NCBI GenBank assembly: GCA_963770895.1
Contig: CAVYRF010000002.1
Coordinates: forward strand, 5,344,001-5,408,000
Direction of reading: 5' to 3'
Length of the DNA: 64,000 nucleotides
Source of the DNA: an uncultured Acidobacteriota bacterium
GTDB lineage: Bacteria > Acidobacteriota > Thermoanaerobaculia > Multivoradales > UBA5704
The position numbers and the translations under genes were made by a program. How positions within the stretch are numbered: the stretch's first letter is position 1; every line of letters begins with the position of its first letter. The notes beneath the pieces were generated by a model that worked only from the letters and a program-made list of their open reading frames with translations, had not been told where the DNA came from and ran no database searches. Below are positions 1-64,000 of this stretch, one piece after another.

Positions 1-2
1 TT

Positions 3-821
3 CCACCTGCCGGCGTCGGCAAAAGCGTCGACGGTGGCGCCACCTGGCGGTCGATCAATACGGGGCTCCTCAAGTCGGGCCCGCCCACGGACGACAGCTT
101 CGGCGTGCTCGCCGTCGATCCCGTGCACACCGCCACGGTCTACGCTGCCGGTTGCCAGCGGCTGGTTTTCAAGACCGAGAACGGCGGCGACACCTGGCGC
201 TCCATCGATGCCGGCCTGCCTGACGCCAGCTTCTGCGTCACCGCTCTGGTGGTCGATTCCCGGCATCCCGCGACCCTCTATGCCGCGCTCAATGGAGTCG
301 CAGGCCCGCTGGGCGTCTTCAAGACGACCGACGGCGGCGCCAGCTGGCACGCCGCCAATTCCGGGCTGCCGCGCGCGCACCCGGACGAGCGCCCGCTCAA
401 GACCTTTACGCTGGTCGGCGTACACGGCGACACCAGCCACTATCAAGATTTCGATCCCACCAAGGCCTGGCACTTCGGCGAGCTCGGCCCCTTCACCAGT
501 TCCCTGTCGGACCTGGTGATGGACCCCAGCAACTCCGCGGTGCTCTATGCCGGCACCTTCCCGCAGGGCGTTTTCAAGACGACCGATGGCGGCGTCACCT
601 GGACGGCGGCCAATTCCGGCCTGGCATCGACCGAGATCACCGCGCTCGCCATCGACGCCACGCACGGCACTACGCTCTACGCCGCCACCCCCGCCGGTGC
701 CTTCAAGACCTCCGACGGTGGCGCCCACTGGACCGCCGCCTCGTGCGGCCTCACCGACTCGTACGGGCCCGCCCCGCCAGCGTGCGCCGCCGCCGTAGCG
801 GTGGCAGCCGGCAAGCCATAG
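3..821 (+). CDS. BNR/Asp-box repeat beta-propeller protein (YCF48/VPS10-like), 5'-truncated by window edge
   Basis: Repeated (F)K(S/T)xDGGxxW Asp-box motifs; frame open from position 3 (KSVDGGATW) to TAG at 821. Confidence 0.8.
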   Translation, partial: PPAGVGKSVDGGATWRSINTGLLKSGPPTDDSFGVLAVDPVHTATVYAAGCQRLVFKTENGGDTWRSIDAGLPDASFCVTALVVDSRHPATLYAALNGVAGPLGVFKTTDGGASWHAANSGLPRAHPDERPLKTFTLVGVHGDTSHYQDFDPTKAWHFGELGPFTSSLSDLVMDPSNSAVLYAGTFPQGVFKTTDGGVTWTAANSGLASTEITALAIDATHGTTLYAATPAGAFKTSDGGAHWTAASCGLTDSYGPAPPACAAAVAVAAGKP

Positions 822-989
822 AACCTCCGCACCGCACCCCCCTCAAGCGCGGTACTCGGATGATCTCCGAGCACCGGTCCCCCCACCGGCTGTCGCGCCC
901 TGGGTCCAGCGTGTGGGCGCAGCGGGCACGAGAGGCGAGGGAGCAAGCCGGCTCGGTGTCTGTTCGCGGGGCTGGCTGTTGCGCGAGCG

Positions 990-1150
990 CGCACACCAGC
1001 TCATCCCGCCAAGTCCCAAGTCCAACGGGATGTCGTCAAGTACGACCCTTCCAAAAACGACTGGCAAGATCTCTGGGCTAGAACCGCGGATATGCAGGAT
1101 CATCGCTTGATCCAGCTCGTTCTTGACCCAATTCGCACCGACGGCCGGTG
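990..1150 (-). pseudogene. TIR-domain C-terminal remnant
   Basis: AVGANWVKNELDQAM...EILPVVF...DDIP resembles the TIR WVxxEL and ILPV motifs; no N-terminal half. Confidence 0.45.
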
Positions 1151-1206
1151 GACCTCGGCGATTTCCTCCCGGACATCGCCTGGCGATCACCGGCCGGTTC
1201 GCGCCA

Positions 1207-1641
1207 TCACCCGCGAGCGGTTGGGCCTTCGCCGCGCTGGTTGGTATGCGGGCGGGACTGGCCTCGTCGCAGGTTCCATAATCCGAGTACCGAGAGAATG
1301 AAGGAGAAGGTTCCGGTAAGGCCGAGCATGAGGAGGGTCCAGACGAAGAAGAACGGTGGGCCCGACTTGGCGATCCCGCCGGCGACAACCCCTCCCGCGG
1401 CCCTCACATGGACGAACTCGACAGTCACCGCAAGAAGAGCCCCGAGTGCGCTGATCAGATACCCTGATCGCCGTTCGACCAGCAACAGCGTTCCGCATAG
1501 CCAGACGACCAGGATGATCGTCGCAGCCAGCAGTCCTCCTGGGCTCATGCCGCCGTGGTAGAGGATGTCGTCCGTCAGGTGAAAAGTCGTGAGGAGGATC
1601 GAGAGCATCGACGCGATGGTTAGCATGACGTGGCGCTTCAT
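1207..1641 (-). CDS. hypothetical 4-TM membrane protein
   Basis: MKRHVMLTIASMLSILL..., four hydrophobic segments, AGGAG upstream of ATG at 1641. Confidence 0.7.
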   Translation of the reverse strand: MKRHVMLTIASMLSILLTTFHLTDDILYHGGMSPGGLLAATIILVVWLCGTLLLVERRSGYLISALGALLAVTVEFVHVRAAGGVVAGGIAKSGPPFFFVWTLLMLGLTGTFSFILSVLGLWNLRRGQSRPHTNQRGEGPTARG

Positions 1642-1645
1642 CCGC

Positions 1646-1771
1646 TCATCTCCTAGTGGTCTCCGGGGTCTGGCCTTCCTGAAAGGCATACACGATGGAA
1701 TCGAGGGAGACCCGCGTGCCGGCTACGCGGTAAGCGCCCTCCTGCTGCGACACATACTCTTCGCTCTTCAT
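1646..1771 (-). pseudogene. truncated DUF433 antitoxin
   Basis: YRVAGTRVSLDSIVYAFQEGQTPET is the DUF433 N-half; stops after 41 aa. Confidence 0.7.
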
Positions 1772-2025
1772 CGTCCCGAAAAATCTTACCACCGAGCCCG
1801 GGCATCCCCGAGAGTCCACCGCCGCCTCCACCTCGGCCGATCGGCCTACCATTGGGGGGCCGATGGGCCAAGGGCGGCGAAGCCGACAGCGGAGCGGTTG
1901 CAATCAATTTCTTGCTGAGCAATCGAAGAAGTAGCCGCGGCGGGACCCCTCCGAAGTTACACCGCGGGCTGATAGACTCGCTTTCAGGTATCGATCGTTC
2001 GGCACCGTCCACCGGAGGGGCGACC

Positions 2026-2406
2026 TTGGCCCGAAACGTCGTCTTCACACCGAACGCGGCAAAGCCGCCTGCGACCTACAGTCAGGCTGTGAAGGCAGCC
2101 GGCCTCGTCTTCGTCTCGGGCACGGCACCGGCCGACCCTGCGACAGGCCAGTTGGTGGGGACGACCATTCAAGAGCAGACGCGGCAGTGCCTGCAGAACA
2201 TTTCGGCCATTCTCACGGCTGCCGGGAGCTCGCTGGAGCGGATCGTGAGCGCGACGATCGTGCTCGCCGACGAGGAGGACTTCGCGGGCCTGAACGAAGA
2301 GTGGGTGCGCTGGTTCCCGAGCGATCCACCGGCGCGCCAGGGAGCCAAGCTCCCCGCGAAAGTTCCAGGACTAAAAGTCTCCATCGCGGTCATCGCCGAG
2401 GCCTGA
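2026..2406 (+). CDS. RidA/YjgF family enamine/imine deaminase
   Basis: YSQAVKA..LVFVSG, QTRQCLQN and PAR motifs; TTG start after GGAGG. Confidence 0.9.
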   Translation: MARNVVFTPNAAKPPATYSQAVKAAGLVFVSGTAPADPATGQLVGTTIQEQTRQCLQNISAILTAAGSSLERIVSATIVLADEEDFAGLNEEWVRWFPSDPPARQGAKLPAKVPGLKVSIAVIAEA

Positions 2407-2589
2407 CGGGCCGCCATCCCTCCCGGGCACCCGCCGCGCGACACACGCGGGCCACATGGGCAGCGGTGCGATACCATGGGGTCTGACCGAGGAACCTGAA
2501 CCGGCCGTGGAACCATCAGGGGACGAAGAGCTTACTGCCGGCTCGTCGTGGGTGCGGCTGACTGTGGACGCCACCATGCCGGAGGGGAG

Positions 2590-2860
2590 AGCGGACGACA
2601 CGATGTGGCGGGCGCTCGAGCTGGAGCTCAACCTCGACAATGGCTTGGCCTGGTATCTCGCGACCCGGCAAGAGCGCGGCGGCGAGGTGGGCCGCATGGA
2701 GGCTCTGCGGCGGGTCGCAGCTCTTCCCGGCAGCTGGCGCGCTCAGTTGTGGCTGGGGCGTGCGGCCCTCGAGGCGGGTGATCTCGAAGGTGCGGTCACT
2801 CTCTATCGCCAGATCCTGGCGCGCATGGGCGAGGCGGTTCCGTCACATGTCTGTGCCTGA
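2590..2860 (+). pseudogene. TPR-protein fragment
   Basis: WRAQLWLGRAALEAGDLEGAVTLYRQIL TPR-like helix pair; lacks a credible start and end. Confidence 0.45.
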
Positions 2861-3124
2861 CATGCCCTCACAACGTCGTCGCTCGCATCGTGTTCGCACA
2901 GACCCTGCTCTATCTGAAGCGCACGCGGCCGGAATCGCTGGCGGAGTTCGAGGCAAGGATCCAGCTATTGCAGCAGCGCCACCCTCTGCCGCAGCCGGCC
3001 CACGGCATCGTGCAGCGGATCTTCGATAAAGCGCTGGAGGATGTGACGGCCGGCGATGCACCTGTCACGGCGACGGGGGTACCTCAGGCGCCGTAAGCAA
3101 GTCTTGGCGCGCAGATTGCCGAGA

Positions 3125-3260
3125 GTGACTCTTTTGACGTCTCATCGTGTGGGCAGCATTATCCTCACATTGTGAAAGTGCCCCCGGACCGACGGTCAGC
3201 GCCTCCTGAACCGACGGCGTGAGCTCGGCCGCTCTCAACTGCCGGGAGCCCTCTGGCGCG
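3125..3260 (+). repeat. degenerate att-arm + HTH N-terminal stub
   Basis: GTGACTCTTTTGACGTCTCAT resembles GTTGCCCTTTTGCCGTCTCAT at 4620-4642 and 37063-37086; downstream PRTDGQRLLNRRRELGRSQ. Confidence 0.55.
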
Positions 3261-3360
3261 ATGAAGCGGTCGGTTGGCCGCGGAGAGCCAGAGTCGCCGC
3301 CGGGCGCCCTCGCTACCCTGCGGACGAGAGCGCCCGGTACCGGCGCCCGCCACCCACCTC

Positions 3361-3443
3361 GGGAGCAAGCTCCCTGCGCAGAGCCCCCCGCGTCCAGGCC
3401 ACCGCACGCAGGAGAAACACCTGGACGCGGGGGGCTCTGCGCA
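3361..3443. repeat. perfect 24-bp inverted repeat plus GGGAGCAAGCTCCC palindrome (REP-like)
   Basis: 3375-3398 TGCGCAGAGCCCCCCGCGTCCAGG pairs perfectly with 3420-3443. Confidence 0.85.
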
Positions 3444-3810
3444 ACGCTTGCGCCCTCGGATCTCGGTCTGGCCTCGCCAAGCGCGACCGGCGACGGCACG
3501 CGATCTTCGTGACCTCCAACACAAAGGATTTCGTGCGCGTGCCTGGCTTGAAGTGGTACGAGAGATCGATGACTGCGAAGTAGTAGGCCTGAGGTTCCAA
3601 TGGTGCCAGACACTCGGCATGCAGATCGATCGGGAAGCGTGGGCGAACTCTCGACCTCTTTCTCGCGCATGCGAGGCGCACCGGCAACATCAAGATTCTC
3701 GGCACTTCCCCGCACCATGAAGCCGAATCGCAGGCTGGTGATCCTGGATCTCTTTGCGATACGCCTGCTTTTTTGCTTATTAAGAAACCGGCCCAGATCA
3801 GCTCCGCGCA

Positions 3811-4192
3811 CTATTCGGCTCTCGTACCGGCCTCGCCGCGAATCGGCCGAAATCGGGCTCGGGCTGGCGTCCAGACTACGACCGCTCCAAGTAGACGCTC
3901 ACCCGAGGTTTCAACGAGAGCGACAATGGACGCCGGAAGTTCGCCACGAGACTGCTCCGGGCAGCGGATGAGGAGAACACCTTCCTCCCCGCCCAGGTCG
4001 GAGGCCACGGCCAGCTGTCCAAAAATCCTTGTCCTCAGTAAGCAGGACTCGGTGCTCGCGGCGGGAGCGAGCGAAGACTTCCCGGTCTAGCGCACCGCGA
4101 CTATCCTCAATGACCGCAACCACGTCGTGCCCTGCATCCCTGAGCGCCATGACCACGCCGTAGTCGCAGCTCTCGTCGGCAAGAAGGCGCAC
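3811..4192 (-). pseudogene. DUF5615 PIN-like toxin, frameshifted
   Basis: MRLLADE..GHDV..LLTEDKDF, then one extra T in the run at 4021-4025; continues as GVLLIRCP... in another frame. Confidence 0.8.
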
Positions 4193-4212
4193 AGGGCCGC
4201 CACGATCGCCCG

Positions 4213-4452
4213 TCAGGCCCGATGGGCAACGGTCTCGACGATCTCGTCGTTCGCTATGGTGTCGGCAGCGAAGGCGACAGCGGCACGGACATCATCCCGC
4301 GTGAGGTGCGGATAGGAGGTCAAGAGGGCTTCCTCAGTGGCTCCTTCGCTGATTCGGCGCAGGATCAGCTCCACGGGGACCCTAGTGCCACGAATGACGG
4401 GTTTTCCCAGCATCACATCGGGATTTGCTTCTATTCGCGCTGCTAGCTTCAT
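4213..4452 (-). CDS. DUF433 antitoxin
   Basis: IEANPDVMLGKPVIRGTRVPVELIL...YPHLTRDDVRAA. Confidence 0.92.
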   Translation of the reverse strand: MKLAARIEANPDVMLGKPVIRGTRVPVELILRRISEGATEEALLTSYPHLTRDDVRAAVAFAADTIANDEIVETVAHRA

Positions 4453-4593
4453 CGCTGAAACCCCTCCAGCCTGACCGATTCTATCCCAGGCAGCGGTAGG
4501 ACGGTCTTCAGGTTTTCCAGCTGCTCCCGCAGGAGGAGGATCGAGGTCCAGTGGTCGCTTCGCGGGGAACTTCCCTGGGTACGGGGCGCTATG

Positions 4594-4665
4594 TAGCCCG
4601 GACAGGGATGGGCGTCCTCAGAATGAGACGGCAAAAGGGCAACACACCCCTGGGGGTGCGATGGA
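4594..4665. repeat. att-like site, direct repeat of 37036-37106 (core CACCCC-TG-GGGGTG)
   Basis: GGCGTCCTCARAATGAGACGGCAAAAGGGCAAC shared with 37054-37086; minus strand reads LPFCRLILRTP. Confidence 0.75.
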
Positions 4666-5266
4666 CAGATGGCCCTATGCACGATTTCGCAAATCGCTAT
4701 GTTGCTGTTGACGCGACGCATTCTCTTCGACTTAGATACCTTGTAGCTGAAGAGACAATGGCGCGGTGGGTTGGAATTTAGGGGGAGGTCGATTGGCGAT
4801 GAACGCCGCGGAACGAAGGAAGCGTCATTGACAGCTAATCCCACAACAAGAAGGTACGGGTTGCTGCAATGCATGTCTCGAACTATAGTGGGTGGTTCTT
4901 TTGGATGAGGCATATAACTGACTACAATTATCGGCATCATCAGGATGTGGATGATGAGCAGAGTGGACAGGTTAAGGTAACTTGACGATAACGAAACATC
5001 ATTCCCGGGAAATCCTGCGCAAACTCGATTATCCGCAAAGTACGCTTGATTGTCTGAGGTGGGGACTCTCGTGGGCAACGGCGACAGGCAGAGCATGGAG
5101 ATCCGGTGCGCGCAGGGCTTTGACACAAATCGAGGAAGAGAGAGCACGATCGAGATGAACCCATAGCCCTTTGTCATGGTGGAACCCGGCGCACATCCGC
5201 TGAACCCGACGGTGCGAATCTCCATTGTTATAGTCTCTAGCCACGTCCTCCGCGGAGAGTGCTTTT

Positions 5267-7423
5267 ATGCGATGTAGAGAGACTGCCGTTGTCATCTCGT
5301 TATTCGTGGCCGCCATTGGCGTACCGCTTTCTGCGACGCAAAAGCCAACACCGATACTCGGCATCGTCGAACTCGGCACGGGCACCGAAATCAAATGGGC
5401 CGACGTCAAAAAGCCGAACGTGACGATCCCACTCACGATCGAGAACCTGACGAAAGGGCCGATCGAGAACATTGACGTCATGCTCACCCCGTTCAGCGGT
5501 TCCGGTCGCGCCGCCGACGCGACGATCGATGGGAAGGAGCCGCCCGCTACAATCAAGCTTCTGAGACCAAGCATCCCTGTGACCATCACGATCGCGGCGC
5601 AGCTCCCCGCGCCGGTGACCTACCGAGCGTATCTCCGCCTTCGCCAGGGCGGGGCCGCGCATTTGTTAGCAACGATCGAGATCGCCCGTACGCGATCCCC
5701 GCCGCCTATAGAGATCGGCACCGTGCAGGCGCGCATCGTTGAATTTGGGTTCCGTCTCTGTCCACAATCGGCCATCTTCGATACGACCATCACCGATCAG
5801 GGCGACTCGGTGAAGCTTAATTACGTCCGGCACTCAATTGAATACAGGGAGAAGGCTGACGGGAAGGAACCGATAGCTCCGCCGGGGCACGTCGACGTCA
5901 TCATCGAGCCCAGCAGCCTGCTTGCCGGCGCGACACCGCTTCCGGTAAAGATGACGGTCGCCGGCATATCGAGACCGGGCCGCTACGACGCTACGGTCGG
6001 CTTCGGCGGACCCTCTTACTCGGCGACAGATATGACGGCGGTGGTCTACGCACGCCAATCGTGGTACGTCGCCATAAGCTATATCCTCCTGGGCACTCTC
6101 GTCTCCCTCTTCCTTCGCTACTACGGCATAGTCGGACGCCCGTCGCTGCTCAAAAAGCAGCGCATGAACACTCTCTTCCGCGAGCTCGCTGAGCACGCAA
6201 CCGCGGCCGCCGATGACCCACCGGCACTGGCCGTCGTGCAGAACGTCCGGCGCCAGCTCACGGATTTCTGGAACGAGCTGTCGATCACCGGTAAGTTGAA
6301 AGAAACCGTGACGCTCGACGTATACGACGCGAAGATCGCGGCGATGCCGCAATGGCTGCAACTTCGCAGGCAAATTAAACGCCTCCAACCTGAGACGCTT
6401 CGCGAGCCTTTCGAGGTGAAGATCTCGGGAGTCGAGTCTGTTCTGCGCGACCGCACGGCGGAGACCGCTGCAGTGACTGCGCAGATCAAGATTCTGGACG
6501 CCATGCCAGCGGAGATCGACGCGGCTTTGAAGACGGAGCTCGAAACGCAACTCACCGCGTTGATGCAAAGCGTCGCTGGCGACACCCGCTTCGAAGACCT
6601 GGTTCCGCTGCTCGGAAAAGTGCGGACGGAGCTTGGTGCCGGCCGCCTCGAAGGCGCGGCGGTCGAGCTCGATCTCCTGCAACGGCGCTATGTCCGCCGG
6701 CTTGCGGATGATCTCGCTGCCCGCCTTACGCCCACGTCGCCAGTCGGCGTCAAAAAGCCGGAGTGGGACGCCACTGTGGCGACGATCATGGCTGACGTCG
6801 CCCGCGCGCGCAATGCCGCCACAGCCGCTGAGGCGCTCGAAGCGTTCCGCTCGGGGTTGACACGCTTCCTCCACGTCGTCGCGACCGGTCTGAACCAGGA
6901 TATCGCGGAAAAAATCAAAAAAGGCTCGCGCTTCGGAAAGGAATACGCCTCTGTGAACCCGCGGTTAGACGCCGTCTTAGCGGCGCTCGATCAGGGTGAT
7001 CTCGTCGTCGCGTGGCGCAGACTCGACGAAGCGCAGACCGACTACGCCAAGGTAGTGAGAGAAGCGACCGCTGGTGTTCTGGGCGACGGGGAACAGCTGG
7101 CGATGAACGCCCTCGCCGCGGCGACAAATGGGTCAGGCGCCTCTGCCGGCTTCGACATCGTCGATATCTTCGTCGGTAGATCGTCGGCCGATGAGGTTTC
7201 ACGTCCAGAGTCGATGAAGTCGATCAGGACCATGCGCCTTGCAGGCGACATCGCTGCGTCGCTGTTTGTCATCCTTGCCGCGAACCTCATCGGGCTGCAG
7301 ACGCTCTGGATCGGCAACCTAACCTGGGGCGGATGGCCGGCAGTCATCGCGGCATTCCTCTGGGGTGTCGCCTTCGACCAATTCAGCCACGCCGGCCTCT
7401 CAGCCCTGATTCGGAAGGGGTAA
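5267..7423 (+). CDS. membrane protein: signal peptide, beta-rich ectodomain, TM, long helical region, C-terminal 2TM
   Basis: 718-aa ORF with hydrophobic N-terminus, central TM (WYVAISYILLGTLVSLFL) and C-terminal LIGLQTLW..WGG..AAFLWG hairpin. Confidence 0.75.
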   Translation: MRCRETAVVISLFVAAIGVPLSATQKPTPILGIVELGTGTEIKWADVKKPNVTIPLTIENLTKGPIENIDVMLTPFSGSGRAADATIDGKEPPATIKLLRPSIPVTITIAAQLPAPVTYRAYLRLRQGGAAHLLATIEIARTRSPPPIEIGTVQARIVEFGFRLCPQSAIFDTTITDQGDSVKLNYVRHSIEYREKADGKEPIAPPGHVDVIIEPSSLLAGATPLPVKMTVAGISRPGRYDATVGFGGPSYSATDMTAVVYARQSWYVAISYILLGTLVSLFLRYYGIVGRPSLLKKQRMNTLFRELAEHATAAADDPPALAVVQNVRRQLTDFWNELSITGKLKETVTLDVYDAKIAAMPQWLQLRRQIKRLQPETLREPFEVKISGVESVLRDRTAETAAVTAQIKILDAMPAEIDAALKTELETQLTALMQSVAGDTRFEDLVPLLGKVRTELGAGRLEGAAVELDLLQRRYVRRLADDLAARLTPTSPVGVKKPEWDATVATIMADVARARNAATAAEALEAFRSGLTRFLHVVATGLNQDIAEKIKKGSRFGKEYASVNPRLDAVLAALDQGDLVVAWRRLDEAQTDYAKVVREATAGVLGDGEQLAMNALAAATNGSGASAGFDIVDIFVGRSSADEVSRPESMKSIRTMRLAGDIAASLFVILAANLIGLQTLWIGNLTWGGWPAVIAAFLWGVAFDQFSHAGLSALIRKG

Positions 7424-7426
7424 ACC

Positions 7427-10400
7427 GTGCCGTCAAATCGATACACGCGTATCGACACTCTACTGCGCGTCCGGCGGTTCGGCAAAATTTTGGTGCTCGA
7501 TCTGGGCGGTGAGACGATGAACTTCGATGCCGCGACGCCCGAGACTGACTGGCTCGATCTGGTTGCGGCCTGGCCGGCGGTCGTCGCTGCGGCGAAGCCG
7601 GAGGGCAGCGAATACGACCTTCACCGCGTCACGATCCATGTCGAAGAGCAATCGCTGGCGGCTCTCGATTGGGAGCCTCTCTTCGTCGACCGAGCCGCTC
7701 CGACGTGGTCGCAACGGTGCGTCGTGCGGGTCTCATCAGTTCCTGCTCGCGTGATGCAGTTTCCGTTTGCTGTTCCGGCGCGAGTGCTGGAGATCGGTTC
7801 GCCGCGCGTCGTGAAGGAGGCGGTTGACGCGGCGCTGGGCGGTTCGTACGACACGTCCGCTCTCATCGTCGGCTCTACCCAGCCACTCCTGGCGCGGAAG
7901 TTCGTGCAGCGATCCTCCTGGGCCACGGCAGACATCCTCCATTTGCACGATATCACCGAGGACGCCGACCTCGTGCTGCGGACGTCGGCTCCCGACATAC
8001 CCGGGACGCTTGGCTGGATTCTTCGTGCGTGCATGCAGTGGCAGACCCGTCTGGCGATCATTGAGGTACCACCTGCACGGCTCGCGCTCGTTCGCCGACT
8101 GGGGCATGAGATTATCGAGCGCGGTGGCCCGGCGGTGATCGTCGGTCCCAACGACGGCGTCGATCGCGTGACCCTCTACGCATCGATTCTCCACGACCGA
8201 CCGTTCGATTGGGTGAAGCAGTTCCAGCCTGCAGCGGTGCTCTTCGCCGGTGGAGGCCGCGAGGAAGCCCTGCGATTCTCGCCGGCTGGAGAGCGCCTCT
8301 CGGAGCCAGTTACGAAGGATGCGATCGTCGCGGCGGTGGCTGAAGCGAGCGAGGGATTCCAGACAATCGCCTCGGCGAACACCCCTCCGCCACGCGAGGT
8401 CGTTCTCGACTCGATCTTCCATGCGGCCGGAGAGTTACGCCTGACCTCCGCCGACAACGGCCTCAGCATCGGATGGAGTCCTGCTGCCCGAATTCGCTTC
8501 GCCGACACGGTTGCTGGCCGCATGCTGCAGAAGGGCTTCGTTGTCCGGCCACTGGACGACGACGTCTCGGCGCTGCCACTGTCGCAGTACGTGCCAATCG
8601 ACGCGCTCGCCGCCATGGTCACGACGAAGTCTCTGCCGCTCGACTATGTCCGCGACCTTCGGACGACGCCCAGCATGGACGACATCGTTCGCGAGGGGCT
8701 CGACAACCTTTCGACGTCGGTCGCGCGTCTCGAATTCGAGTCGCACGAGTCGGACGGCACCCTGCCACTGGCCGTCAAGACGGTCAATCTGCGAAATCTG
8801 GTCCGCGTCGCCCGGCCGCATCTCGCTCCGGTGACGACTCCGGCAGCGACTCAGTCGCGCCACGTCAACGCCAACTTCTTAAGGCCCGATCTCCTCCTTG
8901 GCAAGGACGGCCGCGTCGCGCAGGACGGCGCGCGTCTCAGCCCGGGCGAAGAAGTGCATCTCGGTATCCGCATAGGCACGAAGGATGAGCAGACCATCAC
9001 AATCGGTGACCTCGTTCTGTTCGAGGAGGCCTTTCCCTGGAGCAGCGGCGCCGATGGGTGTTGGCTCGAGATTGGCGTCACGCCGATGGACTTCGACAAC
9101 CTCGGCGCTCCGGTGCAGGAGGTCTGGCTTCCTCGCGAAGGCCAAATGCAACTCGTCACGTTCGCGCTCTCGCCGCGCGCGAAAACCCTGATGCCGGGCG
9201 TTGCGAGTGTCCGCTTCACGTTTTACTACCAGAACAACGTCGTGCAGTCGTTCCGCGTCGCAGCGCTGCTCACGACGGCGACCGGCGATACGGCATCGGA
9301 CCTGGCACGGGCGCTCGATATTGACCCGAAAGAAGTCCCGGCGGGCGCCGGCTACCTAGCGCGCCTCGAGTACAGCGCCGCCGACCCAACTCAAGCTGAA
9401 ACTCTCGCGCGGCGTTCGCTCTCGATTGTCGCCAACGAGAGCGCAGGCCAAAAGGTGTTCAGCATAAAAGGCAACGATTTTTTCAGCTCTACGGTCAACA
9501 GCGATATCGCGAACATGGTCCAGGCGGCGCGCGACGCACTGCGAGACGCGTCGGTCAACGATGACCTGAAGGAATACCGATACGACCCTATCGACAATAG
9601 TGGCGAGAGCGCCGAGCTCATAGACCGGACAATGCAAGTGGCACGGAGAGGATGGGAGCTCTACACCCAGATTCTGCCCGAAGAATGGGCCCATAAGGCC
9701 GTCGCGGATCTTCTCGGCGATGAAGGCGTCATCACTGCGGCCCACATCGACCTGGATCACGTTGTCCCCTGGTCGTTAATCTATGATCAGCCGGTCGACG
9801 ACGCCCATTCCGAGGAAGACGTCGAGGAAAACGGCGTGTGGAAGACCTACGACGTTGCGCGCGCTGTCTGCCCATCCGGACTTCCGGCAGCCGATGCCTC
9901 GTTGCCATCTGGCGCCTGCGGCACGCGCGCCGACTGCTTGCTCTACGGCGCCGACGCCAATAAGAGGAAAATCGTAGGAAACGTCATGTACTGCCGAGAC
10001 AGAGTCATCTGTCCGCGCCACTTTTGGGGCTTCGCGCATCAGATCGAAGTGCCGGCGCAGCAGAAGCAGCCGAAGCAGGAACTGAAGCAGCCGGCCCGGC
10101 TTATCGGCAAAGAAATTACGGCCGGAATTCTCGGCGCCGTCGCGGTCGGCTACAACCCCAACGTGCGGCTCGCTAAGGAGCACGTGCAAAAACTGAAGAC
10201 GCAGCTCCAGGCACGCGCGCCGATCCAGGAGCCCCGCGCACAGAGACGGAACCTCATCAAGGCATTCCTGGCATCCGTTCAGCCCGATGTCGTCTATCTC
10301 TACTGCCACGCATACACGGACACAGCCGCGGCGCCGGGCAAGCCTGATCCAAACCTAGACTTCGGCAAACGTGCGGCGAGCGACATAATGTCCCCTGCCG

Positions 10401-10771
10401 ACTTCAACGGCACCCCATGGACGCACGGGCCGCTCGTGTTTCTTAACGGGTGCGGGACGGTCGGCTTCAATCCAGCTGCACCTTCCCGGTTCATCGCGCA
10501 GTTCATCCAGAGCCGGCACGCATCAGCCGTCATTGGCACCGAGGTCACAGTATGGGAGGAACTGGCTTCGGAAATGGGGGCGTTGTTCCTCGAAGAGTTC
10601 CTCGGCGTTGGCAAAGGGGAGAAGGGACAGCCGCTCGAGCCGAAGTCTGCGGGTCTTGCTCTCGTGCGCGCGCGGCGCAGGTTGCTGCGCAAAAACAATC
10701 CCCTCGGTCTCGTCTACACGCTCTACGGCTCTGCCGACCTGCACATCGTCTTTCAGGCGCGCGTTCCCTGA
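7427..10771 (+). CDS. CHAT-domain (caspase-like) peptidase protein
   Basis: C-terminal VYLYCHA (His) and LVFLNGCGT (Cys) dyad, AVIGTE, NNPLGLVYTLYG; 3 bp after upstream gene. Confidence 0.8.
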   Translation: MPSNRYTRIDTLLRVRRFGKILVLDLGGETMNFDAATPETDWLDLVAAWPAVVAAAKPEGSEYDLHRVTIHVEEQSLAALDWEPLFVDRAAPTWSQRCVVRVSSVPARVMQFPFAVPARVLEIGSPRVVKEAVDAALGGSYDTSALIVGSTQPLLARKFVQRSSWATADILHLHDITEDADLVLRTSAPDIPGTLGWILRACMQWQTRLAIIEVPPARLALVRRLGHEIIERGGPAVIVGPNDGVDRVTLYASILHDRPFDWVKQFQPAAVLFAGGGREEALRFSPAGERLSEPVTKDAIVAAVAEASEGFQTIASANTPPPREVVLDSIFHAAGELRLTSADNGLSIGWSPAARIRFADTVAGRMLQKGFVVRPLDDDVSALPLSQYVPIDALAAMVTTKSLPLDYVRDLRTTPSMDDIVREGLDNLSTSVARLEFESHESDGTLPLAVKTVNLRNLVRVARPHLAPVTTPAATQSRHVNANFLRPDLLLGKDGRVAQDGARLSPGEEVHLGIRIGTKDEQTITIGDLVLFEEAFPWSSGADGCWLEIGVTPMDFDNLGAPVQEVWLPREGQMQLVTFALSPRAKTLMPGVASVRFTFYYQNNVVQSFRVAALLTTATGDTASDLARALDIDPKEVPAGAGYLARLEYSAADPTQAETLARRSLSIVANESAGQKVFSIKGNDFFSSTVNSDIANMVQAARDALRDASVNDDLKEYRYDPIDNSGESAELIDRTMQVARRGWELYTQILPEEWAHKAVADLLGDEGVITAAHIDLDHVVPWSLIYDQPVDDAHSEEDVEENGVWKTYDVARAVCPSGLPAADASLPSGACGTRADCLLYGADANKRKIVGNVMYCRDRVICPRHFWGFAHQIEVPAQQKQPKQELKQPARLIGKEITAGILGAVAVGYNPNVRLAKEHVQKLKTQLQARAPIQEPRAQRRNLIKAFLASVQPDVVYLYCHAYTDTAAAPGKPDPNLDFGKRAASDIMSPADFNGTPWTHGPLVFLNGCGTVGFNPAAPSRFIAQFIQSRHASAVIGTEVTVWEELASEMGALFLEEFLGVGKGEKGQPLEPKSAGLALVRARRRLLRKNNPLGLVYTLYGSADLHIVFQARVP

Positions 10772-11464
10772 CTTCGTGCGCCTTGAAGGTCGGGACCGTG
10801 TGCCTCACGAGAGTCTTGACATCGGCTGTGCGGTTTCCCGTCTCATCGAGGGTGGCGAGCTCGAGCGACCCAAGCCCGAGCGGCAAGTTCCACCTTTCCA
10901 TGTCCCCCGCCTCTCGGCAAAGGGATCTGCGCTTCGCGGGGAGCGCCGAGCGGGCCGCCGAACGCGGTCCCCGCCGGCCCCACAGCTCCCTAGACTAGGC
11001 CTAGGTCGCCCAACTCGGCGCGCCGTCGGCGGGCCAGAGCATGGTCCCCGATGTCATCGCCACCGACAACGTGAATCTGCCGAGGCGCCGGCCGGCCAGC
11101 TCCTAGCTCTTCGGGGCGCAAGGCAGAGCGCTGATCTCGGCAGTCATACGGAGGCTCCTTGTGCTGAGGTTTCGTTCTGCTGCTCGCTCCCCGTCTTCGC
11201 CGGGAACGCCGAGCTGGTGATCGGCTCGAGCATCCTGGGGCGCTGCCCGGGGCGTTGTCGCCCGGTCGCAGGCCTGCAAACTGATCTCCGACGCGCCGCC
11301 GCCTTCCGGATCGGCCATCGGTGGCGGATCGGTCCCGGCTGGCGAGTCTGCGGCTTGACCCAATCCGAGCTTCACCGTCGCTGCGCTCCGACCAGGATGG
11401 TCGCCTTGCGTCGAAACGGGTACCGCCATCGTCGGATTCCGCATTCTCGTCACGGGCCGCTGGG

Positions 11465-12718
11465 CTAGAAGACCCGCCACCATGGCGCTGCCAGCACTCC
11501 GTCGGCCAGCCAGGCAATCTCGCTTCCGGTGTGCAGCAGCAGGCCGGGGCGTGCACGGTCCGCGTACTCCTGCCGGAACAACTTGAGCGAGCGCACATCC
11601 GCAAGGGAAGGGCGGCGCCCGGTCTTCACCTCGATGGGAAGCAGCATCCCATCCTGCTCGATGACAAAGTCCACTTCGTCGCCCGCCACGGTGCGCCAGT
11701 ACAGGATCTCGGCCTCCACCGGTGATGAGTCCCGCCAGGCCAGCAGATCCTGAAGCACCAGGCTTTCGAGGTGAGCGCCCTGCGGTGTCGTTTCGCCTGC
11801 CAGGTGCATCGCCAGACCCGTATCGCACCAGAAGACTCGGGGGGTCTTGAGCAGGCGCTTCGTGCGGTTGACAGTGAAGGCAGGCAGGCGGACCAGTTGG
11901 TAGGTGGTCTCGAGCAGGTTGAGGTGGCGATGCACCGTGGGTTGGGACATCCCGATATCGCGGGCCACCTCCGTCTGATTGAGCAGGCCCCCGAGCCGCA
12001 GGCAGATCGCCCGCATCAGTCGCCGAACATCCACCAGCGACGCCACTGCCGAGATCTCCAGCAGATCGCGTTCGAGGTAGGTTCTGACATAGCCGGCGAA
12101 CCAGGCGGACCGCGCCTCGGCATCGTCCAACTCGTGGGCGGGGGTCGGATAGCCGCCGCGTCGCGCCAGCGCGCGCCAGTCCTCCTCCGGGGCAGTCTCG
12201 GCGGAAAGCACCGCAGGCCAGTCGCGATCAGCGGCCGCCAGCAAGCGCGACCAAGCACCGGTGGTCCCCAAGCCAAGCTGCTCACGACGAGTGAGCGGCC
12301 AGAGCGTGAGATAGGCAGCCCGCCCCGCAAGCGATTCGGAGATTCGCCGCATCAGAAGCAGGTTGGCAGAACCAGTGAGCAGGAACCGGCCCGGCGTGCG
12401 GCGCTGGTCGATTGCCCGCTTGACCGCCAATAGCAGGTCCGGGGATCGCTGGACCTCGTCGAGCGTCAGCGGCCCCTCGGCGTTGGCAACGAGCGCCGCC
12501 GGTTCGAGCCGCGCGCGCTCCAGGACATCCAGGTCGTCGAGGGTGAGATAAGCTCGCTGCGGCTTGCTCGGCAGTTGCTGCACCAGGGTTGTCTTGCCGG
12601 TCTGCCGGGCGCCGGTGAGGACGACTGCCGGAAACGACTTGAGGAGAACGGCCAGGCGGGGCGCAAGGAATCGCGACAGGGTGCGGGATGGTTCATTCAC
12701 GCCGCGAATGATATCCAT
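11465..12718 (-). CDS. AAA_14 ATPase with DUF4143 (PD-(D/E)xK-like) C-terminus
   Basis: GARQTGKTT, LDEVQ, LTGSA, ESLAGR, EVDFVIE..LLPIEVK. Confidence 0.92.
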   Translation of the reverse strand: MDIIRGVNEPSRTLSRFLAPRLAVLLKSFPAVVLTGARQTGKTTLVQQLPSKPQRAYLTLDDLDVLERARLEPAALVANAEGPLTLDEVQRSPDLLLAVKRAIDQRRTPGRFLLTGSANLLLMRRISESLAGRAAYLTLWPLTRREQLGLGTTGAWSRLLAAADRDWPAVLSAETAPEEDWRALARRGGYPTPAHELDDAEARSAWFAGYVRTYLERDLLEISAVASLVDVRRLMRAICLRLGGLLNQTEVARDIGMSQPTVHRHLNLLETTYQLVRLPAFTVNRTKRLLKTPRVFWCDTGLAMHLAGETTPQGAHLESLVLQDLLAWRDSSPVEAEILYWRTVAGDEVDFVIEQDGMLLPIEVKTGRRPSLADVRSLKLFRQEYADRARPGLLLHTGSEIAWLADGVLAAPWWRVF

Positions 12719-12742
12719 TCACCGCATGAATAGCAACCCATC

Positions 12743-12820
12743 TACGCCTCGGCGACCGAGCTTGAGAAGTTCGCCCGACTCTACAAGAAGCCGCTCACGT
12801 TCTTCCTCAGCGGCGACTAA
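12743..12820 (+). pseudogene. XRE-HTH C-terminal remnant
   Basis: ATELEKFARLYKKPLTFFL* is a typical XRE tail; no N-terminus. Confidence 0.45.
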
Positions 12821-12932
12821 GGGCAGCCTCTACCCGGGGACGCCGGATCGCGCCGCGCTTCCGAGGCACCGCGGCGCCGGAACGAGCCTGAGCAGGTGGG
12901 GCTAGGATTCCTGCGCCTTGCGCGCGGTGACT

Positions 12933-13394
12933 CTAGGGGCAACTCGGAAAGCCGGCGGTGTCATAGACCGGCATCGATGTCTGGTTCAAGGCATTCGAGT
13001 AGACCCGCCCCTTGCCGGTCTTCAGGTCAATGACCTCAAGCGTGTATGCGACGTTCGTGAGTCCCGCCGTGAAGACCCAATAAGCGTTGAAGGGCTCGAC
13101 GCAGGCGTCGATCACCTTCACGAACAGCTCGGGATCGTCCGCGTCGAAGAACCAGAACCAGCCCCCGCCGAGGACGGGGCTCTTGTCCGTGTGGAAGAGC
13201 GGCACCGCGTGGCCGCCGCCCGCCAGGCCGCCCCCGGCGTCGTAGTTGACCGCCACTTCGAAGCGGTCGCCGACACCCAGGCAGAGGGTGGTGTCGTTAG
13301 CCGTGCAGTTGTAGGACTGTTGGGTCTCGGCCGAGGAAGCCCTGGCGCCCGCCAGCACGAGGAAGGCGCCGAGGACGGCGATGCTCCGCTTCAT
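12933..13394 (-). CDS. secreted protein with one Thermoanaerobaculia-type FWFF repeat domain
   Basis: Signal peptide; LCL..RFEV..WFWFFD..PELFVKVIDAC..YWVF..LTNV.Y, paralogous to the domains in 40160-41440. Confidence 0.8.
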   Translation of the reverse strand: MKRSIAVLGAFLVLAGARASSAETQQSYNCTANDTTLCLGVGDRFEVAVNYDAGGGLAGGGHAVPLFHTDKSPVLGGGWFWFFDADDPELFVKVIDACVEPFNAYWVFTAGLTNVAYTLEVIDLKTGKGRVYSNALNQTSMPVYDTAGFPSCP

Positions 13395-13843
13395 GGTTCA
13401 CCCCCTTGCTTCATAGAGGACACGCGACAAACCGCTTTGTTGGGTCGGGCCTGCCGTCTAGTCTCGTCGCGCTCCCAGGCAGAGACGGTCGAAGGGTCGA
13501 GGCCGAACCGGCGAGCTAGCGCTTCCGCGGAGAGTCCCGCAGCCTGCCGCGCGGCTCTGACCCGCCCGCCGAAGGTTCCTGGCTCCGGCCGCGGGTCGTA
13601 GCCGAGAAAGGCGAGGATGCCGGGCAGGAAGCGCAGCCCAGGCGCGCCCCGCCCCGCCTCCCAACTCGCAAGGCTCGCCTGCGAGCAGCCGATCTCGTGG
13701 GCCGCGTGTCTCTGGCGGAGGCCGCGGTCAAGGCGCGCCCGCCTGAGATGCTCGCCAATGGTCCGGGGTGCCTCCGGGTAACCCTGCGGACTCGACTTCC
13801 GTCCTCGTAAGCGGACACGAACACTTATGCACGCGGCCCCAGG
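13391..13843 (-). other. start-less open frame encoding a tandem XRE HTH (putative alternative C-terminus of the 34291 recombinase)
   Basis: 151 codons including the stop, no internal stop: PGAACISVRVRLRGRK..GYPEAPRTIGEHLRRARLDRGLRQ..LASWEAG..FLGYDP..RAARQAAGLSAEALARRFGLDPSTVSAWE; TGA overlaps ATG of the next gene; absent from the ORF track. Confidence 0.8.
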
Positions 13844-13867
13844 GCTGCGTGCACCTTTTGTGATCCG
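13818..13867 (-). mobile_element. serine recombinase att-like site (core CA at 13840-13841)
   Basis: CGAACACTTATGCA CGCGGCCC CA GGGCTGCG TGCACCTTTTGTGATCCG aligns with 35789-35837. Confidence 0.8.
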
Positions 13868-13971
13868 CTTGCGGGGCAGGATTCTTCGCCCTGGCTATCC
13901 TCAGAACCGTCGCACCCTGGGCGAGCACCTCAAGTAGCCGAAGTCCCAGGGGAGCCGAGGCGGAGGCGCCG

Positions 13972-14265
13972 GTGCACTTGGTAAGGAGCAGGGGCCGACG
14001 CAGTAATCTCGTCGCTCGGCCCCGGTCGGCTTCGAGGAAGAAGAAAACATTCCGGCGGTGCTCCGGTTCGGCCTCGAAGCGAAGGCCGAAGACACGATCC
14101 GGTTCCACGCCGAGCTGGTGGAGCGTGCCGCTCTCCTGCACCTCGACCTTCCACCGGCGGGGTACGATGCCGGTCACGCGGAAGGGCCTTGGGCAGACTT
14201 CCTTCCGGCGCAAGCTCCTCGGATACCGGGGAACCTGGCGCCAGGGGCTTCACCGGACGCACGAA
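13972..14265 (+). pseudogene. replication-relaxation (Replic_Relax-like) relaxase remnant with internal 136-bp inversion
   Basis: Minus strand 14157-14022 gives EPDRVFGLRF..FFFLEADR; plus strand continues RGTMPV..TSFRRKLLGY..W. Confidence 0.65.
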
Positions 14266-14281
14266 GCATGCCCCTGCCGCC

Positions 14282-14316
14282 TACAATGGACTACAGCCAT
14301 GGTCCTTAACCATGGC
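14282..14316 (+). promoter_or_regulatory. putative -10 (TACAAT) and palindromic operator GCCATGGT-N5-ACCATGGC
   Basis: Perfect 8-bp inverted repeat at 14296-14316, 15 bp upstream of the LexA-like ATG. Confidence 0.5.
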
Positions 14317-14331
14317 CCTAAGACCAACCCT

Positions 14332-14984
14332 ATGGGCAGACAACGCACCTACCAATCTGAACAGGTCCTCGTCGCGCTTGAGCGCTACGCCATCCAGCAT
14401 GGCCGGGCGCGCCGACCATCGAGGAGTTCCGCCAGGCCCTCGGCGTCGGTTCGAGCCGCACGGTCCTGCGCTACCTTCAGGAGCTCGAGGATGGCGGCTT
14501 CATCCGGCGCGCGCCCGGTGCGCGTGGCATCCAAGTCCTGCGCCGCCCCTCCGGCGGGACGCAGACTCAGCCGGTGCCGGTCCTTGGCCGCGTGACCGCC
14601 GGCGCCTTGGACCTCGCCGAGCAGCACTACGACGGTTGGCTACAGCTCCCGGTCGAAGATCTCAAACCGAAGTCTGCCAAGTTCTTCCTCCTCAAGATCC
14701 ACGGCCGGTCTATGGATCAGGCAAAGGTCGGAGGGGAGCGGATCGAAGACGGGGACCTCGTGCTCGTGCGCCAGCAGACCGCGGCCGATCCTGGTGAGAT
14801 CGTCGTGGCGCATGTAGACGGCGAGGCAACGGTGAAGAAGCTGGCACGTCTGCCGGACTATTGGGTGCTGAAGCCGGAGTCCTCGCAATCTCACTACCGC
14901 CCCATCCTCGTTGGCCCCGGTTTCTCCATTCAGGGAGTCGTGACGAAGGTCATCAAGAAGGGATCTGAAGTATTCGACCTATAA
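14332..14984 (+). pseudogene. lexA: LexA-like S24 repressor, frameshifted by a 2-bp insertion near 14407-14412
   Basis: wHTH PTIEEFRQALGVGSSRTVLRYLQELE; VTAG cleavage site, GRSM Ser, TVKK Lys; 653 bp minus 2 = 217 codons. Confidence 0.8.
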
Positions 14985-15003
14985 GAGCAGGAGATTATCG
15001 ACC

Positions 15004-16092
15004 ATGGGCTACGAAATCGATTTTTTGAAGGTAGGCGATACGAAGAGTGGCGATTCGATCACGCTCCGTTTTGGCAACCTCCACGGTCCGCGCAACCAGC
15101 AGTCGGTAGTAGTCGTTGACGGAGGTTATGTAACTGACGGGGAAAGAGTCGTCGAGCACCTTGCGCGCTACTATGGCACAGACCAGATCGATATCCTAGT
15201 ATCGACTCATCCGGATGCCGACCATGTGGGCGGCTTGGAGACAGTCTTCGAAAGCTGTGGAGTTGGGCAGCTCTGGATGCACCTGCCGTGGACTCATACC
15301 ACGGACATGGCCCGCTTGTTTCAGAGCGGCCGCGTAACAGACATGAGCGTTCGCGAGGTCATGCGGCGGTCCCTCGAAGCAGCATGCGCCCTTGAAGCAG
15401 CTGCCAAAAGAGAAGGCGTACCGATCATCCAGCCCTTTACAGGAACGCAGGATGCAACTGGCTCGCTCGTCGTACTCGGTCCCACGCAAGAGTACTACCG
15501 GAGCCTGCTCCCAGAGTTTCGCTGTACCCCCGAGGCAAAGAGCGAAATCGAAAAGCTGCTGGAGCGTGCCATGCGAGCCGCTGCGAACCTCGCGGAACGG
15601 TGGAACTGGGAGACGTTGACCGACAGCGGCGACACGACCGCGGAGAACAATTCAAGCGTTGTCCTCTTGCTACGAGTCGATGGTCGCACCGCACTTCTGA
15701 CCTCGGATGCGGGCAAGCCTGCCCTGACCCAGGTGGTTGATCTCATGGAGGCGAACAACATCGACCCGAAGAACCTGAACTTTATCCAAGTGCCTCATCA
15801 CGGCAGTCGTCGCAACGTCGGCCCGACCTTGCTGAATCGGCTTGTAGGCCCCAAGCTGGCAGGGGACCAGTTGATGAAGCCGGCGTTCGTGTCCGTCGCA
15901 GAAAATGCTGACGACAAGCATCCCTCCAAGCGCGTCGTGAATGCCTTCCGGCGTCGAGGAGCCCACGTCTCCCGCCACAACGGTGGCCATTGGATTCGGC
16001 ATCAATTCAACGCGCCAGATAGATCAGATGCTGTGTCTCTTCCAGCCCTTCCTTTTTATGACGGGATAATTGAAGAAGACGGAGATGCCTAG
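15004..16092 (+). CDS. ComEC/Rec2-like MBL-fold metallo-hydrolase (soluble)
   Basis: FLKVG..GDSI, VDGG, THPDADH, NNSSVV, QVPHHGS, HPS motifs. Confidence 0.88.
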   Translation: MGYEIDFLKVGDTKSGDSITLRFGNLHGPRNQQSVVVVDGGYVTDGERVVEHLARYYGTDQIDILVSTHPDADHVGGLETVFESCGVGQLWMHLPWTHTTDMARLFQSGRVTDMSVREVMRRSLEAACALEAAAKREGVPIIQPFTGTQDATGSLVVLGPTQEYYRSLLPEFRCTPEAKSEIEKLLERAMRAAANLAERWNWETLTDSGDTTAENNSSVVLLLRVDGRTALLTSDAGKPALTQVVDLMEANNIDPKNLNFIQVPHHGSRRNVGPTLLNRLVGPKLAGDQLMKPAFVSVAENADDKHPSKRVVNAFRRRGAHVSRHNGGHWIRHQFNAPDRSDAVSLPALPFYDGIIEEDGDA

Positions 16093-16813
16093 TCATTTCG
16101 GAGGAGCCGAGGTGTTTGACGCCTACACGCGCCGCGCACGACTCCAACCGGCCCTACTCGCCATTCTACCTATCGGTATTGCCGTCCTCGTCTGGTTTCC
16201 AAACAGTCTCACCGAATGGGGAGTTTTCGCGAGCGTCCTTACCTCGGCCGGCGGCATGGCACTCTTGGTTCGCATCGCGAGAATCAGAGGCAAGGGAATC
16301 GAGCCGTCTCTCTACGAGAGGTGGGGCGGCAAGCCTACGACAGTCGCCCTTCGCCATCGTGACACAAAGAACGCCGTCCTGCTTGCTCGGCGTCACGCGC
16401 AGTTGCAGCAGATCGCGAAAGATATCCACTTGCCAACTCCGGAAGAGGAGACTGCCGACCCCGCTGCTGCGGATGCAGCCTATGACGCCTCAGTGGCAGT
16501 GCTCATTGAGCGGACTCGGGACCGTAAGCGCTTCCGATTACTCTTTGACGAGAACTGTAACTACGGCTTTTGGCGGAACCTCCTTGGCCTCCGTCCGTTT
16601 GGCATCCCCTCCTCCCTTCTAGGAACAGCCGGTATCGCCTTCCTGATCCATCGGCACAATTTCGCCTTGGAGTTCAAACCTCTCGTGGCTCTCGGTATCG
16701 ACCTGCTTTTCCTCATCGGCTGGCTCCTCCTGGTGAGGGATGCTACCGTTAGGATCGCGGCTTCGAGCTATAGCGACCGCCTCCTGGCCGCCTGCGAAGA
16801 TCTGGCATCGTAG
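16085..16813 (+). CDS. 4-TM membrane protein with central soluble domain
   Basis: YTRRARLQPALLAILP, WGGKPTT, LLFDENCNYGFWRNLLGL; overlaps the upstream stop. Confidence 0.8.
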   Translation: MPSHFGGAEVFDAYTRRARLQPALLAILPIGIAVLVWFPNSLTEWGVFASVLTSAGGMALLVRIARIRGKGIEPSLYERWGGKPTTVALRHRDTKNAVLLARRHAQLQQIAKDIHLPTPEEETADPAAADAAYDASVAVLIERTRDRKRFRLLFDENCNYGFWRNLLGLRPFGIPSSLLGTAGIAFLIHRHNFALEFKPLVALGIDLLFLIGWLLLVRDATVRIAASSYSDRLLAACEDLAS

Positions 16814-16832
16814 ATACGAGGTACTCTTCGCT

Positions 16833-17852
16833 ATGCCACTGCTCCATTTCTTAAATGTTAGCGAAGGCGACTGCTCTATCATCCAGCACGGGTCCGGACA
16901 TGTGACGGTTATCGATGTCTGCAACGCTCGCGCTGAGACAGCCGGGGAGCGCATCGCGTCCGGCGTCCTGATGCGGTTAGCGGAAAAGGGCATTTACGGC
17001 AATTTCAACCAGAAAAAGTATCCCGTAAATCCTATCTCCTACATGAACGACCGCGGAATCTCGTCCGTTTTCCGGCTTGTCGTAACTCATCCAGACATGG
17101 ATCACATCGATGGGATCAGTGATTTCTTCGCTGAATTCAAGCCGACGAACTTCTATGACACCGACAACACCGTCGAGAAAGATGAGGGCTGGGAAGACAC
17201 AAACTACCGAGAGGAAGACTGGCTCTTCTATAGGGGCCTGCGTGAAGGCACCGCTGACGTTAGCTCCAAGCGCTTGGTTTTGTATCCTCCTGGCCGGGGA
17301 CCCTGCCGCACCGAGGACTGGAATGGCAAGCCGGGCGGCGATGGGATTCGAATCCTTGCGCCTTCCAGGCAACTCGCCAGGCTGGGGAGGGAGACCGGCG
17401 ACTGCAACGACTGCTCATATGTTATCCTCTACCGAGCGTATGGATTCAAGATCCTCTTTGGGGGAGACTCGCACGATGGCACCTGGCAGTATATTCTGAG
17501 GCACTATCGTTCTTGGGTCACTGATGTAGATCTCCTAATCGCCCCCCACCATGGCCGCGACTCCGGCAGGTCGTACGACTTCCTCGACGTCATAAATCCG
17601 CGTCTGACCTTCTTCGGCAATGCCCGTAGCGAACATCTGGCTTACGATGCCTGGAACAACAGGGAGCTGCCGTTTATCACCAATAACCAGGCCGGCTCTA
17701 TGATTGTACGCATCGATCGCGACGCAATGCACCTATTCGTCACCCATGAACCATATGCCAAGGCGTACAACGCGGACACCTATCTTGATGAGCAGCTTCA
17801 GGCGTACTATTGCGGCGTGATAATAGACATCAACGAATCGCCTCCTCCTTGA
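16833..17852 (+). CDS. second ComEC-like MBL-fold metallo-hydrolase
   Basis: HFLNVSEGDC, THPDMDH, NDCSYV, GGD, APHHG. Confidence 0.88.
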   Translation: MPLLHFLNVSEGDCSIIQHGSGHVTVIDVCNARAETAGERIASGVLMRLAEKGIYGNFNQKKYPVNPISYMNDRGISSVFRLVVTHPDMDHIDGISDFFAEFKPTNFYDTDNTVEKDEGWEDTNYREEDWLFYRGLREGTADVSSKRLVLYPPGRGPCRTEDWNGKPGGDGIRILAPSRQLARLGRETGDCNDCSYVILYRAYGFKILFGGDSHDGTWQYILRHYRSWVTDVDLLIAPHHGRDSGRSYDFLDVINPRLTFFGNARSEHLAYDAWNNRELPFITNNQAGSMIVRIDRDAMHLFVTHEPYAKAYNADTYLDEQLQAYYCGVIIDINESPPP

Positions 17853-17885
17853 CCCTTCATTTTTGAGGCGTAGAATAGAAGGGCA

Positions 17886-18155
17886 ATGAAGACTTTGACC
17901 TACCGCATCCATCTCACCCCCGAACCCGAAGGGGGATATACCGTGACCGTCCCCGCCCTCCAGGGCTGCATTACCTGGGGCCGCGACTACGAGCACGCCC
18001 AAAAGATGGCCCATGAAGCCATAGAGCTCTACCTCTCTTCCCTGGCCGACGACGGGGAACCCATTCCCGAGGACACCCTCTCTGCCGATGCTTTCGTCCA
18101 GATCCAAGCACCGGCAGCATGGAGCACCTCAGGAGCCTCACCGCGAAGCAAATAG
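17886..18155 (+). CDS. hicB: HicB family antitoxin
   Basis: GGYTVTVPALQGCITWG...EAIELYL..GEPIP. Confidence 0.9.
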   Translation: MKTLTYRIHLTPEPEGGYTVTVPALQGCITWGRDYEHAQKMAHEAIELYLSSLADDGEPIPEDTLSADAFVQIQAPAAWSTSGASPRSK

Positions 18156-18346
18156 TCAAGGCGCTGAAGCAGGCGGGCTTCGTGGAGCACCGCCAGCACC
18201 GCACAAGCCACCTCCTCCTCGTCCATCCCGAGCGCAAGCTACGTACCATAGTTCCCATGCATCACGGCGACTTGCCCCGCGGCACCGTGCGCGCCATCAT
18301 CCGACAGAGCGGGATGACCGAGGAGGAGTTCAAAGCGCTGCTCTAG
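18119..18346 (+). CDS. hicA: HicA family toxin
   Basis: KALKQAGF..SHLLL..VPMHHGDLPRGTVRAIIRQSG. Confidence 0.88.
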   Translation: MEHLRSLTAKQIVKALKQAGFVEHRQHRTSHLLLVHPERKLRTIVPMHHGDLPRGTVRAIIRQSGMTEEEFKALL

Positions 18347-18350
18347 CAGC

Positions 18351-19949
18351 TCATGCCGCCTCGCCCTCCTCATCTGCTTCTTGTCCTGTTGTATCTGCTT
18401 CCATCAGTTCCCTAATCTTTTCAAGCTTCTTCTCGGAGCTTTCATCTGCGAAAAAGGTTCGAACGTCGTGGAGAAAAGCCCGCAGCTCGACACTCGTTGC
18501 TGTGGCTGACCAGCGGCGAAACGGTTTGGCCGCGTCAATCTTGAGTTCCCGGTCTCGCAGTCTGGGGTTCGAACCTAGAATACCGAGGATCATTCGCTTC
18601 TCGCTCGGGGAACCAACGCGGAACCGCGAAGCCGCTTCTTTGTTGAATTGGATGAGCAGGCGCTGGGGTTCGAACCGTTCGCGGGTCTCGGTAAGCTTCT
18701 GCATCTCTTGCGTCACCTGGATGCGTTCTCGGGTGAGGCTTTGGCGCTCTTCGAGAAATTCGGCGTCGTCCAGCAGCTCGCGGATGCGGAGCTTGTTCAG
18801 GTTCGCGAGCTGGCGATCGAGCGATGCGGCCCGCACGTCAAGTGCATGCCGCTGCTTCGCGAGGAGTTCCTGGTCCTCGGCCATGACGCCGGCCAGGCGG
18901 TCCATCTCGAAGTGATGGAACTTCTCGGGAAGCGTGGCTTCCTCCAAGAACGCCGCAAGCTGCGCGTCGAGGCGTTCCGCCGTGACCGACCGTTGGGTAC
19001 AATGGTAGTCGAGGCGGCGCCAGGAGCAGTGGTAGTAGATGTAGCGGGAGCCGAAGCGGTTCCGCTTGTGCTCCGCGGTCACGAGGAAGCCGCACTCGTC
19101 GCAACGTATGAGGCCCGTATAGGCGAACTCATGCGTCTTGCGCCGCGGCTTCCCCGGACGCCCGAGTAGCTCCTGCACGCGCTCGAACTCGGAGAGCGTC
19201 ACCATGGCCTGATGCTTGCCGGGGTGGCTCTCGCCCTCCCATTCGATGACACCCGCGTAGAAGGGGTTCTTCAGGATCTTGTAGATCGCGCTCTTGGTGA
19301 ACGGGGCGCCTCCGATCCGCTTCCGTGTTCTCGTCGTAAGGCCCCATTCTTTGCCCGCCATCTCCCAAACGCGGCGGGGCGTCGCCTCGCCCGAGAGCAC
19401 GAGGCGCCACATCCGCTCGATCGCATAGAAGCGCTCGGGGTCGGGGATGATGCCGCCGCTCTCCCGGTCGTTCAGGTAGCCGGCGGGCGCGAAGTTCGGC
19501 AGCCAGCCGCGTTTCACTTTGGCGCGCATTCCCCGGCGGACGTTCTCCGAGAGCGAGTCCACGTAATACTTTGAGTACCCGAAAATGATCGAGAGCATGA
19601 ACTTGCCCTGCGAGTTGTTCTCGAAGGAGAAGGTGGCGAAGCGCAGGTCCTTCAGCTTCCCGGTATCGAGGTGGTAGATGATCCGGCCGCCGTCCACGGA
19701 GTTCCTCGCCAGGCGGTCCGGGTGCCAGGCGATCACGCCTTCCGCCTTGCCGCGCTCGATTTCGCGGAGCATCGCCTCGAAGACCGGCCGGCCGGGAGCC
19801 TTGGCGCTCTGCGATTCTTCGAAGACGCGCACTATGGTCGCGCCCCAGGCAGCGGCATGCCGTTCCATCTCCGCGCGTTGCGATTCGATGGAGAGCACCT
19901 GGCGATCCTCGGACTCGCTTGATTTGCGGCAGTAGAGAAAATAGTTCAT
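18351..19949 (-). CDS. large serine recombinase (resolvase + recombinase + Zn ribbon)
   Basis: MNYFLYCRKSS catalytic Ser, DRLARN, NPFYAG, CDECG..YYHC. Confidence 0.95.
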   Translation of the reverse strand: MNYFLYCRKSSESEDRQVLSIESQRAEMERHAAAWGATIVRVFEESQSAKAPGRPVFEAMLREIERGKAEGVIAWHPDRLARNSVDGGRIIYHLDTGKLKDLRFATFSFENNSQGKFMLSIIFGYSKYYVDSLSENVRRGMRAKVKRGWLPNFAPAGYLNDRESGGIIPDPERFYAIERMWRLVLSGEATPRRVWEMAGKEWGLTTRTRKRIGGAPFTKSAIYKILKNPFYAGVIEWEGESHPGKHQAMVTLSEFERVQELLGRPGKPRRKTHEFAYTGLIRCDECGFLVTAEHKRNRFGSRYIYYHCSWRRLDYHCTQRSVTAERLDAQLAAFLEEATLPEKFHHFEMDRLAGVMAEDQELLAKQRHALDVRAASLDRQLANLNKLRIRELLDDAEFLEERQSLTRERIQVTQEMQKLTETRERFEPQRLLIQFNKEAASRFRVGSPSEKRMILGILGSNPRLRDRELKIDAAKPFRRWSATATSVELRAFLHDVRTFFADESSEKKLEKIRELMEADTTGQEADEEGEAA

Positions 19950-20137
19950 TGGTGCAGTGGGCCTTCCGAGCCCGAGGCCACGCATTCCGCTTCGCGCTTC
20001 GCCGAGCGCGCGAGGAGGAGATAGAGCGCGTCAAGGCGGGCAATGTGTTCGCGCGTCTCATCCGCCCCGAGTTCTTCCTTGAACTCCTCGCGCCAGATCT
20101 CCTGGAACTTGCAAATGTCGTCGGCCGTGATGCGCAC
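19946..20137 (-). CDS. small helical protein coupled to the recombinase (possible accessory/RDF)
   Basis: 63 aa, ATGA overlap with the recombinase start; KFQEIWREEFKEEL. Confidence 0.65.
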   Translation of the reverse strand: MRITADDICKFQEIWREEFKEELGADETREHIARLDALYLLLARSAKREAECVASGSEGPLHQ

Positions 20138-20525
20138 GGTAACGACGGTACGCTGCGAGGGGGAGCCGCGCTAGGCGGCAGAGGGAGCGTGCTTCAAGAC
20201 TTGGAAGAGCGATAGGGTGGGAAGTCTTCAATCTCCCTCTTGGATGGTAGGCAAAAATGGCGCGGTCGTCAAAAAGACGCGTCGTCGCTTTTCCATAGTT
20301 CCTGGCACAGTACGCCTTAAATTGCCTTCACCGTGAAGACGGCGCGAACCGCCGCCTTTCTCTTCACCGTGCACACCGCTAATCTGAATCCCGCCATGAA
20401 CAACACCTCGCCACGATCGCGCATCGCAACACGTATCGCCGAAATCCGCGCCGGCCCGCGCGGGGATACTTAAGCATCCGCTCCACAAAATAAAACCTCT
20501 GTCGCCAAACAACATCCTCCAACAT

Positions 20526-21029
20526 ATGTCCCACGAGACTCCGACCCGCCCGACCCGCATCATCGCCCTCGACCCCACGACTAAGGGTTTCGGCTATGCC
20601 ATTCTCGATCTGCCGCTTCGCCTCATCGCCTGGGGCCTCGCCCACATCTCGGGCGAGAAGCGCTCCGGCGCCGTGGCCCGCTTCGAGGCGCTTCTCGACC
20701 AATTCCGGCCGGATGCCGTGGTACTCGAAGACACCACCGCTCCGGGCTCGCGGCGCTACCCGCGCATGCGAGACCTCCTCGAAACCCTCGCAAAGACGGC
20801 GCGCGAGCGCGGCGTCGCGGTATACACCGTCGCGCGGCTCGCGGTCATTGCCTGCTTCTCCTCAAAGGACGAACGCGCCACGAAGGCCAAGATCGCGAAG
20901 ACGCTTGCGGTCGCGTACCCGGAGCTTGCGGAGAAGGTACCGAAGCAGCGCAAGACCTACCAGAGCGAGGACGAACGCATCTCGATCTTTGATGCCGTCT
21001 CCTTAGCGGTGACATTCGCGAGTACATAG
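20526..21029 (+). CDS. RuvC/RNase H-fold Holliday-junction-resolvase-like nuclease
   Basis: IIALDPTTKGFGYAI, PDAVVLE, TK..IA, FDAVSLA. Confidence 0.7.
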   Translation: MSHETPTRPTRIIALDPTTKGFGYAILDLPLRLIAWGLAHISGEKRSGAVARFEALLDQFRPDAVVLEDTTAPGSRRYPRMRDLLETLAKTARERGVAVYTVARLAVIACFSSKDERATKAKIAKTLAVAYPELAEKVPKQRKTYQSEDERISIFDAVSLAVTFAST

Positions 21030-21057
21030 CGGTTCGGCTGCCAATTCCTTCTCACGC

Positions 21058-21090
21058 AAGACGGCTTCCGGGGCCGTCTTTTGCGTTTTG
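21058..21090 (+). terminator. intrinsic terminator
   Basis: AAGACGGC-loop-GCCGTCTT followed by TTGCGTTTTG. Confidence 0.65.
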
Positions 21091-21145
21091 CCTCCCGCCC
21101 GTACCCTTATCGCAGTTCCTTTATCTCCATGGAAAGGAGGATGCG

Positions 21146-22093
21146 ATGGGCCAGAGCTTCGTCCCGTTTGTAGAGGTGAAGCGCGCCGTGAGTATCGAGG
21201 CGCTTCTCGAACACTACGGCCTCTTTGCGGCCCTCACCGCCAAGGGTCAGAACCTCGTGGGCGCGTGTCCCTTCTGCAAGGGGCCATCCGCGCGCCAATT
21301 CCAGGTGAACCCGGACAAGAACGCCTGGTACTGCTTCGGCTGCAAGCAGGGCGGGAACGTCCTCGACTTCGTGGCCCGCAGGGAGCGGGTCGGCCTCCGC
21401 GGCGCAGCCATCAAGCTCGACGCCTGGTTCACTCTCGGGCTGGCGACCGCGGCGGCGGCGCCCACCCTGGCCGCCGCTTCGCCGCCACCGTCGCACGCAG
21501 CTCGCGATTCTGCGCCGCCGACCATCGCGGCATGCCCGCCGGCAGAGAACCCGCCCTTGACGTTCACGCTGAAGACCCTCGACCGCAATCATGCCAGCCT
21601 CGCGGTCCTCGGGCTCGCGCCCGAGACCATGCTGCACTTCGGGGCCGGGTACTGCACGAAGGGACTCCTGAAGGGCAGGCTCGCGATCCCGATCCACAAC
21701 GGCGGCGGCCAGCTCGTCGCCTACGCCGGCGTGGCCCTTGAGGCTGACACCATGCCGCGCCACCTCTTCCCGCCCAAGTTCAATTTCGGGCTTGAGGTCT
21801 TCAACCTTTACCGGCTCGCTGCGGTCGCGGAGCCCGTGGGCCGGCTCTATATCGCGCCGGACATTGAAGGCGCTCTGCGGCTCTTCGACGCCGGCACCCG
21901 GCCGGCGATCGGTCTCTTCGACGGGTCGCTCTCTTCGGCGCAGGAGGAGGCGATTGCCGGCGAACTCGGTCGCTTTGAAGGGCTCGTCCTCGTGGGCGAG
22001 GGTTTCGCAGACCGCACGGTCGCTCGTCTCGCACGGCATGCGTCCGTCTCCTGGGTCACGGACCCCTCCTCCGCGATCCACGGCGACGAGTAG
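21146..22093 (+). CDS. CHC2 zinc-finger DnaG-like primase with degenerate Toprim
   Basis: CPFC..WYCFGCKQGGNVLDFV; GRLAIPIHN..LVAYAG. Confidence 0.8.
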   Translation: MGQSFVPFVEVKRAVSIEALLEHYGLFAALTAKGQNLVGACPFCKGPSARQFQVNPDKNAWYCFGCKQGGNVLDFVARRERVGLRGAAIKLDAWFTLGLATAAAAPTLAAASPPPSHAARDSAPPTIAACPPAENPPLTFTLKTLDRNHASLAVLGLAPETMLHFGAGYCTKGLLKGRLAIPIHNGGGQLVAYAGVALEADTMPRHLFPPKFNFGLEVFNLYRLAAVAEPVGRLYIAPDIEGALRLFDAGTRPAIGLFDGSLSSAQEEAIAGELGRFEGLVLVGEGFADRTVARLARHASVSWVTDPSSAIHGDE

Positions 22094-22210
22094 CGGACAC
22101 CGGCGCCATGTTCCTTGGGGAAGTAGTCATTCCATTGCCCCACGGCACCACCGCTGGGGCTTTTCTCTTCCCGCCCGGTCTCCTGTCCTTGACATGCCGC
22201 CCTCCCGACC

Positions 22211-22343
22211 CGGCTATGGAAGCTGGCGGGGTATGGAAAGCTCCGGCCGCCGCCCGCACGCCCTGGACCTTCCCACACCCCTCGGAAATCCTGGGCGCCC
22301 GCCCCGACCTGCCACCCAGGATTACACGCAGCTCCCACAGCCG
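22211..22343. other. structured noncoding element (nested TGGAA/TTCCCAC inverted repeats), candidate origin or ncRNA
   Basis: CGGCTATGGAAGCTG pairs 13/15 with CAGCTCCCACAGCCG; inner GGGGTATGGAAAG / CTTCCCACACCCC; ATCCTGGG / CCCAGGAT. Confidence 0.5.
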
Positions 22344-22496
22344 CGGCGACGGCGAGGATGCATAACCCATGGGTGGAGAGAGAAGCGCGTCTTCGATCGC
22401 TGGTAGGTAGCCGCCGAGCGTGAACGACATAGTGGACGGAAAGGTGACCCGACCGCGCAACGGTGCGACGGTGAAGGTGTGGCCGCGGGCCTGCGG

Positions 22497-25142
22497 TTAT
22501 GTCTTCTTCGCCGAAGACCCTGCCGGCAAAAGCTTCCGGTACTCGGCCGCCTTCTCGCGATTGCCCGATGCATCGTAGAGCTGGACAACGCGCTCCACGG
22601 CCTTCGGCCTGTCGACCGGCACCGCCCGCCGGTAAAAGGCGAGAAGCAACGGCTCGGCTTCCTTGAAGCGTCCGAGCCCTACCAGCGCGCTGCCCAAGTC
22701 AGCCCCGGTTGAGACCGTGAGGTAGGCGGACGCTCCCGCCCGCATCTGCAAGATCCCGACCGCCTGCCGGAGGTGAGTCTCCGCCGCTTGGTAATTCTTC
22801 TGCTCGTAGAGGCTCTGTCCCTGCGCGCGCAGCACCGCGGCCATGAGGCGGTCAGTCGGTTCGACCTTTTCGAGCGCAAAGGCATAGGCTTCGCCGATCA
22901 ACCGGTCCGCCTCGGAAAATTCGTGGTCGGCCAGGAGCGCGAGCGCGAGCTGCACTTTGATCTTCTCCGTCGAGCGATGCTCTTTGCCAAGACCCGCCTC
23001 CGCAATCGCCAACGCCTCCCTGGAGGTACGCACCGCCGCTTTCACGTCTCCCTTTAGCAGATACAGGAGGCCAAGATTGTGCGTTGAAATAGCGACGCGC
23101 GGATGCAGCGGCCCGAGCGCGGCGCGGAACATAGCCGTAGCCTTCACCTGAAGACGCTCCGACTCATCAAACAATCCTTTCTGCTGAAGAGCCGCCGCCA
23201 CATTCGAATAGTCGTCAGCCACAATGGGATTGCGCTCGCCGTATATTTTCCTCCGCATGGCGAGGCATTCCCGAAGGAGCGGCTCGGCCTCGTCCGGCCG
23301 GTACATCGCCGTCAGAAGGCTTCCAAGGCCGCCGAGAGACTCGGCGATCGCCTCCGGGTTGGGGCTTGGCGCACTGCGGCGCAGGTCCAAGACGCGCCGC
23401 ATGATCGCAAGCGCTTCGTCGTAGCGCGCCTGCTCGTCCGCCATGATCCCAAGCTGCTGGAGGGTGTCGCCAATCCTCGGATCGCTCTGCGGGAGCCCCT
23501 TTTCGAACACCGCGAGCGCGCGGCGGTAGGTCGCCTCCGCCGGGGCAAACTGCCCAAGGCCGCGCTCCAAGGTCGCCATTTGGTCGAGCGTTTCGCCGAG
23601 AAGCGGATCATCGCTCGCCAGGTGCTGCGTTGCGAGGGCGAGCGCACGCTCCTGGGTTCCCGCTGCCTCCTTGAACAGGCCCATGTTCTGGTACATCTCG
23701 CCGATGCTGTTTAGAAGCCGCACCTCCGTCTCGGGCTCGTTCTTCAGGCGGCGCGGCAGCTCTTCGACCGCCTGGTCGAGGAGCTCCTTCGCGGTAGTCG
23801 CGCCGCGGAGGTTCTCGTGCGGGTTGGTGAGCTGGAACATTTCGATGAGAAGAGACGTGGTGGCCGCGGCGCGGGTAGCCTCGCGGGTGGCCTGGTCGCG
23901 TTGCCGTACGGTTTCCCGGTACTGCCGGAACCAGAGGCCGAGGGACGCGAGCACAAGAAGAGCGACAAGCGCCCCCACTGAGGCTGCGCCGCGATGACGG
24001 CTAAGAAACCGCGATGCGCGGTAGAGCCGGGAACCCCCTCGGGCCGAGACCGGCAAAAGAGCGAGGTGGCGCGCAACATCGTTCCCGAGGTCGGCCGCCG
24101 ACTGGTAGCGGCCGACCGGCTGCTTGCAGAGCGCCTTTGCAGCGACGGCATCAAGGTCGCCCTGGAGGCGCTTCGCGAGCGTTGTCGCGTTCTTCGTTGG
24201 AGGAGGCGGCGAGTACGGAGCCGGAGCGTCGCTGTCGCCGGCGAGCAGGGCGAGGTCGCTTAACCTGCCGGGCTCTTCGTGCAAGATGGCATCGCGGAGT
24301 TCCGAGACCGTGCGCGCATGCCGGTATGGCAGGCGGCTGGTCAGAAGCACCGAGAGGAGCACGCCCAAGGAGTACACGTCGCTCAAGGTCGTCGTCTCTT
24401 CCTGGCCGACCTGCTCCGGGCTCGCGAAGGGCAAGGTAAGGGGCGACGGCTCGCCCGCGCCGTTCCCCGCGGCGCCCACTTCTCTCGCGATGCCGAAGTC
24501 GAGGAGCTTCAGCTCGCCGGTAGCGGTCACGAGGATGTTCTCGGGTTTCAGGTCGCAGTGGATCACGAGCCGCTGGTGGGCGTAAGCCACCGCCTCGCAG
24601 ACCTTCAGGAAGAGCCGCAGCCGCCCCGGCACACCGAGCTGGCGGCGCTCGCAGTAGGCGGTGATGGGCTCACCCTCGATGAACTCGAAGACGAAGTACG
24701 GCAGGCCCTCCGGCGTCTCGCCGCTGTCATGGAAGGTCACGATTGCCGGGTGGGTGAGGCCCGCGAGCCGCTTGTCCTGCGAGAGCCTCACCGCGCGGGA
24801 GAAGAGCACCTTGACCGCCACCCGCCGGTCGTTGTTCTTCGTGTCCCGCGCCTCGTAGACCGCGCCCATGCCGCCGGCACCGACCCTGCCCACCACGACG
24901 AAGTGGTCGATTCGGTCGCCCTCGGCATAGTCCGGCTCCTCCGGCTCGTCGGGCAGGCCCAGGAGCCCCTTGAGGGCGGAGGTCGCGACGGGCGGGGCGT
25001 CGAGCAGGGCCTCGACCTCGCTGCGGAGTTCGGCATCGCCGCCGCAGGCCCGGTCGAGAAACGCCAGCCGCTCTTCGGCCGGAACCTGAAGCGCCTCCTC
25101 GAATATCCGTTTCACTTCGAGCCACCGTTTAAAGGGCGCCAT
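22497..25142 (-). CDS. Ser/Thr protein kinase with TM and TPR repeats
   Basis: GAGGMGAVY, VAVK, HCDLKPENIL, DFG; TM helix; C-terminal TPRs. Confidence 0.93.
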   Translation of the reverse strand: MAPFKRWLEVKRIFEEALQVPAEERLAFLDRACGGDAELRSEVEALLDAPPVATSALKGLLGLPDEPEEPDYAEGDRIDHFVVVGRVGAGGMGAVYEARDTKNNDRRVAVKVLFSRAVRLSQDKRLAGLTHPAIVTFHDSGETPEGLPYFVFEFIEGEPITAYCERRQLGVPGRLRLFLKVCEAVAYAHQRLVIHCDLKPENILVTATGELKLLDFGIAREVGAAGNGAGEPSPLTLPFASPEQVGQEETTTLSDVYSLGVLLSVLLTSRLPYRHARTVSELRDAILHEEPGRLSDLALLAGDSDAPAPYSPPPPTKNATTLAKRLQGDLDAVAAKALCKQPVGRYQSAADLGNDVARHLALLPVSARGGSRLYRASRFLSRHRGAASVGALVALLVLASLGLWFRQYRETVRQRDQATREATRAAATTSLLIEMFQLTNPHENLRGATTAKELLDQAVEELPRRLKNEPETEVRLLNSIGEMYQNMGLFKEAAGTQERALALATQHLASDDPLLGETLDQMATLERGLGQFAPAEATYRRALAVFEKGLPQSDPRIGDTLQQLGIMADEQARYDEALAIMRRVLDLRRSAPSPNPEAIAESLGGLGSLLTAMYRPDEAEPLLRECLAMRRKIYGERNPIVADDYSNVAAALQQKGLFDESERLQVKATAMFRAALGPLHPRVAISTHNLGLLYLLKGDVKAAVRTSREALAIAEAGLGKEHRSTEKIKVQLALALLADHEFSEADRLIGEAYAFALEKVEPTDRLMAAVLRAQGQSLYEQKNYQAAETHLRQAVGILQMRAGASAYLTVSTGADLGSALVGLGRFKEAEPLLLAFYRRAVPVDRPKAVERVVQLYDASGNREKAAEYRKLLPAGSSAKKT

Positions 25143-25143
25143 C

Positions 25144-25725
25144 CTATTTCCTCCTGTCCGCACCGACGAGGTGCACGAGGAGCCTTCGCGCGGTGTCCCA
25201 CTGCTCCCGGACTCTTCTGCGGGACAATCCAAGCTCTTCCCCGATCGCCCGCTCGCTCAGCCCATCGAAGACCTTGAGTTTCACGATCTCGGCAAGCTCC
25301 GGGTCTTGCTCCTCGACACCCGCCATGACTTCAAAGACAAATAGGGTGGCCTCCGCGTCTTCTGGGTCGGCGGGATGCGCCACCTGCTCCAGGGACAGCT
25401 CTTGTTGATCGCCGCCGCGCTTGATGGCATCGGCCCGGCGGAGCGTGCTGATTGCGAGGTGTCTTATGGCTGCATGCGCATAGGCGAAGAACTTCTTCCG
25501 ATTCGCGAGGTCCGGGAAGCGGTCGGCCAGATCAATGTAGAGCTCGTTCAGGAGAGCGGTCGGGGTGAGTGAACCGGCGGGGAGCCTCCCGAGGTGGTAC
25601 TGGCACATGCGTTTCAGGGTCGAATAGAGGAGACCAATCAGCTCATCAAGACCCCCTCGGTCACCCTCTCCGATCCGCCGGAGAAGGTCGGTGATGGTCC
25701 GCGCATCCTCGGGCATAAGCTGCAC
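25144..25725 (-). CDS. ECF-type sigma factor (TIGR02999-like, kinase-associated)
   Basis: ITDLL..GD, LTPTALLNELY, KRGG, C-terminal HTH; 1 bp from the kinase. Confidence 0.88.
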   Translation of the reverse strand: MQLMPEDARTITDLLRRIGEGDRGGLDELIGLLYSTLKRMCQYHLGRLPAGSLTPTALLNELYIDLADRFPDLANRKKFFAYAHAAIRHLAISTLRRADAIKRGGDQQELSLEQVAHPADPEDAEATLFVFEVMAGVEEQDPELAEIVKLKVFDGLSERAIGEELGLSRRRVREQWDTARRLLVHLVGADRRK

Positions 25726-26035
25726 TCCCTCAGAGATTTGGCGCTTTCGCGTTCGGGCATCTTACGCTGGCACCTTCATGTCTTCAAGCGCATTTCCGCC
25801 CTCCGATGGTCCAGCGACCCGGCTATCCCACCTGAACGGTGTGGACCAAAAGAACCCTGTTCCGCGCCTTCTATAGAGGAGGGGAACACGCAGCGACTCG
25901 GATTGGTCAGCACAGGCGCGATCGGCATTGCGCCATTTCGGAAGAGGAAGCATACTTTATACATTCCTGCCACAGGATCTGGTTCTGTCTGTCGCCGGCA
26001 GTCGCCGGCCGGACCATCAGAAGAGGACTAATCAC

Positions 26036-27043
26036 ATGAACGAGCCTGTAAGTGTTCCCAAGCCAGCCATTCCCCGATCGTCTCGACAGCGTGCCGCCTT
26101 GGTCGGGCTGATTCTTGGCGCTCTTCTGGCGGCGGGGGCTATCGGCCTTGACGCGCAGCAGAAGGGGTCCACTGCCTCTTCGCTTCAGCCTTCGTGCCTC
26201 ACACCGCTCGTGGCATCGGAGTCCTCGACTTCTGCAGCGGAGGCACAAGCTCTGCTTCCAACAATTCCTGCTGTTCCTCCGTCTCCCTTGCCGGCGGCGA
26301 TGCTCGCACCGGGGGTGCTTTCTGGCTCCCAAACTCCCCTGACAGCCACCCAAAACACCCCTACCGTGGGTGCAGACGATCTCAAGAATCTTTATGGTTA
26401 TTCCGGTCCTTACTACAACACCACCGATCTTGACGGTCGAGTAGTTGTATTGAATCAGTCCGTCTACACTTGGCCTACCGCCACTTGGAAGACTACCGGA
26501 TTGGTTCGCAATCAGACGCGTTGCCCACTGCACATTACAAGCGTAACTGCATTGCTCAAGGGCGCTGACGGTAGGACCCTCGCGACTGCCACCGCCAGCT
26601 TGCCCATCTCAGATCTTCGGCCAGGAGAACCAGGACCGTTTATTGTGGTGGCGCCTGTATCTCCGAGCGACGTGAGCTCCATTTCGTGGCAGGTCAGCTA
26701 TGCCCCTGCCATTGGCGTAACGAGGCTCTTTCGCACCGCTGTGTATTCCGAGTACGCAGACGAAACGGGATATCACATCACTGGGGCTCTTTTCAACGAC
26801 GCCACCACATCAGCTCAGGTTGAACTGGTGGGCGCTTGGCTCAATTCTCAAGGTCAGGTCTTTTATGTGGCAAACCTGCCCTTCATCACAGGCGACCCCA
26901 ATGCAGAGACGGAGCAGCTTGAATACACTACCTCTTTGCAGCCAAACCAGTTGGCAGCCTTCGCCTATACGAATCCTCAAGGCACGCTCGCGCAGGGTCT
27001 CTTGAAGGCACCGCAAGGTGCGCTCTGGGAGGTGTCGAAGTGA
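26036..27043 (+). CDS. secreted FxLYD-domain protein
   Basis: N-terminal hydrophobic segment; GLVRNQT..VTALLKGADGRTL..LRPGEPGPF, with a second similar domain. Confidence 0.7.
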   Translation: MNEPVSVPKPAIPRSSRQRAALVGLILGALLAAGAIGLDAQQKGSTASSLQPSCLTPLVASESSTSAAEAQALLPTIPAVPPSPLPAAMLAPGVLSGSQTPLTATQNTPTVGADDLKNLYGYSGPYYNTTDLDGRVVVLNQSVYTWPTATWKTTGLVRNQTRCPLHITSVTALLKGADGRTLATATASLPISDLRPGEPGPFIVVAPVSPSDVSSISWQVSYAPAIGVTRLFRTAVYSEYADETGYHITGALFNDATTSAQVELVGAWLNSQGQVFYVANLPFITGDPNAETEQLEYTTSLQPNQLAAFAYTNPQGTLAQGLLKAPQGALWEVSK

Positions 27044-30000
27044 GAATCTACCGCGCTGTCTTATTACTCGGTGCCCTTACTGGATTGTGCGCGACAAATG
27101 CGGATGCCTATGAATTTGGCTCCATACCGCTAGTCGACGTGGAAAATGCGGCGAATGCGATTAGCACAATGCCAAAGTATTCGTGCCCAGGCTTAAGCAG
27201 CGCCCATAACGGAAAACTCATTGCGCTTATGCTTACGCCAACCTGGGGAGAGACTACGCTAGGAGGCGTCAATTCACCTTCACCAATGACGCTAAGCCGC
27301 GCCGACAACGGCCCAGCCCTGTATCCGCCGGGAGACGAGAACGTGGAGCCGTACCGCCGAGCGTTTTGGCATACGGGTATCGGAGCATGGCAACTGGATG
27401 ACATCAATCTAGGCTCAGATCTGGGGTTTGAGAGGTTTGCAAGTGCAGCAGCGGCTATGGAGGTTGCTACAACTATGGCTGCGGCGTACTGCGGAACAAA
27501 AGGCAATGACAACCCGTACTACAACGCATTTCTAAATTGGATAGACTCATGTGAAGACAAGACGGCGAAAACCCCCAACACGCTGATTTGCCAGCGACTC
27601 TTCAATGCAATCTACAATTCCAATGGCCTGCCTTTTGTCACTCCCGATCCATCCGTAGATGAATACGGCGGCAGCGATATGCGTAGCTGTAGTCTTTCGG
27701 GAGGCGGCGGCACCTTCGCGTGTCTATACGTGAACCCCGCGACGGCTCAAGGCGCCACTTGGTGGGTACGGGAGAGCCCCGATGGCACCCCACCACTGGC
27801 AAAACCCTTTTACGTCTACAGGCAAAGCCACGGACCTTACGAGTGGCGATACTGGATGGCTGGAACCGACACCGGTTTCACGAGCGACATAGCCGTTGCA
27901 CGCCCATATGGTACTTGGTCAAAATGTGGACTGTGTTGGATGACGAACGGACAGCTTACTCCGGTGGTCGGTCCACCCTCCAAGTATTGTCCAATAAACT
28001 TCTCCCCGTGTGCTGGACTAAGCCCGCAGGCACTCTGTGACTTGAAGGCAGGCGCCGGTGCTTGCACCACGCCTCCTCCTCCTTCAACCCTTTCCGTCGC
28101 CCTCACGGCGGCTCCAAATAGCGGGCCTGCGCCCCTGAACGGCGTTATCTTGCAAGCTAACGTGACGGGGACCCCGAACGAGACCATCAACTACACCTTT
28201 TATTGCAACCGACCGGACCAAGGCACGAACATTACTCAGCCCTGGGACTATAAGCAGGACGCGATATCGCGGACTCAAATGAGGGCCCCCGGCGGAACCT
28301 GCGACTACCTGTATAAAACTCCCGGCACCTATACCGCGAAGGTCATCGCCGAGCAGGGAAACGGCGCGGCGCAGAGCCAGGTGACGATCACGGTGAGCGG
28401 CGGCACCACGTCCGGGTGCTTCCCTCTAGTGCTTGCCGCGAACAACCCGGCCGGTGGCGCGCCGCCCGTGGCCTCGCCGCCGGGAAGCGACCCCTGCGCG
28501 GTGGGCGAGTACCAGCCCGGGACACAAATTCAGCTCACCGCGACACCGGCAAGCAGCTGGACGGTAGGCAGCTGGGTCGGAACCGCAAACGACCCGAGCA
28601 CGGCGGACACGAACAGCCTCGTCATGCCTGCGTCGGCCCACTCGGTCAGCGTGAACTATGTCGAATCGGCACCGAGCCCCCTTACGATCACCACGACCTC
28701 CTTGCCGGATGGTTTCGTCGGCCAGCTGTACATGACCACGCTCGCGGCCTCGGGCGGCACCGGCACCGGCTACCACTGGAGCATACAGAGCGGCAGCCTT
28801 CCCGCCGGACTCGGCGGTAACGGCCAGACCGGCGTCATAAGCGGCACGCCGACACAGGGCGGCATCGGAAGCAATTTCACGGTGGGCGTAACGGATTCCG
28901 GCGGCGACTCGGCGAGCCGGCGGTTCTCGCTCTACGTGGAGGCCGCGCCGGGCCTCGCGATCTATTCGAGCGCTGCGGGTAGCTTCGCCTTCTTCGTGGG
29001 CAACCCATACACGCGAGCGAACTCGATCACCTATACCGCCGAGGGCGGCCAGGCGCCGTACACCTGGAGCGCGACCGGCTTGCCGCCGGGCCTCCAGATC
29101 GATTCCGCGGGCGGCTTCCTCTATGGGACGCCCACGGCAGCAGGGAGCTACGCGGTGACCATCAAGGCTGAGGACTCGACGGGCAAGTCGGGCTCGCTGC
29201 CGGTCGTGCTCTCGGTCACGAAAACCGCCATCACCATCTCCGGCTCTGGGGGCCAGACACCGGCGAGCCCGCCGGCGGGGCAGGTGGGGAAGAGCTACCT
29301 GACCTTCTTCCAGGCGGGCGGCGGGAGCAACACAGGGTTCCAGTGGTCCGTACAAGGGAGCCTGCCGCCCGGCCTCGTGTCAGAAAACGGCCCAGGCTGC
29401 CCGGCGAATTGCGCCCTGGAGGTTACCGGCACCCCGACCATGGCAGGCACTTACACCTTCACGGTCGCGGTGGCCGATTCGCTCGGCGACCGCGCGAGCC
29501 AGCCCGCGACCATCGTCGTGAACTCCGGCACGCCGCCCTCGATCACCACGACCACGTTCCCGCGGTCGACGATTGGATCGCCCTATACTGCCTCGCTCAC
29601 GGCAACCGGCGGCACCCCCGGATATCAGTGGGCCTTCGTGGGCCAGTCTCCCGATCCGGGCATCGTTCTCTCTCCGTCCGGCGTCCTGTCCGGCACTCCC
29701 ACCCTCACGAACGATTGCCCGACCGGAGCGACCGACGGCCCCGGCATCTGGGTCGGCTCCGGTTATCCGACGAGGTATTTCTCCGTCCAGGTCACGGACG
29801 CGGCGGGCCAGTCCTCGACGACGACGCTCTGCCTCGTCTCCTACTACCCCCTGCCGCACCTCACCGGTGCCAATCCTCCCTTCGTAATCGTGGACGGCCA
29901 GGATCACACGATCACCGTTGACGGTACGAACCTCCGCAACACCTCGATGCTGGAGCTTGGCACGGGCCTCGCGCCGACCACCTACGTGAGCCCCTCAGCG

Positions 30001-30456
30001 GTCACCTTCAGCCTCTTCCCGGCGCCCGGAGGAATATTCACGACCGGCCCCGGAGGCGGTGGCATCGGCGACACGACTTATGCCGTGCAGGTGGTCCAGC
30101 CCTATGCCGGGTTCAGCACCTCAAGCATTAACTTCGCGGTGTACGATCCGCCGCCAAGCTTGAGCGGCGTGAATGCCGTCCTAAACAACACCAGCCAGCC
30201 GTGCCGAGCCAACATGACCTGCGAGCTCGCGGTCTCCGGGACGGGCTTCGTCTTCACCACGAACTACCTTGTGGTCGAGTTGAGTCAGTCGCTCACGAGA
30301 GACTCCAACCCCTCGACGGCCCTTCCCTGGTCGAATCTCACAGTGGGTACGTTCTCCGCTCCCTCCGCCGGCACGTACACCCTGCGGGTGACGAACACGA
30401 ATCAGCAGAACGGCCAGCCTGCGAGCGCCACCTCCACGTTTACGGTGCAGCCTTAA
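27040..30456 (+). CDS. large secreted protein: putative lysozyme-like N-domain + PKD + Ig (He_PIG) repeats + IPT/TIG
   Basis: Signal peptide; repeated GSLPxGL..G.ISGTPT Ig units; WGET...GIGAWQLD motif. Confidence 0.8.
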   Translation: MRIYRAVLLLGALTGLCATNADAYEFGSIPLVDVENAANAISTMPKYSCPGLSSAHNGKLIALMLTPTWGETTLGGVNSPSPMTLSRADNGPALYPPGDENVEPYRRAFWHTGIGAWQLDDINLGSDLGFERFASAAAAMEVATTMAAAYCGTKGNDNPYYNAFLNWIDSCEDKTAKTPNTLICQRLFNAIYNSNGLPFVTPDPSVDEYGGSDMRSCSLSGGGGTFACLYVNPATAQGATWWVRESPDGTPPLAKPFYVYRQSHGPYEWRYWMAGTDTGFTSDIAVARPYGTWSKCGLCWMTNGQLTPVVGPPSKYCPINFSPCAGLSPQALCDLKAGAGACTTPPPPSTLSVALTAAPNSGPAPLNGVILQANVTGTPNETINYTFYCNRPDQGTNITQPWDYKQDAISRTQMRAPGGTCDYLYKTPGTYTAKVIAEQGNGAAQSQVTITVSGGTTSGCFPLVLAANNPAGGAPPVASPPGSDPCAVGEYQPGTQIQLTATPASSWTVGSWVGTANDPSTADTNSLVMPASAHSVSVNYVESAPSPLTITTTSLPDGFVGQLYMTTLAASGGTGTGYHWSIQSGSLPAGLGGNGQTGVISGTPTQGGIGSNFTVGVTDSGGDSASRRFSLYVEAAPGLAIYSSAAGSFAFFVGNPYTRANSITYTAEGGQAPYTWSATGLPPGLQIDSAGGFLYGTPTAAGSYAVTIKAEDSTGKSGSLPVVLSVTKTAITISGSGGQTPASPPAGQVGKSYLTFFQAGGGSNTGFQWSVQGSLPPGLVSENGPGCPANCALEVTGTPTMAGTYTFTVAVADSLGDRASQPATIVVNSGTPPSITTTTFPRSTIGSPYTASLTATGGTPGYQWAFVGQSPDPGIVLSPSGVLSGTPTLTNDCPTGATDGPGIWVGSGYPTRYFSVQVTDAAGQSSTTTLCLVSYYPLPHLTGANPPFVIVDGQDHTITVDGTNLRNTSMLELGTGLAPTTYVSPSAVTFSLFPAPGGIFTTGPGGGGIGDTTYAVQVVQPYAGFSTSSINFAVYDPPPSLSGVNAVLNNTSQPCRANMTCELAVSGTGFVFTTNYLVVELSQSLTRDSNPSTALPWSNLTVGTFSAPSAGTYTLRVTNTNQQNGQPASATSTFTVQP

Positions 30457-30492
30457 AGGAGAGGTAGGAAATGATTGCCAGGGAGAGCTGCC

Positions 30493-31176
30493 ATGTTCAA
30501 GGCAAAACCCGAGGTCGAAGGCCACTGGCACTCCCTGATCGAGGGCTTTGCCACTTCATCACTGGACTTCTATGAGCTGGCGAAAGCTGGCATCGCTAGG
30601 CGCGAGATCCCGGACCTCAAGATCTCACAGGTGGAGTGGAAGGAAAGCGGTGTGGGCTCCGGCAAGCGCGTCTATCTGCGCGTCAGCCGCGAGGGTCTGA
30701 ACTTCGACATCTGCGCCGCCCCCTTCGGCACCGGGTACTTCTTCTCCTGGTGGCTCGCAAAGATCAAGCGCGTCTTCCTGGATTTCCTCTTTATCATCGT
30801 CATGCTGGCTGGGGCCTTCTTCATGTTTCGGGCGTTCACGAGCGACAATCCTGGGAGCGAGGGAGGCCATGGTTGCATAGCGGTCGTGGGTGGCCCCCTG
30901 CTCCTCCTCGGCCTCCTCATGGGCCTCGGATTCCTTGTCCGCTATGGCGAGACCGGAAGTGAGCCCACCGTGCTCTCGATGCCGATCACGGGCTTCTTCT
31001 ACGGCTTCATCTTCCGCCCGCAGACATATTTCAACGACGACACCGCCCTCATGTTCCGGGAGTCCATCCATCACGCGGTCACGGAGGCCATCGACCAAGT
31101 GACTTCCGCCCAAGGCGTGCGCGGGCTCTCGGAAGAGGCGCGTAAGATAACCTTCCAGCCGGGCGGCAAGAGGTGA
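30493..31176 (+). CDS. 2-TM membrane protein associated with the coupling ATPase
   Basis: FDICAAPFGTGYFFSWW, two TMs, TYF..DTALMF. Confidence 0.75.
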   Translation: MFKAKPEVEGHWHSLIEGFATSSLDFYELAKAGIARREIPDLKISQVEWKESGVGSGKRVYLRVSREGLNFDICAAPFGTGYFFSWWLAKIKRVFLDFLFIIVMLAGAFFMFRAFTSDNPGSEGGHGCIAVVGGPLLLLGLLMGLGFLVRYGETGSEPTVLSMPITGFFYGFIFRPQTYFNDDTALMFRESIHHAVTEAIDQVTSAQGVRGLSEEARKITFQPGGKR

Positions 31177-31196
31177 TCGCCGCCGCGAAATAGCGG

Positions 31197-34190
31197 ATGA
31201 CCCGCCCCACCCTGCCAGAGCACCTGACCGAGCAGTTCTACGCCTGGGAACTGCGCGGTCGGGGCTGGCAGGAGTTTTCCTCTGCGGTCGCACTCGAACC
31301 GCCCTACGTTCCTTTCCCCGGATACTTCCTCCCGCCGATCAAGGACGACGGCCACCGGCCGGGTCTCCTTGGCCGCCTCCTCGCGCCGGCCCTGCCGGCA
31401 GAAGAACCGCTGGAGCTTGAGGAGCCCGAACCGGAAGCGTTCGAGAGCGAGGAGTCGCTTGTCGAGTGCGTGGTCTCGCTGCCGCGGGACGAAGCGGTCA
31501 AAGCGGAGAGCGCCGAGCGCTTCCTCCTATCGCTCTCCGGCGCCGAGCTGCCGCTTGCCTTCGAGGTGGTGGGCCTGCACGATCAGCTCCGCGTGCAGCT
31601 CGTCTCCCGAGCGCCGGATGCGGGACTCCTCGCAAACCAACTCCGGGCCTTCTTCCCCGAGGTCTCGATCGCGGCTGAGCCGGAGGGGCTGCGACAGGTA
31701 TGGAAGAAGAACGAGAGCGAGACCATCCTTGTCCACTTCGGCCTGGCGCGCGAGTTCATGCTGCCCCTCTCTTCTTTCCGGTCCCTCGACCCCGATCCGC
31801 TCCTGCCGCTTTTCGGGGCGCTCGCCGAGCTTGAAGCCGGCGAAGCCGGCCTCGTGCAAGTCCTCTTTGAGCGAGTCCGCGAGCGGTGGGCCGAAAGCGT
31901 CATGCGCGCCGTCGTGACCGGGGGCGGCGAACCCTTCTTCGCCGACTATCCAGAACTCACGAAGGCTGCGCGGGAGAAAGTCTCCCGGCCCCTGTACGCC
32001 GTCTGCCTGCGGATAGCAGCGAAGAGCAGCGATGCGACCGGCGCTTGGCGGATCGTGCGCGATCTTGCCGGAGCACTGACCCATTTCGGCGCTCCTGGCG
32101 GCAACGAGCTTCTCCCGCTAGCCTCCGAGGAGGGTGCCGACGCAACCGAGCAAATCTTCGAGAGGGTGAGCCGCCGGCCGGGCATGATCGTAGGAAGCGA
32201 TGAGCTGGCGGCCCTCGCGCACCTCCCGAGCGCCTCAGTGCGGGTGCCGAAATTCCTCCGGGAGATACGGCGCTCGAAAGCGGCGCCCGCTCTCTCCCAA
32301 GGCGCGGGGATTCTTCTTGGCGAGAACCTTCATCACGGCAAGACCCTTGCCGTGCGGCTGCCCAATGATCTCCGTCTCCGGCATCTCCATGTGATCGGCG
32401 CCTCGGGCTCCGGCAAGTCCACTCTTCTCATCGATCTCATCATGCAGGACATCGAAGAGGGCCGGGGCGTCGGCGTCCTCGACCCTCACGGCGATCTCGT
32501 GGATGAGATCGCAGGCCGCATCCAGAAGGCGCGACTTCAGGACGCCATCCTCTTCGACCCGGCGGACACTGCCTACCCGGTTGCCTGGAACATCCTCGAA
32601 GCCCACAGCGAGCTGGAGCGCACGCTCCTTGCCTCGGACCTCGTTGGTATCTTCCGCCGCTTCTCGACTTCCTGGGGCGATCAGATGACCTCGGTCTTGG
32701 GGAACGCGGTCTTGGTGCTCCTGGAGAATCCCGGCTCGACCCTGCTTGACCTGCGCGAGTTCCTCGTGGATCGGCAGACCCGCGAGCGCTTGCTTGCCGC
32801 GGTCGATGATCCATACCTCCTCTCGTACTTCCGACACGAGTTCGCTCTCGCGGCCGGGAAGAGCGTGGGCGCGATCCTCACCCGCCTTGATGGCTTCCTG
32901 CGCTCAAAGACCGTGCGGCAGATTGTTGGCGCGAGGGAGAGCCGGCTCGACTTGCGCTCGGTCGTGGACCGCGGACAGATATTCCTGGCCCGGCTCTCCG
33001 AGGGCGCGATCGGCGAAGAGAACGCTGGGCTCTTGGGCTCCCTCCTCGTCTCCAAGTTCCACCAGATCACGATGAGCCGGCAGGAGGTGAAGCGGGAGGA
33101 ACGCCGTCCCTTCTTCCTCTACGCCGACGAATGCCAGGAGTTCGCAACGCCCTCCATGGCGCTCCTCCTTTCGGGAGCGAGGAAGTACGGCCTGGGGCTC
33201 GTCCTCGCCCACCAAGACCTGCGCCAGCTCGAAGCGAAGGCCCCGGAGGTTGCCTCCGCTCTCCTCGGAAACGCCGGAACGCGCATCGCCTTCCGCGTCG
33301 GCGACCGGGATGCGAAGGCGCTCTCTGAGGGCCTATCCTTCTTCGGACCCGGTGACCTCATGAGTCTCAAGGTAGGGGAAGCCATCGCCCGGATCGACAA
33401 CTCCCAAGGGGACTGCAACCTCAAGACGCAGCTCTTGCCGGCGGTCGCGGCAGAGACCGCCACGGAGCGGCACGACGCGATCACCGCTCACTCGCGGGAG
33501 CACTACGCCGTGCGGAGAGAGGAGCGGCAGAGAGCGGCAGAGCCGGCGCCAGAGGTGGCACGGCCGGCACCTCCGCTGGCGGAAAGGACGTCACCGCCGA
33601 CCCCGGCCCCACCAGCACCTGCCCCGCCGCAACCGGCACCGGCTCGCGAGCGGCGCCCATCGCCGGTAGAGCCCGCACCACTCGGCCGCGGTGGGCCGGA
33701 GCATCAGTATCTCCAAGAACTCGTGAAGCGATGGGCGGAGGCCAAGCGTTACCGCGCGACGGTCGAGGAGCCCTTGCCCTCGGGCGGCCGGGTGGACGTG
33801 GCCCTGCGGCGCGAGGGGCACGCGGTCGCTTGCGAGATATCGGTCACCACGACCGCCGAGCACGAGGTCGGCAACGTCCTGAAGTGCCTTGGGGCGGGCT
33901 TCGATGATGTGGTCCTCCTCTCGCTGCATCGCGGCACGCTCGGCAAGGTGCGGCAGGCGGTAGAAGCCAGGGTCGAGGGGAAGGACCGGGGGCATCTCCA
34001 CTTCATGAGCCCGGAGGAGTTCTTCACGTTCCTTGACGCTCCGGCGCCGGCCGCCACCGAGACAACGGTAGGCGGGTACAAGGTGAAGGTGAAGTACCGG
34101 GCGGCCGAGGGTGAGGCAGCTTCGAGGAAGAGCAAGGCGGTTTCGGAGATACTCCTCAAGAGCGTGAAGCGGATGAAAAAGGAGGAATAG
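31197..34190 (+). CDS. VirD4/TraD-like coupling ATPase with C-terminal PD-(D/E)xK-like domain
   Basis: HLHVIGASGSGKST, DPHGDL, YADECQ, ARKYGL, AHQ; Pro-rich linker; GRVDVAL..ACEISVTT. Confidence 0.88.
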   Translation: MTRPTLPEHLTEQFYAWELRGRGWQEFSSAVALEPPYVPFPGYFLPPIKDDGHRPGLLGRLLAPALPAEEPLELEEPEPEAFESEESLVECVVSLPRDEAVKAESAERFLLSLSGAELPLAFEVVGLHDQLRVQLVSRAPDAGLLANQLRAFFPEVSIAAEPEGLRQVWKKNESETILVHFGLAREFMLPLSSFRSLDPDPLLPLFGALAELEAGEAGLVQVLFERVRERWAESVMRAVVTGGGEPFFADYPELTKAAREKVSRPLYAVCLRIAAKSSDATGAWRIVRDLAGALTHFGAPGGNELLPLASEEGADATEQIFERVSRRPGMIVGSDELAALAHLPSASVRVPKFLREIRRSKAAPALSQGAGILLGENLHHGKTLAVRLPNDLRLRHLHVIGASGSGKSTLLIDLIMQDIEEGRGVGVLDPHGDLVDEIAGRIQKARLQDAILFDPADTAYPVAWNILEAHSELERTLLASDLVGIFRRFSTSWGDQMTSVLGNAVLVLLENPGSTLLDLREFLVDRQTRERLLAAVDDPYLLSYFRHEFALAAGKSVGAILTRLDGFLRSKTVRQIVGARESRLDLRSVVDRGQIFLARLSEGAIGEENAGLLGSLLVSKFHQITMSRQEVKREERRPFFLYADECQEFATPSMALLLSGARKYGLGLVLAHQDLRQLEAKAPEVASALLGNAGTRIAFRVGDRDAKALSEGLSFFGPGDLMSLKVGEAIARIDNSQGDCNLKTQLLPAVAAETATERHDAITAHSREHYAVRREERQRAAEPAPEVARPAPPLAERTSPPTPAPPAPAPPQPAPARERRPSPVEPAPLGRGGPEHQYLQELVKRWAEAKRYRATVEEPLPSGGRVDVALRREGHAVACEISVTTTAEHEVGNVLKCLGAGFDDVVLLSLHRGTLGKVRQAVEARVEGKDRGHLHFMSPEEFFTFLDAPAPAATETTVGGYKVKVKYRAAEGEAASRKSKAVSEILLKSVKRMKKEE

Positions 34191-34290
34191 AGAGGGTCGG
34201 AGCCCGCGACCCGAGCCGAGGAAATATCCCAAGATGTGATATTTTTGGCTGGTTGAGGAAGACGATAAATCCGCAGGAAAGCGAGTGGTT

Positions 34291-35850
34291 ATGACCAAGG
34301 CAAAGCAAGCCGACGAACCGGCCTCTAAGCGCGTCGCGATCTGGATAAGGGTCTCGACCGAGGACCAGGCAAGGGGCGAGAGTCCCGAGCACCACGAGCA
34401 CCGCGCCCGCGGCTACGCCGAGATCAAGGGCTGGCAGGTCGTGACCTTGTATAACCTCGCCGGCGTCTCGGGCAAAGCCGTCATGGCCCACCCCGAAGCC
34501 CGCCGCATGATGGAGGACGTGAAGGCCGGCCGCATCTCGGGCCTCATCTTCTCCAAGCTCGCGCGCCTGGCCCGCAACACCAAGGAACTCCTCGACTTCG
34601 CCGAGTTCTTCAAGACCGAGGGCGCCGACCTCATCTCCCTTCAGGAATCTATCGACACCTCGACCCCCTCCGGCCGCTTCTTCTACACCATGATCGCCGG
34701 CATGGCCGCCTGGGAGCGAGAGGAGATCGCCGAGCGCGTCTCGGCCTCGGTCCCGATCCGGGCGAAGCTCGGCAAACCCTTGGGCGGTGCGGCTCCCTTC
34801 GGCTACCGCTGGCACGAGAAGCGGCTCGTACCCGACCCCGAGGAAGCGCCCGTCCGCCGCCTCATCTATGAGCTGTACATTGAGCACGGCCGGTTCCTCA
34901 CGGTCGCGCGACTCCTGAACGAGCGGGGATACCGCACGCGAAACGGCGGCAAGTTCTCGCACACGACCGTCGAGCGCCTGGTCCGTGACCCCACTGCCAA
35001 AGGCACCCGCCGCGCGAACTACACAAAGTCTCTCGGCGACGGCAAGAAGTGGGTCCTGAAGCCCGAGCACGAGTGGGTGGTCTCCGAGGTGGAGGCCATC
35101 GTTCCCGAGGAAATCTGGAGCGCGGCGAACGCCCTACTCACGGAGAAGCGAGCGGGAAAGCCCCGCATCGCCCGCCGGCCGGTGCAGCTCTTCTCCGGCC
35201 TCACCTTCTGCCACTGCGGGACCCGGATGTATGTCGGCAACACCCCGAAGTATTTCTGTAAGTCTTGCCGGAACAAGGTGCCGCAGGCGGACCTTGAGCG
35301 CGTCTTCCGGGAGCAACTGCGCCAGTTCGCGCTCTCCCCGGAGGAGGTTGCTTCCGCTCTCCATGAGGCCGATCGGGAGGTGGAGGCCAAGGCAGACCTC
35401 CTCCAGGCACTGGTGCGCGAGGATGCCCGCCTCGCGGACGAGGCCGAGAAGGTCTACCGCCTCTACCTCGCGGGCGAACTCGACCCCAAGGGCTTCGGGG
35501 CGCGCAACCGCCCGCTGGCGGCGCGGCGCGAGGAACTCGAAGCCGAGATCCCCCGGCTCCAAGGTGAGATCGACTTCCTCAAAATCCAGCATCTCTCCCA
35601 GGAAGAGGTCGTCACCGGAGCCCACGACCTCTACGAGCGCTGGGACGACCTATCCCAGGAAGACCGCCGCGGCGTCATCCAGGCCATCGTGGAGCGGGTG
35701 AGCGTTGGCAAAGACGAGATCGAGATCACCCTTGCCTGCCTTCCGAGGACCGCGGAACACCCGCCGCCCCCGCCTCCTCTGAAGATTGCGAACACTTATG
35801 CATACAACCCTGGGGATTCGTGCACCTTCTTGATCCGGTTCCGAGCCTGA
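34291..35850 (+). CDS. large serine recombinase with an att site in its 3' end
   Basis: WIRVSTEDQ, SKLARLARN, APFGY, CHCG..YFCKSC. Confidence 0.95.
   Translation: MTKAKQADEPASKRVAIWIRVSTEDQARGESPEHHEHRARGYAEIKGWQVVTLYNLAGVSGKAVMAHPEARRMMEDVKAGRISGLIFSKLARLARNTKELLDFAEFFKTEGADLISLQESIDTSTPSGRFFYTMIAGMAAWEREEIAERVSASVPIRAKLGKPLGGAAPFGYRWHEKRLVPDPEEAPVRRLIYELYIEHGRFLTVARLLNERGYRTRNGGKFSHTTVERLVRDPTAKGTRRANYTKSLGDGKKWVLKPEHEWVVSEVEAIVPEEIWSAANALLTEKRAGKPRIARRPVQLFSGLTFCHCGTRMYVGNTPKYFCKSCRNKVPQADLERVFREQLRQFALSPEEVASALHEADREVEAKADLLQALVREDARLADEAEKVYRLYLAGELDPKGFGARNRPLAARREELEAEIPRLQGEIDFLKIQHLSQEEVVTGAHDLYERWDDLSQEDRRGVIQAIVERVSVGKDEIEITLACLPRTAEHPPPPPPLKIANTYAYNPGDSCTFLIRFRA
35789..35837 (+). 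mobile_element. serine recombinase att-like site (core TG at 35811-35812)
   Basis: CGAACACTTATGCA TACAACCC TG GGGATTCG TGCACCTTCTTGATCCG; partner at 13818-13867. Confidence 0.8.
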
Positions 35851-35990
35851 ATTCCTACCAAGTGGCTGGGGCCTCTCCCGCTGGGACCGGCCACTCGCTG
35901 GCCCACCATCACAGCACCGCTGGTCTGGCGGGCTCGTCTCGCCCAGGCTACAGCGTCCGGCGCGAGTTGGCACCGCCCTCCCTCGCTCTA

Positions 35991-36100
35991 GACAGATGGG
36001 AAATTCGCGTCGGCGAGTGCATACACGCGCGCATTGACGACGGGCTGCATCACGCAACCTTTATGATCTTGCTGCTTTCGCGCTACGCGGTGACTTACGA
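35991..36100 (+). pseudogene. TIR-domain N-terminal remnant
   Basis: DRWEIRVGECIHARIDDGL..FMILLLSRYAV. Confidence 0.55.
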
Positions 36101-36226
36101 CACGTGGACGGGATATTCGGGCCTCTGACGTATCTGACCATGGCGGAGGCCGCAAAGAACATGGAGTGACGATTGAGCGCGCGCTCGGGTATCGCCTCAT
36201 GCTGAGGTGGACATGCCCGCGTCCGA

Positions 36227-36568
36227 TCATGGCAGCTCCTTTTCGATGCGCTCCAGCAAGCTCAGCACCTGAACGACATCCGTGCTCACGATCTTCCAGA
36301 GCGTGGCGTTGTCGAGCGTGAAGTAAGCATGCGCCAGTACGTCCCGTAGACCCGCGATCCCTCGCCAGTCAACTTCGGGATGGCGCTGCCGAATGTCCTC
36401 TGGCATTGCTTTCGCCGCCTCGCCGAGGATCTCCAAGTTGCGCAACGTGGCGTCGTATACCATTTCATCGGCAACGAAGTCCTCGACCTTTCGGCTGCCG
36501 GTATAGCGGATGATCTTCCGGGCTGCCTCCAGCATGTCCCGCAAGAAGAGCTCCCAGCTACGCGACAC
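36227..36568 (-). CDS. HepT/DUF86 HEPN ribonuclease toxin
   Basis: RNLEILGEAAK, W..IAGLRDVLAHAY (Rx4HxY). Confidence 0.92.
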   Translation of the reverse strand: MSRSWELFLRDMLEAARKIIRYTGSRKVEDFVADEMVYDATLRNLEILGEAAKAMPEDIRQRHPEVDWRGIAGLRDVLAHAYFTLDNATLWKIVSTDVVQVLSLLERIEKELP

Positions 36569-36851
36569 GAATCGCCTCAGCCTCCACCCAAGGCCGCGCC
36601 CAGGACTTCAGCGCCTTCTCCATGACGAGATCCACGCGGCGCCCCAGGCGATCTTCGATCCAGAACTTGAGACTCATGTACTCAGACAAACCCGGAGTCT
36701 CACGGAACCCAACCAGGATATCCACGTCGCTGTCCGGTCCCGCTTCGTCTCGCGCCACAGAGCCAAATAATGCGAGCGAGCAGACGCCGAATCGCTCCAT
36801 CAGCTCCTGCCGGTGGGAGGAGAGAAATCTGAGCACCTCATCTCGTCTCAT
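36558..36851 (-). CDS. MntA-like minimal nucleotidyltransferase antitoxin
   Basis: LFGSVARDEAGPDSDVDILV, RVDLV. Confidence 0.92.
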   Translation of the reverse strand: MRRDEVLRFLSSHRQELMERFGVCSLALFGSVARDEAGPDSDVDILVGFRETPGLSEYMSLKFWIEDRLGRRVDLVMEKALKSWARPWVEAEAIRVA

Positions 36852-37035
36852 GGCCTGGTTCCTCCGGGAGATTGTGGGCCCGAGCCGTCGCCAGCACCTA
36901 GACATCCTACCAGTGCTGACGGGCCGGCACCCCTGCCCCCAGCAACTGCCGCTGGGCGCATCGGTAGGGAGGCTGATCCGCCGCAAGGCGCTATTTCGGG
37001 AGTGCTCGCCCAAAGGGGTCCGAGGTACCAGGGGA

Positions 37036-37106
37036 TAGCCCGACAGGGGGAAAGGCGTCCTCAAAATGAGACGGCAAAAGGGCAACGAACCCCTGACCCT
37101 GCGTTG
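37036..37106. mobile_element. att-like right boundary of the island (CAACG-N6-TG-N6-CGTTG)
   Basis: Symmetric site at 37083-37106; repeat of 4594-4665; GC and codon style change to core-like immediately to the right. Confidence 0.7.
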
Positions 37107-37148
37107 ACGCGCGCCTGCCGCCCGGCCCGTGGCGGCCGGCGCTGGGGG

Positions 37149-38288
37149 TCAGGCGCCGGGGGCGATGCGTTCCATCAGCTCGAGCTGCACCAGGCGCATG
37201 AAGTCCTGGGCGTTGGTGATGACGCCGAACGCCTGGTGGGTGCCGCGATCCTTCAGCTTGTGGACGACGAACTCGGTCTGGTCAACGCAGATGGTGGTGA
37301 TCTCGGTGATCTGGCCGTCGGGGCGCACGCAGAAGGTGGGCAGCATGTTGCCGGTGGCGATGGCGTGCAGCGCCGTCGCCACCATCACCACCATGGTGGC
37401 GCGCGTGGTCAGCTCGCGCATCGCGGTCTGCGCTTCGGTGATCGACACGATGACCTCGGGCAGCGGCCCGTCGTCGCGGATCGAGCCGCCCAGGACGTAC
37501 GGCGTGCCGGTCTTGGTCAGGGCGTGCATGATGCCGCTTTGCAGCCTGCCGGAGTCGACCAGCGCCTGGATCGAGCCCGCCTTCTTGACCTCGTTGATGG
37601 TGCGCATGTGGGTGGTGTGGCCGCCCGCGGTGCCCGACCCGTCGGCCATCATGCCGAGGGTGGTGCCGAACAGGGCGGCTTCGATGTCGTGGACGCCGAC
37701 GGCGTTGCCGCTGATCACGGCGTGGCAGAAGCCGTTGTGGATCATCCATTCCATGGCCAGACGGCCGCGGGCGTGCACCAGGGCGGGCCCGATCACCCAG
37801 AGGATGAAGCCGCCGTCGCCGCGGTGGTGCAGGAACTCGCGATAGATGGCGTCGTAGTTGACCGGCTTTTCGCGGCTCACCTCGGAATCCATGAAGGCGA
37901 AGGCTTCGGGCAGGCGGGTGTCGTCGACCTCCCCGGCGAAGCCGCGGTCCCACACCAGCACGCCCTCGCTGCCGTCTTCGGCGACGGCGGTGGCGACCAG
38001 GTCGCCCTGGCGGACGACGCGGAACTCCTTGGCCTCCAGCCGCTGGGTGGCGGGGTCCCAGACCAGGTGGGAATCCATGCGGTGCCGCACCGGCATGCGC
38101 CAGGCGCCGCCCACCTTCACGTAGGTGGGGTGGTTGGTGGTGGACATGAAACCGTCCGGCAGCACGGTATCCGCCGGCGCCGGCGCGAAGCTGCACTCCG
38201 GCGCCGCCACCAGGTGCGGTTCGGTGAAATTGGGGGCACGATACATAGGGTCTCCCAGGCCCGCGGGCCGCGTGTTGACGTTGATCAT
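37149..38288 (-). CDS. TIGR00300 family protein (LOR/SDH-like, ornithine cyclodeaminase-related)
   Basis: STTNHPT, RMD, FAFMDSEVSREKP, GNAVGVHDIE, GSIRDDGPLP, LHAIATGN; start may be 38246. Confidence 0.85.
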   Translation of the reverse strand: MINVNTRPAGLGDPMYRAPNFTEPHLVAAPECSFAPAPADTVLPDGFMSTTNHPTYVKVGGAWRMPVRHRMDSHLVWDPATQRLEAKEFRVVRQGDLVATAVAEDGSEGVLVWDRGFAGEVDDTRLPEAFAFMDSEVSREKPVNYDAIYREFLHHRGDGGFILWVIGPALVHARGRLAMEWMIHNGFCHAVISGNAVGVHDIEAALFGTTLGMMADGSGTAGGHTTHMRTINEVKKAGSIQALVDSGRLQSGIMHALTKTGTPYVLGGSIRDDGPLPEVIVSITEAQTAMRELTTRATMVVMVATALHAIATGNMLPTFCVRPDGQITEITTICVDQTEFVVHKLKDRGTHQAFGVITNAQDFMRLVQLELMERIAPGA

Positions 38289-38464
38289 GATGGGGGGGTA
38301 TGCCGCCGGCGGGCGGTTGCAGATCCCGCAGGCATCCTAGTGCCCTGCGCGGCTCCTTTGCAAGGCATGCGCGTGCTTCCGGCCCCTGGCGGCGTTGCTC
38401 AAGCGGGCGCGGCGCCGGCCAGCCGTCGCCTTTCCAGCAAGGGTCCTGGCATACTCATACCCCC

Positions 38465-40003
38465 ATGCTGCTCGCCGCTCTCGTCGCCACCTCGCGCCAG
38501 GTCGCCGCCACGCGGTCGCGGTCGGAAAAGATCGCGCTCCTGGCCGATCTGCTGCGCCGCCTGGCACCGGAGGAGATCGCAACGGCGGTGGCGTTCCTGA
38601 CCGGCCAGCCGCGCCAGGGACGCATCGGTCTGGGCCCCGCCGCCGTGCGGGCGGCGCGCCCTGACGGGGCGGCGGCGGTGCCGGCGCTGACGCTGGCGGA
38701 GGTGGACGCCGCCTTTGCCGCCATCGCGGCGGCCGCCGGCGCCGGTTCCGCCGGGCAACGCACGCGCCGGCTGGGCGCCTTGCTGAGCGGCGCCACGCGC
38801 GAGGAACAGGAGCTGCTGGTGCGGCTGCTGATGGGGGAGCTGCGCCAGGGCGCCCTGGCGGGCCTGGCGGTGGAAGCCCTGGCGGCCGCCGCGGCGGTCC
38901 CCGCCGACCGGGTGCGGCGGGCGGCGATGCTGGCGGGCGATCTGGCGGCGGTGGCGGAGCCGCTGCTGGTTGCGGGCGGCGCGGCCCTGGCGCGCTTCCA
39001 CCTGCAGCTGTTCCGCCCGCTGCAACCGATGCTGGCGCAGCCGGCCGAAGACGTCGGCGACGCCCTGGCGCGGCTCGGCACGGCGGCGTTCGATCTCAAG
39101 CTGGACGGCGCGCGCATCCAGGCCCACCGCGACGGCGACCAGGTGCGCGTCTACTCGCGGCTGGGCAACGACGTCACCGCCGCCGTGCCCGAGGTGGTGG
39201 CGGCGGTGCGCGCCGCGCCCGCCCGGCGGCTGGTGCTCGACGGCGAGGCCATCGCCCTGCGCGCCGACGGTTCGCCGCAGCCCTTTCAGCTGACCATGCG
39301 CCGCTTCGGGCGCAAGCTCGATGTCGAGCAGCTGCGCCGCGACCTGCCCTTGACCCCCTTCTTTTTCGACCTGCTGCACCTGGACGGCGACGACCTGATC
39401 GACCGCCCGGCCCGCGAGCGCTTCGCCGCCCTGGACGCCGCCGCGCCCGGCCGCGGGGTGGAGCGCCGCATCACCGATTCGGCCGCCGAAGCCGATGCCT
39501 TTTATGGCGAAGTGCTGCGCCAGGGGCACGAAGGGCTGCTGGCCAAGGCGCTGGACGCGCCGTACGAGGCGGGGCGCCGCGGCGGCGGCTGGCTGAAGAT
39601 CAAGTCCGCCCACACCCTCGACCTGGTGGTGCTGGCCGCGGAGCGCGGCCACGGCCGGCGCTCCGGGTGGCTATCCAACCTCCACCTGGGGGCGCGCGAT
39701 GCGCAGAGCGGCGGCTTCGTGATGCTGGGCAAGACCTTCAAGGGCCTGACCGACGACATGCTGGCCTGGCAGACCGAGCGCTTCGCGCAGCTGGCGCTGG
39801 GCACCGAGGACGGCTGGATCGTCCACCTGCGCCCCGAGCTGGTCGTCGAGGTCGCCTTCAACGACGTGCAGGAGAGCCCACAGTACCCGGCGGGCATGGC
39901 GCTGCGCTTCGCCAGGGTGAAGAGCTACCGCCTGGACAAGACCGCGGCGCAGGCGGACACCGTCGACGCCGTGCGGGCGATCTTCGCCGCCTCCCGCCGC
40001 TGA
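38465..40003 (+). CDS. ATP-dependent DNA ligase (LigB-like)
   Basis: PMLA, KLDG, LDGE, FFDLL, EGLLAK, WLKIK, ALRFARV. Confidence 0.93.
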   Translation: MLLAALVATSRQVAATRSRSEKIALLADLLRRLAPEEIATAVAFLTGQPRQGRIGLGPAAVRAARPDGAAAVPALTLAEVDAAFAAIAAAAGAGSAGQRTRRLGALLSGATREEQELLVRLLMGELRQGALAGLAVEALAAAAAVPADRVRRAAMLAGDLAAVAEPLLVAGGAALARFHLQLFRPLQPMLAQPAEDVGDALARLGTAAFDLKLDGARIQAHRDGDQVRVYSRLGNDVTAAVPEVVAAVRAAPARRLVLDGEAIALRADGSPQPFQLTMRRFGRKLDVEQLRRDLPLTPFFFDLLHLDGDDLIDRPARERFAALDAAAPGRGVERRITDSAAEADAFYGEVLRQGHEGLLAKALDAPYEAGRRGGGWLKIKSAHTLDLVVLAAERGHGRRSGWLSNLHLGARDAQSGGFVMLGKTFKGLTDDMLAWQTERFAQLALGTEDGWIVHLRPELVVEVAFNDVQESPQYPAGMALRFARVKSYRLDKTAAQADTVDAVRAIFAASRR

Positions 40004-40159
40004 TCGCCTCCTTCCAAGGGGGGGCCGGGGCGCGGGAGAGCGCCCGCCAGAGCTCGACGGGCGTCCGTCAGGACGGCGCCCAAAGCTCTCAAAACAAGCG
40101 CCGGCGGGCGATTTGTGCTAGGATCGATGGGTTGTACGCAGTGGCAGGAGGTTTTTCCG

Positions 40160-41440
40160 ATGTTCTGGACCAAGCGCGCCGCATGGATCTTCGCCCTGAT
40201 CGTGGGCGGCGCCGCGGGGACCCTGCACGCGCAGCAGCCGACGACCCCGTACTGGTTCACGCTGTCGGCGACGCCGCAGTGCCACCCCGCACCGCCGGTG
40301 GCGCCGGCCGTCGATCTCTACTGGCCGGCCCAGCCGCAGGCGCTCTCCTATCAGGTTTTTCAGGACGGCGCGCCGGTGGCCCTGATGGGGGGGCCCCTAT
40401 CCAGGTTCCAGGTGACGCCGCTTGCCGCCGGCCAGACCTACACGTTCTTCGTGCGGTCGAGCGACGAGCAGGGAGCGATCACCGATTCCAGCACCGTGAC
40501 GGTCACCGTGCCGCCGGGCACCTGCCCGATGGGCGGCGGCAGCTGCCCGCCGGGCGCCGTGTGCAGCGTCGGCGGGCGGTTCCAGGTGACGGCGCACTGG
40601 CTGCTGCCCTCCGCGGGCGGCATCCAGCAGAGCGGCGCCGGCACGCCGGTGCCGCTGTCCGACGACACCGGGGGCTTCTGGTTTGTCGATCCCAGCAGCC
40701 TCGACCTGATGGTCAAGGTGCTGGACGGCACCTCGGTCAACGGCTACTTCTGGGTCTTCTACGGCGCCCTGTCCAACACCGAGTACTACCTGGACGTCTA
40801 CGACACCCAGACCAGCAGCGCCAGGCAGTACTACAACCCCGCAGGCACCCTGGCCAGCTTCGCCGACACCGCCGCCTTCGCCGCCACGCCCCCGCCCCCA
40901 CCGCCGGGACCCGCGATCCTGAGCGCGGCCACCCTCGCGGCCGAGGTTAGCGGTGCGGCGACGGTTGCCGCCGGGGGCGACAAGGTGATCGAGCCCATGG
41001 GCACCGGCCTGGCCGCACCGGGCCGGGCCGGCGAGCAGGCCGGCCGAGCCGTGGCGGACGGCGGGCTTGCGGTGGTGGCCGATGCCGGGCAGAACGGCGG
41101 TGCGTGTGTGCCTGGCACCGGTGCCCTGTGTGGGTTGGACGGGCGCTTTCAGGTCACCGTCGCATGGTCGCTCACCGCGGGCGGCACGCCGACGGCGGCG
41201 ACGGCGGTGCCGCTGAGCGACGGCACCGGGTATTTCTGGTTTTTCGCCAGCACCAATGCGGAGCTGCTGGTCAAGCTCCTGGACGGCCGATCGGTGAACG
41301 GGCACTTCTGGTTCTTCTATGGCGCCCTTTCGGACGTTGCGTACACGATCAACGTCACCGACACCACGACCGGCATCGTCCGCACCTACCAGAACCCAGC
41401 GGGAAATCTGGCCAGCGTCGCGGACATCGACGCGTTCTAG
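40160..41440 (+). CDS. secreted protein: FN3-like domain plus two FWFF repeat domains
   Basis: GGAGG RBS; signal peptide; two copies of GRFQV..FWF..LxVKxLDGxSVNG.FW.FYGALS. Confidence 0.85.
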   Translation: MFWTKRAAWIFALIVGGAAGTLHAQQPTTPYWFTLSATPQCHPAPPVAPAVDLYWPAQPQALSYQVFQDGAPVALMGGPLSRFQVTPLAAGQTYTFFVRSSDEQGAITDSSTVTVTVPPGTCPMGGGSCPPGAVCSVGGRFQVTAHWLLPSAGGIQQSGAGTPVPLSDDTGGFWFVDPSSLDLMVKVLDGTSVNGYFWVFYGALSNTEYYLDVYDTQTSSARQYYNPAGTLASFADTAAFAATPPPPPPGPAILSAATLAAEVSGAATVAAGGDKVIEPMGTGLAAPGRAGEQAGRAVADGGLAVVADAGQNGGACVPGTGALCGLDGRFQVTVAWSLTAGGTPTAATAVPLSDGTGYFWFFASTNAELLVKLLDGRSVNGHFWFFYGALSDVAYTINVTDTTTGIVRTYQNPAGNLASVADIDAF

Positions 41441-41465
41441 CCTCCCGGCGGGAGGCTAGAACGCG
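41431..41465. terminator. perfect 16-bp hairpin between convergent genes
   Basis: CGCGTTCTAGCCTCCC-GGC-GGGAGGCTAGAACGCG. Confidence 0.7.
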
Positions 41466-41485
41466 CGGGCAGACGCCGGGCCGTT

Positions 41486-42553
41486 TTAGTCGGCGGGCAG
41501 CGTCCAGATGGACAGCGTGTTGGTCACGTCGTCCACCGCGGCGAACTGCGCGGTGTGGCCGCTGACGGCGACGGCGAGACCGAACGAGCCGCCCTGGCCG
41601 GGATCGACCGACAGCTGCTTGACGAACTTGCCTTCGATGGTGAATTCGACGATCTCACTCGGCTGATTCGGGTCGGAATTGATCACGTCGGCGTTGGCGA
41701 CCAGCAGGTGGCCGTTGGGAGCTTCCGCCATGCCGATGGGGCCGTGCAGGTGCACGTTATCCTGATAGATCACGTGTCCCTTGCCGCCGCTGTGATTGGT
41801 GGCGCCGGCGTGGCGCACTTCATAGATCGCGTTGTCTTCGGTCGACGCGACGTACAGGATGTCGGCGTCGACGTTGTACACCAGGCCGGTCGGGGCGACG
41901 ACCAGGGCCGCCGGATCGCAACGAAAGCCGTATCCCGACGCGATTTGAGTGGTGCTCACGACGGTCAAGCCGCTGCCTGAAACCGTGGCGTCCAGCCGCT
42001 GCACCGTGCCGTTCAGGGCGTTGGAGACAAAGATGAGCGCGGTGTGGTTGGGCCGCTCGTAGACGGCCATGTCCCAGGGGCCGTCGATGCCGGAGCCGGC
42101 GATCGCGTCCAGCTGCTTGCCGTCAGCGTCCACCACCAGGAGAGACCCGGCCTGCGCGGTGGCACAGGTGCCGTCCTGGGTGGGGAAATTGCCGACGATC
42201 ACGATGCCTTCGTTGAGCGCCGCCAGGGCGGTCGACAAGCCGGTGCCGGCCGCCGCCTGGAAGAACAGGGTCGGCGATCCGGAGGGCGGCACGTCGACGA
42301 TGGTCGTGCCGGTGCCCTGCTGGTTGTTGCTGTTGTTGAAGTTGGACACCAGGATGTCGCCGGGATGGATGGCGCCTCCGGCAGGGAAGTGCGGCGGCAC
42401 GAAGGCCACGCCGTACGGATTGACGTCGCCGTTGGCGGGAACCGTCGAGACCGTGCGCACCGGGTTGGGCAGGAAGGGGGGCTGTGCGATCGCCGGCGCT
42501 GCCATCAGCGCCACCATCGCCACGGCCAGGATCGTTGCTGCAGCATTTTTCAT
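41486..42553 (-). CDS. secreted beta-propeller (NHL-like) protein
   Basis: Signal peptide MKNAAATIL; STVPANGDVNPYG, GPWDM, PTGL, GPIGM blades. Confidence 0.8.
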   Translation of the reverse strand: MKNAAATILAVAMVALMAAPAIAQPPFLPNPVRTVSTVPANGDVNPYGVAFVPPHFPAGGAIHPGDILVSNFNNSNNQQGTGTTIVDVPPSGSPTLFFQAAAGTGLSTALAALNEGIVIVGNFPTQDGTCATAQAGSLLVVDADGKQLDAIAGSGIDGPWDMAVYERPNHTALIFVSNALNGTVQRLDATVSGSGLTVVSTTQIASGYGFRCDPAALVVAPTGLVYNVDADILYVASTEDNAIYEVRHAGATNHSGGKGHVIYQDNVHLHGPIGMAEAPNGHLLVANADVINSDPNQPSEIVEFTIEGKFVKQLSVDPGQGGSFGLAVAVSGHTAQFAAVDDVTNTLSIWTLPAD

Positions 42554-42649
42554 ATCTTCCTCCATGGAAAGAGAGATTCGGCCGGTCGGTTTACAACCAC
42601 GGCCGACACGTGAGTCCAGGAGAGCCGACAAAAGGTTCAATTCGCCGGC

Positions 42650-42805
42650 GACCTGCCGGGAGTGCCGGGCCAGGCGGCAGCCCCGGCCGACCTGCCGGGA
42701 GTGCCGGGCCAGGCGGCAGCCCCGGCCGACCTGCCGGAAGTGCCGGGCCAGGCGACAGCCCCGGCCGACCTGCCGGGAGTGCCGGGCCAGGCGACGGCCC
42801 CGGCC
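42650..42805. repeat. 4 x 39-bp tandem repeat (intergenic VNTR)
   Basis: GACCTGCCGGGAGTGCCGGGCCAGGCGGCAGCCCCGGCC at 42650, 42689, 42728 and 42767; no spacers. Confidence 0.93.
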
Positions 42806-42946
42806 GCCGCGCCTATCTGGTTTCGACTGTGGCGCGGCGCGGTTGGCCGGCAACGGCGGGCGGTGGGCTGGGGCCTGCGGCACAGTGGCAGGGGCCTTGC
42901 ACGCCTGGTGGCAGGAGCTTCATGGCTCTCTACCAAGGAGACACTG

Positions 42947-43156
42947 ATGAGACTGGTTGCAATCGTCCTGATTGTGTTGGGCATCGTGGGCCTGATCTAC
43001 GGTGGCATCACCTACACGCAGAGAACGCACGATGCCAAGATCGGCCCGATCGACATTTCGGTCAACGAGAACAAGACGGTGCCCATCCCCGTCTGGGCGG
43101 GCGTCGGCGCGATCGTCGTCGGCGGCCTGCTGCTGTTTACCGGCGGACGCAGCTGA
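42947..43156 (+). CDS. small 2-TM membrane protein (DUF3185-like)
   Basis: AAGGAG RBS; IVLIVLGIVGLIYGG..KIGPI..PVWAGVGAIVVGGLLL. Confidence 0.8.
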   Translation: MRLVAIVLIVLGIVGLIYGGITYTQRTHDAKIGPIDISVNENKTVPIPVWAGVGAIVVGGLLLFTGGRS

Positions 43157-43279
43157 ACGGCGCGCTGTTGGCGCCGCTGGCGTGGCCGGCGCGGCGGCGG
43201 CGGGTTGCGCACGCGGCAAGCTGCGTCGTGCGGCGGCGGCGGGCGGCGCGGCATCGCGCGCGGCCGGTCGCGGCGGCGC

Positions 43280-44809
43280 TCAGATGTACTGGAAGAGGAC
43301 CATGAAGCCGTTATCCATGGGCAGCTGCTGCTGGCAGTGAAAGAGCGTGGGGCCGGGGTTGTCTGCCACCATGTCGACTTCGATGCTGCTGTGCGGCTCG
43401 ACGTGCACGACGTCCTTGACGATGCCGGCGGTCAGCCTGCCGTTCAGCTTGGTGATCTGGAAGCTGTGGCGGTGCAGGTGGACCGGGTAGCCCTGGTCGC
43501 TTTCGTTGCGCAGCAGCAGCCGGTAGTGCCAGCCGGGAAGCAGGTAGATCGGGCTGTTCTGCGGATAGGAGCGGCCGTTGACGGTCCACCGGTCAAAGCC
43601 GCCTGCGGCGCCGGCGGTCCTGGCGAAGATCAGCGGGATCTGTTTGTCGGGCGGCTGCAGCAGGCCGGTGCCGCCGAACCAGGCGTAGTTCCACTCCTGC
43701 TGCGGCGGCGCCAGCCAGCGCGGTTTGCCGCTCTGGCCGGCGTATTCCACGACCACGCCGCAGCCCGCCGCGCGATCGGAGTCGTCGGTGCTGCCGAGCA
43801 CCCAGACGCCCTGTCGGTTCATCTCCACCACTGCATCGACGCGCTCGCCGGTGGCCAGCTGCAGGACGTCGACGGTGGCGCGGGTGGGGACCGGGTTGCC
43901 GTCCAGAGCCGTCACCTCAAAGCGATGGCCGGGAAGCGCCAGGCGCACCAGCTTGCCGGCGCCGGCGTTGAGCAGGTGGAACAGCACGCGCTCGCCCTTT
44001 CGCACCCGCACCGGCTCGCCGTGGCCCAAAGCCTTGCCGTTGATGGAAAAGATCCGGTAGCCGATCTCCAGGCCGTTGCCTGCCTGCGGCGCGGCAGCGG
44101 GGGCGCCGTGCCTGCCGGCGCCGGAGCTGGCAGAGGTGCCCGGCATGATGACGCTGGAGCTGGCGGATGTGCTGGGTTTGGCGGCGCTGGAGGTGGCGGT
44201 TACGCCGGGCTTGGTGGCGTCTGACGCGGCGCCGCCGGTCAGGAACGGTTCCCATTCGTGTGTCGCCAGGAAGACTTCGCGATCGTAGCGGCCGGGCTCG
44301 CTCTTGGCCGCGACGACCACGAAGCCGAACTGACCGCTGTAGGCGCCGCGCTCGAGATCGCTGCCGGCGTGGACCTGGGTGTGATACCAGCGCGTGCCGG
44401 CCGGTCCGGGCGTAAAGGTGTAGCGGCGCAGGCCGCGCGCCGGCACCAGCGCGGTGCCTTCTTCTTCGGCGCCGTCGACGTCGGCCGCCACAGCCTGGCC
44501 GTGCCAGTGCACCAGCTCGGCCGCGGCGGTGTCGTTGTGCACTTCGACGATGACCGGCACGCCTTCGCGCATGCGCAAAAGCGGCCCCGGCACGCTGTCG
44601 TCGTAGCCGGTGGTGGCGATCTGGCGGCCGGGCACCGGCTCGACCACCACGCGTGCGATGCGCAGGCTGAAATCGGGGCGCCGCGGCGGGGCGGTGGCGG
44701 CGCCGCTTGCCGCGCCCGCTCCGCCGGGCTGCTGGCCGCAGCCGGGAATCAACAGCGCGCCGCCGAGCGCCGCGGCGCCGCGAAGGAACTCGCGCCGGCT
44801 CGCCGTCAT
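43280..44809 (-). CDS. Tat-exported multicopper oxidase homolog with degenerate Cu ligands
   Basis: SRREFL Tat motif; HWHG; WYHTQ; YPVHLHRH; HCQQQLPM. Confidence 0.85.
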   Translation of the reverse strand: MTASRREFLRGAAALGGALLIPGCGQQPGGAGAASGAATAPPRRPDFSLRIARVVVEPVPGRQIATTGYDDSVPGPLLRMREGVPVIVEVHNDTAAAELVHWHGQAVAADVDGAEEEGTALVPARGLRRYTFTPGPAGTRWYHTQVHAGSDLERGAYSGQFGFVVVAAKSEPGRYDREVFLATHEWEPFLTGGAASDATKPGVTATSSAAKPSTSASSSVIMPGTSASSGAGRHGAPAAAPQAGNGLEIGYRIFSINGKALGHGEPVRVRKGERVLFHLLNAGAGKLVRLALPGHRFEVTALDGNPVPTRATVDVLQLATGERVDAVVEMNRQGVWVLGSTDDSDRAAGCGVVVEYAGQSGKPRWLAPPQQEWNYAWFGGTGLLQPPDKQIPLIFARTAGAAGGFDRWTVNGRSYPQNSPIYLLPGWHYRLLLRNESDQGYPVHLHRHSFQITKLNGRLTAGIVKDVVHVEPHSSIEVDMVADNPGPTLFHCQQQLPMDNGFMVLFQYI

Positions 44810-45038
44810 GGACCGTGCTCTCGCAACGGCGCCAGTCTAGTGCCCGCCCGGTTCCCCCGCAAGGCACCCGCCAGCCCTCCTCACCCCCCCGGGGCGGGAC
44901 ACCGGCGTCGGCGCCGCCCGGCGGCGTGCCGCGGGTTTTAGTGAACGGAGAGGTTTTGGTGAGCCGAAAGAAAGTGATATCGCTGATGCGGGATTCTAGG
45001 CAGGGGGGGCATCCAGGCAATGCAACATAGGTGACAGA

Positions 45039-45407
45039 TCAGCGACAGGCGTGATTGAGCTGGACGCTGGTGGTGCGGTTCTTTTCGTCCACGAAGACGG
45101 TGCGCGCGGTGAAGTGCTCCGCCGGCTGGACCAGCCCGTAAGCGCAGATGATGGCGATGTCTCCGGCCTGGAAGTGATGGGCGGCGGCGCCGTTCAGACA
45201 GATGATTCCTGAATTGCGTTCGCCGACGATGATGTATGTCTCGAGCCGCGCGCCGTTGGTCACATTGAGCACCTGTACGCGCTCCATGTCGCCCATGTGC
45301 GCGGCGTCGAGCAGGGCCGCGTCGACGGTCACGGACCCGATGTAATCGCGGTTGGCGTCGGTCACGGTGACGCGATGCAGCTTGGCTCTCATGACTTCGA
45401 TCAGCAT
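45039..45407 (-). CDS. panD: aspartate 1-decarboxylase
   Basis: AKLHRVTVT, YIGSVTVD (Gly-Ser cleavage site), RLETY, ICLNGAAA. Confidence 0.95.
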   Translation of the reverse strand: MLIEVMRAKLHRVTVTDANRDYIGSVTVDAALLDAAHMGDMERVQVLNVTNGARLETYIIVGERNSGIICLNGAAAHHFQAGDIAIICAYGLVQPAEHFTARTVFVDEKNRTTSVQLNHACR

Positions 45408-45798
45408 GTCGAGTAAACCCCCCAGCTAGGTGTGCGCGAAATCCCCCCGACCGTGACACCCCCCACGAGAACAGACGAATTTGGGCTAGTGCTTGGTGCG
45501 ACGAGCTCGCTTATAAAAGTGTGGCAGGGCACAATGCGCGTGTCAAGAAACGCGGGCACCCGCGCAGCGGTGTGTCGCTACATTGAGCAACGGTAAACCT
45601 GCTCAAATTCGCACTGTGTACCGACCGTGATGTCTTTCTATCATGCCTGACTGTTTAGGCGCTCTCGACTCCGCGCCGCGATCTTGAGTACCATCTGGTC
45701 TCTCTGGTCTGCGCTCACAACACTGATCGAAGAAGCTGCTGCCGGTGAGTCTGCCTCGGGGAGTGGATGCCGGGGGCGGGCAGGCCACAGGAGGTGCG

Positions 45799-48700
45799 AT
45801 GCTGGAAACCGCCGTCGAGCTGATCTACGAGCTGTCGCCGATGCAGCAGGGCATGCTGTTCCACAGCGTGTATGCCCCGGGCTCGGGCGACTACGTGGTG
45901 CAGCTCAGCCTGCGGCTGGCAGGGCGGTTGGATATCGGCGCCTTCGTGCGGTCCTGGCAGCGCGTCGCCGATCGGCACGGCATACTGCGCACCGGCTTTC
46001 ACTGGGAAGACCTGGAGCGGCCGGTGCAGGTCGTCTACCGCGAAGTCGACCTGGAAGTGCGGCGCGAGTCGTGGCGCGACCTTGCGGCTCCCGCCCAGCA
46101 GGAACGCCTGGCGCGCTACCTGGAAGCCGATCGCGAACGCGGTTTCGACGTTGCGGAGCCGCCGCTGGTGCGGCTGGCACTGTTCGAGCTGGACCACGGC
46201 GTGTACCAATTCGTCTGGAGCCTGCACCACCTGCTGACCGACGGATGGTCGCAGGGGCTCTTGCTGCGCGAGCTCTTTGCCTGCTATGCGGCGTTCGCCG
46301 CCGGCCGCGAACCGGCGCTGGGCCGCGCGCCGTCGTACCGCGACTATATCGCCTGGCTGCAGCGGCAGGACCTGGGCGCGGCGGAGGCATTCTGGCGCCG
46401 CGCCCTGGCCGGTTTCAGCGCGCCGACGCCGATCGCGGCACGCGCCAGGACGGCGCCGGCCGCCGCCGACCGGCGGAGCACCGAGCGGCACACGCGGCTG
46501 CTCGACGCCGCGACCAGCGCGCAGCTGCGGGACGCGGCGCGGGGGCGGCGTTTGACGTTGAACACCGTCGTCCAGGGGGCGTGGGCGCTGCTGCTGGCGC
46601 GCGCCGCGGCATCGCGCGACGTGGTGTTCGGCGTCACCGTCGCCGGCCGCCCCGAGGACCTGCCCGGCGCGCAGGCGATCGTCGGACCGTTCATCAACAC
46701 CCTGCCGGCGCGCTTCCGCATCGCGCCGGGGGTGGCGCTGGGCGATTGGCTGGCGACGGTGCAGCAGGAGCAGCTGGCGCTGCGCAGCTTTGAGCACTCG
46801 CCGCTCTACCAGGTGCAGGCCTGGAGCGAGCTGCCGGCGGGTGCGCCGCTGTTCGATCACATTGTGGCGTTCGAAAACTACCCGCTGGACGAGGCGCTGG
46901 CGGGGGTGCTGTCCGATCTCGCGATCTCCGCGGTTTCGACCCACGAGCAGACCAACTACCCGATGGCGCTGGTGGTCGCTCCCGGCGACAGCCTGTCGCT
47001 GGCGATCCTGTGCGACGGCGCCCGGTTCTCCGGCGCGACGGCGGCGCGGTGGCTGGACGACCTGGGGAGCCTCCTGGGCACCCTGGCGACCGCTCCCGAG
47101 GTATGGGCGGAAGACGTTGCGCACGTCGTCGGGCCGCAGTCCTCGGCGCTTGCCGGACAGGCCGCATTCACCGTGCCGGCGGCGGCGGCGGATGCGCTCC
47201 ACGCCCTGGCGGCCAGGTCGGGAGCGACGCTCTTTTCGCTGCTGCTCGCCGCCCTGGCGGCGCTCCTGGCGCGCTATGCGGGGTGCGACCAGGTGCCGAT
47301 CGACGCGCGCTTTGCGCATCGCGATCCTGACGGGACCGCGGACCGCGGCGGCGGTGCCCTGGTGCTGCGCGACGATCCTGCCGGCGGGCTGACCTTCGCC
47401 GAGCTGATCGTGCGGGCGCAGCAGCTGCTGCGCGCCGCCCAGCCGCACCACGACGTGTGCCAGGCCACGGCCGGCGCCGACCTGGCGCCGCTCGCGACGG
47501 TGCGCGGCGCCGTCGTGCCGCCCCTGGTCCAGGTGCTGCTCACGCTGCGCGGCATCGCGCCGATCGCCGACGTCGCTATGCCGGCGGCGGCCGGCGCCCA
47601 GCTGGCGGTGACGCTGGCGGAGACCGCCGCCGGCATGGCGGGCTCGGTGCAGCACGGCGGCGACCTCTTCGATCGCGCCTGGACCGGGCGCCTGGCCGGC
47701 CAGCTGCAAGCGCTGCTGACGGCGCTGCCGGGCGTGGCGGACCGGCCGCTGTGGGCCCTGCCGGTGCTGCCGCAGGCCGAGCGCTGGCAGCTGGTGGCGG
47801 AGTGGAACGACACCCGGTCGAACTACTCCCTGGCACCGCCGCTGGTGCACCAGCGGGTGGTGTCGCAGGCGGCGCGGGCGCCGCACGCGGTGGCGGTCAC
47901 CGGCGGCGGCCACAGCCTGACCTACGGCGAGCTGGTCGCCCGCGCCGACCGCCTGGCCGCGCGCCTGCAATCCCTGGGCATCGGCCCCGAGCTGCGGGTC
48001 GCGGTCTGCGCCGGCAGGAGCCCGGCGCGCGTCGTCGGCCTGCTGGCGGTGTTGCAGGCCGCAGGCGTCTACGTGCCGCTCGATCCGGCCCATCCGCCCG
48101 AGCGTCTGGCCTTTCTGATCCAGGACGCGGGAGCGCAGGTGGTGCTGGTCGAGGAACGCCACCGCGCTCGCCTGCCGGCGCCGGCGGTGGCGACGCTCTA
48201 CCTGGACGACGCCGCCGCGGTGGTGGCGACGGCCGGGCCGGCCGTCGGCGACGGCCGACGCCGCATCACCGGCAGCGCCAGCAGCGGCGGCGACGCCGGC
48301 GTCGGCCTGGACCACCTGGCGTACGTCATCTACACCTCGGGCTCGACCGGGCAGCCCAAGGGCATCGAGGTGCCGCATCGCGGCTTCCTCAACCTGGTGG
48401 AGTGGCACCTGGAGCGCTACGCCGTCACCGCCCAGGACCGCTCGACCCTGCAGGCCAGCCCGGCGTTCGACGCCGCGGTGTGGGAGCTGTGGCCCTACCT
48501 GGCGGTCGGCGCCAGCGTGCACATTCCGCCCGACGAGGAGACGCGCCTGTCGGCGCCGGCGCTGCGGCGATGGTGGGCCAGGGAGCGCATCAGCGTGGTG
48601 TTCCTGGTCACGCCGCTGGCCGAACGGGTGGTGGAGGACGAGGCGGCGGCGGTGCGGCGCCAGGAGCCGCCCCTGCCGGGGCCGCGGGTGCTGCTGACCG

Positions 48701-51700
48701 GCGGCGACCGCCTGCGCCGCCGCCCTGCCGCGGGCAGCACCCTGCGCCTGGTCAACGGCTATGGGCCGTCGGAGTATTCGGTGATCACCAGCCTGGGCGA
48801 CGTGGCGCCGGAGGACGCCGCGGCGGCGGCGGAGCCGGGGGGCCAGCGCCTGCCGGCGATCGGCCGCCCGGTGCCCAACACCGAGGTCTACATCGTGGAT
48901 CGCCTGGGCGAACTGGCACCGGTCGCGGTGCCGGGCGAGCTGTGCATCGCCGGAGCGGGCCTGGCGCGCGGCTACGTGGGCCGGCCGGAGATGACGGCGG
49001 AGCGTTTCGTGCCGCACCCCTGGAGCGCTCAACCGGGCGCCCGCATGTACCGCACCGGCGACCTGGCGCGCCGCCTGCCGGACGGCGAGCTGGAATTCGC
49101 CGGCCGCTTGGACCACCAGGTCAAGCTGCGCGGCTTCCGCATCGAGCTGGGCGAGATCGAGGCGGTGCTGCGCAATCTCCCGCGGCTGGCCGAAGCGGTG
49201 GTGCTGCTGCGCGAAGACGGCGGCGGCGAGGCGCGGCTGGCCGCCTACGTGACGGCGGCGCCCGGGCAGCCGGCGCCGGACGTCGCCGAGCTGCGCGCGC
49301 ACCTGGCGCGGAGCCTGCCGGACTACATGGTGCCGGCCGGTTTCCTGGTGGTGGAGGCGCTGCCGCTCACCGCGACCGGCAAGCTCGACCGGCGGACCCT
49401 GGCGGCGACGGCGCCGCCGCCCAGGTGGGGCGTCGAGGCGGCGGCGCCCGATGCGGCCGGCGCGGCGCTCTCGCCGGTGGCGGAAATCGTCTGCGGCATC
49501 TTCGCCGAGGTGCTCAAGCGCGAGCACGTGGCGCCCGCAGACGGCTTCTTCGACCTGGGCGGCCATTCGCTGCTGGCGCTGCAGGTGGTGTCGCGGGTCC
49601 GCCAGTCGCTGGGCGTCGAGCTGCCGCTGGCGAGCCTGTTCGAGCTGGGCACCGCCGCGGCGGTGGCCGGCGAGGTGGAGCTTTTGCGGCGCGCCGAAGA
49701 CGGCGCGGGGGCGGCGACCGAGGCGCCGCCCATCGTGCCGGTGCCGCGCGGCGCGGAGCTGCCGCTGTCGTTTGCCCAGCAGCGGCTGTGGTTCCTCGAC
49801 CAGATGGCCCCCGGCGGCGCCGCCTACAACGTGCCGGTGGCGATGCAGCTGCTGGGCGACCTGGCGCCCGACCGGCTGGCGCGGTCGTTCGCCGCGGTGG
49901 TCGCCCGCCACGAGGTGCTGCGCACCACCTTCGCGGCGCGCGGCGGCGAGCCGGTGCAGGTCGTCGCCGCGGCGGCGTGCCCGCGGCTGCCGGTCGTCGA
50001 CCTGGCGGCGCTGCCGCCGCCGGCGCGGCAGGCCGAGGCCGATCGGCTGGCGGCGGCCGAAGGACGGCGGCCGTTCGACCTGGAGCGCGGCCCGCTGCTG
50101 CGTCTGGCGCTGCTGCGCCGGGCGCCGCAGGATCACCTGCTGCTGCTGACGCTGCACCACATCGCGGCGGACGGCTGGTCGGTGGCGATCCTGGTGCGCG
50201 AGCTGGTGGCGCTGTACGGAGGCTTGTCGCGTCCGGCGGCGCCCGCCGAGCCTGCTGCCCAGCTCACCCCGGACCCGGCGCCGGTCTTGCCGCCGCTGCC
50301 CATCCAGTACGCCGACTTCGCGGTGTGGCAGCGCCGCTGGCTGTCGGGCGAGGTGCTCGCCGGGCAGCTCGCCTGGTGGCGCGCGCGGCTGGCCGGCGCG
50401 CCGCGTCTGCTGGCGCTGCCGGTCGATCGGCCGTACCCGGCGACCCCCTCGCACCGCGGCGGCGTGGTGCCGGTGGCGCTGCCTGCCGGCGTGGCGGGGG
50501 ACGTCGGCGCGCTGGTCCGGCGCCAGGGCGCGACGCTGTTCATGACCTTGCTGGCCGCCTTCGGCGCCCTGCTGAGCCGCCTGACGGATCAGCAGGATCT
50601 GCTGATCGGCGCGCCGGTCGCCAACCGCAACCGCCGCGAAACCGAAGACCTGGTCGGCTTCTTCGTCAACACCCTGGTGCTGCGTCTGGACGGCAGCGGC
50701 GAGCCCACCTTCGAGGAGCTGCTGGCGCGGGTGCGCCACGAAGCGCTGGGCGCCTTTTCGCACCAGGACCTGCCGTTCGAGCGGCTGGTCGAAGAGCTGG
50801 CGGTGGAGCGCGACCTGCGCATCGCGCCGCTGGTCCAGGCGACGTTCAGCCTGCAGAACCTGCCGGCCGCCCGCTTCGACCTGCCGGGCCTGCGCGTGCA
50901 GCGTCTGCCGCCACCCGGCGGCGGCGCCAAGTTCGATCTGCAGCTGACCCTGGTGGAGACCGCGGCGGGGCTGGCGGGCGCCCTGGACTTTAGTGCCGAC
51001 CTGTTCGACGCCGCCACCGCTCGCCGGCTGGCCGGGCAGTTCGGCACCCTGCTCGCGGCTGCCGCGGCGGCGCCCGCAACGGCGCTGGGCGACCTGCCGC
51101 TGCTGTCCGCGGCCGAGCGTTGGCAGCTGACCGGCGAGTGGAACGACGCGCGCCCGGTTACGGCGCCCGCCAGCACGGTGCACGAGCTGTTCGCGGCCCA
51201 GGCGGCGGCAGCGCCCGACGCGGTGGCGGTGGTGATCGACGACGCCTGCCTGAGCTACGGCGCGCTCGCCGCCGCGGCGCGGCGCCTGGCGGGTGCGCTG
51301 ATCGCGGCGGGGGTGCGGGCGGAGGAGCGGGTGGGGCTCTACGCCGAACGGTCGCCGCACACGATCGCCGCAATGTTGGGCATCCTGGCCGCCGGCGCGG
51401 CCTACCTGCCGATCGATCCGGCCTATCCCGACGAGCGGCTGCGCCACATGCTCGACGACGGCGGCGTGCGGGTGGCGCTGGCCTCCGGCCAGGCGCTGGC
51501 CGAGCGGCTGAGCGCGATCGCGGCGCCGGCTGCGGCGGCGGGGGCGTTGCCGGCGCCGGCGGTGCGCTGGATCGACCTGGACGCCGCGGCGTATCCGGGG
51601 GCGCGTCCGGGAGCCGGCGGCGACGCTCGGACGGGAGTGGCCGTCGCGCCCGAGCAGCTGGCCTACGTGATCTATACCTCGGGCTCGACCGGCCGACCGA

Positions 51701-54700
51701 AGGGCGTCTGTGTCACCCACGCCAACGTCGTGCGCCTGCTGCGCACCGCCGCCCACCATTTCGACTTCGGGCCGCAGGACACCTGGACGCTGTTTCATTC
51801 GCCCGGCTTCGACTTCTCGGTGTGGGAGATCTGGGGGGCGCTGGCGCACGGCGGCAGGTTGGTGGTGGTGCCCTATTGGGTGAGCCGCCAGCCGGACGCG
51901 ACGCGCGCCCTGCTGGTGCGGCAGGGCGTGACGGTGCTCAATCAGACGCCGTCGGCGTTCGGCGCCTTGATCGAGGCGGATGCGGAGGCTGGCGGTGGCG
52001 ATGGCGGCGGCGGCGGTGTTGGCGGCGATGGCGGCGGTGGCGGCGTCGGCGACGGGCTCGTGCTGCGCTGGGTGATCTTCGGCGGCGAAGCGCTCGACCT
52101 GCGGCGCCTGGCGCCGTGGTGGGAGCGCCACGGCGACCGGCGGCCGCGCCTGGTCAACATGTACGGCATCACCGAGACGACGGTGCACGTCACGTTCCGC
52201 GCCGTGGCCGCCGACGACGGCCCCGGCACCGGGTCCGCCCCCGCCAACATCGCGCCCGGCGCGGCGAGCCCCCTGGGTGTCGCCCTGCCGGACCTGACGC
52301 TCTACCTGCTCGACCGCGAGCTGCAGCCGGTGCCGCTGGGCGTTGCCGGCGAGATCTGCGTCGGCGGCGACGGCCTGGCGCGCGGCTACCTGGGACGCCC
52401 GGACCTGACCGCGCGGCGCTTCGTGCCCGACCCGTTCGGGCGCCAGCCGGGGGCGCGCCTCTACCGCTCGGGCGACCTGGGGCGGCATCGGCCGTACGGC
52501 GAGGTCGAATATCGCGGCCGCGTCGATCACCAGGTGAAGCTGCGCGGCTTCCGCATCGAGCTGGGCGAGATCGAAACTGTGCTCGCCGCGCATCCCCAGG
52601 TGGCGGCAGCGGCGGTGGTGCTGCGCGAAAAGGCCGACGGCGAGCGCCAGCTGGTCGCCTACCTGACCGCGCCGGCGGGGCAGCCGGCAGCGGACCTGAC
52701 GGATCTGCGCGCGCACCTGGCGCAGCGGCTGCCGGACCACATGGTGCCGGCGGCCTACGTCACCCTGGCGGCGCTGCCGCTGACCACCGGCGGCAAGGTG
52801 GACCGGCGGGCGCTGGCGCCGGAAGCGTCGCTCGCCGGGAGCGGTGGGCAGTCGCCGCCGGCGACGCTTGCGACGGCGGCAAGGTTGGCGACGGCGGGCC
52901 GGCCGGCCGCCGCGAAGGCGCTGGTCGAGATCGTGGCGGGCATCCTTGCCGCGGTGCTCAAGCGCGAACGGGTGGCGCCCCACGACAGCTTCTTCGACCT
53001 GGGCGGCCATTCGCTGCTGGCGGTGCAGGTGGTGTCGCGGTTGCGGCAGACGCTGGGCGTCGAGCTGCCGCTGCCCAGCCTGTTCGCGCTGCGCACCGCC
53101 GCGGCGCTGGCCGGCGAGGTCGAGCGCCTGCGCCAGCGCGGCGGCGACGCGCCGCCCATCCTGCCGGTGCCGCGCCGGGGGCCGCTGCCGCTGTCGTTCG
53201 CCCAGCAGCGGCTGTGGTTCCTCGACCAGCTGGCGCCCGGCACCGCCACCTACAACATCCCGGCCGCGGTGCGGCTGGCCGGCCAACTGTCGGTCGGCGG
53301 CCTGGCGCACGCCTTCGCCGCCCTGGTGGCGCGCCACGAGGTGCTGCGCACGACGATCGTCGCCGCGGGCGGCGAGCCGGTGCAGGTGGTCGAGAGCGCG
53401 GCGCGGACCGGCTTGCCGCTGCTCGACCTGACGGCGCTGCCGGCGGCGGCGGCGCAGCGCGAAGCGGCGCGCCTGGCGGTGGCGGCGGCGCGGCGCCCGT
53501 TCGACCTGGCGGCGGGTCCGGTGCTGCGCCTGGCTCTGCTGCGCCTGGCGCCGCGCGAGCATTTGCTGCTGCTGACCATCCATCACGTCGCCGCCGACGG
53601 CTGGTCGGTGGGGGTGCTGGTGCGCGAGCTCGCGGCGCTCTACGCCGGCGCGCCGCTGCCGGCGCTGGCGATCCAATACGGCGACTTCGCGGTGTGGCAG
53701 CGCACCTGGCTGGCGGGGACGGTGCTCGCGGCGCAGCTCGACTGGTGGCGCGGGCGGCTGGCGGGCGCGCCGCGCCTGCTGGAGGTGCCCGCCGACCGGC
53801 CGCGCCCCGCGCTGCCCAGCCATCGCGGCGGCGTGGTGCCGCTGGCGCTGCCCGCGGAGCTGGGCCCGGAGCTTGCCGCGCTGGCGCGGCGCCAGGGCAT
53901 GACGCTGTTCATGGTCCTGCTGGCGGCGTACGGCGCGCTGCTCGGGCGGCTGGCGAACCAGGAAGACCTGCTGGTGGGCACGCCGGTCGCCAATCGCAAC
54001 CGGCGCGAAACCGAAGACCTGATCGGCTTCTTCGTCAACACCCTGGTGCTGCGCGTCGACGGCCGCGGCGAGCCCACCTTCCAGCAGCTGCTCGAACGGG
54101 TGCGGCAGGAGGCGCTGGGCGCCTTCTCGCACCAGGACCTGCCGTTCGAGCGCCTGGTCGAGGAGCTGGGGGTGGACCGCGACCTGCGCGCGTCGCCGCT
54201 GTTCCAGGTGGCGTTCGTGCTGCAGAACGTGCCGGCCGCGGCGATCGACCTGCCGGGGCTGCGGGTCGAGCCGCAGCGGTCGCCCGAGGGCGGCGCCAAG
54301 TTCGACCTGTCGCTGACCATGGAGGAGACCGCCGCGGGGCTGGTCGGCGCGATCGAATACAGCGCCGACCTGTTCGATCGCGTCACGGTGCGGCGGCTCG
54401 CCGGGCACTTCGGCGCTCTCCTGGCCGGCGCCGCCGCGGCGCCGCGCACCCCTCTCCAGGAGCTGCCGCTGCTGCTCCCGAGCGAGCGCTGGCAGCTGCT
54501 GGGGGAGTGGAACGACACGCGCGACCTGGCGGGTGGCGGCGGCGAGGCGGCGCCGCTCCTGGTGCACCAGCTGGTGGCGCTGCACGCGGCGCGGGCGCCG
54601 CTGGCGCCGGCGGTCGGCGGCGGCGGCGAGCCCGACCTGACGTACGGTGAGCTGGATGCCCGGGCGAACCGCCTGGCGGCGCGGTTGCAGGCGCTGGGCG

Positions 54701-57700
54701 TCGGTCCGGAGGTGCGCGTGGCGGTCTGCGCCGGCCGCACGCCGGCGGGGGTGACGGGGCTGCTGGCGGTGCTCAAGGCCGGCGGCGGCTACGTGCCGCT
54801 CGACCCGGCGTCGCCGGAGGAGCGCCTGGCCTTCCAGCTGGCCGACGCGGCGGCGCCGGTGGTGCTGGTCGAGGAACGCTTCCGCGACCGCCTGCCGCCG
54901 TGCGGCGCGGCGATCGTCGGCCTGGACGCGGCGGCGGGGGCCGGCGCGGATTGCGCCGCGCCGCAGGCCGGCGTCGGGCTGGACAACCTGGCGTACGTGA
55001 TCTACACCTCCGGCTCGACCGGCCGCCCCAAAGGCGTCGAGATCCCGCATCGCGGCCTGCTCAACCTGGTGCGCTGGCACCAGCGGCGCCATGAGGTCGG
55101 CGCCGCCGACCGGGCGACGTACACGTCGAGCCCGGCGTTCGACGCCTCGGTGTGGGAGCTATGGCCGTTCCTGGCGGCGGGCGCCAGCGTGCACATCCCG
55201 GACGACGAGACGCGGTTGTCGGCGCCCGGCCTGCTGGCCTGGTGGGCGGCGCAGCGCATCAGTCTGGCGTTCCTGGTCACGCCGATCGCCGAAGCGGTGC
55301 TGGAAGAGGCGGCGAGGGCCGAGCCGCCGCTGACCGCCCTGCGGGCGGTGCATGTCGCGGGCGATCGCCTGCGCCGGCGTCCGGCCGCGGGCTCGCGGCT
55401 GCGGCTGGTCAACCACTACGGGCCGTCGGAATACTCGGTGTGCTCGACCGCCGGCCTGGTGGCGCCGGCGGCGGTGGCGGCGGCGGTGCCGGCGGCGACG
55501 CCGGTCGCGGCGGCGGAGCGCCTGCCGGCGATCGGCCGGCCGATCGCCAACACCGCGGTCTACGTCCTGGACCGCTGGGGCGAACCGGTGCCGGTGGGGG
55601 CCTACGGCGAGCTGTGCGTGGCGGGAGCGGGCCTGGCGCGCGGCTACCTGGGGCGCGCGGCGCTGACCGGGGAGAGGTTCGTGCCGGACCCTTGGAGCGG
55701 CGCTTTCGGCGCGCGCATGTATCGGACCGGCGACCTGGTGCGGCGGCTGGCGGACGGCGACATCGATTTTGCGGGCCGCATCGATCACCAGGTGAAGATC
55801 CGCGGCTACCGCATCGAGCTGGGAGAGATCGAGGCGGTGCTGGCGGCGCTGCCGGGCGTGGCGGCGGCGGCCGCGGCGGTGCGCGGCGCCGGAGGCGGAG
55901 CGGGCCAGGCCGCGGCGGCCGGCGGCGACGAGGACCTGCGGCTGGTCGCCTGGGTGGTGCCGGCGGTGAGGACGGCTGCGGCGGCAGCCGACGGTGCCGG
56001 CGACGCCGCCGGCGGGAGGCAGGACGCCGACGCCGGCGGTGCGACCGGCGTGAGCGATGCGGCCGGCCTGGCCCGCGCCGCGGCGCCAACCGCCGAGGCG
56101 CTGCGGCGCGGGCTCGCCGAGCGCCTGCCCGCGTACATGGTGCCGGGCGACGTGGTGTTTCTGGATCGGCTGCCGCTCAACTCCAGCGGCAAGGTCGATC
56201 GCCAGGCGCTGCCGGCGCCGGCGGCGTGGGCCGCCAATGCCGCCAATGCCGCCCACATCGCCGGCCTCGCCGAAGCGTCGGGCTTCGTCGCCGCCGACTT
56301 CGTCGAGGAGCAGCTGGCGGCGTGCTGGAGCGAGGTGCTGGGCGCGCCGCCGGCCGGCCACGACGAAAGCTTCTTTGCCGCCGGCGGTCACTCGCTGCTG
56401 GCGACCCGCCTGGTGTCGCGGCTGCGCCAGCGGCTGAGCGTCGAGCTGAGCGTGCAGGCGGTGTTCGAGGCGCCGTCGCCGCGCGCTCTGGCCGCCCGCC
56501 TGCGGCAGCTGCGCGGCGCCGCCGATCCGCTGGCCCCGCTGCCGGCGCTGCCGCTGCTCGCCGCCGGCGAGGCGCCGCCCATCCTGCCCGCGCCGCGGCA
56601 GGGTTCGTCGCTGCCGCTGTCGTTCGCCCAGCTGCGGCTGTGGTTTTTCGACCAGCTGGTGCCCGGCAGCGGCATCTACAACGTGCCGGCGGCGGTGCGG
56701 CTGAGCGGCGCGCTGTCGGTTGCCAGGCTGGCGCGCGGCTTCGCCGCCGTGGTGCGCCGCCACGAGGTGCTGCGCACCACGATCGCGACCGCCGGCGGCG
56801 AGCCGGTGCAGATCGTCGCCGGCGTTGCCAGCGGCGCAGCGGCGCCCCTGCCGGTGTTCGACCTGACGGCGCTGCCGCCGGCGGTGCGGCAGGCCGAAGT
56901 GCTTCGGCTGACGGCGAGCGAGGCGCGGCGGCCGTTCGACCTGGCGGTGGGGCCGGTGTCGCGCCAGGTCCTGCTGCGCCTGGCGCCGGAGGAGCACCTG
57001 CTGCTGCTGATCCTGCACCACATCGCCGCCGACGCCTGGTCGGTGGGTCTGCTGGTCAAGGAGCTGGTGGCGCACTATCGCGGCGGCGCCGCTGCCGACG
57101 TCGCCGCCGCCGATGCCGGCGTCGCCGACACCGCGCTGCCGCCGCTGCCCATCCAGTATGCGGATTTTGCCGTGTGGCAGCGCCGCTGGCTGCAGGGGGC
57201 CGTCCTGGCGGAGCAGCTGGCCTGGTGGCGCGGCCGCCTGGAGGGCGCGCCGCGGCTGCTGGCGCTGCCCACCGACCGGCCGCGGCCGGCGCTGCCCAGC
57301 CACCGCGGCGCCGTGGTGCTGATGGCGGTGCCGCAGGCGCTGGCGCGGGACCTGGAAGCGCTCGGCCGGCGCCAGGGTGTGACGCTGTTCATGACGCTGC
57401 TGGCCGCGTTCGGCGCGGTGGTCGGCCGCCTGGCCAACCAGCAGGACCTGCTGGTGGGAACGCCGGTCGCCAACCGCAACCGGGTCGAAACCGAAGAGCT
57501 GATCGGCTGCTTCGTCAACACCCTGGTGCTGCGTCTGGACGGCCGCGGCAATCCGACGTTTCAGCGGCTGCTCGACCGCGTGCGCGACGAAGCGCTGGGT
57601 GCGTTCGGCCACCAGGACCTGCCGTTCGAGCGCCTGGTCGAGGACCTGGAAGGGGAGCGCGACCTGCGCGTCACGCCGCTGTTCCAGGTCGTCTTTTCGC

Positions 57701-60700
57701 TGCAGAACACGCCCATGTCCCGGGTGGAGCTGCCCGGTCTGCGCGTCGAGCCGCGGCCGCTGCCGGAAGGGCAGTCCAAGTTCGATCTCACGCTGACCAT
57801 GGAGGAGACCGTGGCGGGCCTGGTCGGCAGCCTCGAATACAGCACCGACCTGTTCGACCGCGCGACGGTGCGGCGGCTGGTCGGGCACTTCGGGACGCTG
57901 CTCGCCGCCGCGGCGGCGGCGCCGGGGACGGCGCTGGACCTGCTGCCGCTGCTTTCCGCGCGCGAGCGCTGGCAGGTGCTGGGGGAGTGGAACGACACGC
58001 GCCAGGAGCCGCCCGCGGACGGCGCCGCGGCGGCGCTCCTGGTGCACGAGCGGGTGGCGCTGCAGGCGGCGCGGGCGCCCTGGGCGCTGGCGGTCGGCGG
58101 TGGCGAGGGTGGCGGCGGTGGCGACCTGACCTACGGCGAGCTCGACGCCAGGGCCGGCCGGCTGGCGGCGCGCCTGCGGGCGCTGGGGGTGGGGCCCGAG
58201 GTGCGGGTGGCGGTGTGCGCCGGCCGCACGCCGGCGCGGGTGGCGGGCCTGCTGGCGGTGCTCAAGGCGGGGGGCGCCTACGTGCCGCTCGATCCCGCCT
58301 ATCCGGCCGAGCGCCTGGCGTTCCAGCTGGCCGACGCGGCGGCGCCGGTGGTGCTGGTCGAGGAGCGCTTCCGCGACCGCCTGCCGCCTGCCGGCGCGGT
58401 GGTCGTCGGCCTGGAATCGGCGCTGGACGATGCGGCGGTCGGAGAGGCGGACCCGCACTACGCCGGGGGGCCGGCTCCTGTCGGCCTGGACAACCTGGCG
58501 TACGTGATCTACACGTCGGGCTCGACCGGGCAGCCGAAAGGCATCGAGATCCCGCACCGCGGCCTGCTCAACCTGGTCTTGTGGCACCAGCGGCGCTACG
58601 CGGTGGGTGCCGCGGACCGGGCGACGCAGCTGGCCAGCCCGGCCTTCGACGCCTCGGTGTGGGAGCTGTGGCCCTACCTGGCGGCGGGTGCCAGCGTCCA
58701 CATCCCGGACGAAGAGACGCGGCTGTCGGCGCGCGCCCTGCCGGGCTGGTGGGCGGCGCAACGCATCACCCTGTCGTTCCTGGTGACGCCGCTCGCCGAA
58801 GCGGTGCTGGAAGAGGCGATGGCGGCGGCTGCCGGGGCCGCGGCGCCAGGGGTCGCGGCGGCGCCGGTGGCGCCGGCAGGCAACCCGCGGGCGCTGCTCA
58901 CCGGCGGCGACCGTCTGCGCTGGCGCCCGGCGGCGGGCGCCGGGCTGCGCCTGGTCAACCACTACGGGCCTTCGGAATACTCGGTGGTGGCGAGCGCCGG
59001 CGAGGTGGCGCCGGCGGATGCGGACGCCGCCGGGCGCCTGCCGGCGATCGGCCGGCCGGTCGCCAACACCGCGATCTACATCCTGGATCCCGGCGGGGCG
59101 CCGGCGCCGGCGGGGGTTTACGGCGAGCTGTGCGTGGCGGGGGCGGGCCTGGCGCGCGGCTACCTGGGGCGCCCGGCGATGACCGCCGAGCGCTTCGTGC
59201 CGGACCCCTGGAGCGGCGCTCCCGGCGCCCGCCTGTATCGCACCGGCGACCTGGCGCGGCGGCTGGCCGATGGCGAGCTGGAGTTTGCCGGCCGGATCGA
59301 TCACCAGGTGAAGATCCGCGGCTTCCGCATCGAGCTGGGGGAGATCGAGGCGGTGCTGGCGGGGCTGCCGGGCGTCGCGGCGGCGGCTGTGGTGGTGGTG
59401 GGCGGCGGCGGCTCCGGGCAGCAGGCGCCGCCGGATGGCGGCGCGGACCGCCGGCTGGTCGCCTACGTCGTGCCGGCGGCCACGACGGCGGCGCCGGCCG
59501 CCGAGGCGGTTCGGCTCGGGCTTGCCGCGCGGCTGCCTGAGCACATGGTGCCGGCCGAGTTCGTCTTTCTGGATCAGTTGCCGCGGAGCCCCAGCGGCAA
59601 GGTCGACCGCCGGGCGCTGCCGGTGCCGCCGGCGTGGGACGCCGCGCCGGCCGCGGCGGGCGGCTTCACCGCCGAGGACGCGGTCGAGGAGCTGCTGGCG
59701 GCGTGCTGGCGGGAGCTGCTGGGGCGACCGCCGGGCGGGCGCGACGAGAGCTTCTTTGCCGCCGGCGGCCACTCGCTGCTGGCCACGCGCCTGGTGTCGC
59801 GCCTGCGCCAGCGGCTGGGCATCGAGGTGCCGCTCCAGGCGGTGTTCGAAGCGCCGTCGCCGGGGGCGCTGGCAGCGCGCGTGCGCCAGCTGCAGGCGGC
59901 CGCCGGGGTGGCGGTGGGGGACGTGGGCAGCCTGGCGGCGGGAGAGCCGGCGGGGGGGGCGGCGGACCGCCTGCCGCCGCTGGTGCGCCAGCCGGACGGC
60001 GACGGGGCGGAGCTGCCGCTGTCGTATTCGCAGCAGCGGCTGTGGTTCCTCGACCAGCTGGCGCCCGGCAGCACCGCCTACAACATGTGCGGCGCCCTGC
60101 GGCTGCGCGGCACGCTGGGTGCCGCCGAGCGGCACACGCTGCGGCGGGCGCTGGCCGCGATCGTCGATCGCCACCAGGTCCTGCGCACGGTGTATCCGGT
60201 GATCGCCGGCAAGCCCTCCCAGGTGGTGCGCCGCGACTTCGTGCTGGACCTGCCGCTGCTGGACCTGGCGGCGCTCGGCGACGGGGCGCTCCACGAAGGC
60301 CGGCGGGTGGGGGCCGCCATCTTCGAGCGGCCGTTCGACCTGGCGGCGGGACCTCTGCTGCGGGCGGCGCTGGTGGTCGTGGGGCCGGCCGACCACCTGC
60401 TCACCGTGACAATGCATCACATCGTCGCCGACGGCTGGTCGATCGACATCCTGGTGCGCGAGCTGGCGATCCACTACGCGGCCTTCGCCGCCGGGCGCGC
60501 CGCCCCGCTGCCGCCGCTGCCGTTGCAGTATTCCGACTATGCGCGCTGGCAGCACGGCGAACAGGTGGGGCGGCTGCTCGCGGCGCAGCTGGCCTACTGG
60601 CGCCAGGCGCTGGCCGGCGCCCCGGCGCAGCTGGCGCTGCCCGCCGACCGGGCGCGCCCGGCGGTGCAGAGCTCCCGCGGCGGCTCGGTGGGGCTGGCGC

Positions 60701-63700
60701 TGCCGGCGGGGGTCGCGGCCGGCCTGCACCGCCTGGGCCAGCTGCAGGGAGCGACGCTCTTCATGACGCTGCTGGCCAGCTTCGACCTGCTGCTCTATCG
60801 CGCCAGCGGCCAGGACGACGTGGTGGTGGGGACGCCGATCGCCAACCGCGAGCGCATCGAGATCGAGGGGCTGATCGGCTGCTTCGTCAACACCCTGGCG
60901 CTGCGCGGCGACCTCGCCGGCCGGCCGTCCTTCGCCACGCTGCTGGGGCGGGTGCGGCAGACCAGCCTGGCGGCGTATGCGCACCAGGACCTCCCCTTCG
61001 AGCAGCTGGTGGAGGCGCTGGCGCCGCAGCGCGACCTGGGCTCGACGCCGCTGTTCCAGGTGATGCTGGTGCTGCAGAACTTCGCCGGCGGCCTTGCCGG
61101 CGCCGCCGGCGGCCGGCTGGGAAGCCCGGACGTGGGCCTGTCGCTGGAGCCGTTCGCGGTGGCCCAATCGGCCGCCAAGTTCGACCTCACCCTGGGCGTG
61201 GCGGACCTGCCGCAGGGCATGGTGGCGGAGCTCATCTTCAACCGCGACCTCTTCGAGCCGGCCACCGCCGCGCGATTGATGGGCCAGTGGCGGACCCTGC
61301 TGGAAGCCATCGCGGCTCTGGCCGCCGGTGTCGGCGACGCACCGGGTGCCGCTGCGATCGAGGACCTGCCGTGGTTCGGCGCCGCCGAGCGCCAGCAGCT
61401 GCTGGAGTGGAACGACACCGCGGCGGCGTACCCGCAGGGTCAGTGCCTGCACGAGCTGATCGAAGAGCAGGCGCGGCGGACGCCGGACGCGCCGGCGGTC
61501 GCGGCGGACGGCGGCGACAGCTTGAGCTACGGCGCCCTGGACGCGCGGGCCGGCCAGCTGGCCTGGACCCTGCGCGGGTTGGGGGTGGGGCCGGAGACGG
61601 TGGTGGCGATCGCCGTCGAACGCTCGACCGCGATGATGGTTGGGCTGCTGGCGATCCTCAAGGCGGGCGGCGCCTACCTGCCGCTCGACCCCGACTACCC
61701 GGCCGACCGCCTGCGCTTCATGCTCGACGATGCGCGGGCGCCGGTGCTGCTCACCCAGCGCCACCTGGCGGCGCGGCTGGGCGAGCCCGCGGCGGCGGTG
61801 CTCTACCTGGACGACCCGCAGGCGCCCTGGCTCCGGGCGACGCGGGCGACCATGGCAGCAGCAGCAGCCGGCGGGGACACGGCGGCCGGCGGCTGCGGAG
61901 TGACGGCGGACAACCTGGCGTACGTGATCTACACGTCGGGCTCGACGGGTCGTCCGAAGGGGACGATGAACAGCCATCGCGGCATCGTCAACCGTCTGCT
62001 GTGGATGCAGCAGCGCTACGGCCTGGTGGCGGCGGACCGGGTGCTGCAAAAGACGCCGGCGAGCTTCGACGTTTCGGTGTGGGAGCTGTTCTGGCCGCTG
62101 GTGACGGGCGCGTGCGTGGTGATGGCGCGTCCGGGCGGCCACCGCGACAGCGACTACCTGTTGCAGGCGGTCGCGGACGAGCGCATCACGACGCTGCATT
62201 TCGTGCCGTCGATGCTGCGGGCGTTTCTCGACTACGCGCAGACGTCGCCGGGGAGCGCGGCGTCGCTGCGCTCCCTGCGGCAGGTGATGGCGAGCGGCGA
62301 GGCGCTGCCGTACGACCTGCAGCAGCGGTACGCGTCGGTGGTCGCGGCGCCGCTGCACAATCTGTACGGTCCGACGGAAGCGGCGGTGGACGTGACGCAT
62401 TGGACGACCGATCCGGGCGGGTCGCGGCGGCTGGTGCCGATCGGCCGTCCGGTGGGCAACACGCAAATCCACCTGCTGGACCGGCAGGGCGACGCGGTGC
62501 CGATGGGGGTGGCGGGGGAGCTCTACATCGGCGGCGTGCAGGTGGGGCGCGGCTACCTGGGGCGGCCGGAGCTGACGGCGGAGCGCTTCGTGCCGGACGG
62601 CTTCGCGCGCGGCGCTGGGGAGGCGGGGGGGCGGTTGTACCGCACCGGCGACGTGGCGCGGTACCTGGCGGATGGGGCGATCGACTATCTGGGGCGGGCG
62701 GATTTCCAGGTCAAGATCCGGGGCTTCCGCATCGAGCTGGGGGAGATCGAGGCGGCGCTGGCGGCGTTGCCGGGGGTGCAGGCGGCGGCGGTCGTGGTGC
62801 GCAAGGTGGCGCTCGGCAGCGTGCCGCCGCCAGCCGCGCCTGGCGCGGCGAACGCCGCGACGGCGGCAGCCGTCCCCGCCACGGCATCGGTGGCGATCTC
62901 GGCGGCAACGGCGTCAGGGGCGGCCGCGGCCGGCGGTGGCAGCGACCCGCGGCTGGTCGCCTGCGTGGTGCCGCGGCAGGGGGCCAGTTTGGCAGCCGCC
63001 GGCTTGCGCCAGGGGCTGGGCGAGCGGCTGCCCGAGCACATGGTGCCGGGCGAAGTGGTGCTGCTCGACAGCCTGCCGCTCACTCCCAGCGGCAAGCTGG
63101 ACCGGCAGGCGCTGGCGGCGGTGTCAGGCTTGGCAGGGGGGGCGGCGCCGGGGAGCGGCGGCGACGGCGGTGCGCAGGACGCGGCGGCGGCCGCCGGGTT
63201 TGCCGCCGGAGATGCGGTCGAAGAGATGCTGGCGGCATGCTGGGCCGAATTGCTGGGGCGGCCGCCGGCGCGGCGCGACCAGAGCTTCTTCGACGCCGGC
63301 GGCCATTCGCTGCTCGCCACCCAATTGGTGGCGCACCTGCGGCAGAGCCTGGGCGTCGAGCTGACCCTGCGCATGATGTTCGAGGCGCCGGCCTTCGCGG
63401 CGCTGGCGGCGCGGCTGCGCGCGCTGTTGCGCGAAGGGTCTGCCGCCAGCCTGCCGCCGCTCGCGCGCGTCGCCGGCCGCGGCGGCGACCTGCCGCTGTC
63501 GTTTGCCCAGCAGCGGCTGTGGTTTCTGGACCAGCTGGAGCCGGGCAGCCCGCTGTACAGCATGCCGTTCGCGCTGGTCCTGGAAGGCGACCTGGCGCCG
63601 GCGGTGCTCGGCCGCAGCCTGGGCGAGATCGTGCAGCGGCACGAGACGCTGCGCACGGTGTTCCGTGCCGGCGCCCTGGCGCCGCGGCAGGTGATCCTGC

Positions 63701-64000
63701 CGGCCGCCGGCGGCTTCAGCGTGCCTCTGGTGGACCTGGCTGGCCTGCCCGAGGCGGCGCGCGAGCGGCTGACCGCCCAGCTGGTCGCCGCCGAAGCGGC
63801 GCGCCCGTTCGACCTGGCGCGCGGGCCGGTGCTGCGCGCCACGCTGCTGCGCCTGGCGCCGGCGCGACACGTGGCGCTGATGAACATGCATCACATCGTC
63901 AGCGACGGCTGGTCGATGGGCGTCCTGGTGAGCGATCTCGGCGCGACCTACCGCGCCTTCGCCGCCGGGCAGCCTTCGCCGCTGCCTGAGCTGCCGGTGC
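45799..64000 (+). CDS. multimodular NRPS, 3'-truncated: C-(degenerate C)-A-T-[C-A-T]x4-C...
   Basis: GGAGG + ATG 45799. The ORF track lists no + ORF in this frame, consistent with no stop before the window end. Six HHxxxD C motifs, five YTSGSTG A domains, five GGHSL T domains. Confidence 0.95.
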   Translation, partial: MLETAVELIYELSPMQQGMLFHSVYAPGSGDYVVQLSLRLAGRLDIGAFVRSWQRVADRHGILRTGFHWEDLERPVQVVYREVDLEVRRESWRDLAAPAQQERLARYLEADRERGFDVAEPPLVRLALFELDHGVYQFVWSLHHLLTDGWSQGLLLRELFACYAAFAAGREPALGRAPSYRDYIAWLQRQDLGAAEAFWRRALAGFSAPTPIAARARTAPAAADRRSTERHTRLLDAATSAQLRDAARGRRLTLNTVVQGAWALLLARAAASRDVVFGVTVAGRPEDLPGAQAIVGPFINTLPARFRIAPGVALGDWLATVQQEQLALRSFEHSPLYQVQAWSELPAGAPLFDHIVAFENYPLDEALAGVLSDLAISAVSTHEQTNYPMALVVAPGDSLSLAILCDGARFSGATAARWLDDLGSLLGTLATAPEVWAEDVAHVVGPQSSALAGQAAFTVPAAAADALHALAARSGATLFSLLLAALAALLARYAGCDQVPIDARFAHRDPDGTADRGGGALVLRDDPAGGLTFAELIVRAQQLLRAAQPHHDVCQATAGADLAPLATVRGAVVPPLVQVLLTLRGIAPIADVAMPAAAGAQLAVTLAETAAGMAGSVQHGGDLFDRAWTGRLAGQLQALLTALPGVADRPLWALPVLPQAERWQLVAEWNDTRSNYSLAPPLVHQRVVSQAARAPHAVAVTGGGHSLTYGELVARADRLAARLQSLGIGPELRVAVCAGRSPARVVGLLAVLQAAGVYVPLDPAHPPERLAFLIQDAGAQVVLVEERHRARLPAPAVATLYLDDAAAVVATAGPAVGDGRRRITGSASSGGDAGVGLDHLAYVIYTSGSTGQPKGIEVPHRGFLNLVEWHLERYAVTAQDRSTLQASPAFDAAVWELWPYLAVGASVHIPPDEETRLSAPALRRWWARERISVVFLVTPLAERVVEDEAAAVRRQEPPLPGPRVLLTGGDRLRRRPAAGSTLRLVNGYGPSEYSVITSLGDVAPEDAAAAAEPGGQRLPAIGRPVPNTEVYIVDRLGELAPVAVPGELCIAGAGLARGYVGRPEMTAERFVPHPWSAQPGARMYRTGDLARRLPDGELEFAGRLDHQVKLRGFRIELGEIEAVLRNLPRLAEAVVLLREDGGGEARLAAYVTAAPGQPAPDVAELRAHLARSLPDYMVPAGFLVVEALPLTATGKLDRRTLAATAPPPRWGVEAAAPDAAGAALSPVAEIVCGIFAEVLKREHVAPADGFFDLGGHSLLALQVVSRVRQSLGVELPLASLFELGTAAAVAGEVELLRRAEDGAGAATEAPPIVPVPRGAELPLSFAQQRLWFLDQMAPGGAAYNVPVAMQLLGDLAPDRLARSFAAVVARHEVLRTTFAARGGEPVQVVAAAACPRLPVVDLAALPPPARQAEADRLAAAEGRRPFDLERGPLLRLALLRRAPQDHLLLLTLHHIAADGWSVAILVRELVALYGGLSRPAAPAEPAAQLTPDPAPVLPPLPIQYADFAVWQRRWLSGEVLAGQLAWWRARLAGAPRLLALPVDRPYPATPSHRGGVVPVALPAGVAGDVGALVRRQGATLFMTLLAAFGALLSRLTDQQDLLIGAPVANRNRRETEDLVGFFVNTLVLRLDGSGEPTFEELLARVRHEALGAFSHQDLPFERLVEELAVERDLRIAPLVQATFSLQNLPAARFDLPGLRVQRLPPPGGGAKFDLQLTLVETAAGLAGALDFSADLFDAATARRLAGQFGTLLAAAAAAPATALGDLPLLSAAERWQLTGEWNDARPVTAPASTVHELFAAQAAAAPDAVAVVIDDACLSYGALAAAARRLAGALIAAGVRAEERVGLYAERSPHTIAAMLGILAAGAAYLPIDPAYPDERLRHMLDDGGVRVALASGQALAERLSAIAAPAAAAGALPAPAVRWIDLDAAAYPGARPGAGGDARTGVAVAPEQLAYVIYTSGSTGRPKGVCVTHANVVRLLRTAAHHFDFGPQDTWTLFHSPGFDFSVWEIWGALAHGGRLVVVPYWVSRQPDATRALLVRQGVTVLNQTPSAFGALIEADAEAGGGDGGGGGVGGDGGGGGVGDGLVLRWVIFGGEALDLRRLAPWWERHGDRRPRLVNMYGITETTVHVTFRAVAADDGPGTGSAPANIAPGAASPLGVALPDLTLYLLDRELQPVPLGVAGEICVGGDGLARGYLGRPDLTARRFVPDPFGRQPGARLYRSGDLGRHRPYGEVEYRGRVDHQVKLRGFRIELGEIETVLAAHPQVAAAAVVLREKADGERQLVAYLTAPAGQPAADLTDLRAHLAQRLPDHMVPAAYVTLAALPLTTGGKVDRRALAPEASLAGSGGQSPPATLATAARLATAGRPAAAKALVEIVAGILAAVLKRERVAPHDSFFDLGGHSLLAVQVVSRLRQTLGVELPLPSLFALRTAAALAGEVERLRQRGGDAPPILPVPRRGPLPLSFAQQRLWFLDQLAPGTATYNIPAAVRLAGQLSVGGLAHAFAALVARHEVLRTTIVAAGGEPVQVVESAARTGLPLLDLTALPAAAAQREAARLAVAAARRPFDLAAGPVLRLALLRLAPREHLLLLTIHHVAADGWSVGVLVRELAALYAGAPLPALAIQYGDFAVWQRTWLAGTVLAAQLDWWRGRLAGAPRLLEVPADRPRPALPSHRGGVVPLALPAELGPELAALARRQGMTLFMVLLAAYGALLGRLANQEDLLVGTPVANRNRRETEDLIGFFVNTLVLRVDGRGEPTFQQLLERVRQEALGAFSHQDLPFERLVEELGVDRDLRASPLFQVAFVLQNVPAAAIDLPGLRVEPQRSPEGGAKFDLSLTMEETAAGLVGAIEYSADLFDRVTVRRLAGHFGALLAGAAAAPRTPLQELPLLLPSERWQLLGEWNDTRDLAGGGGEAAPLLVHQLVALHAARAPLAPAVGGGGEPDLTYGELDARANRLAARLQALGVGPEVRVAVCAGRTPAGVTGLLAVLKAGGGYVPLDPASPEERLAFQLADAAAPVVLVEERFRDRLPPCGAAIVGLDAAAGAGADCAAPQAGVGLDNLAYVIYTSGSTGRPKGVEIPHRGLLNLVRWHQRRHEVGAADRATYTSSPAFDASVWELWPFLAAGASVHIPDDETRLSAPGLLAWWAAQRISLAFLVTPIAEAVLEEAARAEPPLTALRAVHVAGDRLRRRPAAGSRLRLVNHYGPSEYSVCSTAGLVAPAAVAAAVPAATPVAAAERLPAIGRPIANTAVYVLDRWGEPVPVGAYGELCVAGAGLARGYLGRAALTGERFVPDPWSGAFGARMYRTGDLVRRLADGDIDFAGRIDHQVKIRGYRIELGEIEAVLAALPGVAAAAAAVRGAGGGAGQAAAAGGDEDLRLVAWVVPAVRTAAAAADGAGDAAGGRQDADAGGATGVSDAAGLARAAAPTAEALRRGLAERLPAYMVPGDVVFLDRLPLNSSGKVDRQALPAPAAWAANAANAAHIAGLAEASGFVAADFVEEQLAACWSEVLGAPPAGHDESFFAAGGHSLLATRLVSRLRQRLSVELSVQAVFEAPSPRALAARLRQLRGAADPLAPLPALPLLAAGEAPPILPAPRQGSSLPLSFAQLRLWFFDQLVPGSGIYNVPAAVRLSGALSVARLARGFAAVVRRHEVLRTTIATAGGEPVQIVAGVASGAAAPLPVFDLTALPPAVRQAEVLRLTASEARRPFDLAVGPVSRQVLLRLAPEEHLLLLILHHIAADAWSVGLLVKELVAHYRGGAAADVAAADAGVADTALPPLPIQYADFAVWQRRWLQGAVLAEQLAWWRGRLEGAPRLLALPTDRPRPALPSHRGAVVLMAVPQALARDLEALGRRQGVTLFMTLLAAFGAVVGRLANQQDLLVGTPVANRNRVETEELIGCFVNTLVLRLDGRGNPTFQRLLDRVRDEALGAFGHQDLPFERLVEDLEGERDLRVTPLFQVVFSLQNTPMSRVELPGLRVEPRPLPEGQSKFDLTLTMEETVAGLVGSLEYSTDLFDRATVRRLVGHFGTLLAAAAAAPGTALDLLPLLSARERWQVLGEWNDTRQEPPADGAAAALLVHERVALQAARAPWALAVGGGEGGGGGDLTYGELDARAGRLAARLRALGVGPEVRVAVCAGRTPARVAGLLAVLKAGGAYVPLDPAYPAERLAFQLADAAAPVVLVEERFRDRLPPAGAVVVGLESALDDAAVGEADPHYAGGPAPVGLDNLAYVIYTSGSTGQPKGIEIPHRGLLNLVLWHQRRYAVGAADRATQLASPAFDASVWELWPYLAAGASVHIPDEETRLSARALPGWWAAQRITLSFLVTPLAEAVLEEAMAAAAGAAAPGVAAAPVAPAGNPRALLTGGDRLRWRPAAGAGLRLVNHYGPSEYSVVASAGEVAPADADAAGRLPAIGRPVANTAIYILDPGGAPAPAGVYGELCVAGAGLARGYLGRPAMTAERFVPDPWSGAPGARLYRTGDLARRLADGELEFAGRIDHQVKIRGFRIELGEIEAVLAGLPGVAAAAVVVVGGGGSGQQAPPDGGADRRLVAYVVPAATTAAPAAEAVRLGLAARLPEHMVPAEFVFLDQLPRSPSGKVDRRALPVPPAWDAAPAAAGGFTAEDAVEELLAACWRELLGRPPGGRDESFFAAGGHSLLATRLVSRLRQRLGIEVPLQAVFEAPSPGALAARVRQLQAAAGVAVGDVGSLAAGEPAGGAADRLPPLVRQPDGDGAELPLSYSQQRLWFLDQLAPGSTAYNMCGALRLRGTLGAAERHTLRRALAAIVDRHQVLRTVYPVIAGKPSQVVRRDFVLDLPLLDLAALGDGALHEGRRVGAAIFERPFDLAAGPLLRAALVVVGPADHLLTVTMHHIVADGWSIDILVRELAIHYAAFAAGRAAPLPPLPLQYSDYARWQHGEQVGRLLAAQLAYWRQALAGAPAQLALPADRARPAVQSSRGGSVGLALPAGVAAGLHRLGQLQGATLFMTLLASFDLLLYRASGQDDVVVGTPIANRERIEIEGLIGCFVNTLALRGDLAGRPSFATLLGRVRQTSLAAYAHQDLPFEQLVEALAPQRDLGSTPLFQVMLVLQNFAGGLAGAAGGRLGSPDVGLSLEPFAVAQSAAKFDLTLGVADLPQGMVAELIFNRDLFEPATAARLMGQWRTLLEAIAALAAGVGDAPGAAAIEDLPWFGAAERQQLLEWNDTAAAYPQGQCLHELIEEQARRTPDAPAVAADGGDSLSYGALDARAGQLAWTLRGLGVGPETVVAIAVERSTAMMVGLLAILKAGGAYLPLDPDYPADRLRFMLDDARAPVLLTQRHLAARLGEPAAAVLYLDDPQAPWLRATRATMAAAAAGGDTAAGGCGVTADNLAYVIYTSGSTGRPKGTMNSHRGIVNRLLWMQQRYGLVAADRVLQKTPASFDVSVWELFWPLVTGACVVMARPGGHRDSDYLLQAVADERITTLHFVPSMLRAFLDYAQTSPGSAASLRSLRQVMASGEALPYDLQQRYASVVAAPLHNLYGPTEAAVDVTHWTTDPGGSRRLVPIGRPVGNTQIHLLDRQGDAVPMGVAGELYIGGVQVGRGYLGRPELTAERFVPDGFARGAGEAGGRLYRTGDVARYLADGAIDYLGRADFQVKIRGFRIELGEIEAALAALPGVQAAAVVVRKVALGSVPPPAAPGAANAATAAAVPATASVAISAATASGAAAAGGGSDPRLVACVVPRQGASLAAAGLRQGLGERLPEHMVPGEVVLLDSLPLTPSGKLDRQALAAVSGLAGGAAPGSGGDGGAQDAAAAAGFAAGDAVEEMLAACWAELLGRPPARRDQSFFDAGGHSLLATQLVAHLRQSLGVELTLRMMFEAPAFAALAARLRALLREGSAASLPPLARVAGRGGDLPLSFAQQRLWFLDQLEPGSPLYSMPFALVLEGDLAPAVLGRSLGEIVQRHETLRTVFRAGALAPRQVILPAAGGFSVPLVDLAGLPEAARERLTAQLVAAEAARPFDLARGPVLRATLLRLAPARHVALMNMHHIVSDGWSMGVLVSDLGATYRAFAAGQPSPLPELPV

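Follow-up and report, generated by a model that had tools for sequence, protein, structure and literature searches.

What are the short repeats that punctuate this island, each of which opens into the start of the same helix-turn-helix (HTH) peptide? The window analyzed here is a 64,000-nucleotide stretch of DNA from an uncultured Acidobacteriota bacterium. From its letters alone, the original prediction listed or hinted at nine places where decayed HTH stubs begin at attachment (att)-like arms, and proposed that together they form an integron-like array. Recurrent units of arm and stub are present at four sites, with five arm stubs, and one further arm is doubtful; the remaining places did not hold up. 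It is probable, in our judgment, that the repeats are the attachment sites of large serine recombinase (LSR) integrative elements, which have piled up in tandem and nested in one another at secondary sites.

Four sites in the window share a core and two arms

The genuine sites are centered at positions 4651-52 (S1), 13840-41 (S2), 35811-12 (S3), and 37094-95 (S4). Each of them has a CCC-(TG/CA)-GGG core, shared with more than 12 genome sites, and two flanking arms of roughly 20 to 40 nt, the central dinucleotide being TG or CA by strand, and an arm read outward leads into the N terminus of a double-HTH XRE regulator. Such short, imperfect inverted arms around a central dinucleotide, combined into hybrid attL/attR sites, are the anatomy of an LSR integrative element. 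S1, S3, and S4 have one polarity, with TG on the plus strand, and S2 has the opposite polarity.

S1 (core cacccc-TG-gggg) forms the left end of a 31-kb element and adjoins an E-type arm with a regulator stub (LPFCRLILRTP, then a frameshift; positions 4570 to 4650, minus strand). A second E-type arm and stub, LPFCRLILRTPFPLSGYPLVPRTPLGEH... (36990 to 37093, minus strand), leads up to S4, where the TG at 37094-95 and the chromosomal arm ACCCTGCGTTGAC were read from the sequence (37094 to 37115, plus strand). S3 (35789 to 35850) consists of an arm at the end of a recombinase gene, LSR2, the TG at 35811-12, and an A' arm, and is the right boundary of the 31-kb element. At S2 (13813 to 13870), a C arm and an A arm meet head-to-head at CA, both arms matching at 29/29 bases. 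Here two regulator starts diverge from one core, just as had been predicted: the C-type arm opens a double-HTH XRE regulator gene on the minus strand (13391 to 13843; Pfam HTH_3, 2.7e-19, and HTH_31, 8.3e-19), and the A-type arm opens a 36-codon stub, MHAAPGLRAPFVIRLRGRILRPGYPQNRRTLGEHLK*, on the plus strand (13827 to 13937), the two lying head-to-head across a palindrome centered on 13840-41.

Arginine- and proline-rich peptides in GC-rich DNA might resemble one another by chance. As a general account of the repeats this is hardly credible, and for S1 to S4 it is refuted, since all four score far above DNA or peptide controls and further copies are found at island borders throughout the genome. 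A hidden Markov model (HMM) of the N-terminal peptide scored the stub at 13827 to 13937 at 54.8 bits, versus 12.4 bits for the best of 30 shuffles. With the same model, the minus-strand stub at 37093 to 36990 reached 12.3 bits, within the shuffle range, and that at 4650 to 4570 reached 6.8 bits, which is noise; a DNA profile made from 31 arms of other genomes picked out in the window only S1 (23.1 bits) and S4 (19.6 bits), versus 6.3 bits for the best of 30 shuffles. E-type profiles built from outside sequences gave the stub at 37093 to 36990 13.6 bits as protein and 18.8 bits as DNA, and the two E-type arms form a 59-nt direct repeat (83%). The plus-strand stub that starts at 35798/35813 retains only about 12 codons (MHTTLGIRAPS*); a 40-nt repeat (80%) links its region to 13818-13857, and a paralogous site at C2:4642654 supports it further.

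For the weak copies, the chance reading stands. The stubs listed at 10990 to 11130 (minus strand) and hinted at near 1900, 2420, and 11150 scored at most 2.2 bits in the profile search, no better than shuffles. Neither the peptide HMM of the N terminus nor the E-type protein and DNA profiles raised these stubs or the copy at 3125 to 3260 (plus strand) above shuffles, but the arm core motif of the latter, CTTTTGACGTCTCAT at 3131 to 3145 with one mismatch, is one of only three matches in the window at two or fewer mismatches (0.08 expected by chance). A decayed E-type arm at 3118 to 3146 on the plus strand (S0; 20/29 bases equal to the E arm) is therefore doubtful. A 14.4-bit peptide match at 31960 to 32001, out of frame inside the coupling-protein gene, was set aside as chance, and a tblastn search at an E value of 10 drowned in noise from GC-rich DNA.

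Related sites swap arms at the core

The proposal that the repeats derive from the att arms of elements with serine recombinases, and that relatives have recombined with one another's arms, is supported, for example, by sites elsewhere in the host genome. The hybrid site at C2:3492523 joins the E arm of the window (29/29 bases) to the A arm (28/29 bases) exactly at the core: it shares the E arm with S1 up to "cacccc," where the two diverge, and the A arm with S2 from "CAggg" onward. The LSR-end arm of S3 recurs, as far as "TGggg," in the site at C2:4642654. In all these swaps the break lies no more than about 3 nt from the core, without flanking homology. Another copy of S2, 97.5% identical, lies at C2:3487623-3487783.

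A 31-kb integrative element and an allele that lacks it

The joining of the S1 left arm to the S3 right arm in a contig from soil metagenome run X1 defines an integrative element of 31,160 bp (4653 to 35812, plus strand) with LSR2 at its right end. This contig departs from the window sequence at 4655 and continues with 35816-35845, that is, 30 bases of the right arm of S3, and so represents an allele without the 31,160 bp. The joined junction has no occurrence in the assembly, and each arm is unique there. The allele was found as one contig in one of four metagenome runs, and none of the loose contig ends listed carried the reciprocal circle junction (attP); as far as the sequences go, the allele could as well be an ancestral state as the result of excision. 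Runs X5 to X8, outside this set, contain only a little of the stretch. The GC content of the element (56 to 67%) contrasts with that of the DNA to its right (69 to 79%).

The element encodes a type IV coupling protein (TrwB/TraG-D-like; 31197 to 34190, plus strand; Pfam, 1.3e-14), a primase, two LSRs, and candidate defense genes, and contains S2 as an internal site. LSR1 is internal (18351 to 19985, minus strand; Resolvase [PF00239], 1.2e-21; Recombinase [PF07508], 2.1e-9; Zn_ribbon_recom [PF13408], 1.7e-9). LSR2 is terminal (34285 to 35850, plus strand; PF00239, 6.4e-31; PF07508, 2.3e-21); its final 13 codons span S3, and its 3' end is one arm of that site. As the original prediction held, no tyrosine integrase occurs among the approximately 50 window open reading frames (ORFs) scanned with Pfam, nor was a phage structural gene seen among them.

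Where the family has an XRE regulator at one end and an LSR at the other, only stubs remain at the ends in the window. The element-side arm at S1 (labeled X1) is a weak regulator-type arm only, and the putative attP composed of this arm and the LSR2-end arm is a poor inverted repeat, with about 9/21 positions by eye. The canonical layout, arm-TG-regulator at one end and truncated LSR2-TG-arm at the other, is seen at C2:4620618-4642654. The regulator ORF at 13391 to 13843 lacks an ATG, GTG, or TTG start, homology to its paralogues ends at 13453-13456, and its C terminus differs from that of the family and has been replaced; the gene may therefore be dead.

The arm is the 5' end of the regulator in elements inserted in comM

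Relatives of the regulator reveal where such elements usually reside. Among 78 loci spread over many phyla, at least 45 have the regulator as the end gene of an element inserted in comM, just before the codons for CPCGY. ORF clustering placed a comM 3' fragment in 48 of the 78 loci, directly upstream and on the opposite strand in at least 45, and the junction just before CPCGY was read in five loci. In 6/10 genomes checked (G001, G002, G005, G036, G037, and G038), the comM 5' fragment lies directly next to an LSR; regulator and LSR occupy opposite ends of the element in these six as well as at C2:4620-4642 kb; three of the other genomes carry short LSR-less inserts of 4 to 7 kb, and in one the comM halves are 2 Mb apart. 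Adjacency in the order LSR then regulator occurs in only 6/78 loci. Insertion inside comM, present among these relatives, is not found in the host genome, where comM is intact and unoccupied (a 528-amino-acid frame at C2:~5026.4-5028.0 kb).

The arm overlaps the first codons of the regulator in intact family members across phyla. Given a regulator that is the end gene at comM and an LSR at the other end, each "stub" is an attP half-site written into the regulator 5' end, and the predicted description of the stubs as decayed genes has to be replaced: they are not primarily dead genes. Third positions of regulator codons 2 to 4 are about threefold more conserved than those elsewhere (0.77 to 1.11 versus 0.27 to 0.40 bits), while codons 5 to 24 have a normal protein-coding pattern, which indicates a constraint on the DNA on top of that on the translated peptide.

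Palindromic sites that overlap a regulator start, as operators often do, invite a different explanation, namely, that they serve XRE autoregulation and were spread by duplication and homologous recombination, not by LSR crossover. The conservation as protein of the peptide downstream of codon 5 and the several clusters that have no LSR nearby would fit this explanation. We nevertheless hold it to be improbable. Operators would not account for the at least 45 of the 78 loci in which comM coding sequence takes the place of one palindrome half, always from a fixed codon, for the LSR at the far end in 6/10 genomes, or for the arm formed by the LSR2 3' end; the arm swaps break at the core without flanking homology, and it is exactly there that two unlike arms meet in the empty-site allele. 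The two roles are compatible, and the regulator could bind at its attachment site as well.

A tblastn search with the regulator against 50,697 phage records gave only three weak matches, and the plasmid comparison gave only LSRs less than 30% identical; thus, no described relative was found. The literature yielded the phage WO case and papers on the comM hotspot only, with no description of a family of regulator-capped elements. When a fusion of LSR and regulator was sought among longer database proteins, 0/7 matches had a recombinase domain, a blank that is weak evidence.

Probable accretion at secondary sites

We read the window as the product of LSR elements that accreted in tandem, nested, and inverted at secondary sites, secondary because comM itself is intact. 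The regulator-side arm (P') of an element in this family overlaps the first codons of its own double-HTH XRE regulator, and the arm at its other end overlaps the 3' end of its LSR gene; from these overlaps, the excised circle would have the order LSR, attP, regulator. The usual target of the family is comM, where the cut would fall at the TG in the codon for the first Cys of CPCGY. In this host, the elements probably sit instead at S4, an intergenic site that resembles the comM target and lies downstream of an ArgZ-like gene, and at the arms of earlier arrivals. The chromosomal arm of S4, ACCCTGCGTTGAC, matches the comM half-site, CCCCTGCGGCTAC, at 9/13 positions. The ArgZ-like gene on the right flank (37149 to 38288, minus strand; Pfam, 1.7e-70) is conserved in congeners (83 to 87% identical), and homology to them begins at 37159-37177, so that S4 coincides with a synteny break. 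The DNA to the left of the gene in congeners is syntenic with C1:649-671 kb of the host genome, and no empty site was recovered from them.

From right to left, the order would be chromosome, S4, a 1.3-kb remnant (E stub, MNT/HepT, A' arm), S3, the 31.16-kb element to S1, a second remnant (E stub, DUF433/DUF5615), and possibly S0. Pairs among S1, S3, and S4 can delete the DNA between them, since their polarity is the same, and recombination with S2, whose polarity is opposite, inverts. LSR2, or else LSR1, would catalyze these events. We infer the exact base pair of crossover and the order of events; an inversion between S1 and S2 and nesting at S2 are alternatives for the latter. That the polarity of S2 forces an ad hoc step of inversion or nesting counts against the model. 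Classical LSRs are known to recombine attP with attB only, or attL with attR given a directionality factor, and by this rule recombination with resident hybrid sites is not textbook behavior.

The remnants to either side of the element are arm-bounded units that have no recombinase. The unit at 35813 to 37093 carries a toxin-antitoxin pair, MNT (36558-36851; Pfam, 3.5e-15) and HepT (36227-36568; 5.6e-26), on the minus strand (36227 to 36851), and the unit to the left of S1 (~3118 to 4650) carries DUF433 (4213-4452; 3.3e-22) and PIN-like DUF5615 (3911-4192; 1.1e-14), also on the minus strand (3911 to 4452). Toxin-antitoxin pairs had been predicted as cargo and are confirmed by Pfam; a predicted TIR fragment is weak (E value of 9e-4, below the Pfam cutoff), and no relaxase fragment was seen.

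Two such small units would also be expected if one resident serine recombinase captured small promoterless cassettes at a fixed site, each with an arm and an HTH stub. An LSR-less cluster of four sites within 11 kb (C2:3481-3493 kb) could be read in the same way, as could a congener copy of the DUF433/DUF5615 module (3789 to 4528; 96% identical) that adjoins an A/A head-to-head site. What the window shares with an integron is small units between repeated recombination sites. It differs in the absence of IntI (among the approximately 50 ORFs scanned), attI, attC hairpins, and a Pc promoter; it has neither a fixed capture site with a promoter nor a resident capturing integrase, and the tRNA and Rfam scans of the window gave no match. 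Moreover, the boundaries are LSR-type arms, the same arms that end comM-targeting elements in many phyla; the units are not promoterless cassettes but elements or remnants of 1.3 to 31 kb, some of them complete and equipped with LSRs and transfer genes of their own; sites occur in mixed orientation and head-to-head; and the small units resemble deletion remnants that retain both arms. An integron-like array, the central proposal of the original prediction, is therefore unlikely.

Comparison with known systems

Accretion of LSR elements would make the array resemble SCC composite islands or CIME accretion and not an integron. In staphylococci, SCC islands lie at orfX/rlmH and use CcrAB serine recombinases; they form tandem units with repeated att sequences of the same polarity, some units lack a recombinase (pseudo-SCC), any pair of sites can excise, and two LSR genes per element are common. 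The window likewise has tandem units between sites of the same polarity (S1, S3, and S4), some of them recombinase-less (35813-37093 and ~3118-4650), as in a composite island, and a second LSR in its element, as have 4/6 canonical comM elements. The target and the arms differ from those of SCC, the arms here overlapping the regulator start and the LSR 3' end, and head-to-head (inverting) sites and the coupling protein set the window family apart. In ICE/CIME accretion, for example, with ICESt1/ICESt3 of Streptococcus thermophilus, an incoming element integrates into a resident attL or attR, and residents decay to att-flanked remnants without an integrase. Elements of the ICESt1/ICESt3 type integrate by means of tyrosine integrases at the 3' ends of tRNA genes or fda, whereas the recombinase here is of the serine type and the att arms are coding sequence.

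Prophages and comM islands offer parallels in target. The sr1WO prophages of Wolbachia phage WO are described as integrating by an LSR in a magnesium-chelatase (comM-like) gene, as carrying an HTH_XRE regulator at the end opposite the recombinase, and as having a secondary intergenic attachment site, with later rearrangements that split the prophage (PMC9203015). LSR, comM-like target, regulator opposite the recombinase, and secondary intergenic site are thus common to both. Phage WO, however, is tailed and its XRE genes encode a single domain, whereas the window element has a coupling protein, a primase, and a double-HTH regulator whose N-terminal extension is conserved; comM is unoccupied in our host, whereas sr1WO sits in its comM-like gene (PMC9203015). 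comM is also an insertion hotspot for AbaR Tn7-like islands and diverse mobile elements, often with defense genes; these share the target gene with the LSR family, but AbaR moves by Tn7-like transposition, and in the accessible part of that account serine recombinases are mentioned only for a plasmid search (PMC11472951).

A regulator start that may lie across the crossover

Mobile islands are known to pile up at att sites; here, one arm of the site doubles as the first codons of a regulator. The arm GCGTTGCCTTTTTGCC next to CPCGY is a simple signature of the family, whose serine-recombinase elements occur across many phyla of soil and sediment bacteria and would disable comM, the competence helicase gene. 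Where the primary site is not used, its members would dock on each other's arms, leaving toxin-antitoxin remnants and composite islands rich in candidate defense genes. Their short, well-defined att sites and natural variety of arms could help in choosing new LSR/att pairs for genome engineering.

The overlap of attP with the regulator start codon may also couple gene expression to the state of integration. More tentatively, the att arm might act as a landing pad that propagates itself and is tied to a regulatory switch, a reading that we regard as possible though doubtful. The P' half-site in the first codons of the regulator resembles the comM half-site, and its presence in every resident element or remnant would offer a new docking site on each, so that arrays could extend, nest, and invert even in hosts whose comM cannot be used. 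The start codon or 5' region of the regulator would lie across the crossover. The ATG of A-type genes sits in the partner arm at 13827, to the left of the S2 center, and at 35798; C-type genes would depend on the partner arm for a start. Across the core, the reading frames of LSR2 and of the C-type regulator are in phase. Completion of the regulator, or its cotranslation with the LSR, might then be confined to particular states of recombination, and a regulator assembled by recombination would, if this is true, be common to soil bacteria of many phyla.

The first 4.6 kb of the window, to the left of S1, is represented in congeners by scattered pieces only. It holds a DUF433-like gene fragment (1657 to 1838, minus strand), a cargo remnant with no recognizable arm upstream and, at 60 amino acids, no Pfam match. 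This fragment shares 85% identity with C1:68288-68483, a segment that is preceded by an E arm.

Regulator N termini recur as att arms

It had been predicted that decayed copies of one helix-turn-helix (HTH) peptide recur across the island at att-like arms. The protein encoded at 13391-13843 on the minus strand is a double-HTH XRE regulator, and 54 relatives were recovered from a database. Common to them is an N-terminal extension, either of the C-x-V-T-L-R-G-R-x-x-R-P-G-Y-P-E-x-P-R-T-L-G-E-H-L type or of a second subtype, LPFCxLxL...YP...GDHL, and the peptide of the decayed copies (stubs) is therefore a genuine family feature. An HMM of this N terminus gave 59.4 bits for 13742-13834(−) and 54.8 bits for 13845-13934(+), both far above shuffled controls as peptides (12.4 bits for the best of 30 dinucleotide shuffles). 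The LPFC copies running leftward from 4650 and 37093 were weak with the same peptide HMM (6.8 and 12.3 bits) but exceeded shuffles as DNA: they form one 59-nt repeat with 83% identity, and a DNA arm profile trained solely on 31 arms from other genomes gave them 23.1 and 19.6 bits (shuffle maximum, 6.3). The copy at 35813(+), of ∼12 codons, is backed by a 40-nt, 80% identical repeat of 13818-13857 and by one paralogous site. The prediction is partly confirmed: these copies stand, and those proposed at 10990-11130 and near 1900, 2420, and 11150 are noise (≤2.2 bits). The stretch at 3125-3260 went undetected by all profiles tried. Positions 3131-3145 fit a 15-nt arm core with one mismatch, the window holding three matches with at most two mismatches versus 0.08 expected, and it is doubtful that this stretch is a decayed arm (S0, 3118-3146).

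Seven LPFC-type copies of this genome were aligned, and the genome was scanned for the core. Every site has the form arm, CCC-(CA or TG)-GGG, arm, and the arm, read outward from the center, encodes the regulator N terminus. Arm types were told apart by sequence: E (GVLPFCRLILRT), C (AACISVRVRLRG), A (LRAPFVIRLRG), B (GFIHKLPPCRV), and a further variant, D, which adjoins comM at L002 and L011 and in this genome lies at C2:3481506. The window sites are S1 (center 4651-52; left arm E, right arm X1), S2 (13840-41; left arm C with the regulator on the minus strand, right A stub), S3 (35811-12; left arm the 3′ end of the recombinase gene LSR2, right arm A′), and S4 (37094-95; left arm E, right chromosomal arm). 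The plus strand reads TG at S1, S3, and S4 and CA at S2.

Arms recur in varied combinations that break at the core. The site at C2:3492523 pairs the window's E arm (29/29) with its A arm (28/29), and the LSR2-end arm is common to S3 and C2:4642654 as far as TGggg, after which the sequences diverge. Large serine recombinases (LSRs) leave a characteristic crossover signature, exchange at one set central dinucleotide with no homology around it, and this mechanism is established for LSRs in general. The arm exchange at these cores appears to fit that signature, with LSR2 and LSR1 as candidate recombinases. Such arm combinations breaking at the core, together with arms joined to comM in relatives, support the original prediction that the repeats are att arms.

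An empty-site junction points to a 31,160-bp element

Soil-metagenome contigs from four runs were aligned to window positions 2500 to 22000. One contig of run X1 tracks the window to 4655 and there passes into the S3 right arm, with 30 bases identical to 35816-35845. Both the 4655/35816 junction and a second copy of either arm are absent from the assembly. Because the X1 contig joins their arms, we conclude that S1 and S3, both TG on the plus strand, bound a 31,160-bp element (4653-35812) whose right end carries LSR2. An allele lacking this element occurs in nature and could represent either the ancestral state or a product of excision. Other loose contig ends at S1 link the E arm to an arm of LSR-end type that this assembly does not contain (X2), and several more are paralogues from this genome.

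Without the element, the locus would read, from right to left, chromosome (ArgZ-like gene); S4; E stub, MNT/HepT, and A′ arm; the joined site; E stub and DUF433/DUF5615; and perhaps S0. Two recombinase-less units of 1.3 to 1.5 kb thus flank the element, each keeping arms and a toxin-antitoxin pair, which bears out the proposed pileup of elements. A congener carries the DUF433/DUF5615 module at 96% identity, adjacent both to an A|A head-to-head site and to the 3′ terminus of an LSR2-like gene. SCC composite islands and ICE/CIME arrays are known to accrete in tandem and to include recombinase-less remnants, and the window resembles them in both respects; the description of the array as integron-like was wrong.

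S2 lies within the element, with polarity opposite to that of S1 and S3. Its adjoining regulator lacks both a start codon and the family C terminus, homology to paralogues stopping at 13453-13456; an element of this type retains its canonical layout at C2:4620618-4642654. Either inversion or nesting of an insertion at S2 must be invoked to account for the window layout. Head-to-head regulator arms of this kind are present in other genomes (L003, L004). The A-type ATG (13827, 35798) sits in the partner arm, and regulator expression might depend on that arm. The LSR2 and C-type regulator frames have the same phase across the central TG (35809-35814 versus 13843-13838), a match with a one-in-three chance, and an LSR2-end arm joined to a C arm would read through as a single ORF. 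A database search found no fused LSR2-regulator protein.

A regulator-capped family interrupts comM

A search of a genome collection found regulator relatives at 78 loci, spread over many phyla. ORF clustering of their neighborhoods placed a comM/yifB 3′ fragment in 48 of them, and tblastn located it immediately upstream, in opposite orientation, in at least 45 (33 by a strict distance rule plus 12 with alignments overrunning that rule). In the five loci read, the comM frame ends exactly before CPCGY and the element starts ...GC GTTGCCTTTTTGCC, encoding (A)LPFC; GTTGCC lies 76 nt from the GDHL anchor in 31/39 motif-bearing loci. D- and B-type arms are joined to comM as well (L002, L011, L016). 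In regulator codons 2 to 4, third positions carry 0.77 to 1.11 bits versus 0.27 to 0.40 elsewhere (codon 1 and part of codon 2 being fixed by selection of the sequences), and codons 5 to 24 are patterned like ordinary coding sequence; the arm is therefore a DNA site overlying a translated N terminus. LPFC-type (E-like) arms adjoin another interrupted gene in L005, L007, and L010, where the opposite strand of L010 reads ...FMQYVGSNLAREVNRLTGWS, indicating that some family members use a target other than comM.

The far element end was checked in 10 of these genomes for Resolvase and the comM N-terminal domain. An LSR gene reads out toward the comM 5′ fragment in six; the five of these canonical comM elements with both ends on one contig measure 36 to 50 kb. 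A second, internal LSR is found in four of the six (G002, G036, G037, and G038), as is LSR1 in the window element, and could reflect nesting of one element in another or a design with two recombinases, like that of CcrAB. Three genomes have an insert of just 4 to 7 kb without an LSR. In G003 (L038), the comM 5′ fragment (6.349 Mb) and the 3′ fragment with its regulator (8.343 Mb) lie ∼2 Mb apart on one chromosome, which suggests a large rearrangement between element copies. At 6/78 loci, an LSR2-like gene immediately precedes the regulator in the same orientation, the order expected of a circle junction or tandem pair.

Phage WO sr1WO prophages are reported (PMC9203015) to integrate into the magnesium-chelatase (comM-like) gene by a large serine recombinase, with HTH_XRE genes opposite the recombinase; a secondary attachment site and copies that have been rearranged are also described. 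For other elements, comM is a known hotspot (PMC11472951). Literature searches found no description of the regulator-capped comM element family, and tblastn against known phages and plasmids found no close relative.

Secondary sites and island content

The comM of this genome is an intact 528-amino-acid frame (C2:∼5026.4-5028.0 kb) with the target site AAC CTG TGT CCG TGC GGC. Its motif, N-L-C-P-C-G-H, differs from the CCCC-TG-CCCC context at occupied sites, a divergence that might explain why the elements sit elsewhere. The S4 chromosomal arm ACCCTGCGTTGAC resembles the comM half-site CCCCTGCGGCTAC (9/13), and synteny breaks there: congener homology starts 65 to 80 nt to its right. Related sites occur at C1:68-125 kb (a cluster with two LSRs), C1:816 kb, C1:1999-2002 kb, C2:4620-4643 kb (a cluster), and C2:3481-3493 kb, an LSR-less cluster of four with IS21, a PDC-S01 gene, and an MNT-like gene.

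The host genome comprises 8.16 Mb in three contigs, with the window at C2:5344001-5408000; GC content is 56 to 67% from the window start to ∼38 kb (the island) versus 69 to 79% beyond. Since the left 4.6 kb (1-4600) is not syntenic in nine congeners and recurs just as pieces (1148-1656, 96%; 1657-1873; 3789-4528, 96%), the island or its debris probably extends past the left end. LSR1 (18351-19985, minus strand), LSR2 (34285-35850, plus strand), and a type IV coupling protein (31197-34190) are accompanied by genes for a primase zinc-ribbon protein, an S24 peptidase, a Ser/Thr kinase-TPR protein, and an ECF sigma factor; scans for tRNA genes and Rfam families found none in the window.

The S24 peptidase gene (14574-14984) adjoins genes for two metallo-beta-lactamase-fold proteins (15004-16092 and 16740-17852) that match the candidate defense family PDC-M48B (6.3e-88 and 1.5e-31). 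Just within the element, the adjacent large ORFs 5267-7423 and 7427-10771 (718 and 1,114 amino acids) have no Pfam or PADLOC matches. A 1.4-kb segment (11350-12752) with an AAA_14/DUF4143 ATPase (PADLOC PDC-S01, 2.9e-112) is 99.6% identical to C2:3487864-3489267, where it is inverted and on the other side of an S2 copy, which suggests that it was duplicated recently or is a small mobile unit in its own right. The 5′-open ORF at 1-821 has three to five repeats of a ...F(K/R)T.DGG..W motif (direct repeats D1 to D4), which we take to resemble BNR/sialidase-type repeats.

Follow-up and report, generated by a model that had tools for sequence, protein, structure and literature searches.

The window, which is the whole stretch of 64,000 nucleotides analysed here, carries a large serine recombinase (LSR) gene and, 22 kb away on the opposite strand, a start-less frame with two helix-turn-helix (HTH) domains, and a recombination-site-like sequence lies at each of them. 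This arrangement raises the question of whether the recombinase adds or removes its own C-terminal domains by its own reaction, and whether this reaction is a switch that inverts the segment in between. The features at the two ends of the segment are as follows.

34285-35850, plus strand: rec_W, an intact LSR of 521 aa in truncated attR form (Pfam Resolvase 6.4e-31, Recombinase 2.3e-21)
13391-13843, minus strand: tail_W, a start-less double XRE-type HTH frame, the C-terminal portion of the full-length enzyme (HTH_3 2.7e-19, HTH_31 8.3e-19)
12933-13394, minus strand: a gene for a protein of 153 aa, the N-terminus of which resembles a signal peptide; its ATG overlaps the tail_W stop (ATGA)
13818-13867, plus strand: site L, attL-type read in reverse, with the tail-side arm, the core CA (13840-41) and then the Y_L arm
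35789-35837, plus strand: site R, attR-type, with the recombinase-side arm, the core TG (35811-12) and then the Y_R arm
13842-13937, plus strand: a relic of another element's tail, GLRAPFVIRLRGRILRPGYPQNRRTLGEHLK followed by a stop, head to head with tail_W and making up the partner site's right half

rec_W has the serine recombinase catalytic domain (PF00239, 6.4e-31), in which S24 of the segment IWIRVSTEDQ is invariant in alignment A1, and, C-terminal to it, the Recombinase domain (PF07508, 2.3e-21), which together place it among the LSRs. Residues C309, C311, C325 and C328 are also invariant in A1, and the Zn_ribbon_recom model gives only a weak match, to P0104 (1.6e-4), a fused homologue of 656 aa. 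Residues 14-486 of rec_W align with residues 4-477 of P0104 at 60% identity, and residues 10-128 of tail_W align with residues 506-625 of the same protein (E 2e-32), the two being collinear on it. P0003, a protein 95% identical, is encoded on a metagenome contig of 61.8 kb. The tail_W frame has no ORF of at least 60 aa initiated by ATG, GTG or TTG, and in the PDB its sequence matched generic small HTH proteins only. The protein that follows it starts with MKRSIAVLGAFLVLAGA and matches no Pfam family. The first-pass annotation had described a start-less tandem XRE-HTH frame coupled through ATGA to a secreted-protein gene, and this description holds for the two HTH domains, for the missing start and for the stop/ATG overlap.

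Site L, which heads the tail_W frame, reads CGAACACTTATGCA-CGCGGCCC-CA-GGGCTGCG-TGCACCTTTTGTGATCCG, and site R, located in the 3' end of rec_W, reads CGAACACTTATGCA-TACAACCC-TG-GGGATTCG-TGCACCTTCTTGATCCG, so that the final 12 residues of rec_W (GDSCTFLIRFRA) derive from the partner site. The left halves of L and R are identical at 18 of 26 positions; for the right halves the count is 17 of 26 (ungapped). Random pairs average 7.3. The longest exact matches are only 14 nt and 10 nt. The 14-mer of the sites is present five times in the 8.16-Mb genome and its reversed control not at all, and the Y-arm pattern has one match in the window against 0.04 expected. The left context of L, TAAGCGGACA, is common to the two other tail-side sites of the genome, and that of R, CTGAAGATTG, is also present at the recombinase-side site of copy 2, a related element in the same genome. 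The relic type that follows the core of L recurs at C1:2002590-2002660, after an intact palindrome, and in the genome G401, 3' of a recombinase gene. No additional att-like palindrome was found in a scan of the window from 1 to 40 kb.

These sites had been read as inverted, with common arms and reciprocal cores, and as products of two symmetric parents whose recombination fuses the recombinase to the tail in frame. The common arms and the reverse-complementary cores (CA versus TG) are borne out. In the recombinase frame as in the tail frame, the core T occupies the third position of its codon, so a core exchange preserves the frame, and the predicted fusion agrees both with this codon phase and with joined genes in relatives. 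The inversion stands for the polarity set by the core dinucleotide alone, whereas the arms lie in direct order on the plus strand. L and R are indeed hybrids of the attL and attR type, derived from two symmetric sites, attP and a partner, but this partner is no plain host attB, its right half being the tail relic. The sequence is consistent with a one-way reaction between attP and attB with cleavage at the central dinucleotide, the reversal of which would call for a directionality factor.

The family is large and very widespread. Members of it were sought in species-representative genomes, where 558 of 598 candidate stretches were confirmed as relatives; the best 80 of these share 57-75% identity and are drawn from many phyla. 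Nine of these best 80 genome loci are fused, with the recombinase and tail match starts in one frame in all nine, and so is one of the 27 metagenome loci. In each of five genomes checked the fusion is one open frame of 612-688 aa, and intact fused genes do occur elsewhere in large chromosomal contigs. Six of the 120 best homologues listed have 636-656 aa and carry HTH_3/HTH_31 domains; the C-terminal HTH fusions for which the first-pass annotation proposed to search are thus present. No fused gene emerged among 401 genomes from the phylum, for which only three candidates per genome were scored, so that tails are under-counted there, and P0104 had no match at 1e-50 in collections of plasmids and phages. 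The genomes G152 and G049, marked as unpublished, underlie none of the conclusions. The joined recombinase-tail form is a real conserved gene.

The best palindrome of the linker is centred on CA in nine of the ten fused loci, with arms GGCAACGC..CA..GCGTTGCC, and its background fraction is at most 0.033 in six of the ten. The C-termini of the homologues part ways exactly past the recombinase-side arm, one of them continuing into comM, and in 18 of 19 tails examined the similarity ends just upstream of a conserved LPFC..L(R/K)G linker. The site hence lies within the coding sequence of the fused ORFs, the full gene is seen only in the unintegrated form, and split copies break at the linker palindrome. 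The CA-centred palindrome in the linker indicates that the family keeps attP within its own ORF and that integration removes the HTH tail.

In 25 of the 26 pairs of recombinase and tail found on one contig, both share a strand with the tail upstream, and they mark opposite ends of an element of 10-146 kb. These canonical pairs comprise copy 2 and the C1 element, both in the genome of the window, one pair in the genome G266 and 22 more in 21 of 38 genomes. The pair of the window alone is inverted, and the conserved inverted-site layout of a programmed serine-invertase switch was seen in none of the 25 others. Judging by these layouts, the usual outcome in the family is insertion rather than inversion, and since the inverted layout is confined to the window, a cargo-inverting switch is no property of the family. 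A stop is absent from 49 of the 57 listed tail matches; tails are intact in ordinary integrated copies too, so an intact tail says nothing for a switch. The idea of a self-editing recombinase survives in the part that concerns the enzyme, whose own reaction would add or remove the tail throughout the family by integration and excision, while the inverted layout is unique to the window.

It is very probable that in this family attP lies in the recombinase ORF and integration splits off the HTH tail. The full-length gene, of ~650 aa, would encode the recombinase body and, joined to it by a linker, two HTH domains of XRE type, and the palindromic attP would lie in the DNA coding for the linker. 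Integration would cut the gene at the central dinucleotide, after which the recombinase would retain all catalytic and DNA-binding domains and acquire a short arbitrary end, and the HTH tail would end up start-less at the opposite end of the element; the two parts would be reunited by excision. Because the tail would have no start after integration, its protein would be made in the attP state only, possibly as a regulator, a site helper or a directionality domain. Such a split would also explain the wildly variable C-termini of "recombinase family proteins" and the orphan start-less double-HTH frames found in arrays.

The inverted pair of the window itself has to be considered together with the segment and the island that contains it.

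13842-35810, plus strand: the 22-kb segment, one complete element body from tail position to recombinase, with order and orientations as in two canonical elements of G401
31197-34190, plus strand: a type IV coupling-protein-like ATPase, part of the cargo (TrwB_AAD_bind 1.3e-14)
18351-19985, minus strand: a second LSR, inside the segment (Resolvase 1.2e-21, Zn_ribbon_recom, Recombinase)
4594-4652, plus strand: left copy of a 59-nt direct repeat at the left edge of a low-GC island, with the arm of a second element type, then TG
37036-37095, plus strand: right copy of the repeat at the right edge of the island, then TG

Gene blocks were compared by ORF-level blastp, tblastx dot-plots being too noisy in GC-rich DNA. 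Copy 2 measures 22,004 bp from core to core, relatives of the ATPase at 82-94% identity are found in copy 2, the C1 element and G401, and the G401 elements carry homologues of the second LSR at the equivalent position. The GC content falls from ~0.70 to 0.55-0.68 at the island edges, both of which bear the arm-TG sequence. The 59-nt edge repeats are long for LSR junctions. The genome has a single full recombinase of this arm type and three tails; that recombinase and one of the tails are those of the window. Together with the partner site, related palindromes or relics number at least four in the genome, which was scanned with blastn-short among other searches, and Y_L and Y_R may therefore stem from different sites. 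No long inverted repeats able to drive homologous inversion were found in the window.

The family mechanism combined with one inversion within the island by the enzyme's own reaction is the best overall explanation, and it can be held with moderate confidence. A two-step history of the window is a plausible but tentative part of it. A composite 32-kb island, bounded by the matched arm-TG repeats at 4651 and 37094, would have arrived with an intact fused gene and, 22 kb off in inverted polarity, a related element's relic site. Recombination by the enzyme between its attP and this attB-like relic on the same molecule would then have inverted the body once. An LSR alone drives the reaction between attP and attB in one direction, so the present arrangement would be an end state and not a position of a working switch.

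Excision between direct repeats was rejected as a candidate. Joining the left and right flanks would fuse the tail in frame to ORF 35650-36057 of the minus strand, but this ORF is arginine-rich and junk-like and has no Pfam family; an off-centre crossover would also be required, whereas family attP sites have the central dinucleotide as their centre of symmetry. A joint from 4647 to 13837 in run X4, which looked like an empty site, is accounted for by a paralogous site at C2:3492502. None of the shallow Logan contigs of four soil runs, compared over 4001-24000, spans L in either form.

Ordinary integration followed by an unrelated inversion, with breakpoints off the att cores, near 22.1-22.5 kb and left of 11.35 kb, is an improbable origin of the inverted pair. 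Further rearrangements did take place in the family, as the block with the second recombinase, at 18.0-21.0 kb in the window, is inverted in the C1 element relative to the kinase-to-recombinase block, and these breakpoints would imply an element of ~22.6 kb, close to the 22.0 kb of copy 2. The blocks of the window have, however, the same order and orientation as in the two canonical G401 elements, which makes a breakpoint near 22 kb unnecessary. A weak 21-nt inverted repeat is present at 11370 and 22456, yet it is just 81% complementary and one of 15 such pairs, and the exact reciprocity at the cores would be left as a coincidence.

Slightly more doubtful is the insertion of two elements head to head in two related relic sites, the left one then losing its recombinase and the right one its tail by deletion. 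The relic sites are multi-copy in the genome, arrays of tails and decayed junctions occur widely (G437, G410, G409, G401, site 1), and G401:C4 has a minus-strand tail followed 25 kb on by a plus-strand recombinase from a different element. This history requires at least two insertions and two deletions. Traces of another recombinase or tail of the type are absent from the window, and the segment forms a complete body in which the relic occupies exactly the tail position.

A programmed and reversible 22-kb switch, in which the enzyme and a directionality factor flip the body and thereby toggle the HTH tail along with cargo orientation, is very unlikely. It would suit the precisely reciprocal half-sites, the in-frame fusion, the intact recombinase and tail and the translational coupling of the tail to the downstream gene. 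Against it stand the other same-contig pairs, none of which is inverted, the intact tails of ordinary integrated copies, and the lack of any directionality factor among the features found; L and R are moreover attL/attR hybrids, which an LSR alone does not recombine, as established in the cited part of PMC3783163. An assembly artefact that mis-set the orientation of the segment is the least credible account, for the exact L/R matches of 14 nt and 10 nt are too short to mislead a three-contig assembly, and another of its odd junctions, 12750/14022, recurs in an independent metagenome contig.

A further role of the tail can be imagined, though as a speculative proposal. The tail could be a built-in sensor of state and directionality in a pan-phylum LSR family, such that only the full-length enzyme, produced from the excised or attP form, integrates or represses the element. 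The direction would then be set when the enzyme's own reaction takes the tail away, much as gene disruption sets it for the suicidal integrases of archaea. With attP and a relic on one molecule, as here, the outcome would be a self-editing inversion latch.

LSRs are major tools of genome engineering, and the control of their direction is an active question. A natural LSR family in which the enzyme's reaction edits the C-terminus of the enzyme itself would offer a new control principle and a ready source of orthogonal enzyme-site pairs, with attP readable straight from the gene. In the literature covered, which leaves supplementary site tables (e.g. PMC10083194) outside its scope, no account of tail removal through attP in the own ORF was found for serine recombinases, among which the mechanism seems to be undescribed.

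Hin/Gin-type invertases are serine recombinases that act on a segment between sites of opposite polarity. They are small enzymes with two like sites, an enhancer and a conserved layout, none of which is seen here. The serine integrases Bxb1, phiC31 and SPbeta SprA have the same domain set as rec_W, ~50-bp imperfectly palindromic sites with polarity set by the central dinucleotide, and hybrid attL/attR products, and inverted site order leads to inversion (general knowledge, together with parts of PMC3783163 and PMC6511857). Unlike in these systems, attP lies here inside the enzyme's ORF with a double XRE-HTH after it, and the partner sites resemble the attP of related elements.

The closest analogues of the family mechanism would appear to be archaeal SSV-type integrases and integration-dependent phage immunity. 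In the SSV-type "suicidal" integrases, which the cited part of PMC7253208 describes as tyrosine recombinases then known from archaea only, attP also lies within the integrase ORF and integration splits the gene, hybrid genes being possible, and one such integrase produces genomic inversions as well. Both halves of these enzymes are inactive once split, whereas the present family is one of serine recombinases, mostly bacterial, whose catalytic body remains whole. In mycobacteriophage BPs attP is likewise in the 3' end of a gene, and integration alters the C-terminus of that protein (PMC4557955, in the part cited). General knowledge of BPs adds that the gene is that of the repressor, which loses a degradation tag through a tyrosine integrase, while here the recombinase itself loses two HTH domains. 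Engineered fusions of serine integrases to recombination directionality factors (RDFs) indicate, in the part of PMC5737554 cited, that a C-terminal addition alters the behaviour of the enzyme; those fusions are synthetic, whereas the natural add-on described here exists in the attP state, in which an RDF would be counter-productive.

The 22-kb segment is flanked by two att-type sites, L and R, which were both found as the first-pass annotation had described them, and a recombinase gene and its detached C-terminal tail lie at its ends.

Site L: 13818-13867, core CA at 13840-41
Site R: 35789-35837, core TG at 35811-12
Recombinase: 34285-35850, intact large serine recombinase (LSR)
Tail: 13391-13843, minus strand, two XRE-type HTH domains, no usable start codon

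On the plus strand both sites start with an X arm and end with a Y arm (X and Y being the outer arms), each separated from the core by 8 nt; the arms are in direct order and the polarity is reversed by the core dinucleotide only. L and R are identical at 18/26 positions of the left halves and 17/26 of the right halves, where random pairs average 7.3, and the genome contains five copies of the 14-nt X arm, against 0 of its reversed control. In the recombinase and tail frames alike, the T of the core falls on the third base of a codon, so exchange at the cores would fuse them in frame. This fusion, proposed earlier, is borne out by the matching phase and by fused homologues.

The 120 best homologues are 489-699 aa long, and the C-terminal HTH tail that the annotation had suggested searching for is present in six of them (HTH_3/HTH_31 domains, 636-656 aa). 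In alignment to P0104, a fused homologue of 656 aa, the window recombinase corresponds to residues 4-477 and the tail to residues 506-625. Fused loci make up one of 27 metagenome loci and nine of the 80 best-matching genome loci, all nine in frame by match coordinates. In five small genomes the fusion is encoded by one uninterrupted frame (612-688 aa), which in each is the sole family recombinase and the sole family tail. Judged from these sequences, the fusion is a real gene.

The attP of the family probably sits in the linker of the fused gene. The best linker palindrome, with arms GGCAACGC..CA..GCGTTGCC, is centred on CA in 9/10 fused loci. In unfused homologues the recombinase-side arm is retained and the sequences part directly past the core; several share the same host target, and one continues into comM. 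In 18 of 19 tails, similarity stops completely just upstream of the conserved LPFC..L(R/K)G linker. The palindrome and the breakpoints of the split homologues together indicate that the gene is cut in two by integration.

Insertion gives the usual arrangement in the family, as two further family elements on contigs C1 and C2 of the same genome (G000) show.

Copy 2: C2:4620628-4642645, 22,004 bp, attL and tail on the plus strand
C1 element: 51 kb, different arm type, reconstructed attP a clean palindrome

Only residues 412-513 of the copy 2 recombinase are left, followed by attR. The layout of both elements recurs in G266, a relative in the same family. Tails are present in 30 of 38 further genomes. 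In 22 recombinase-tail pairs that share a contig, both parts lie on one strand with the tail upstream, at a distance of mostly 19-49 kb; a single pair sits side by side, and none is clearly inverted. A candidate second inverted case (G401:C4, minus-strand tail, then plus-strand recombinase 25 kb on) was rejected: directly upstream of the tail lies a recombinase remnant of its own, so the parts belong to different elements. The one-strand tail arrays of G437, G410 and G409 suggest repeated insertion beside resident tails, followed by decay; at G437:C41, G410:C4 and G409:C57, 4-5 tails, all on one strand and spaced 1.4-10 kb, lie upstream of just one recombinase.

Over its first 96 nt (13842-13937, plus strand) the segment codes for the beginning of a tail that belongs to another element, closed by a stop codon. 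At L, therefore, two tails meet head to head. Relics of this type are also found past an intact palindrome at C1:2002590-2002660, at two other C2 sites, and in G401, where one is partnered with the attR of a recombinase; a Y-type arm also serves a different G401 enzyme as its true recombinase-side arm. The attR of the C1 element joins the recombinase to a tail relic of a third type. These sites indicate that family elements insert beside resident tails, and their targets, by sequence, look like the attP of their relatives. G000 has at least 13 att-like sites, with at least three arm types among them; further junctions pair arms of different element types (C1:1999612-1999700, C2:3490674, C2:3492502, C1:125303, C1:68146), and one joins two tail-side arms with the tails diverging.

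Gene order and orientations of the 22-kb segment match two canonical G401 elements: tail position, second LSR (-), 20400-21029 (+) homologue, kinase (-), Ig-like (+), 30475-31176 (+) homologue, coupling protein (+) and recombinase (+). This collinearity makes the segment a whole element body. The cores at its two ends are opposite in polarity, a state that cannot arise when a circle inserts. The segment lies in a low-GC island (~4.6 to 37.1 kb). A direct repeat of 59 nt stands at each edge of the island with TG after it, marking the two as a matched pair. In the history with the fewest events, this composite island would have contained a fused gene, still intact, together with a relic site in inverted polarity, and the enzyme would have recombined the two sites a single time. 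Acting alone, an LSR drives attP x attB in one direction only, so the process would be expected to end in the assembled state.

Ordinary integration, which gives the layout of copy 2, followed by an unrelated inversion is unlikely and takes more events. Head-to-head insertion of two elements, each truncated, is likewise unlikely beside a segment collinear with whole elements. A true reversible switch is the least likely of the three, very improbable for an enzyme acting one way. The inversion is best explained as an isolated by-product. The self-editing recombinase of the first-pass annotation stands in part: tail gain and loss are supported as a property of excision and integration, given the linker attP and split homologues, and the cargo-inverting switch is not supported, no clearly inverted pair having turned up in the 38 further genomes. 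Separately, the second serine recombinase and its surroundings (window 18017-21029 vs C1:88608-95584) form a block that in the C1 element is turned round with respect to the kinase-to-recombinase block, with no such inversion in the two G401 elements.

The window also holds a toxin-antitoxin-like pair (36227-37097, minus strand) in which an MNT-type nucleotidyltransferase gene accompanies a HepT-like RNase gene (36227-36568); the nucleotidyltransferase reading frame extends upstream in frame into a 35-codon second-type tail relic ending at the island edge. A 1.4-kb AAA_14/DUF4143 ATPase unit (11350-12752) is 99.6% identical to G000:C2:3487864-3489267, in opposite orientation; beside the latter is a 567-bp copy of the tail-L junction region (93.7% identical), whose junction has GCTCGG-type microhomology and is reproduced by a metagenome contig. 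The large island ORFs 5267-7423 (718 aa) and 7427-10771 (1114 aa), both on the plus strand, matched no Pfam family. A giant non-ribosomal peptide synthetase frame (45745-63999, plus strand, at least 6085 aa) is open at the window end, and its modules share 65-78% DNA identity with well over a hundred genome places.

By its domains, the enzyme is an LSR. The family is abundant in genomes from many phyla, and no match to it was found in plasmid and phage collections at 1e-50. Recombinases 60-63% identical to that of the window lie on contigs binned as archaeal MAGs (L078, L079) and as Patescibacteria (L091, L122, L126, L142); by binning as given, this spread over archaea and the candidate phyla radiation would be unusually wide for so conserved an enzyme. 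No description of site-in-ORF self-cutting by serine recombinases was found in the literature searched, supplements aside. The site-in-ORF logic is shared with the archaeal SSV-type tyrosine integrases, described in PMC7253208 as confined to archaea to date, and also matches the integration-dependent immunity of phage BPs (PMC4557955). Unlike in both of these systems, the enzyme of the window's family survives the cut and loses just its DNA-binding tail.
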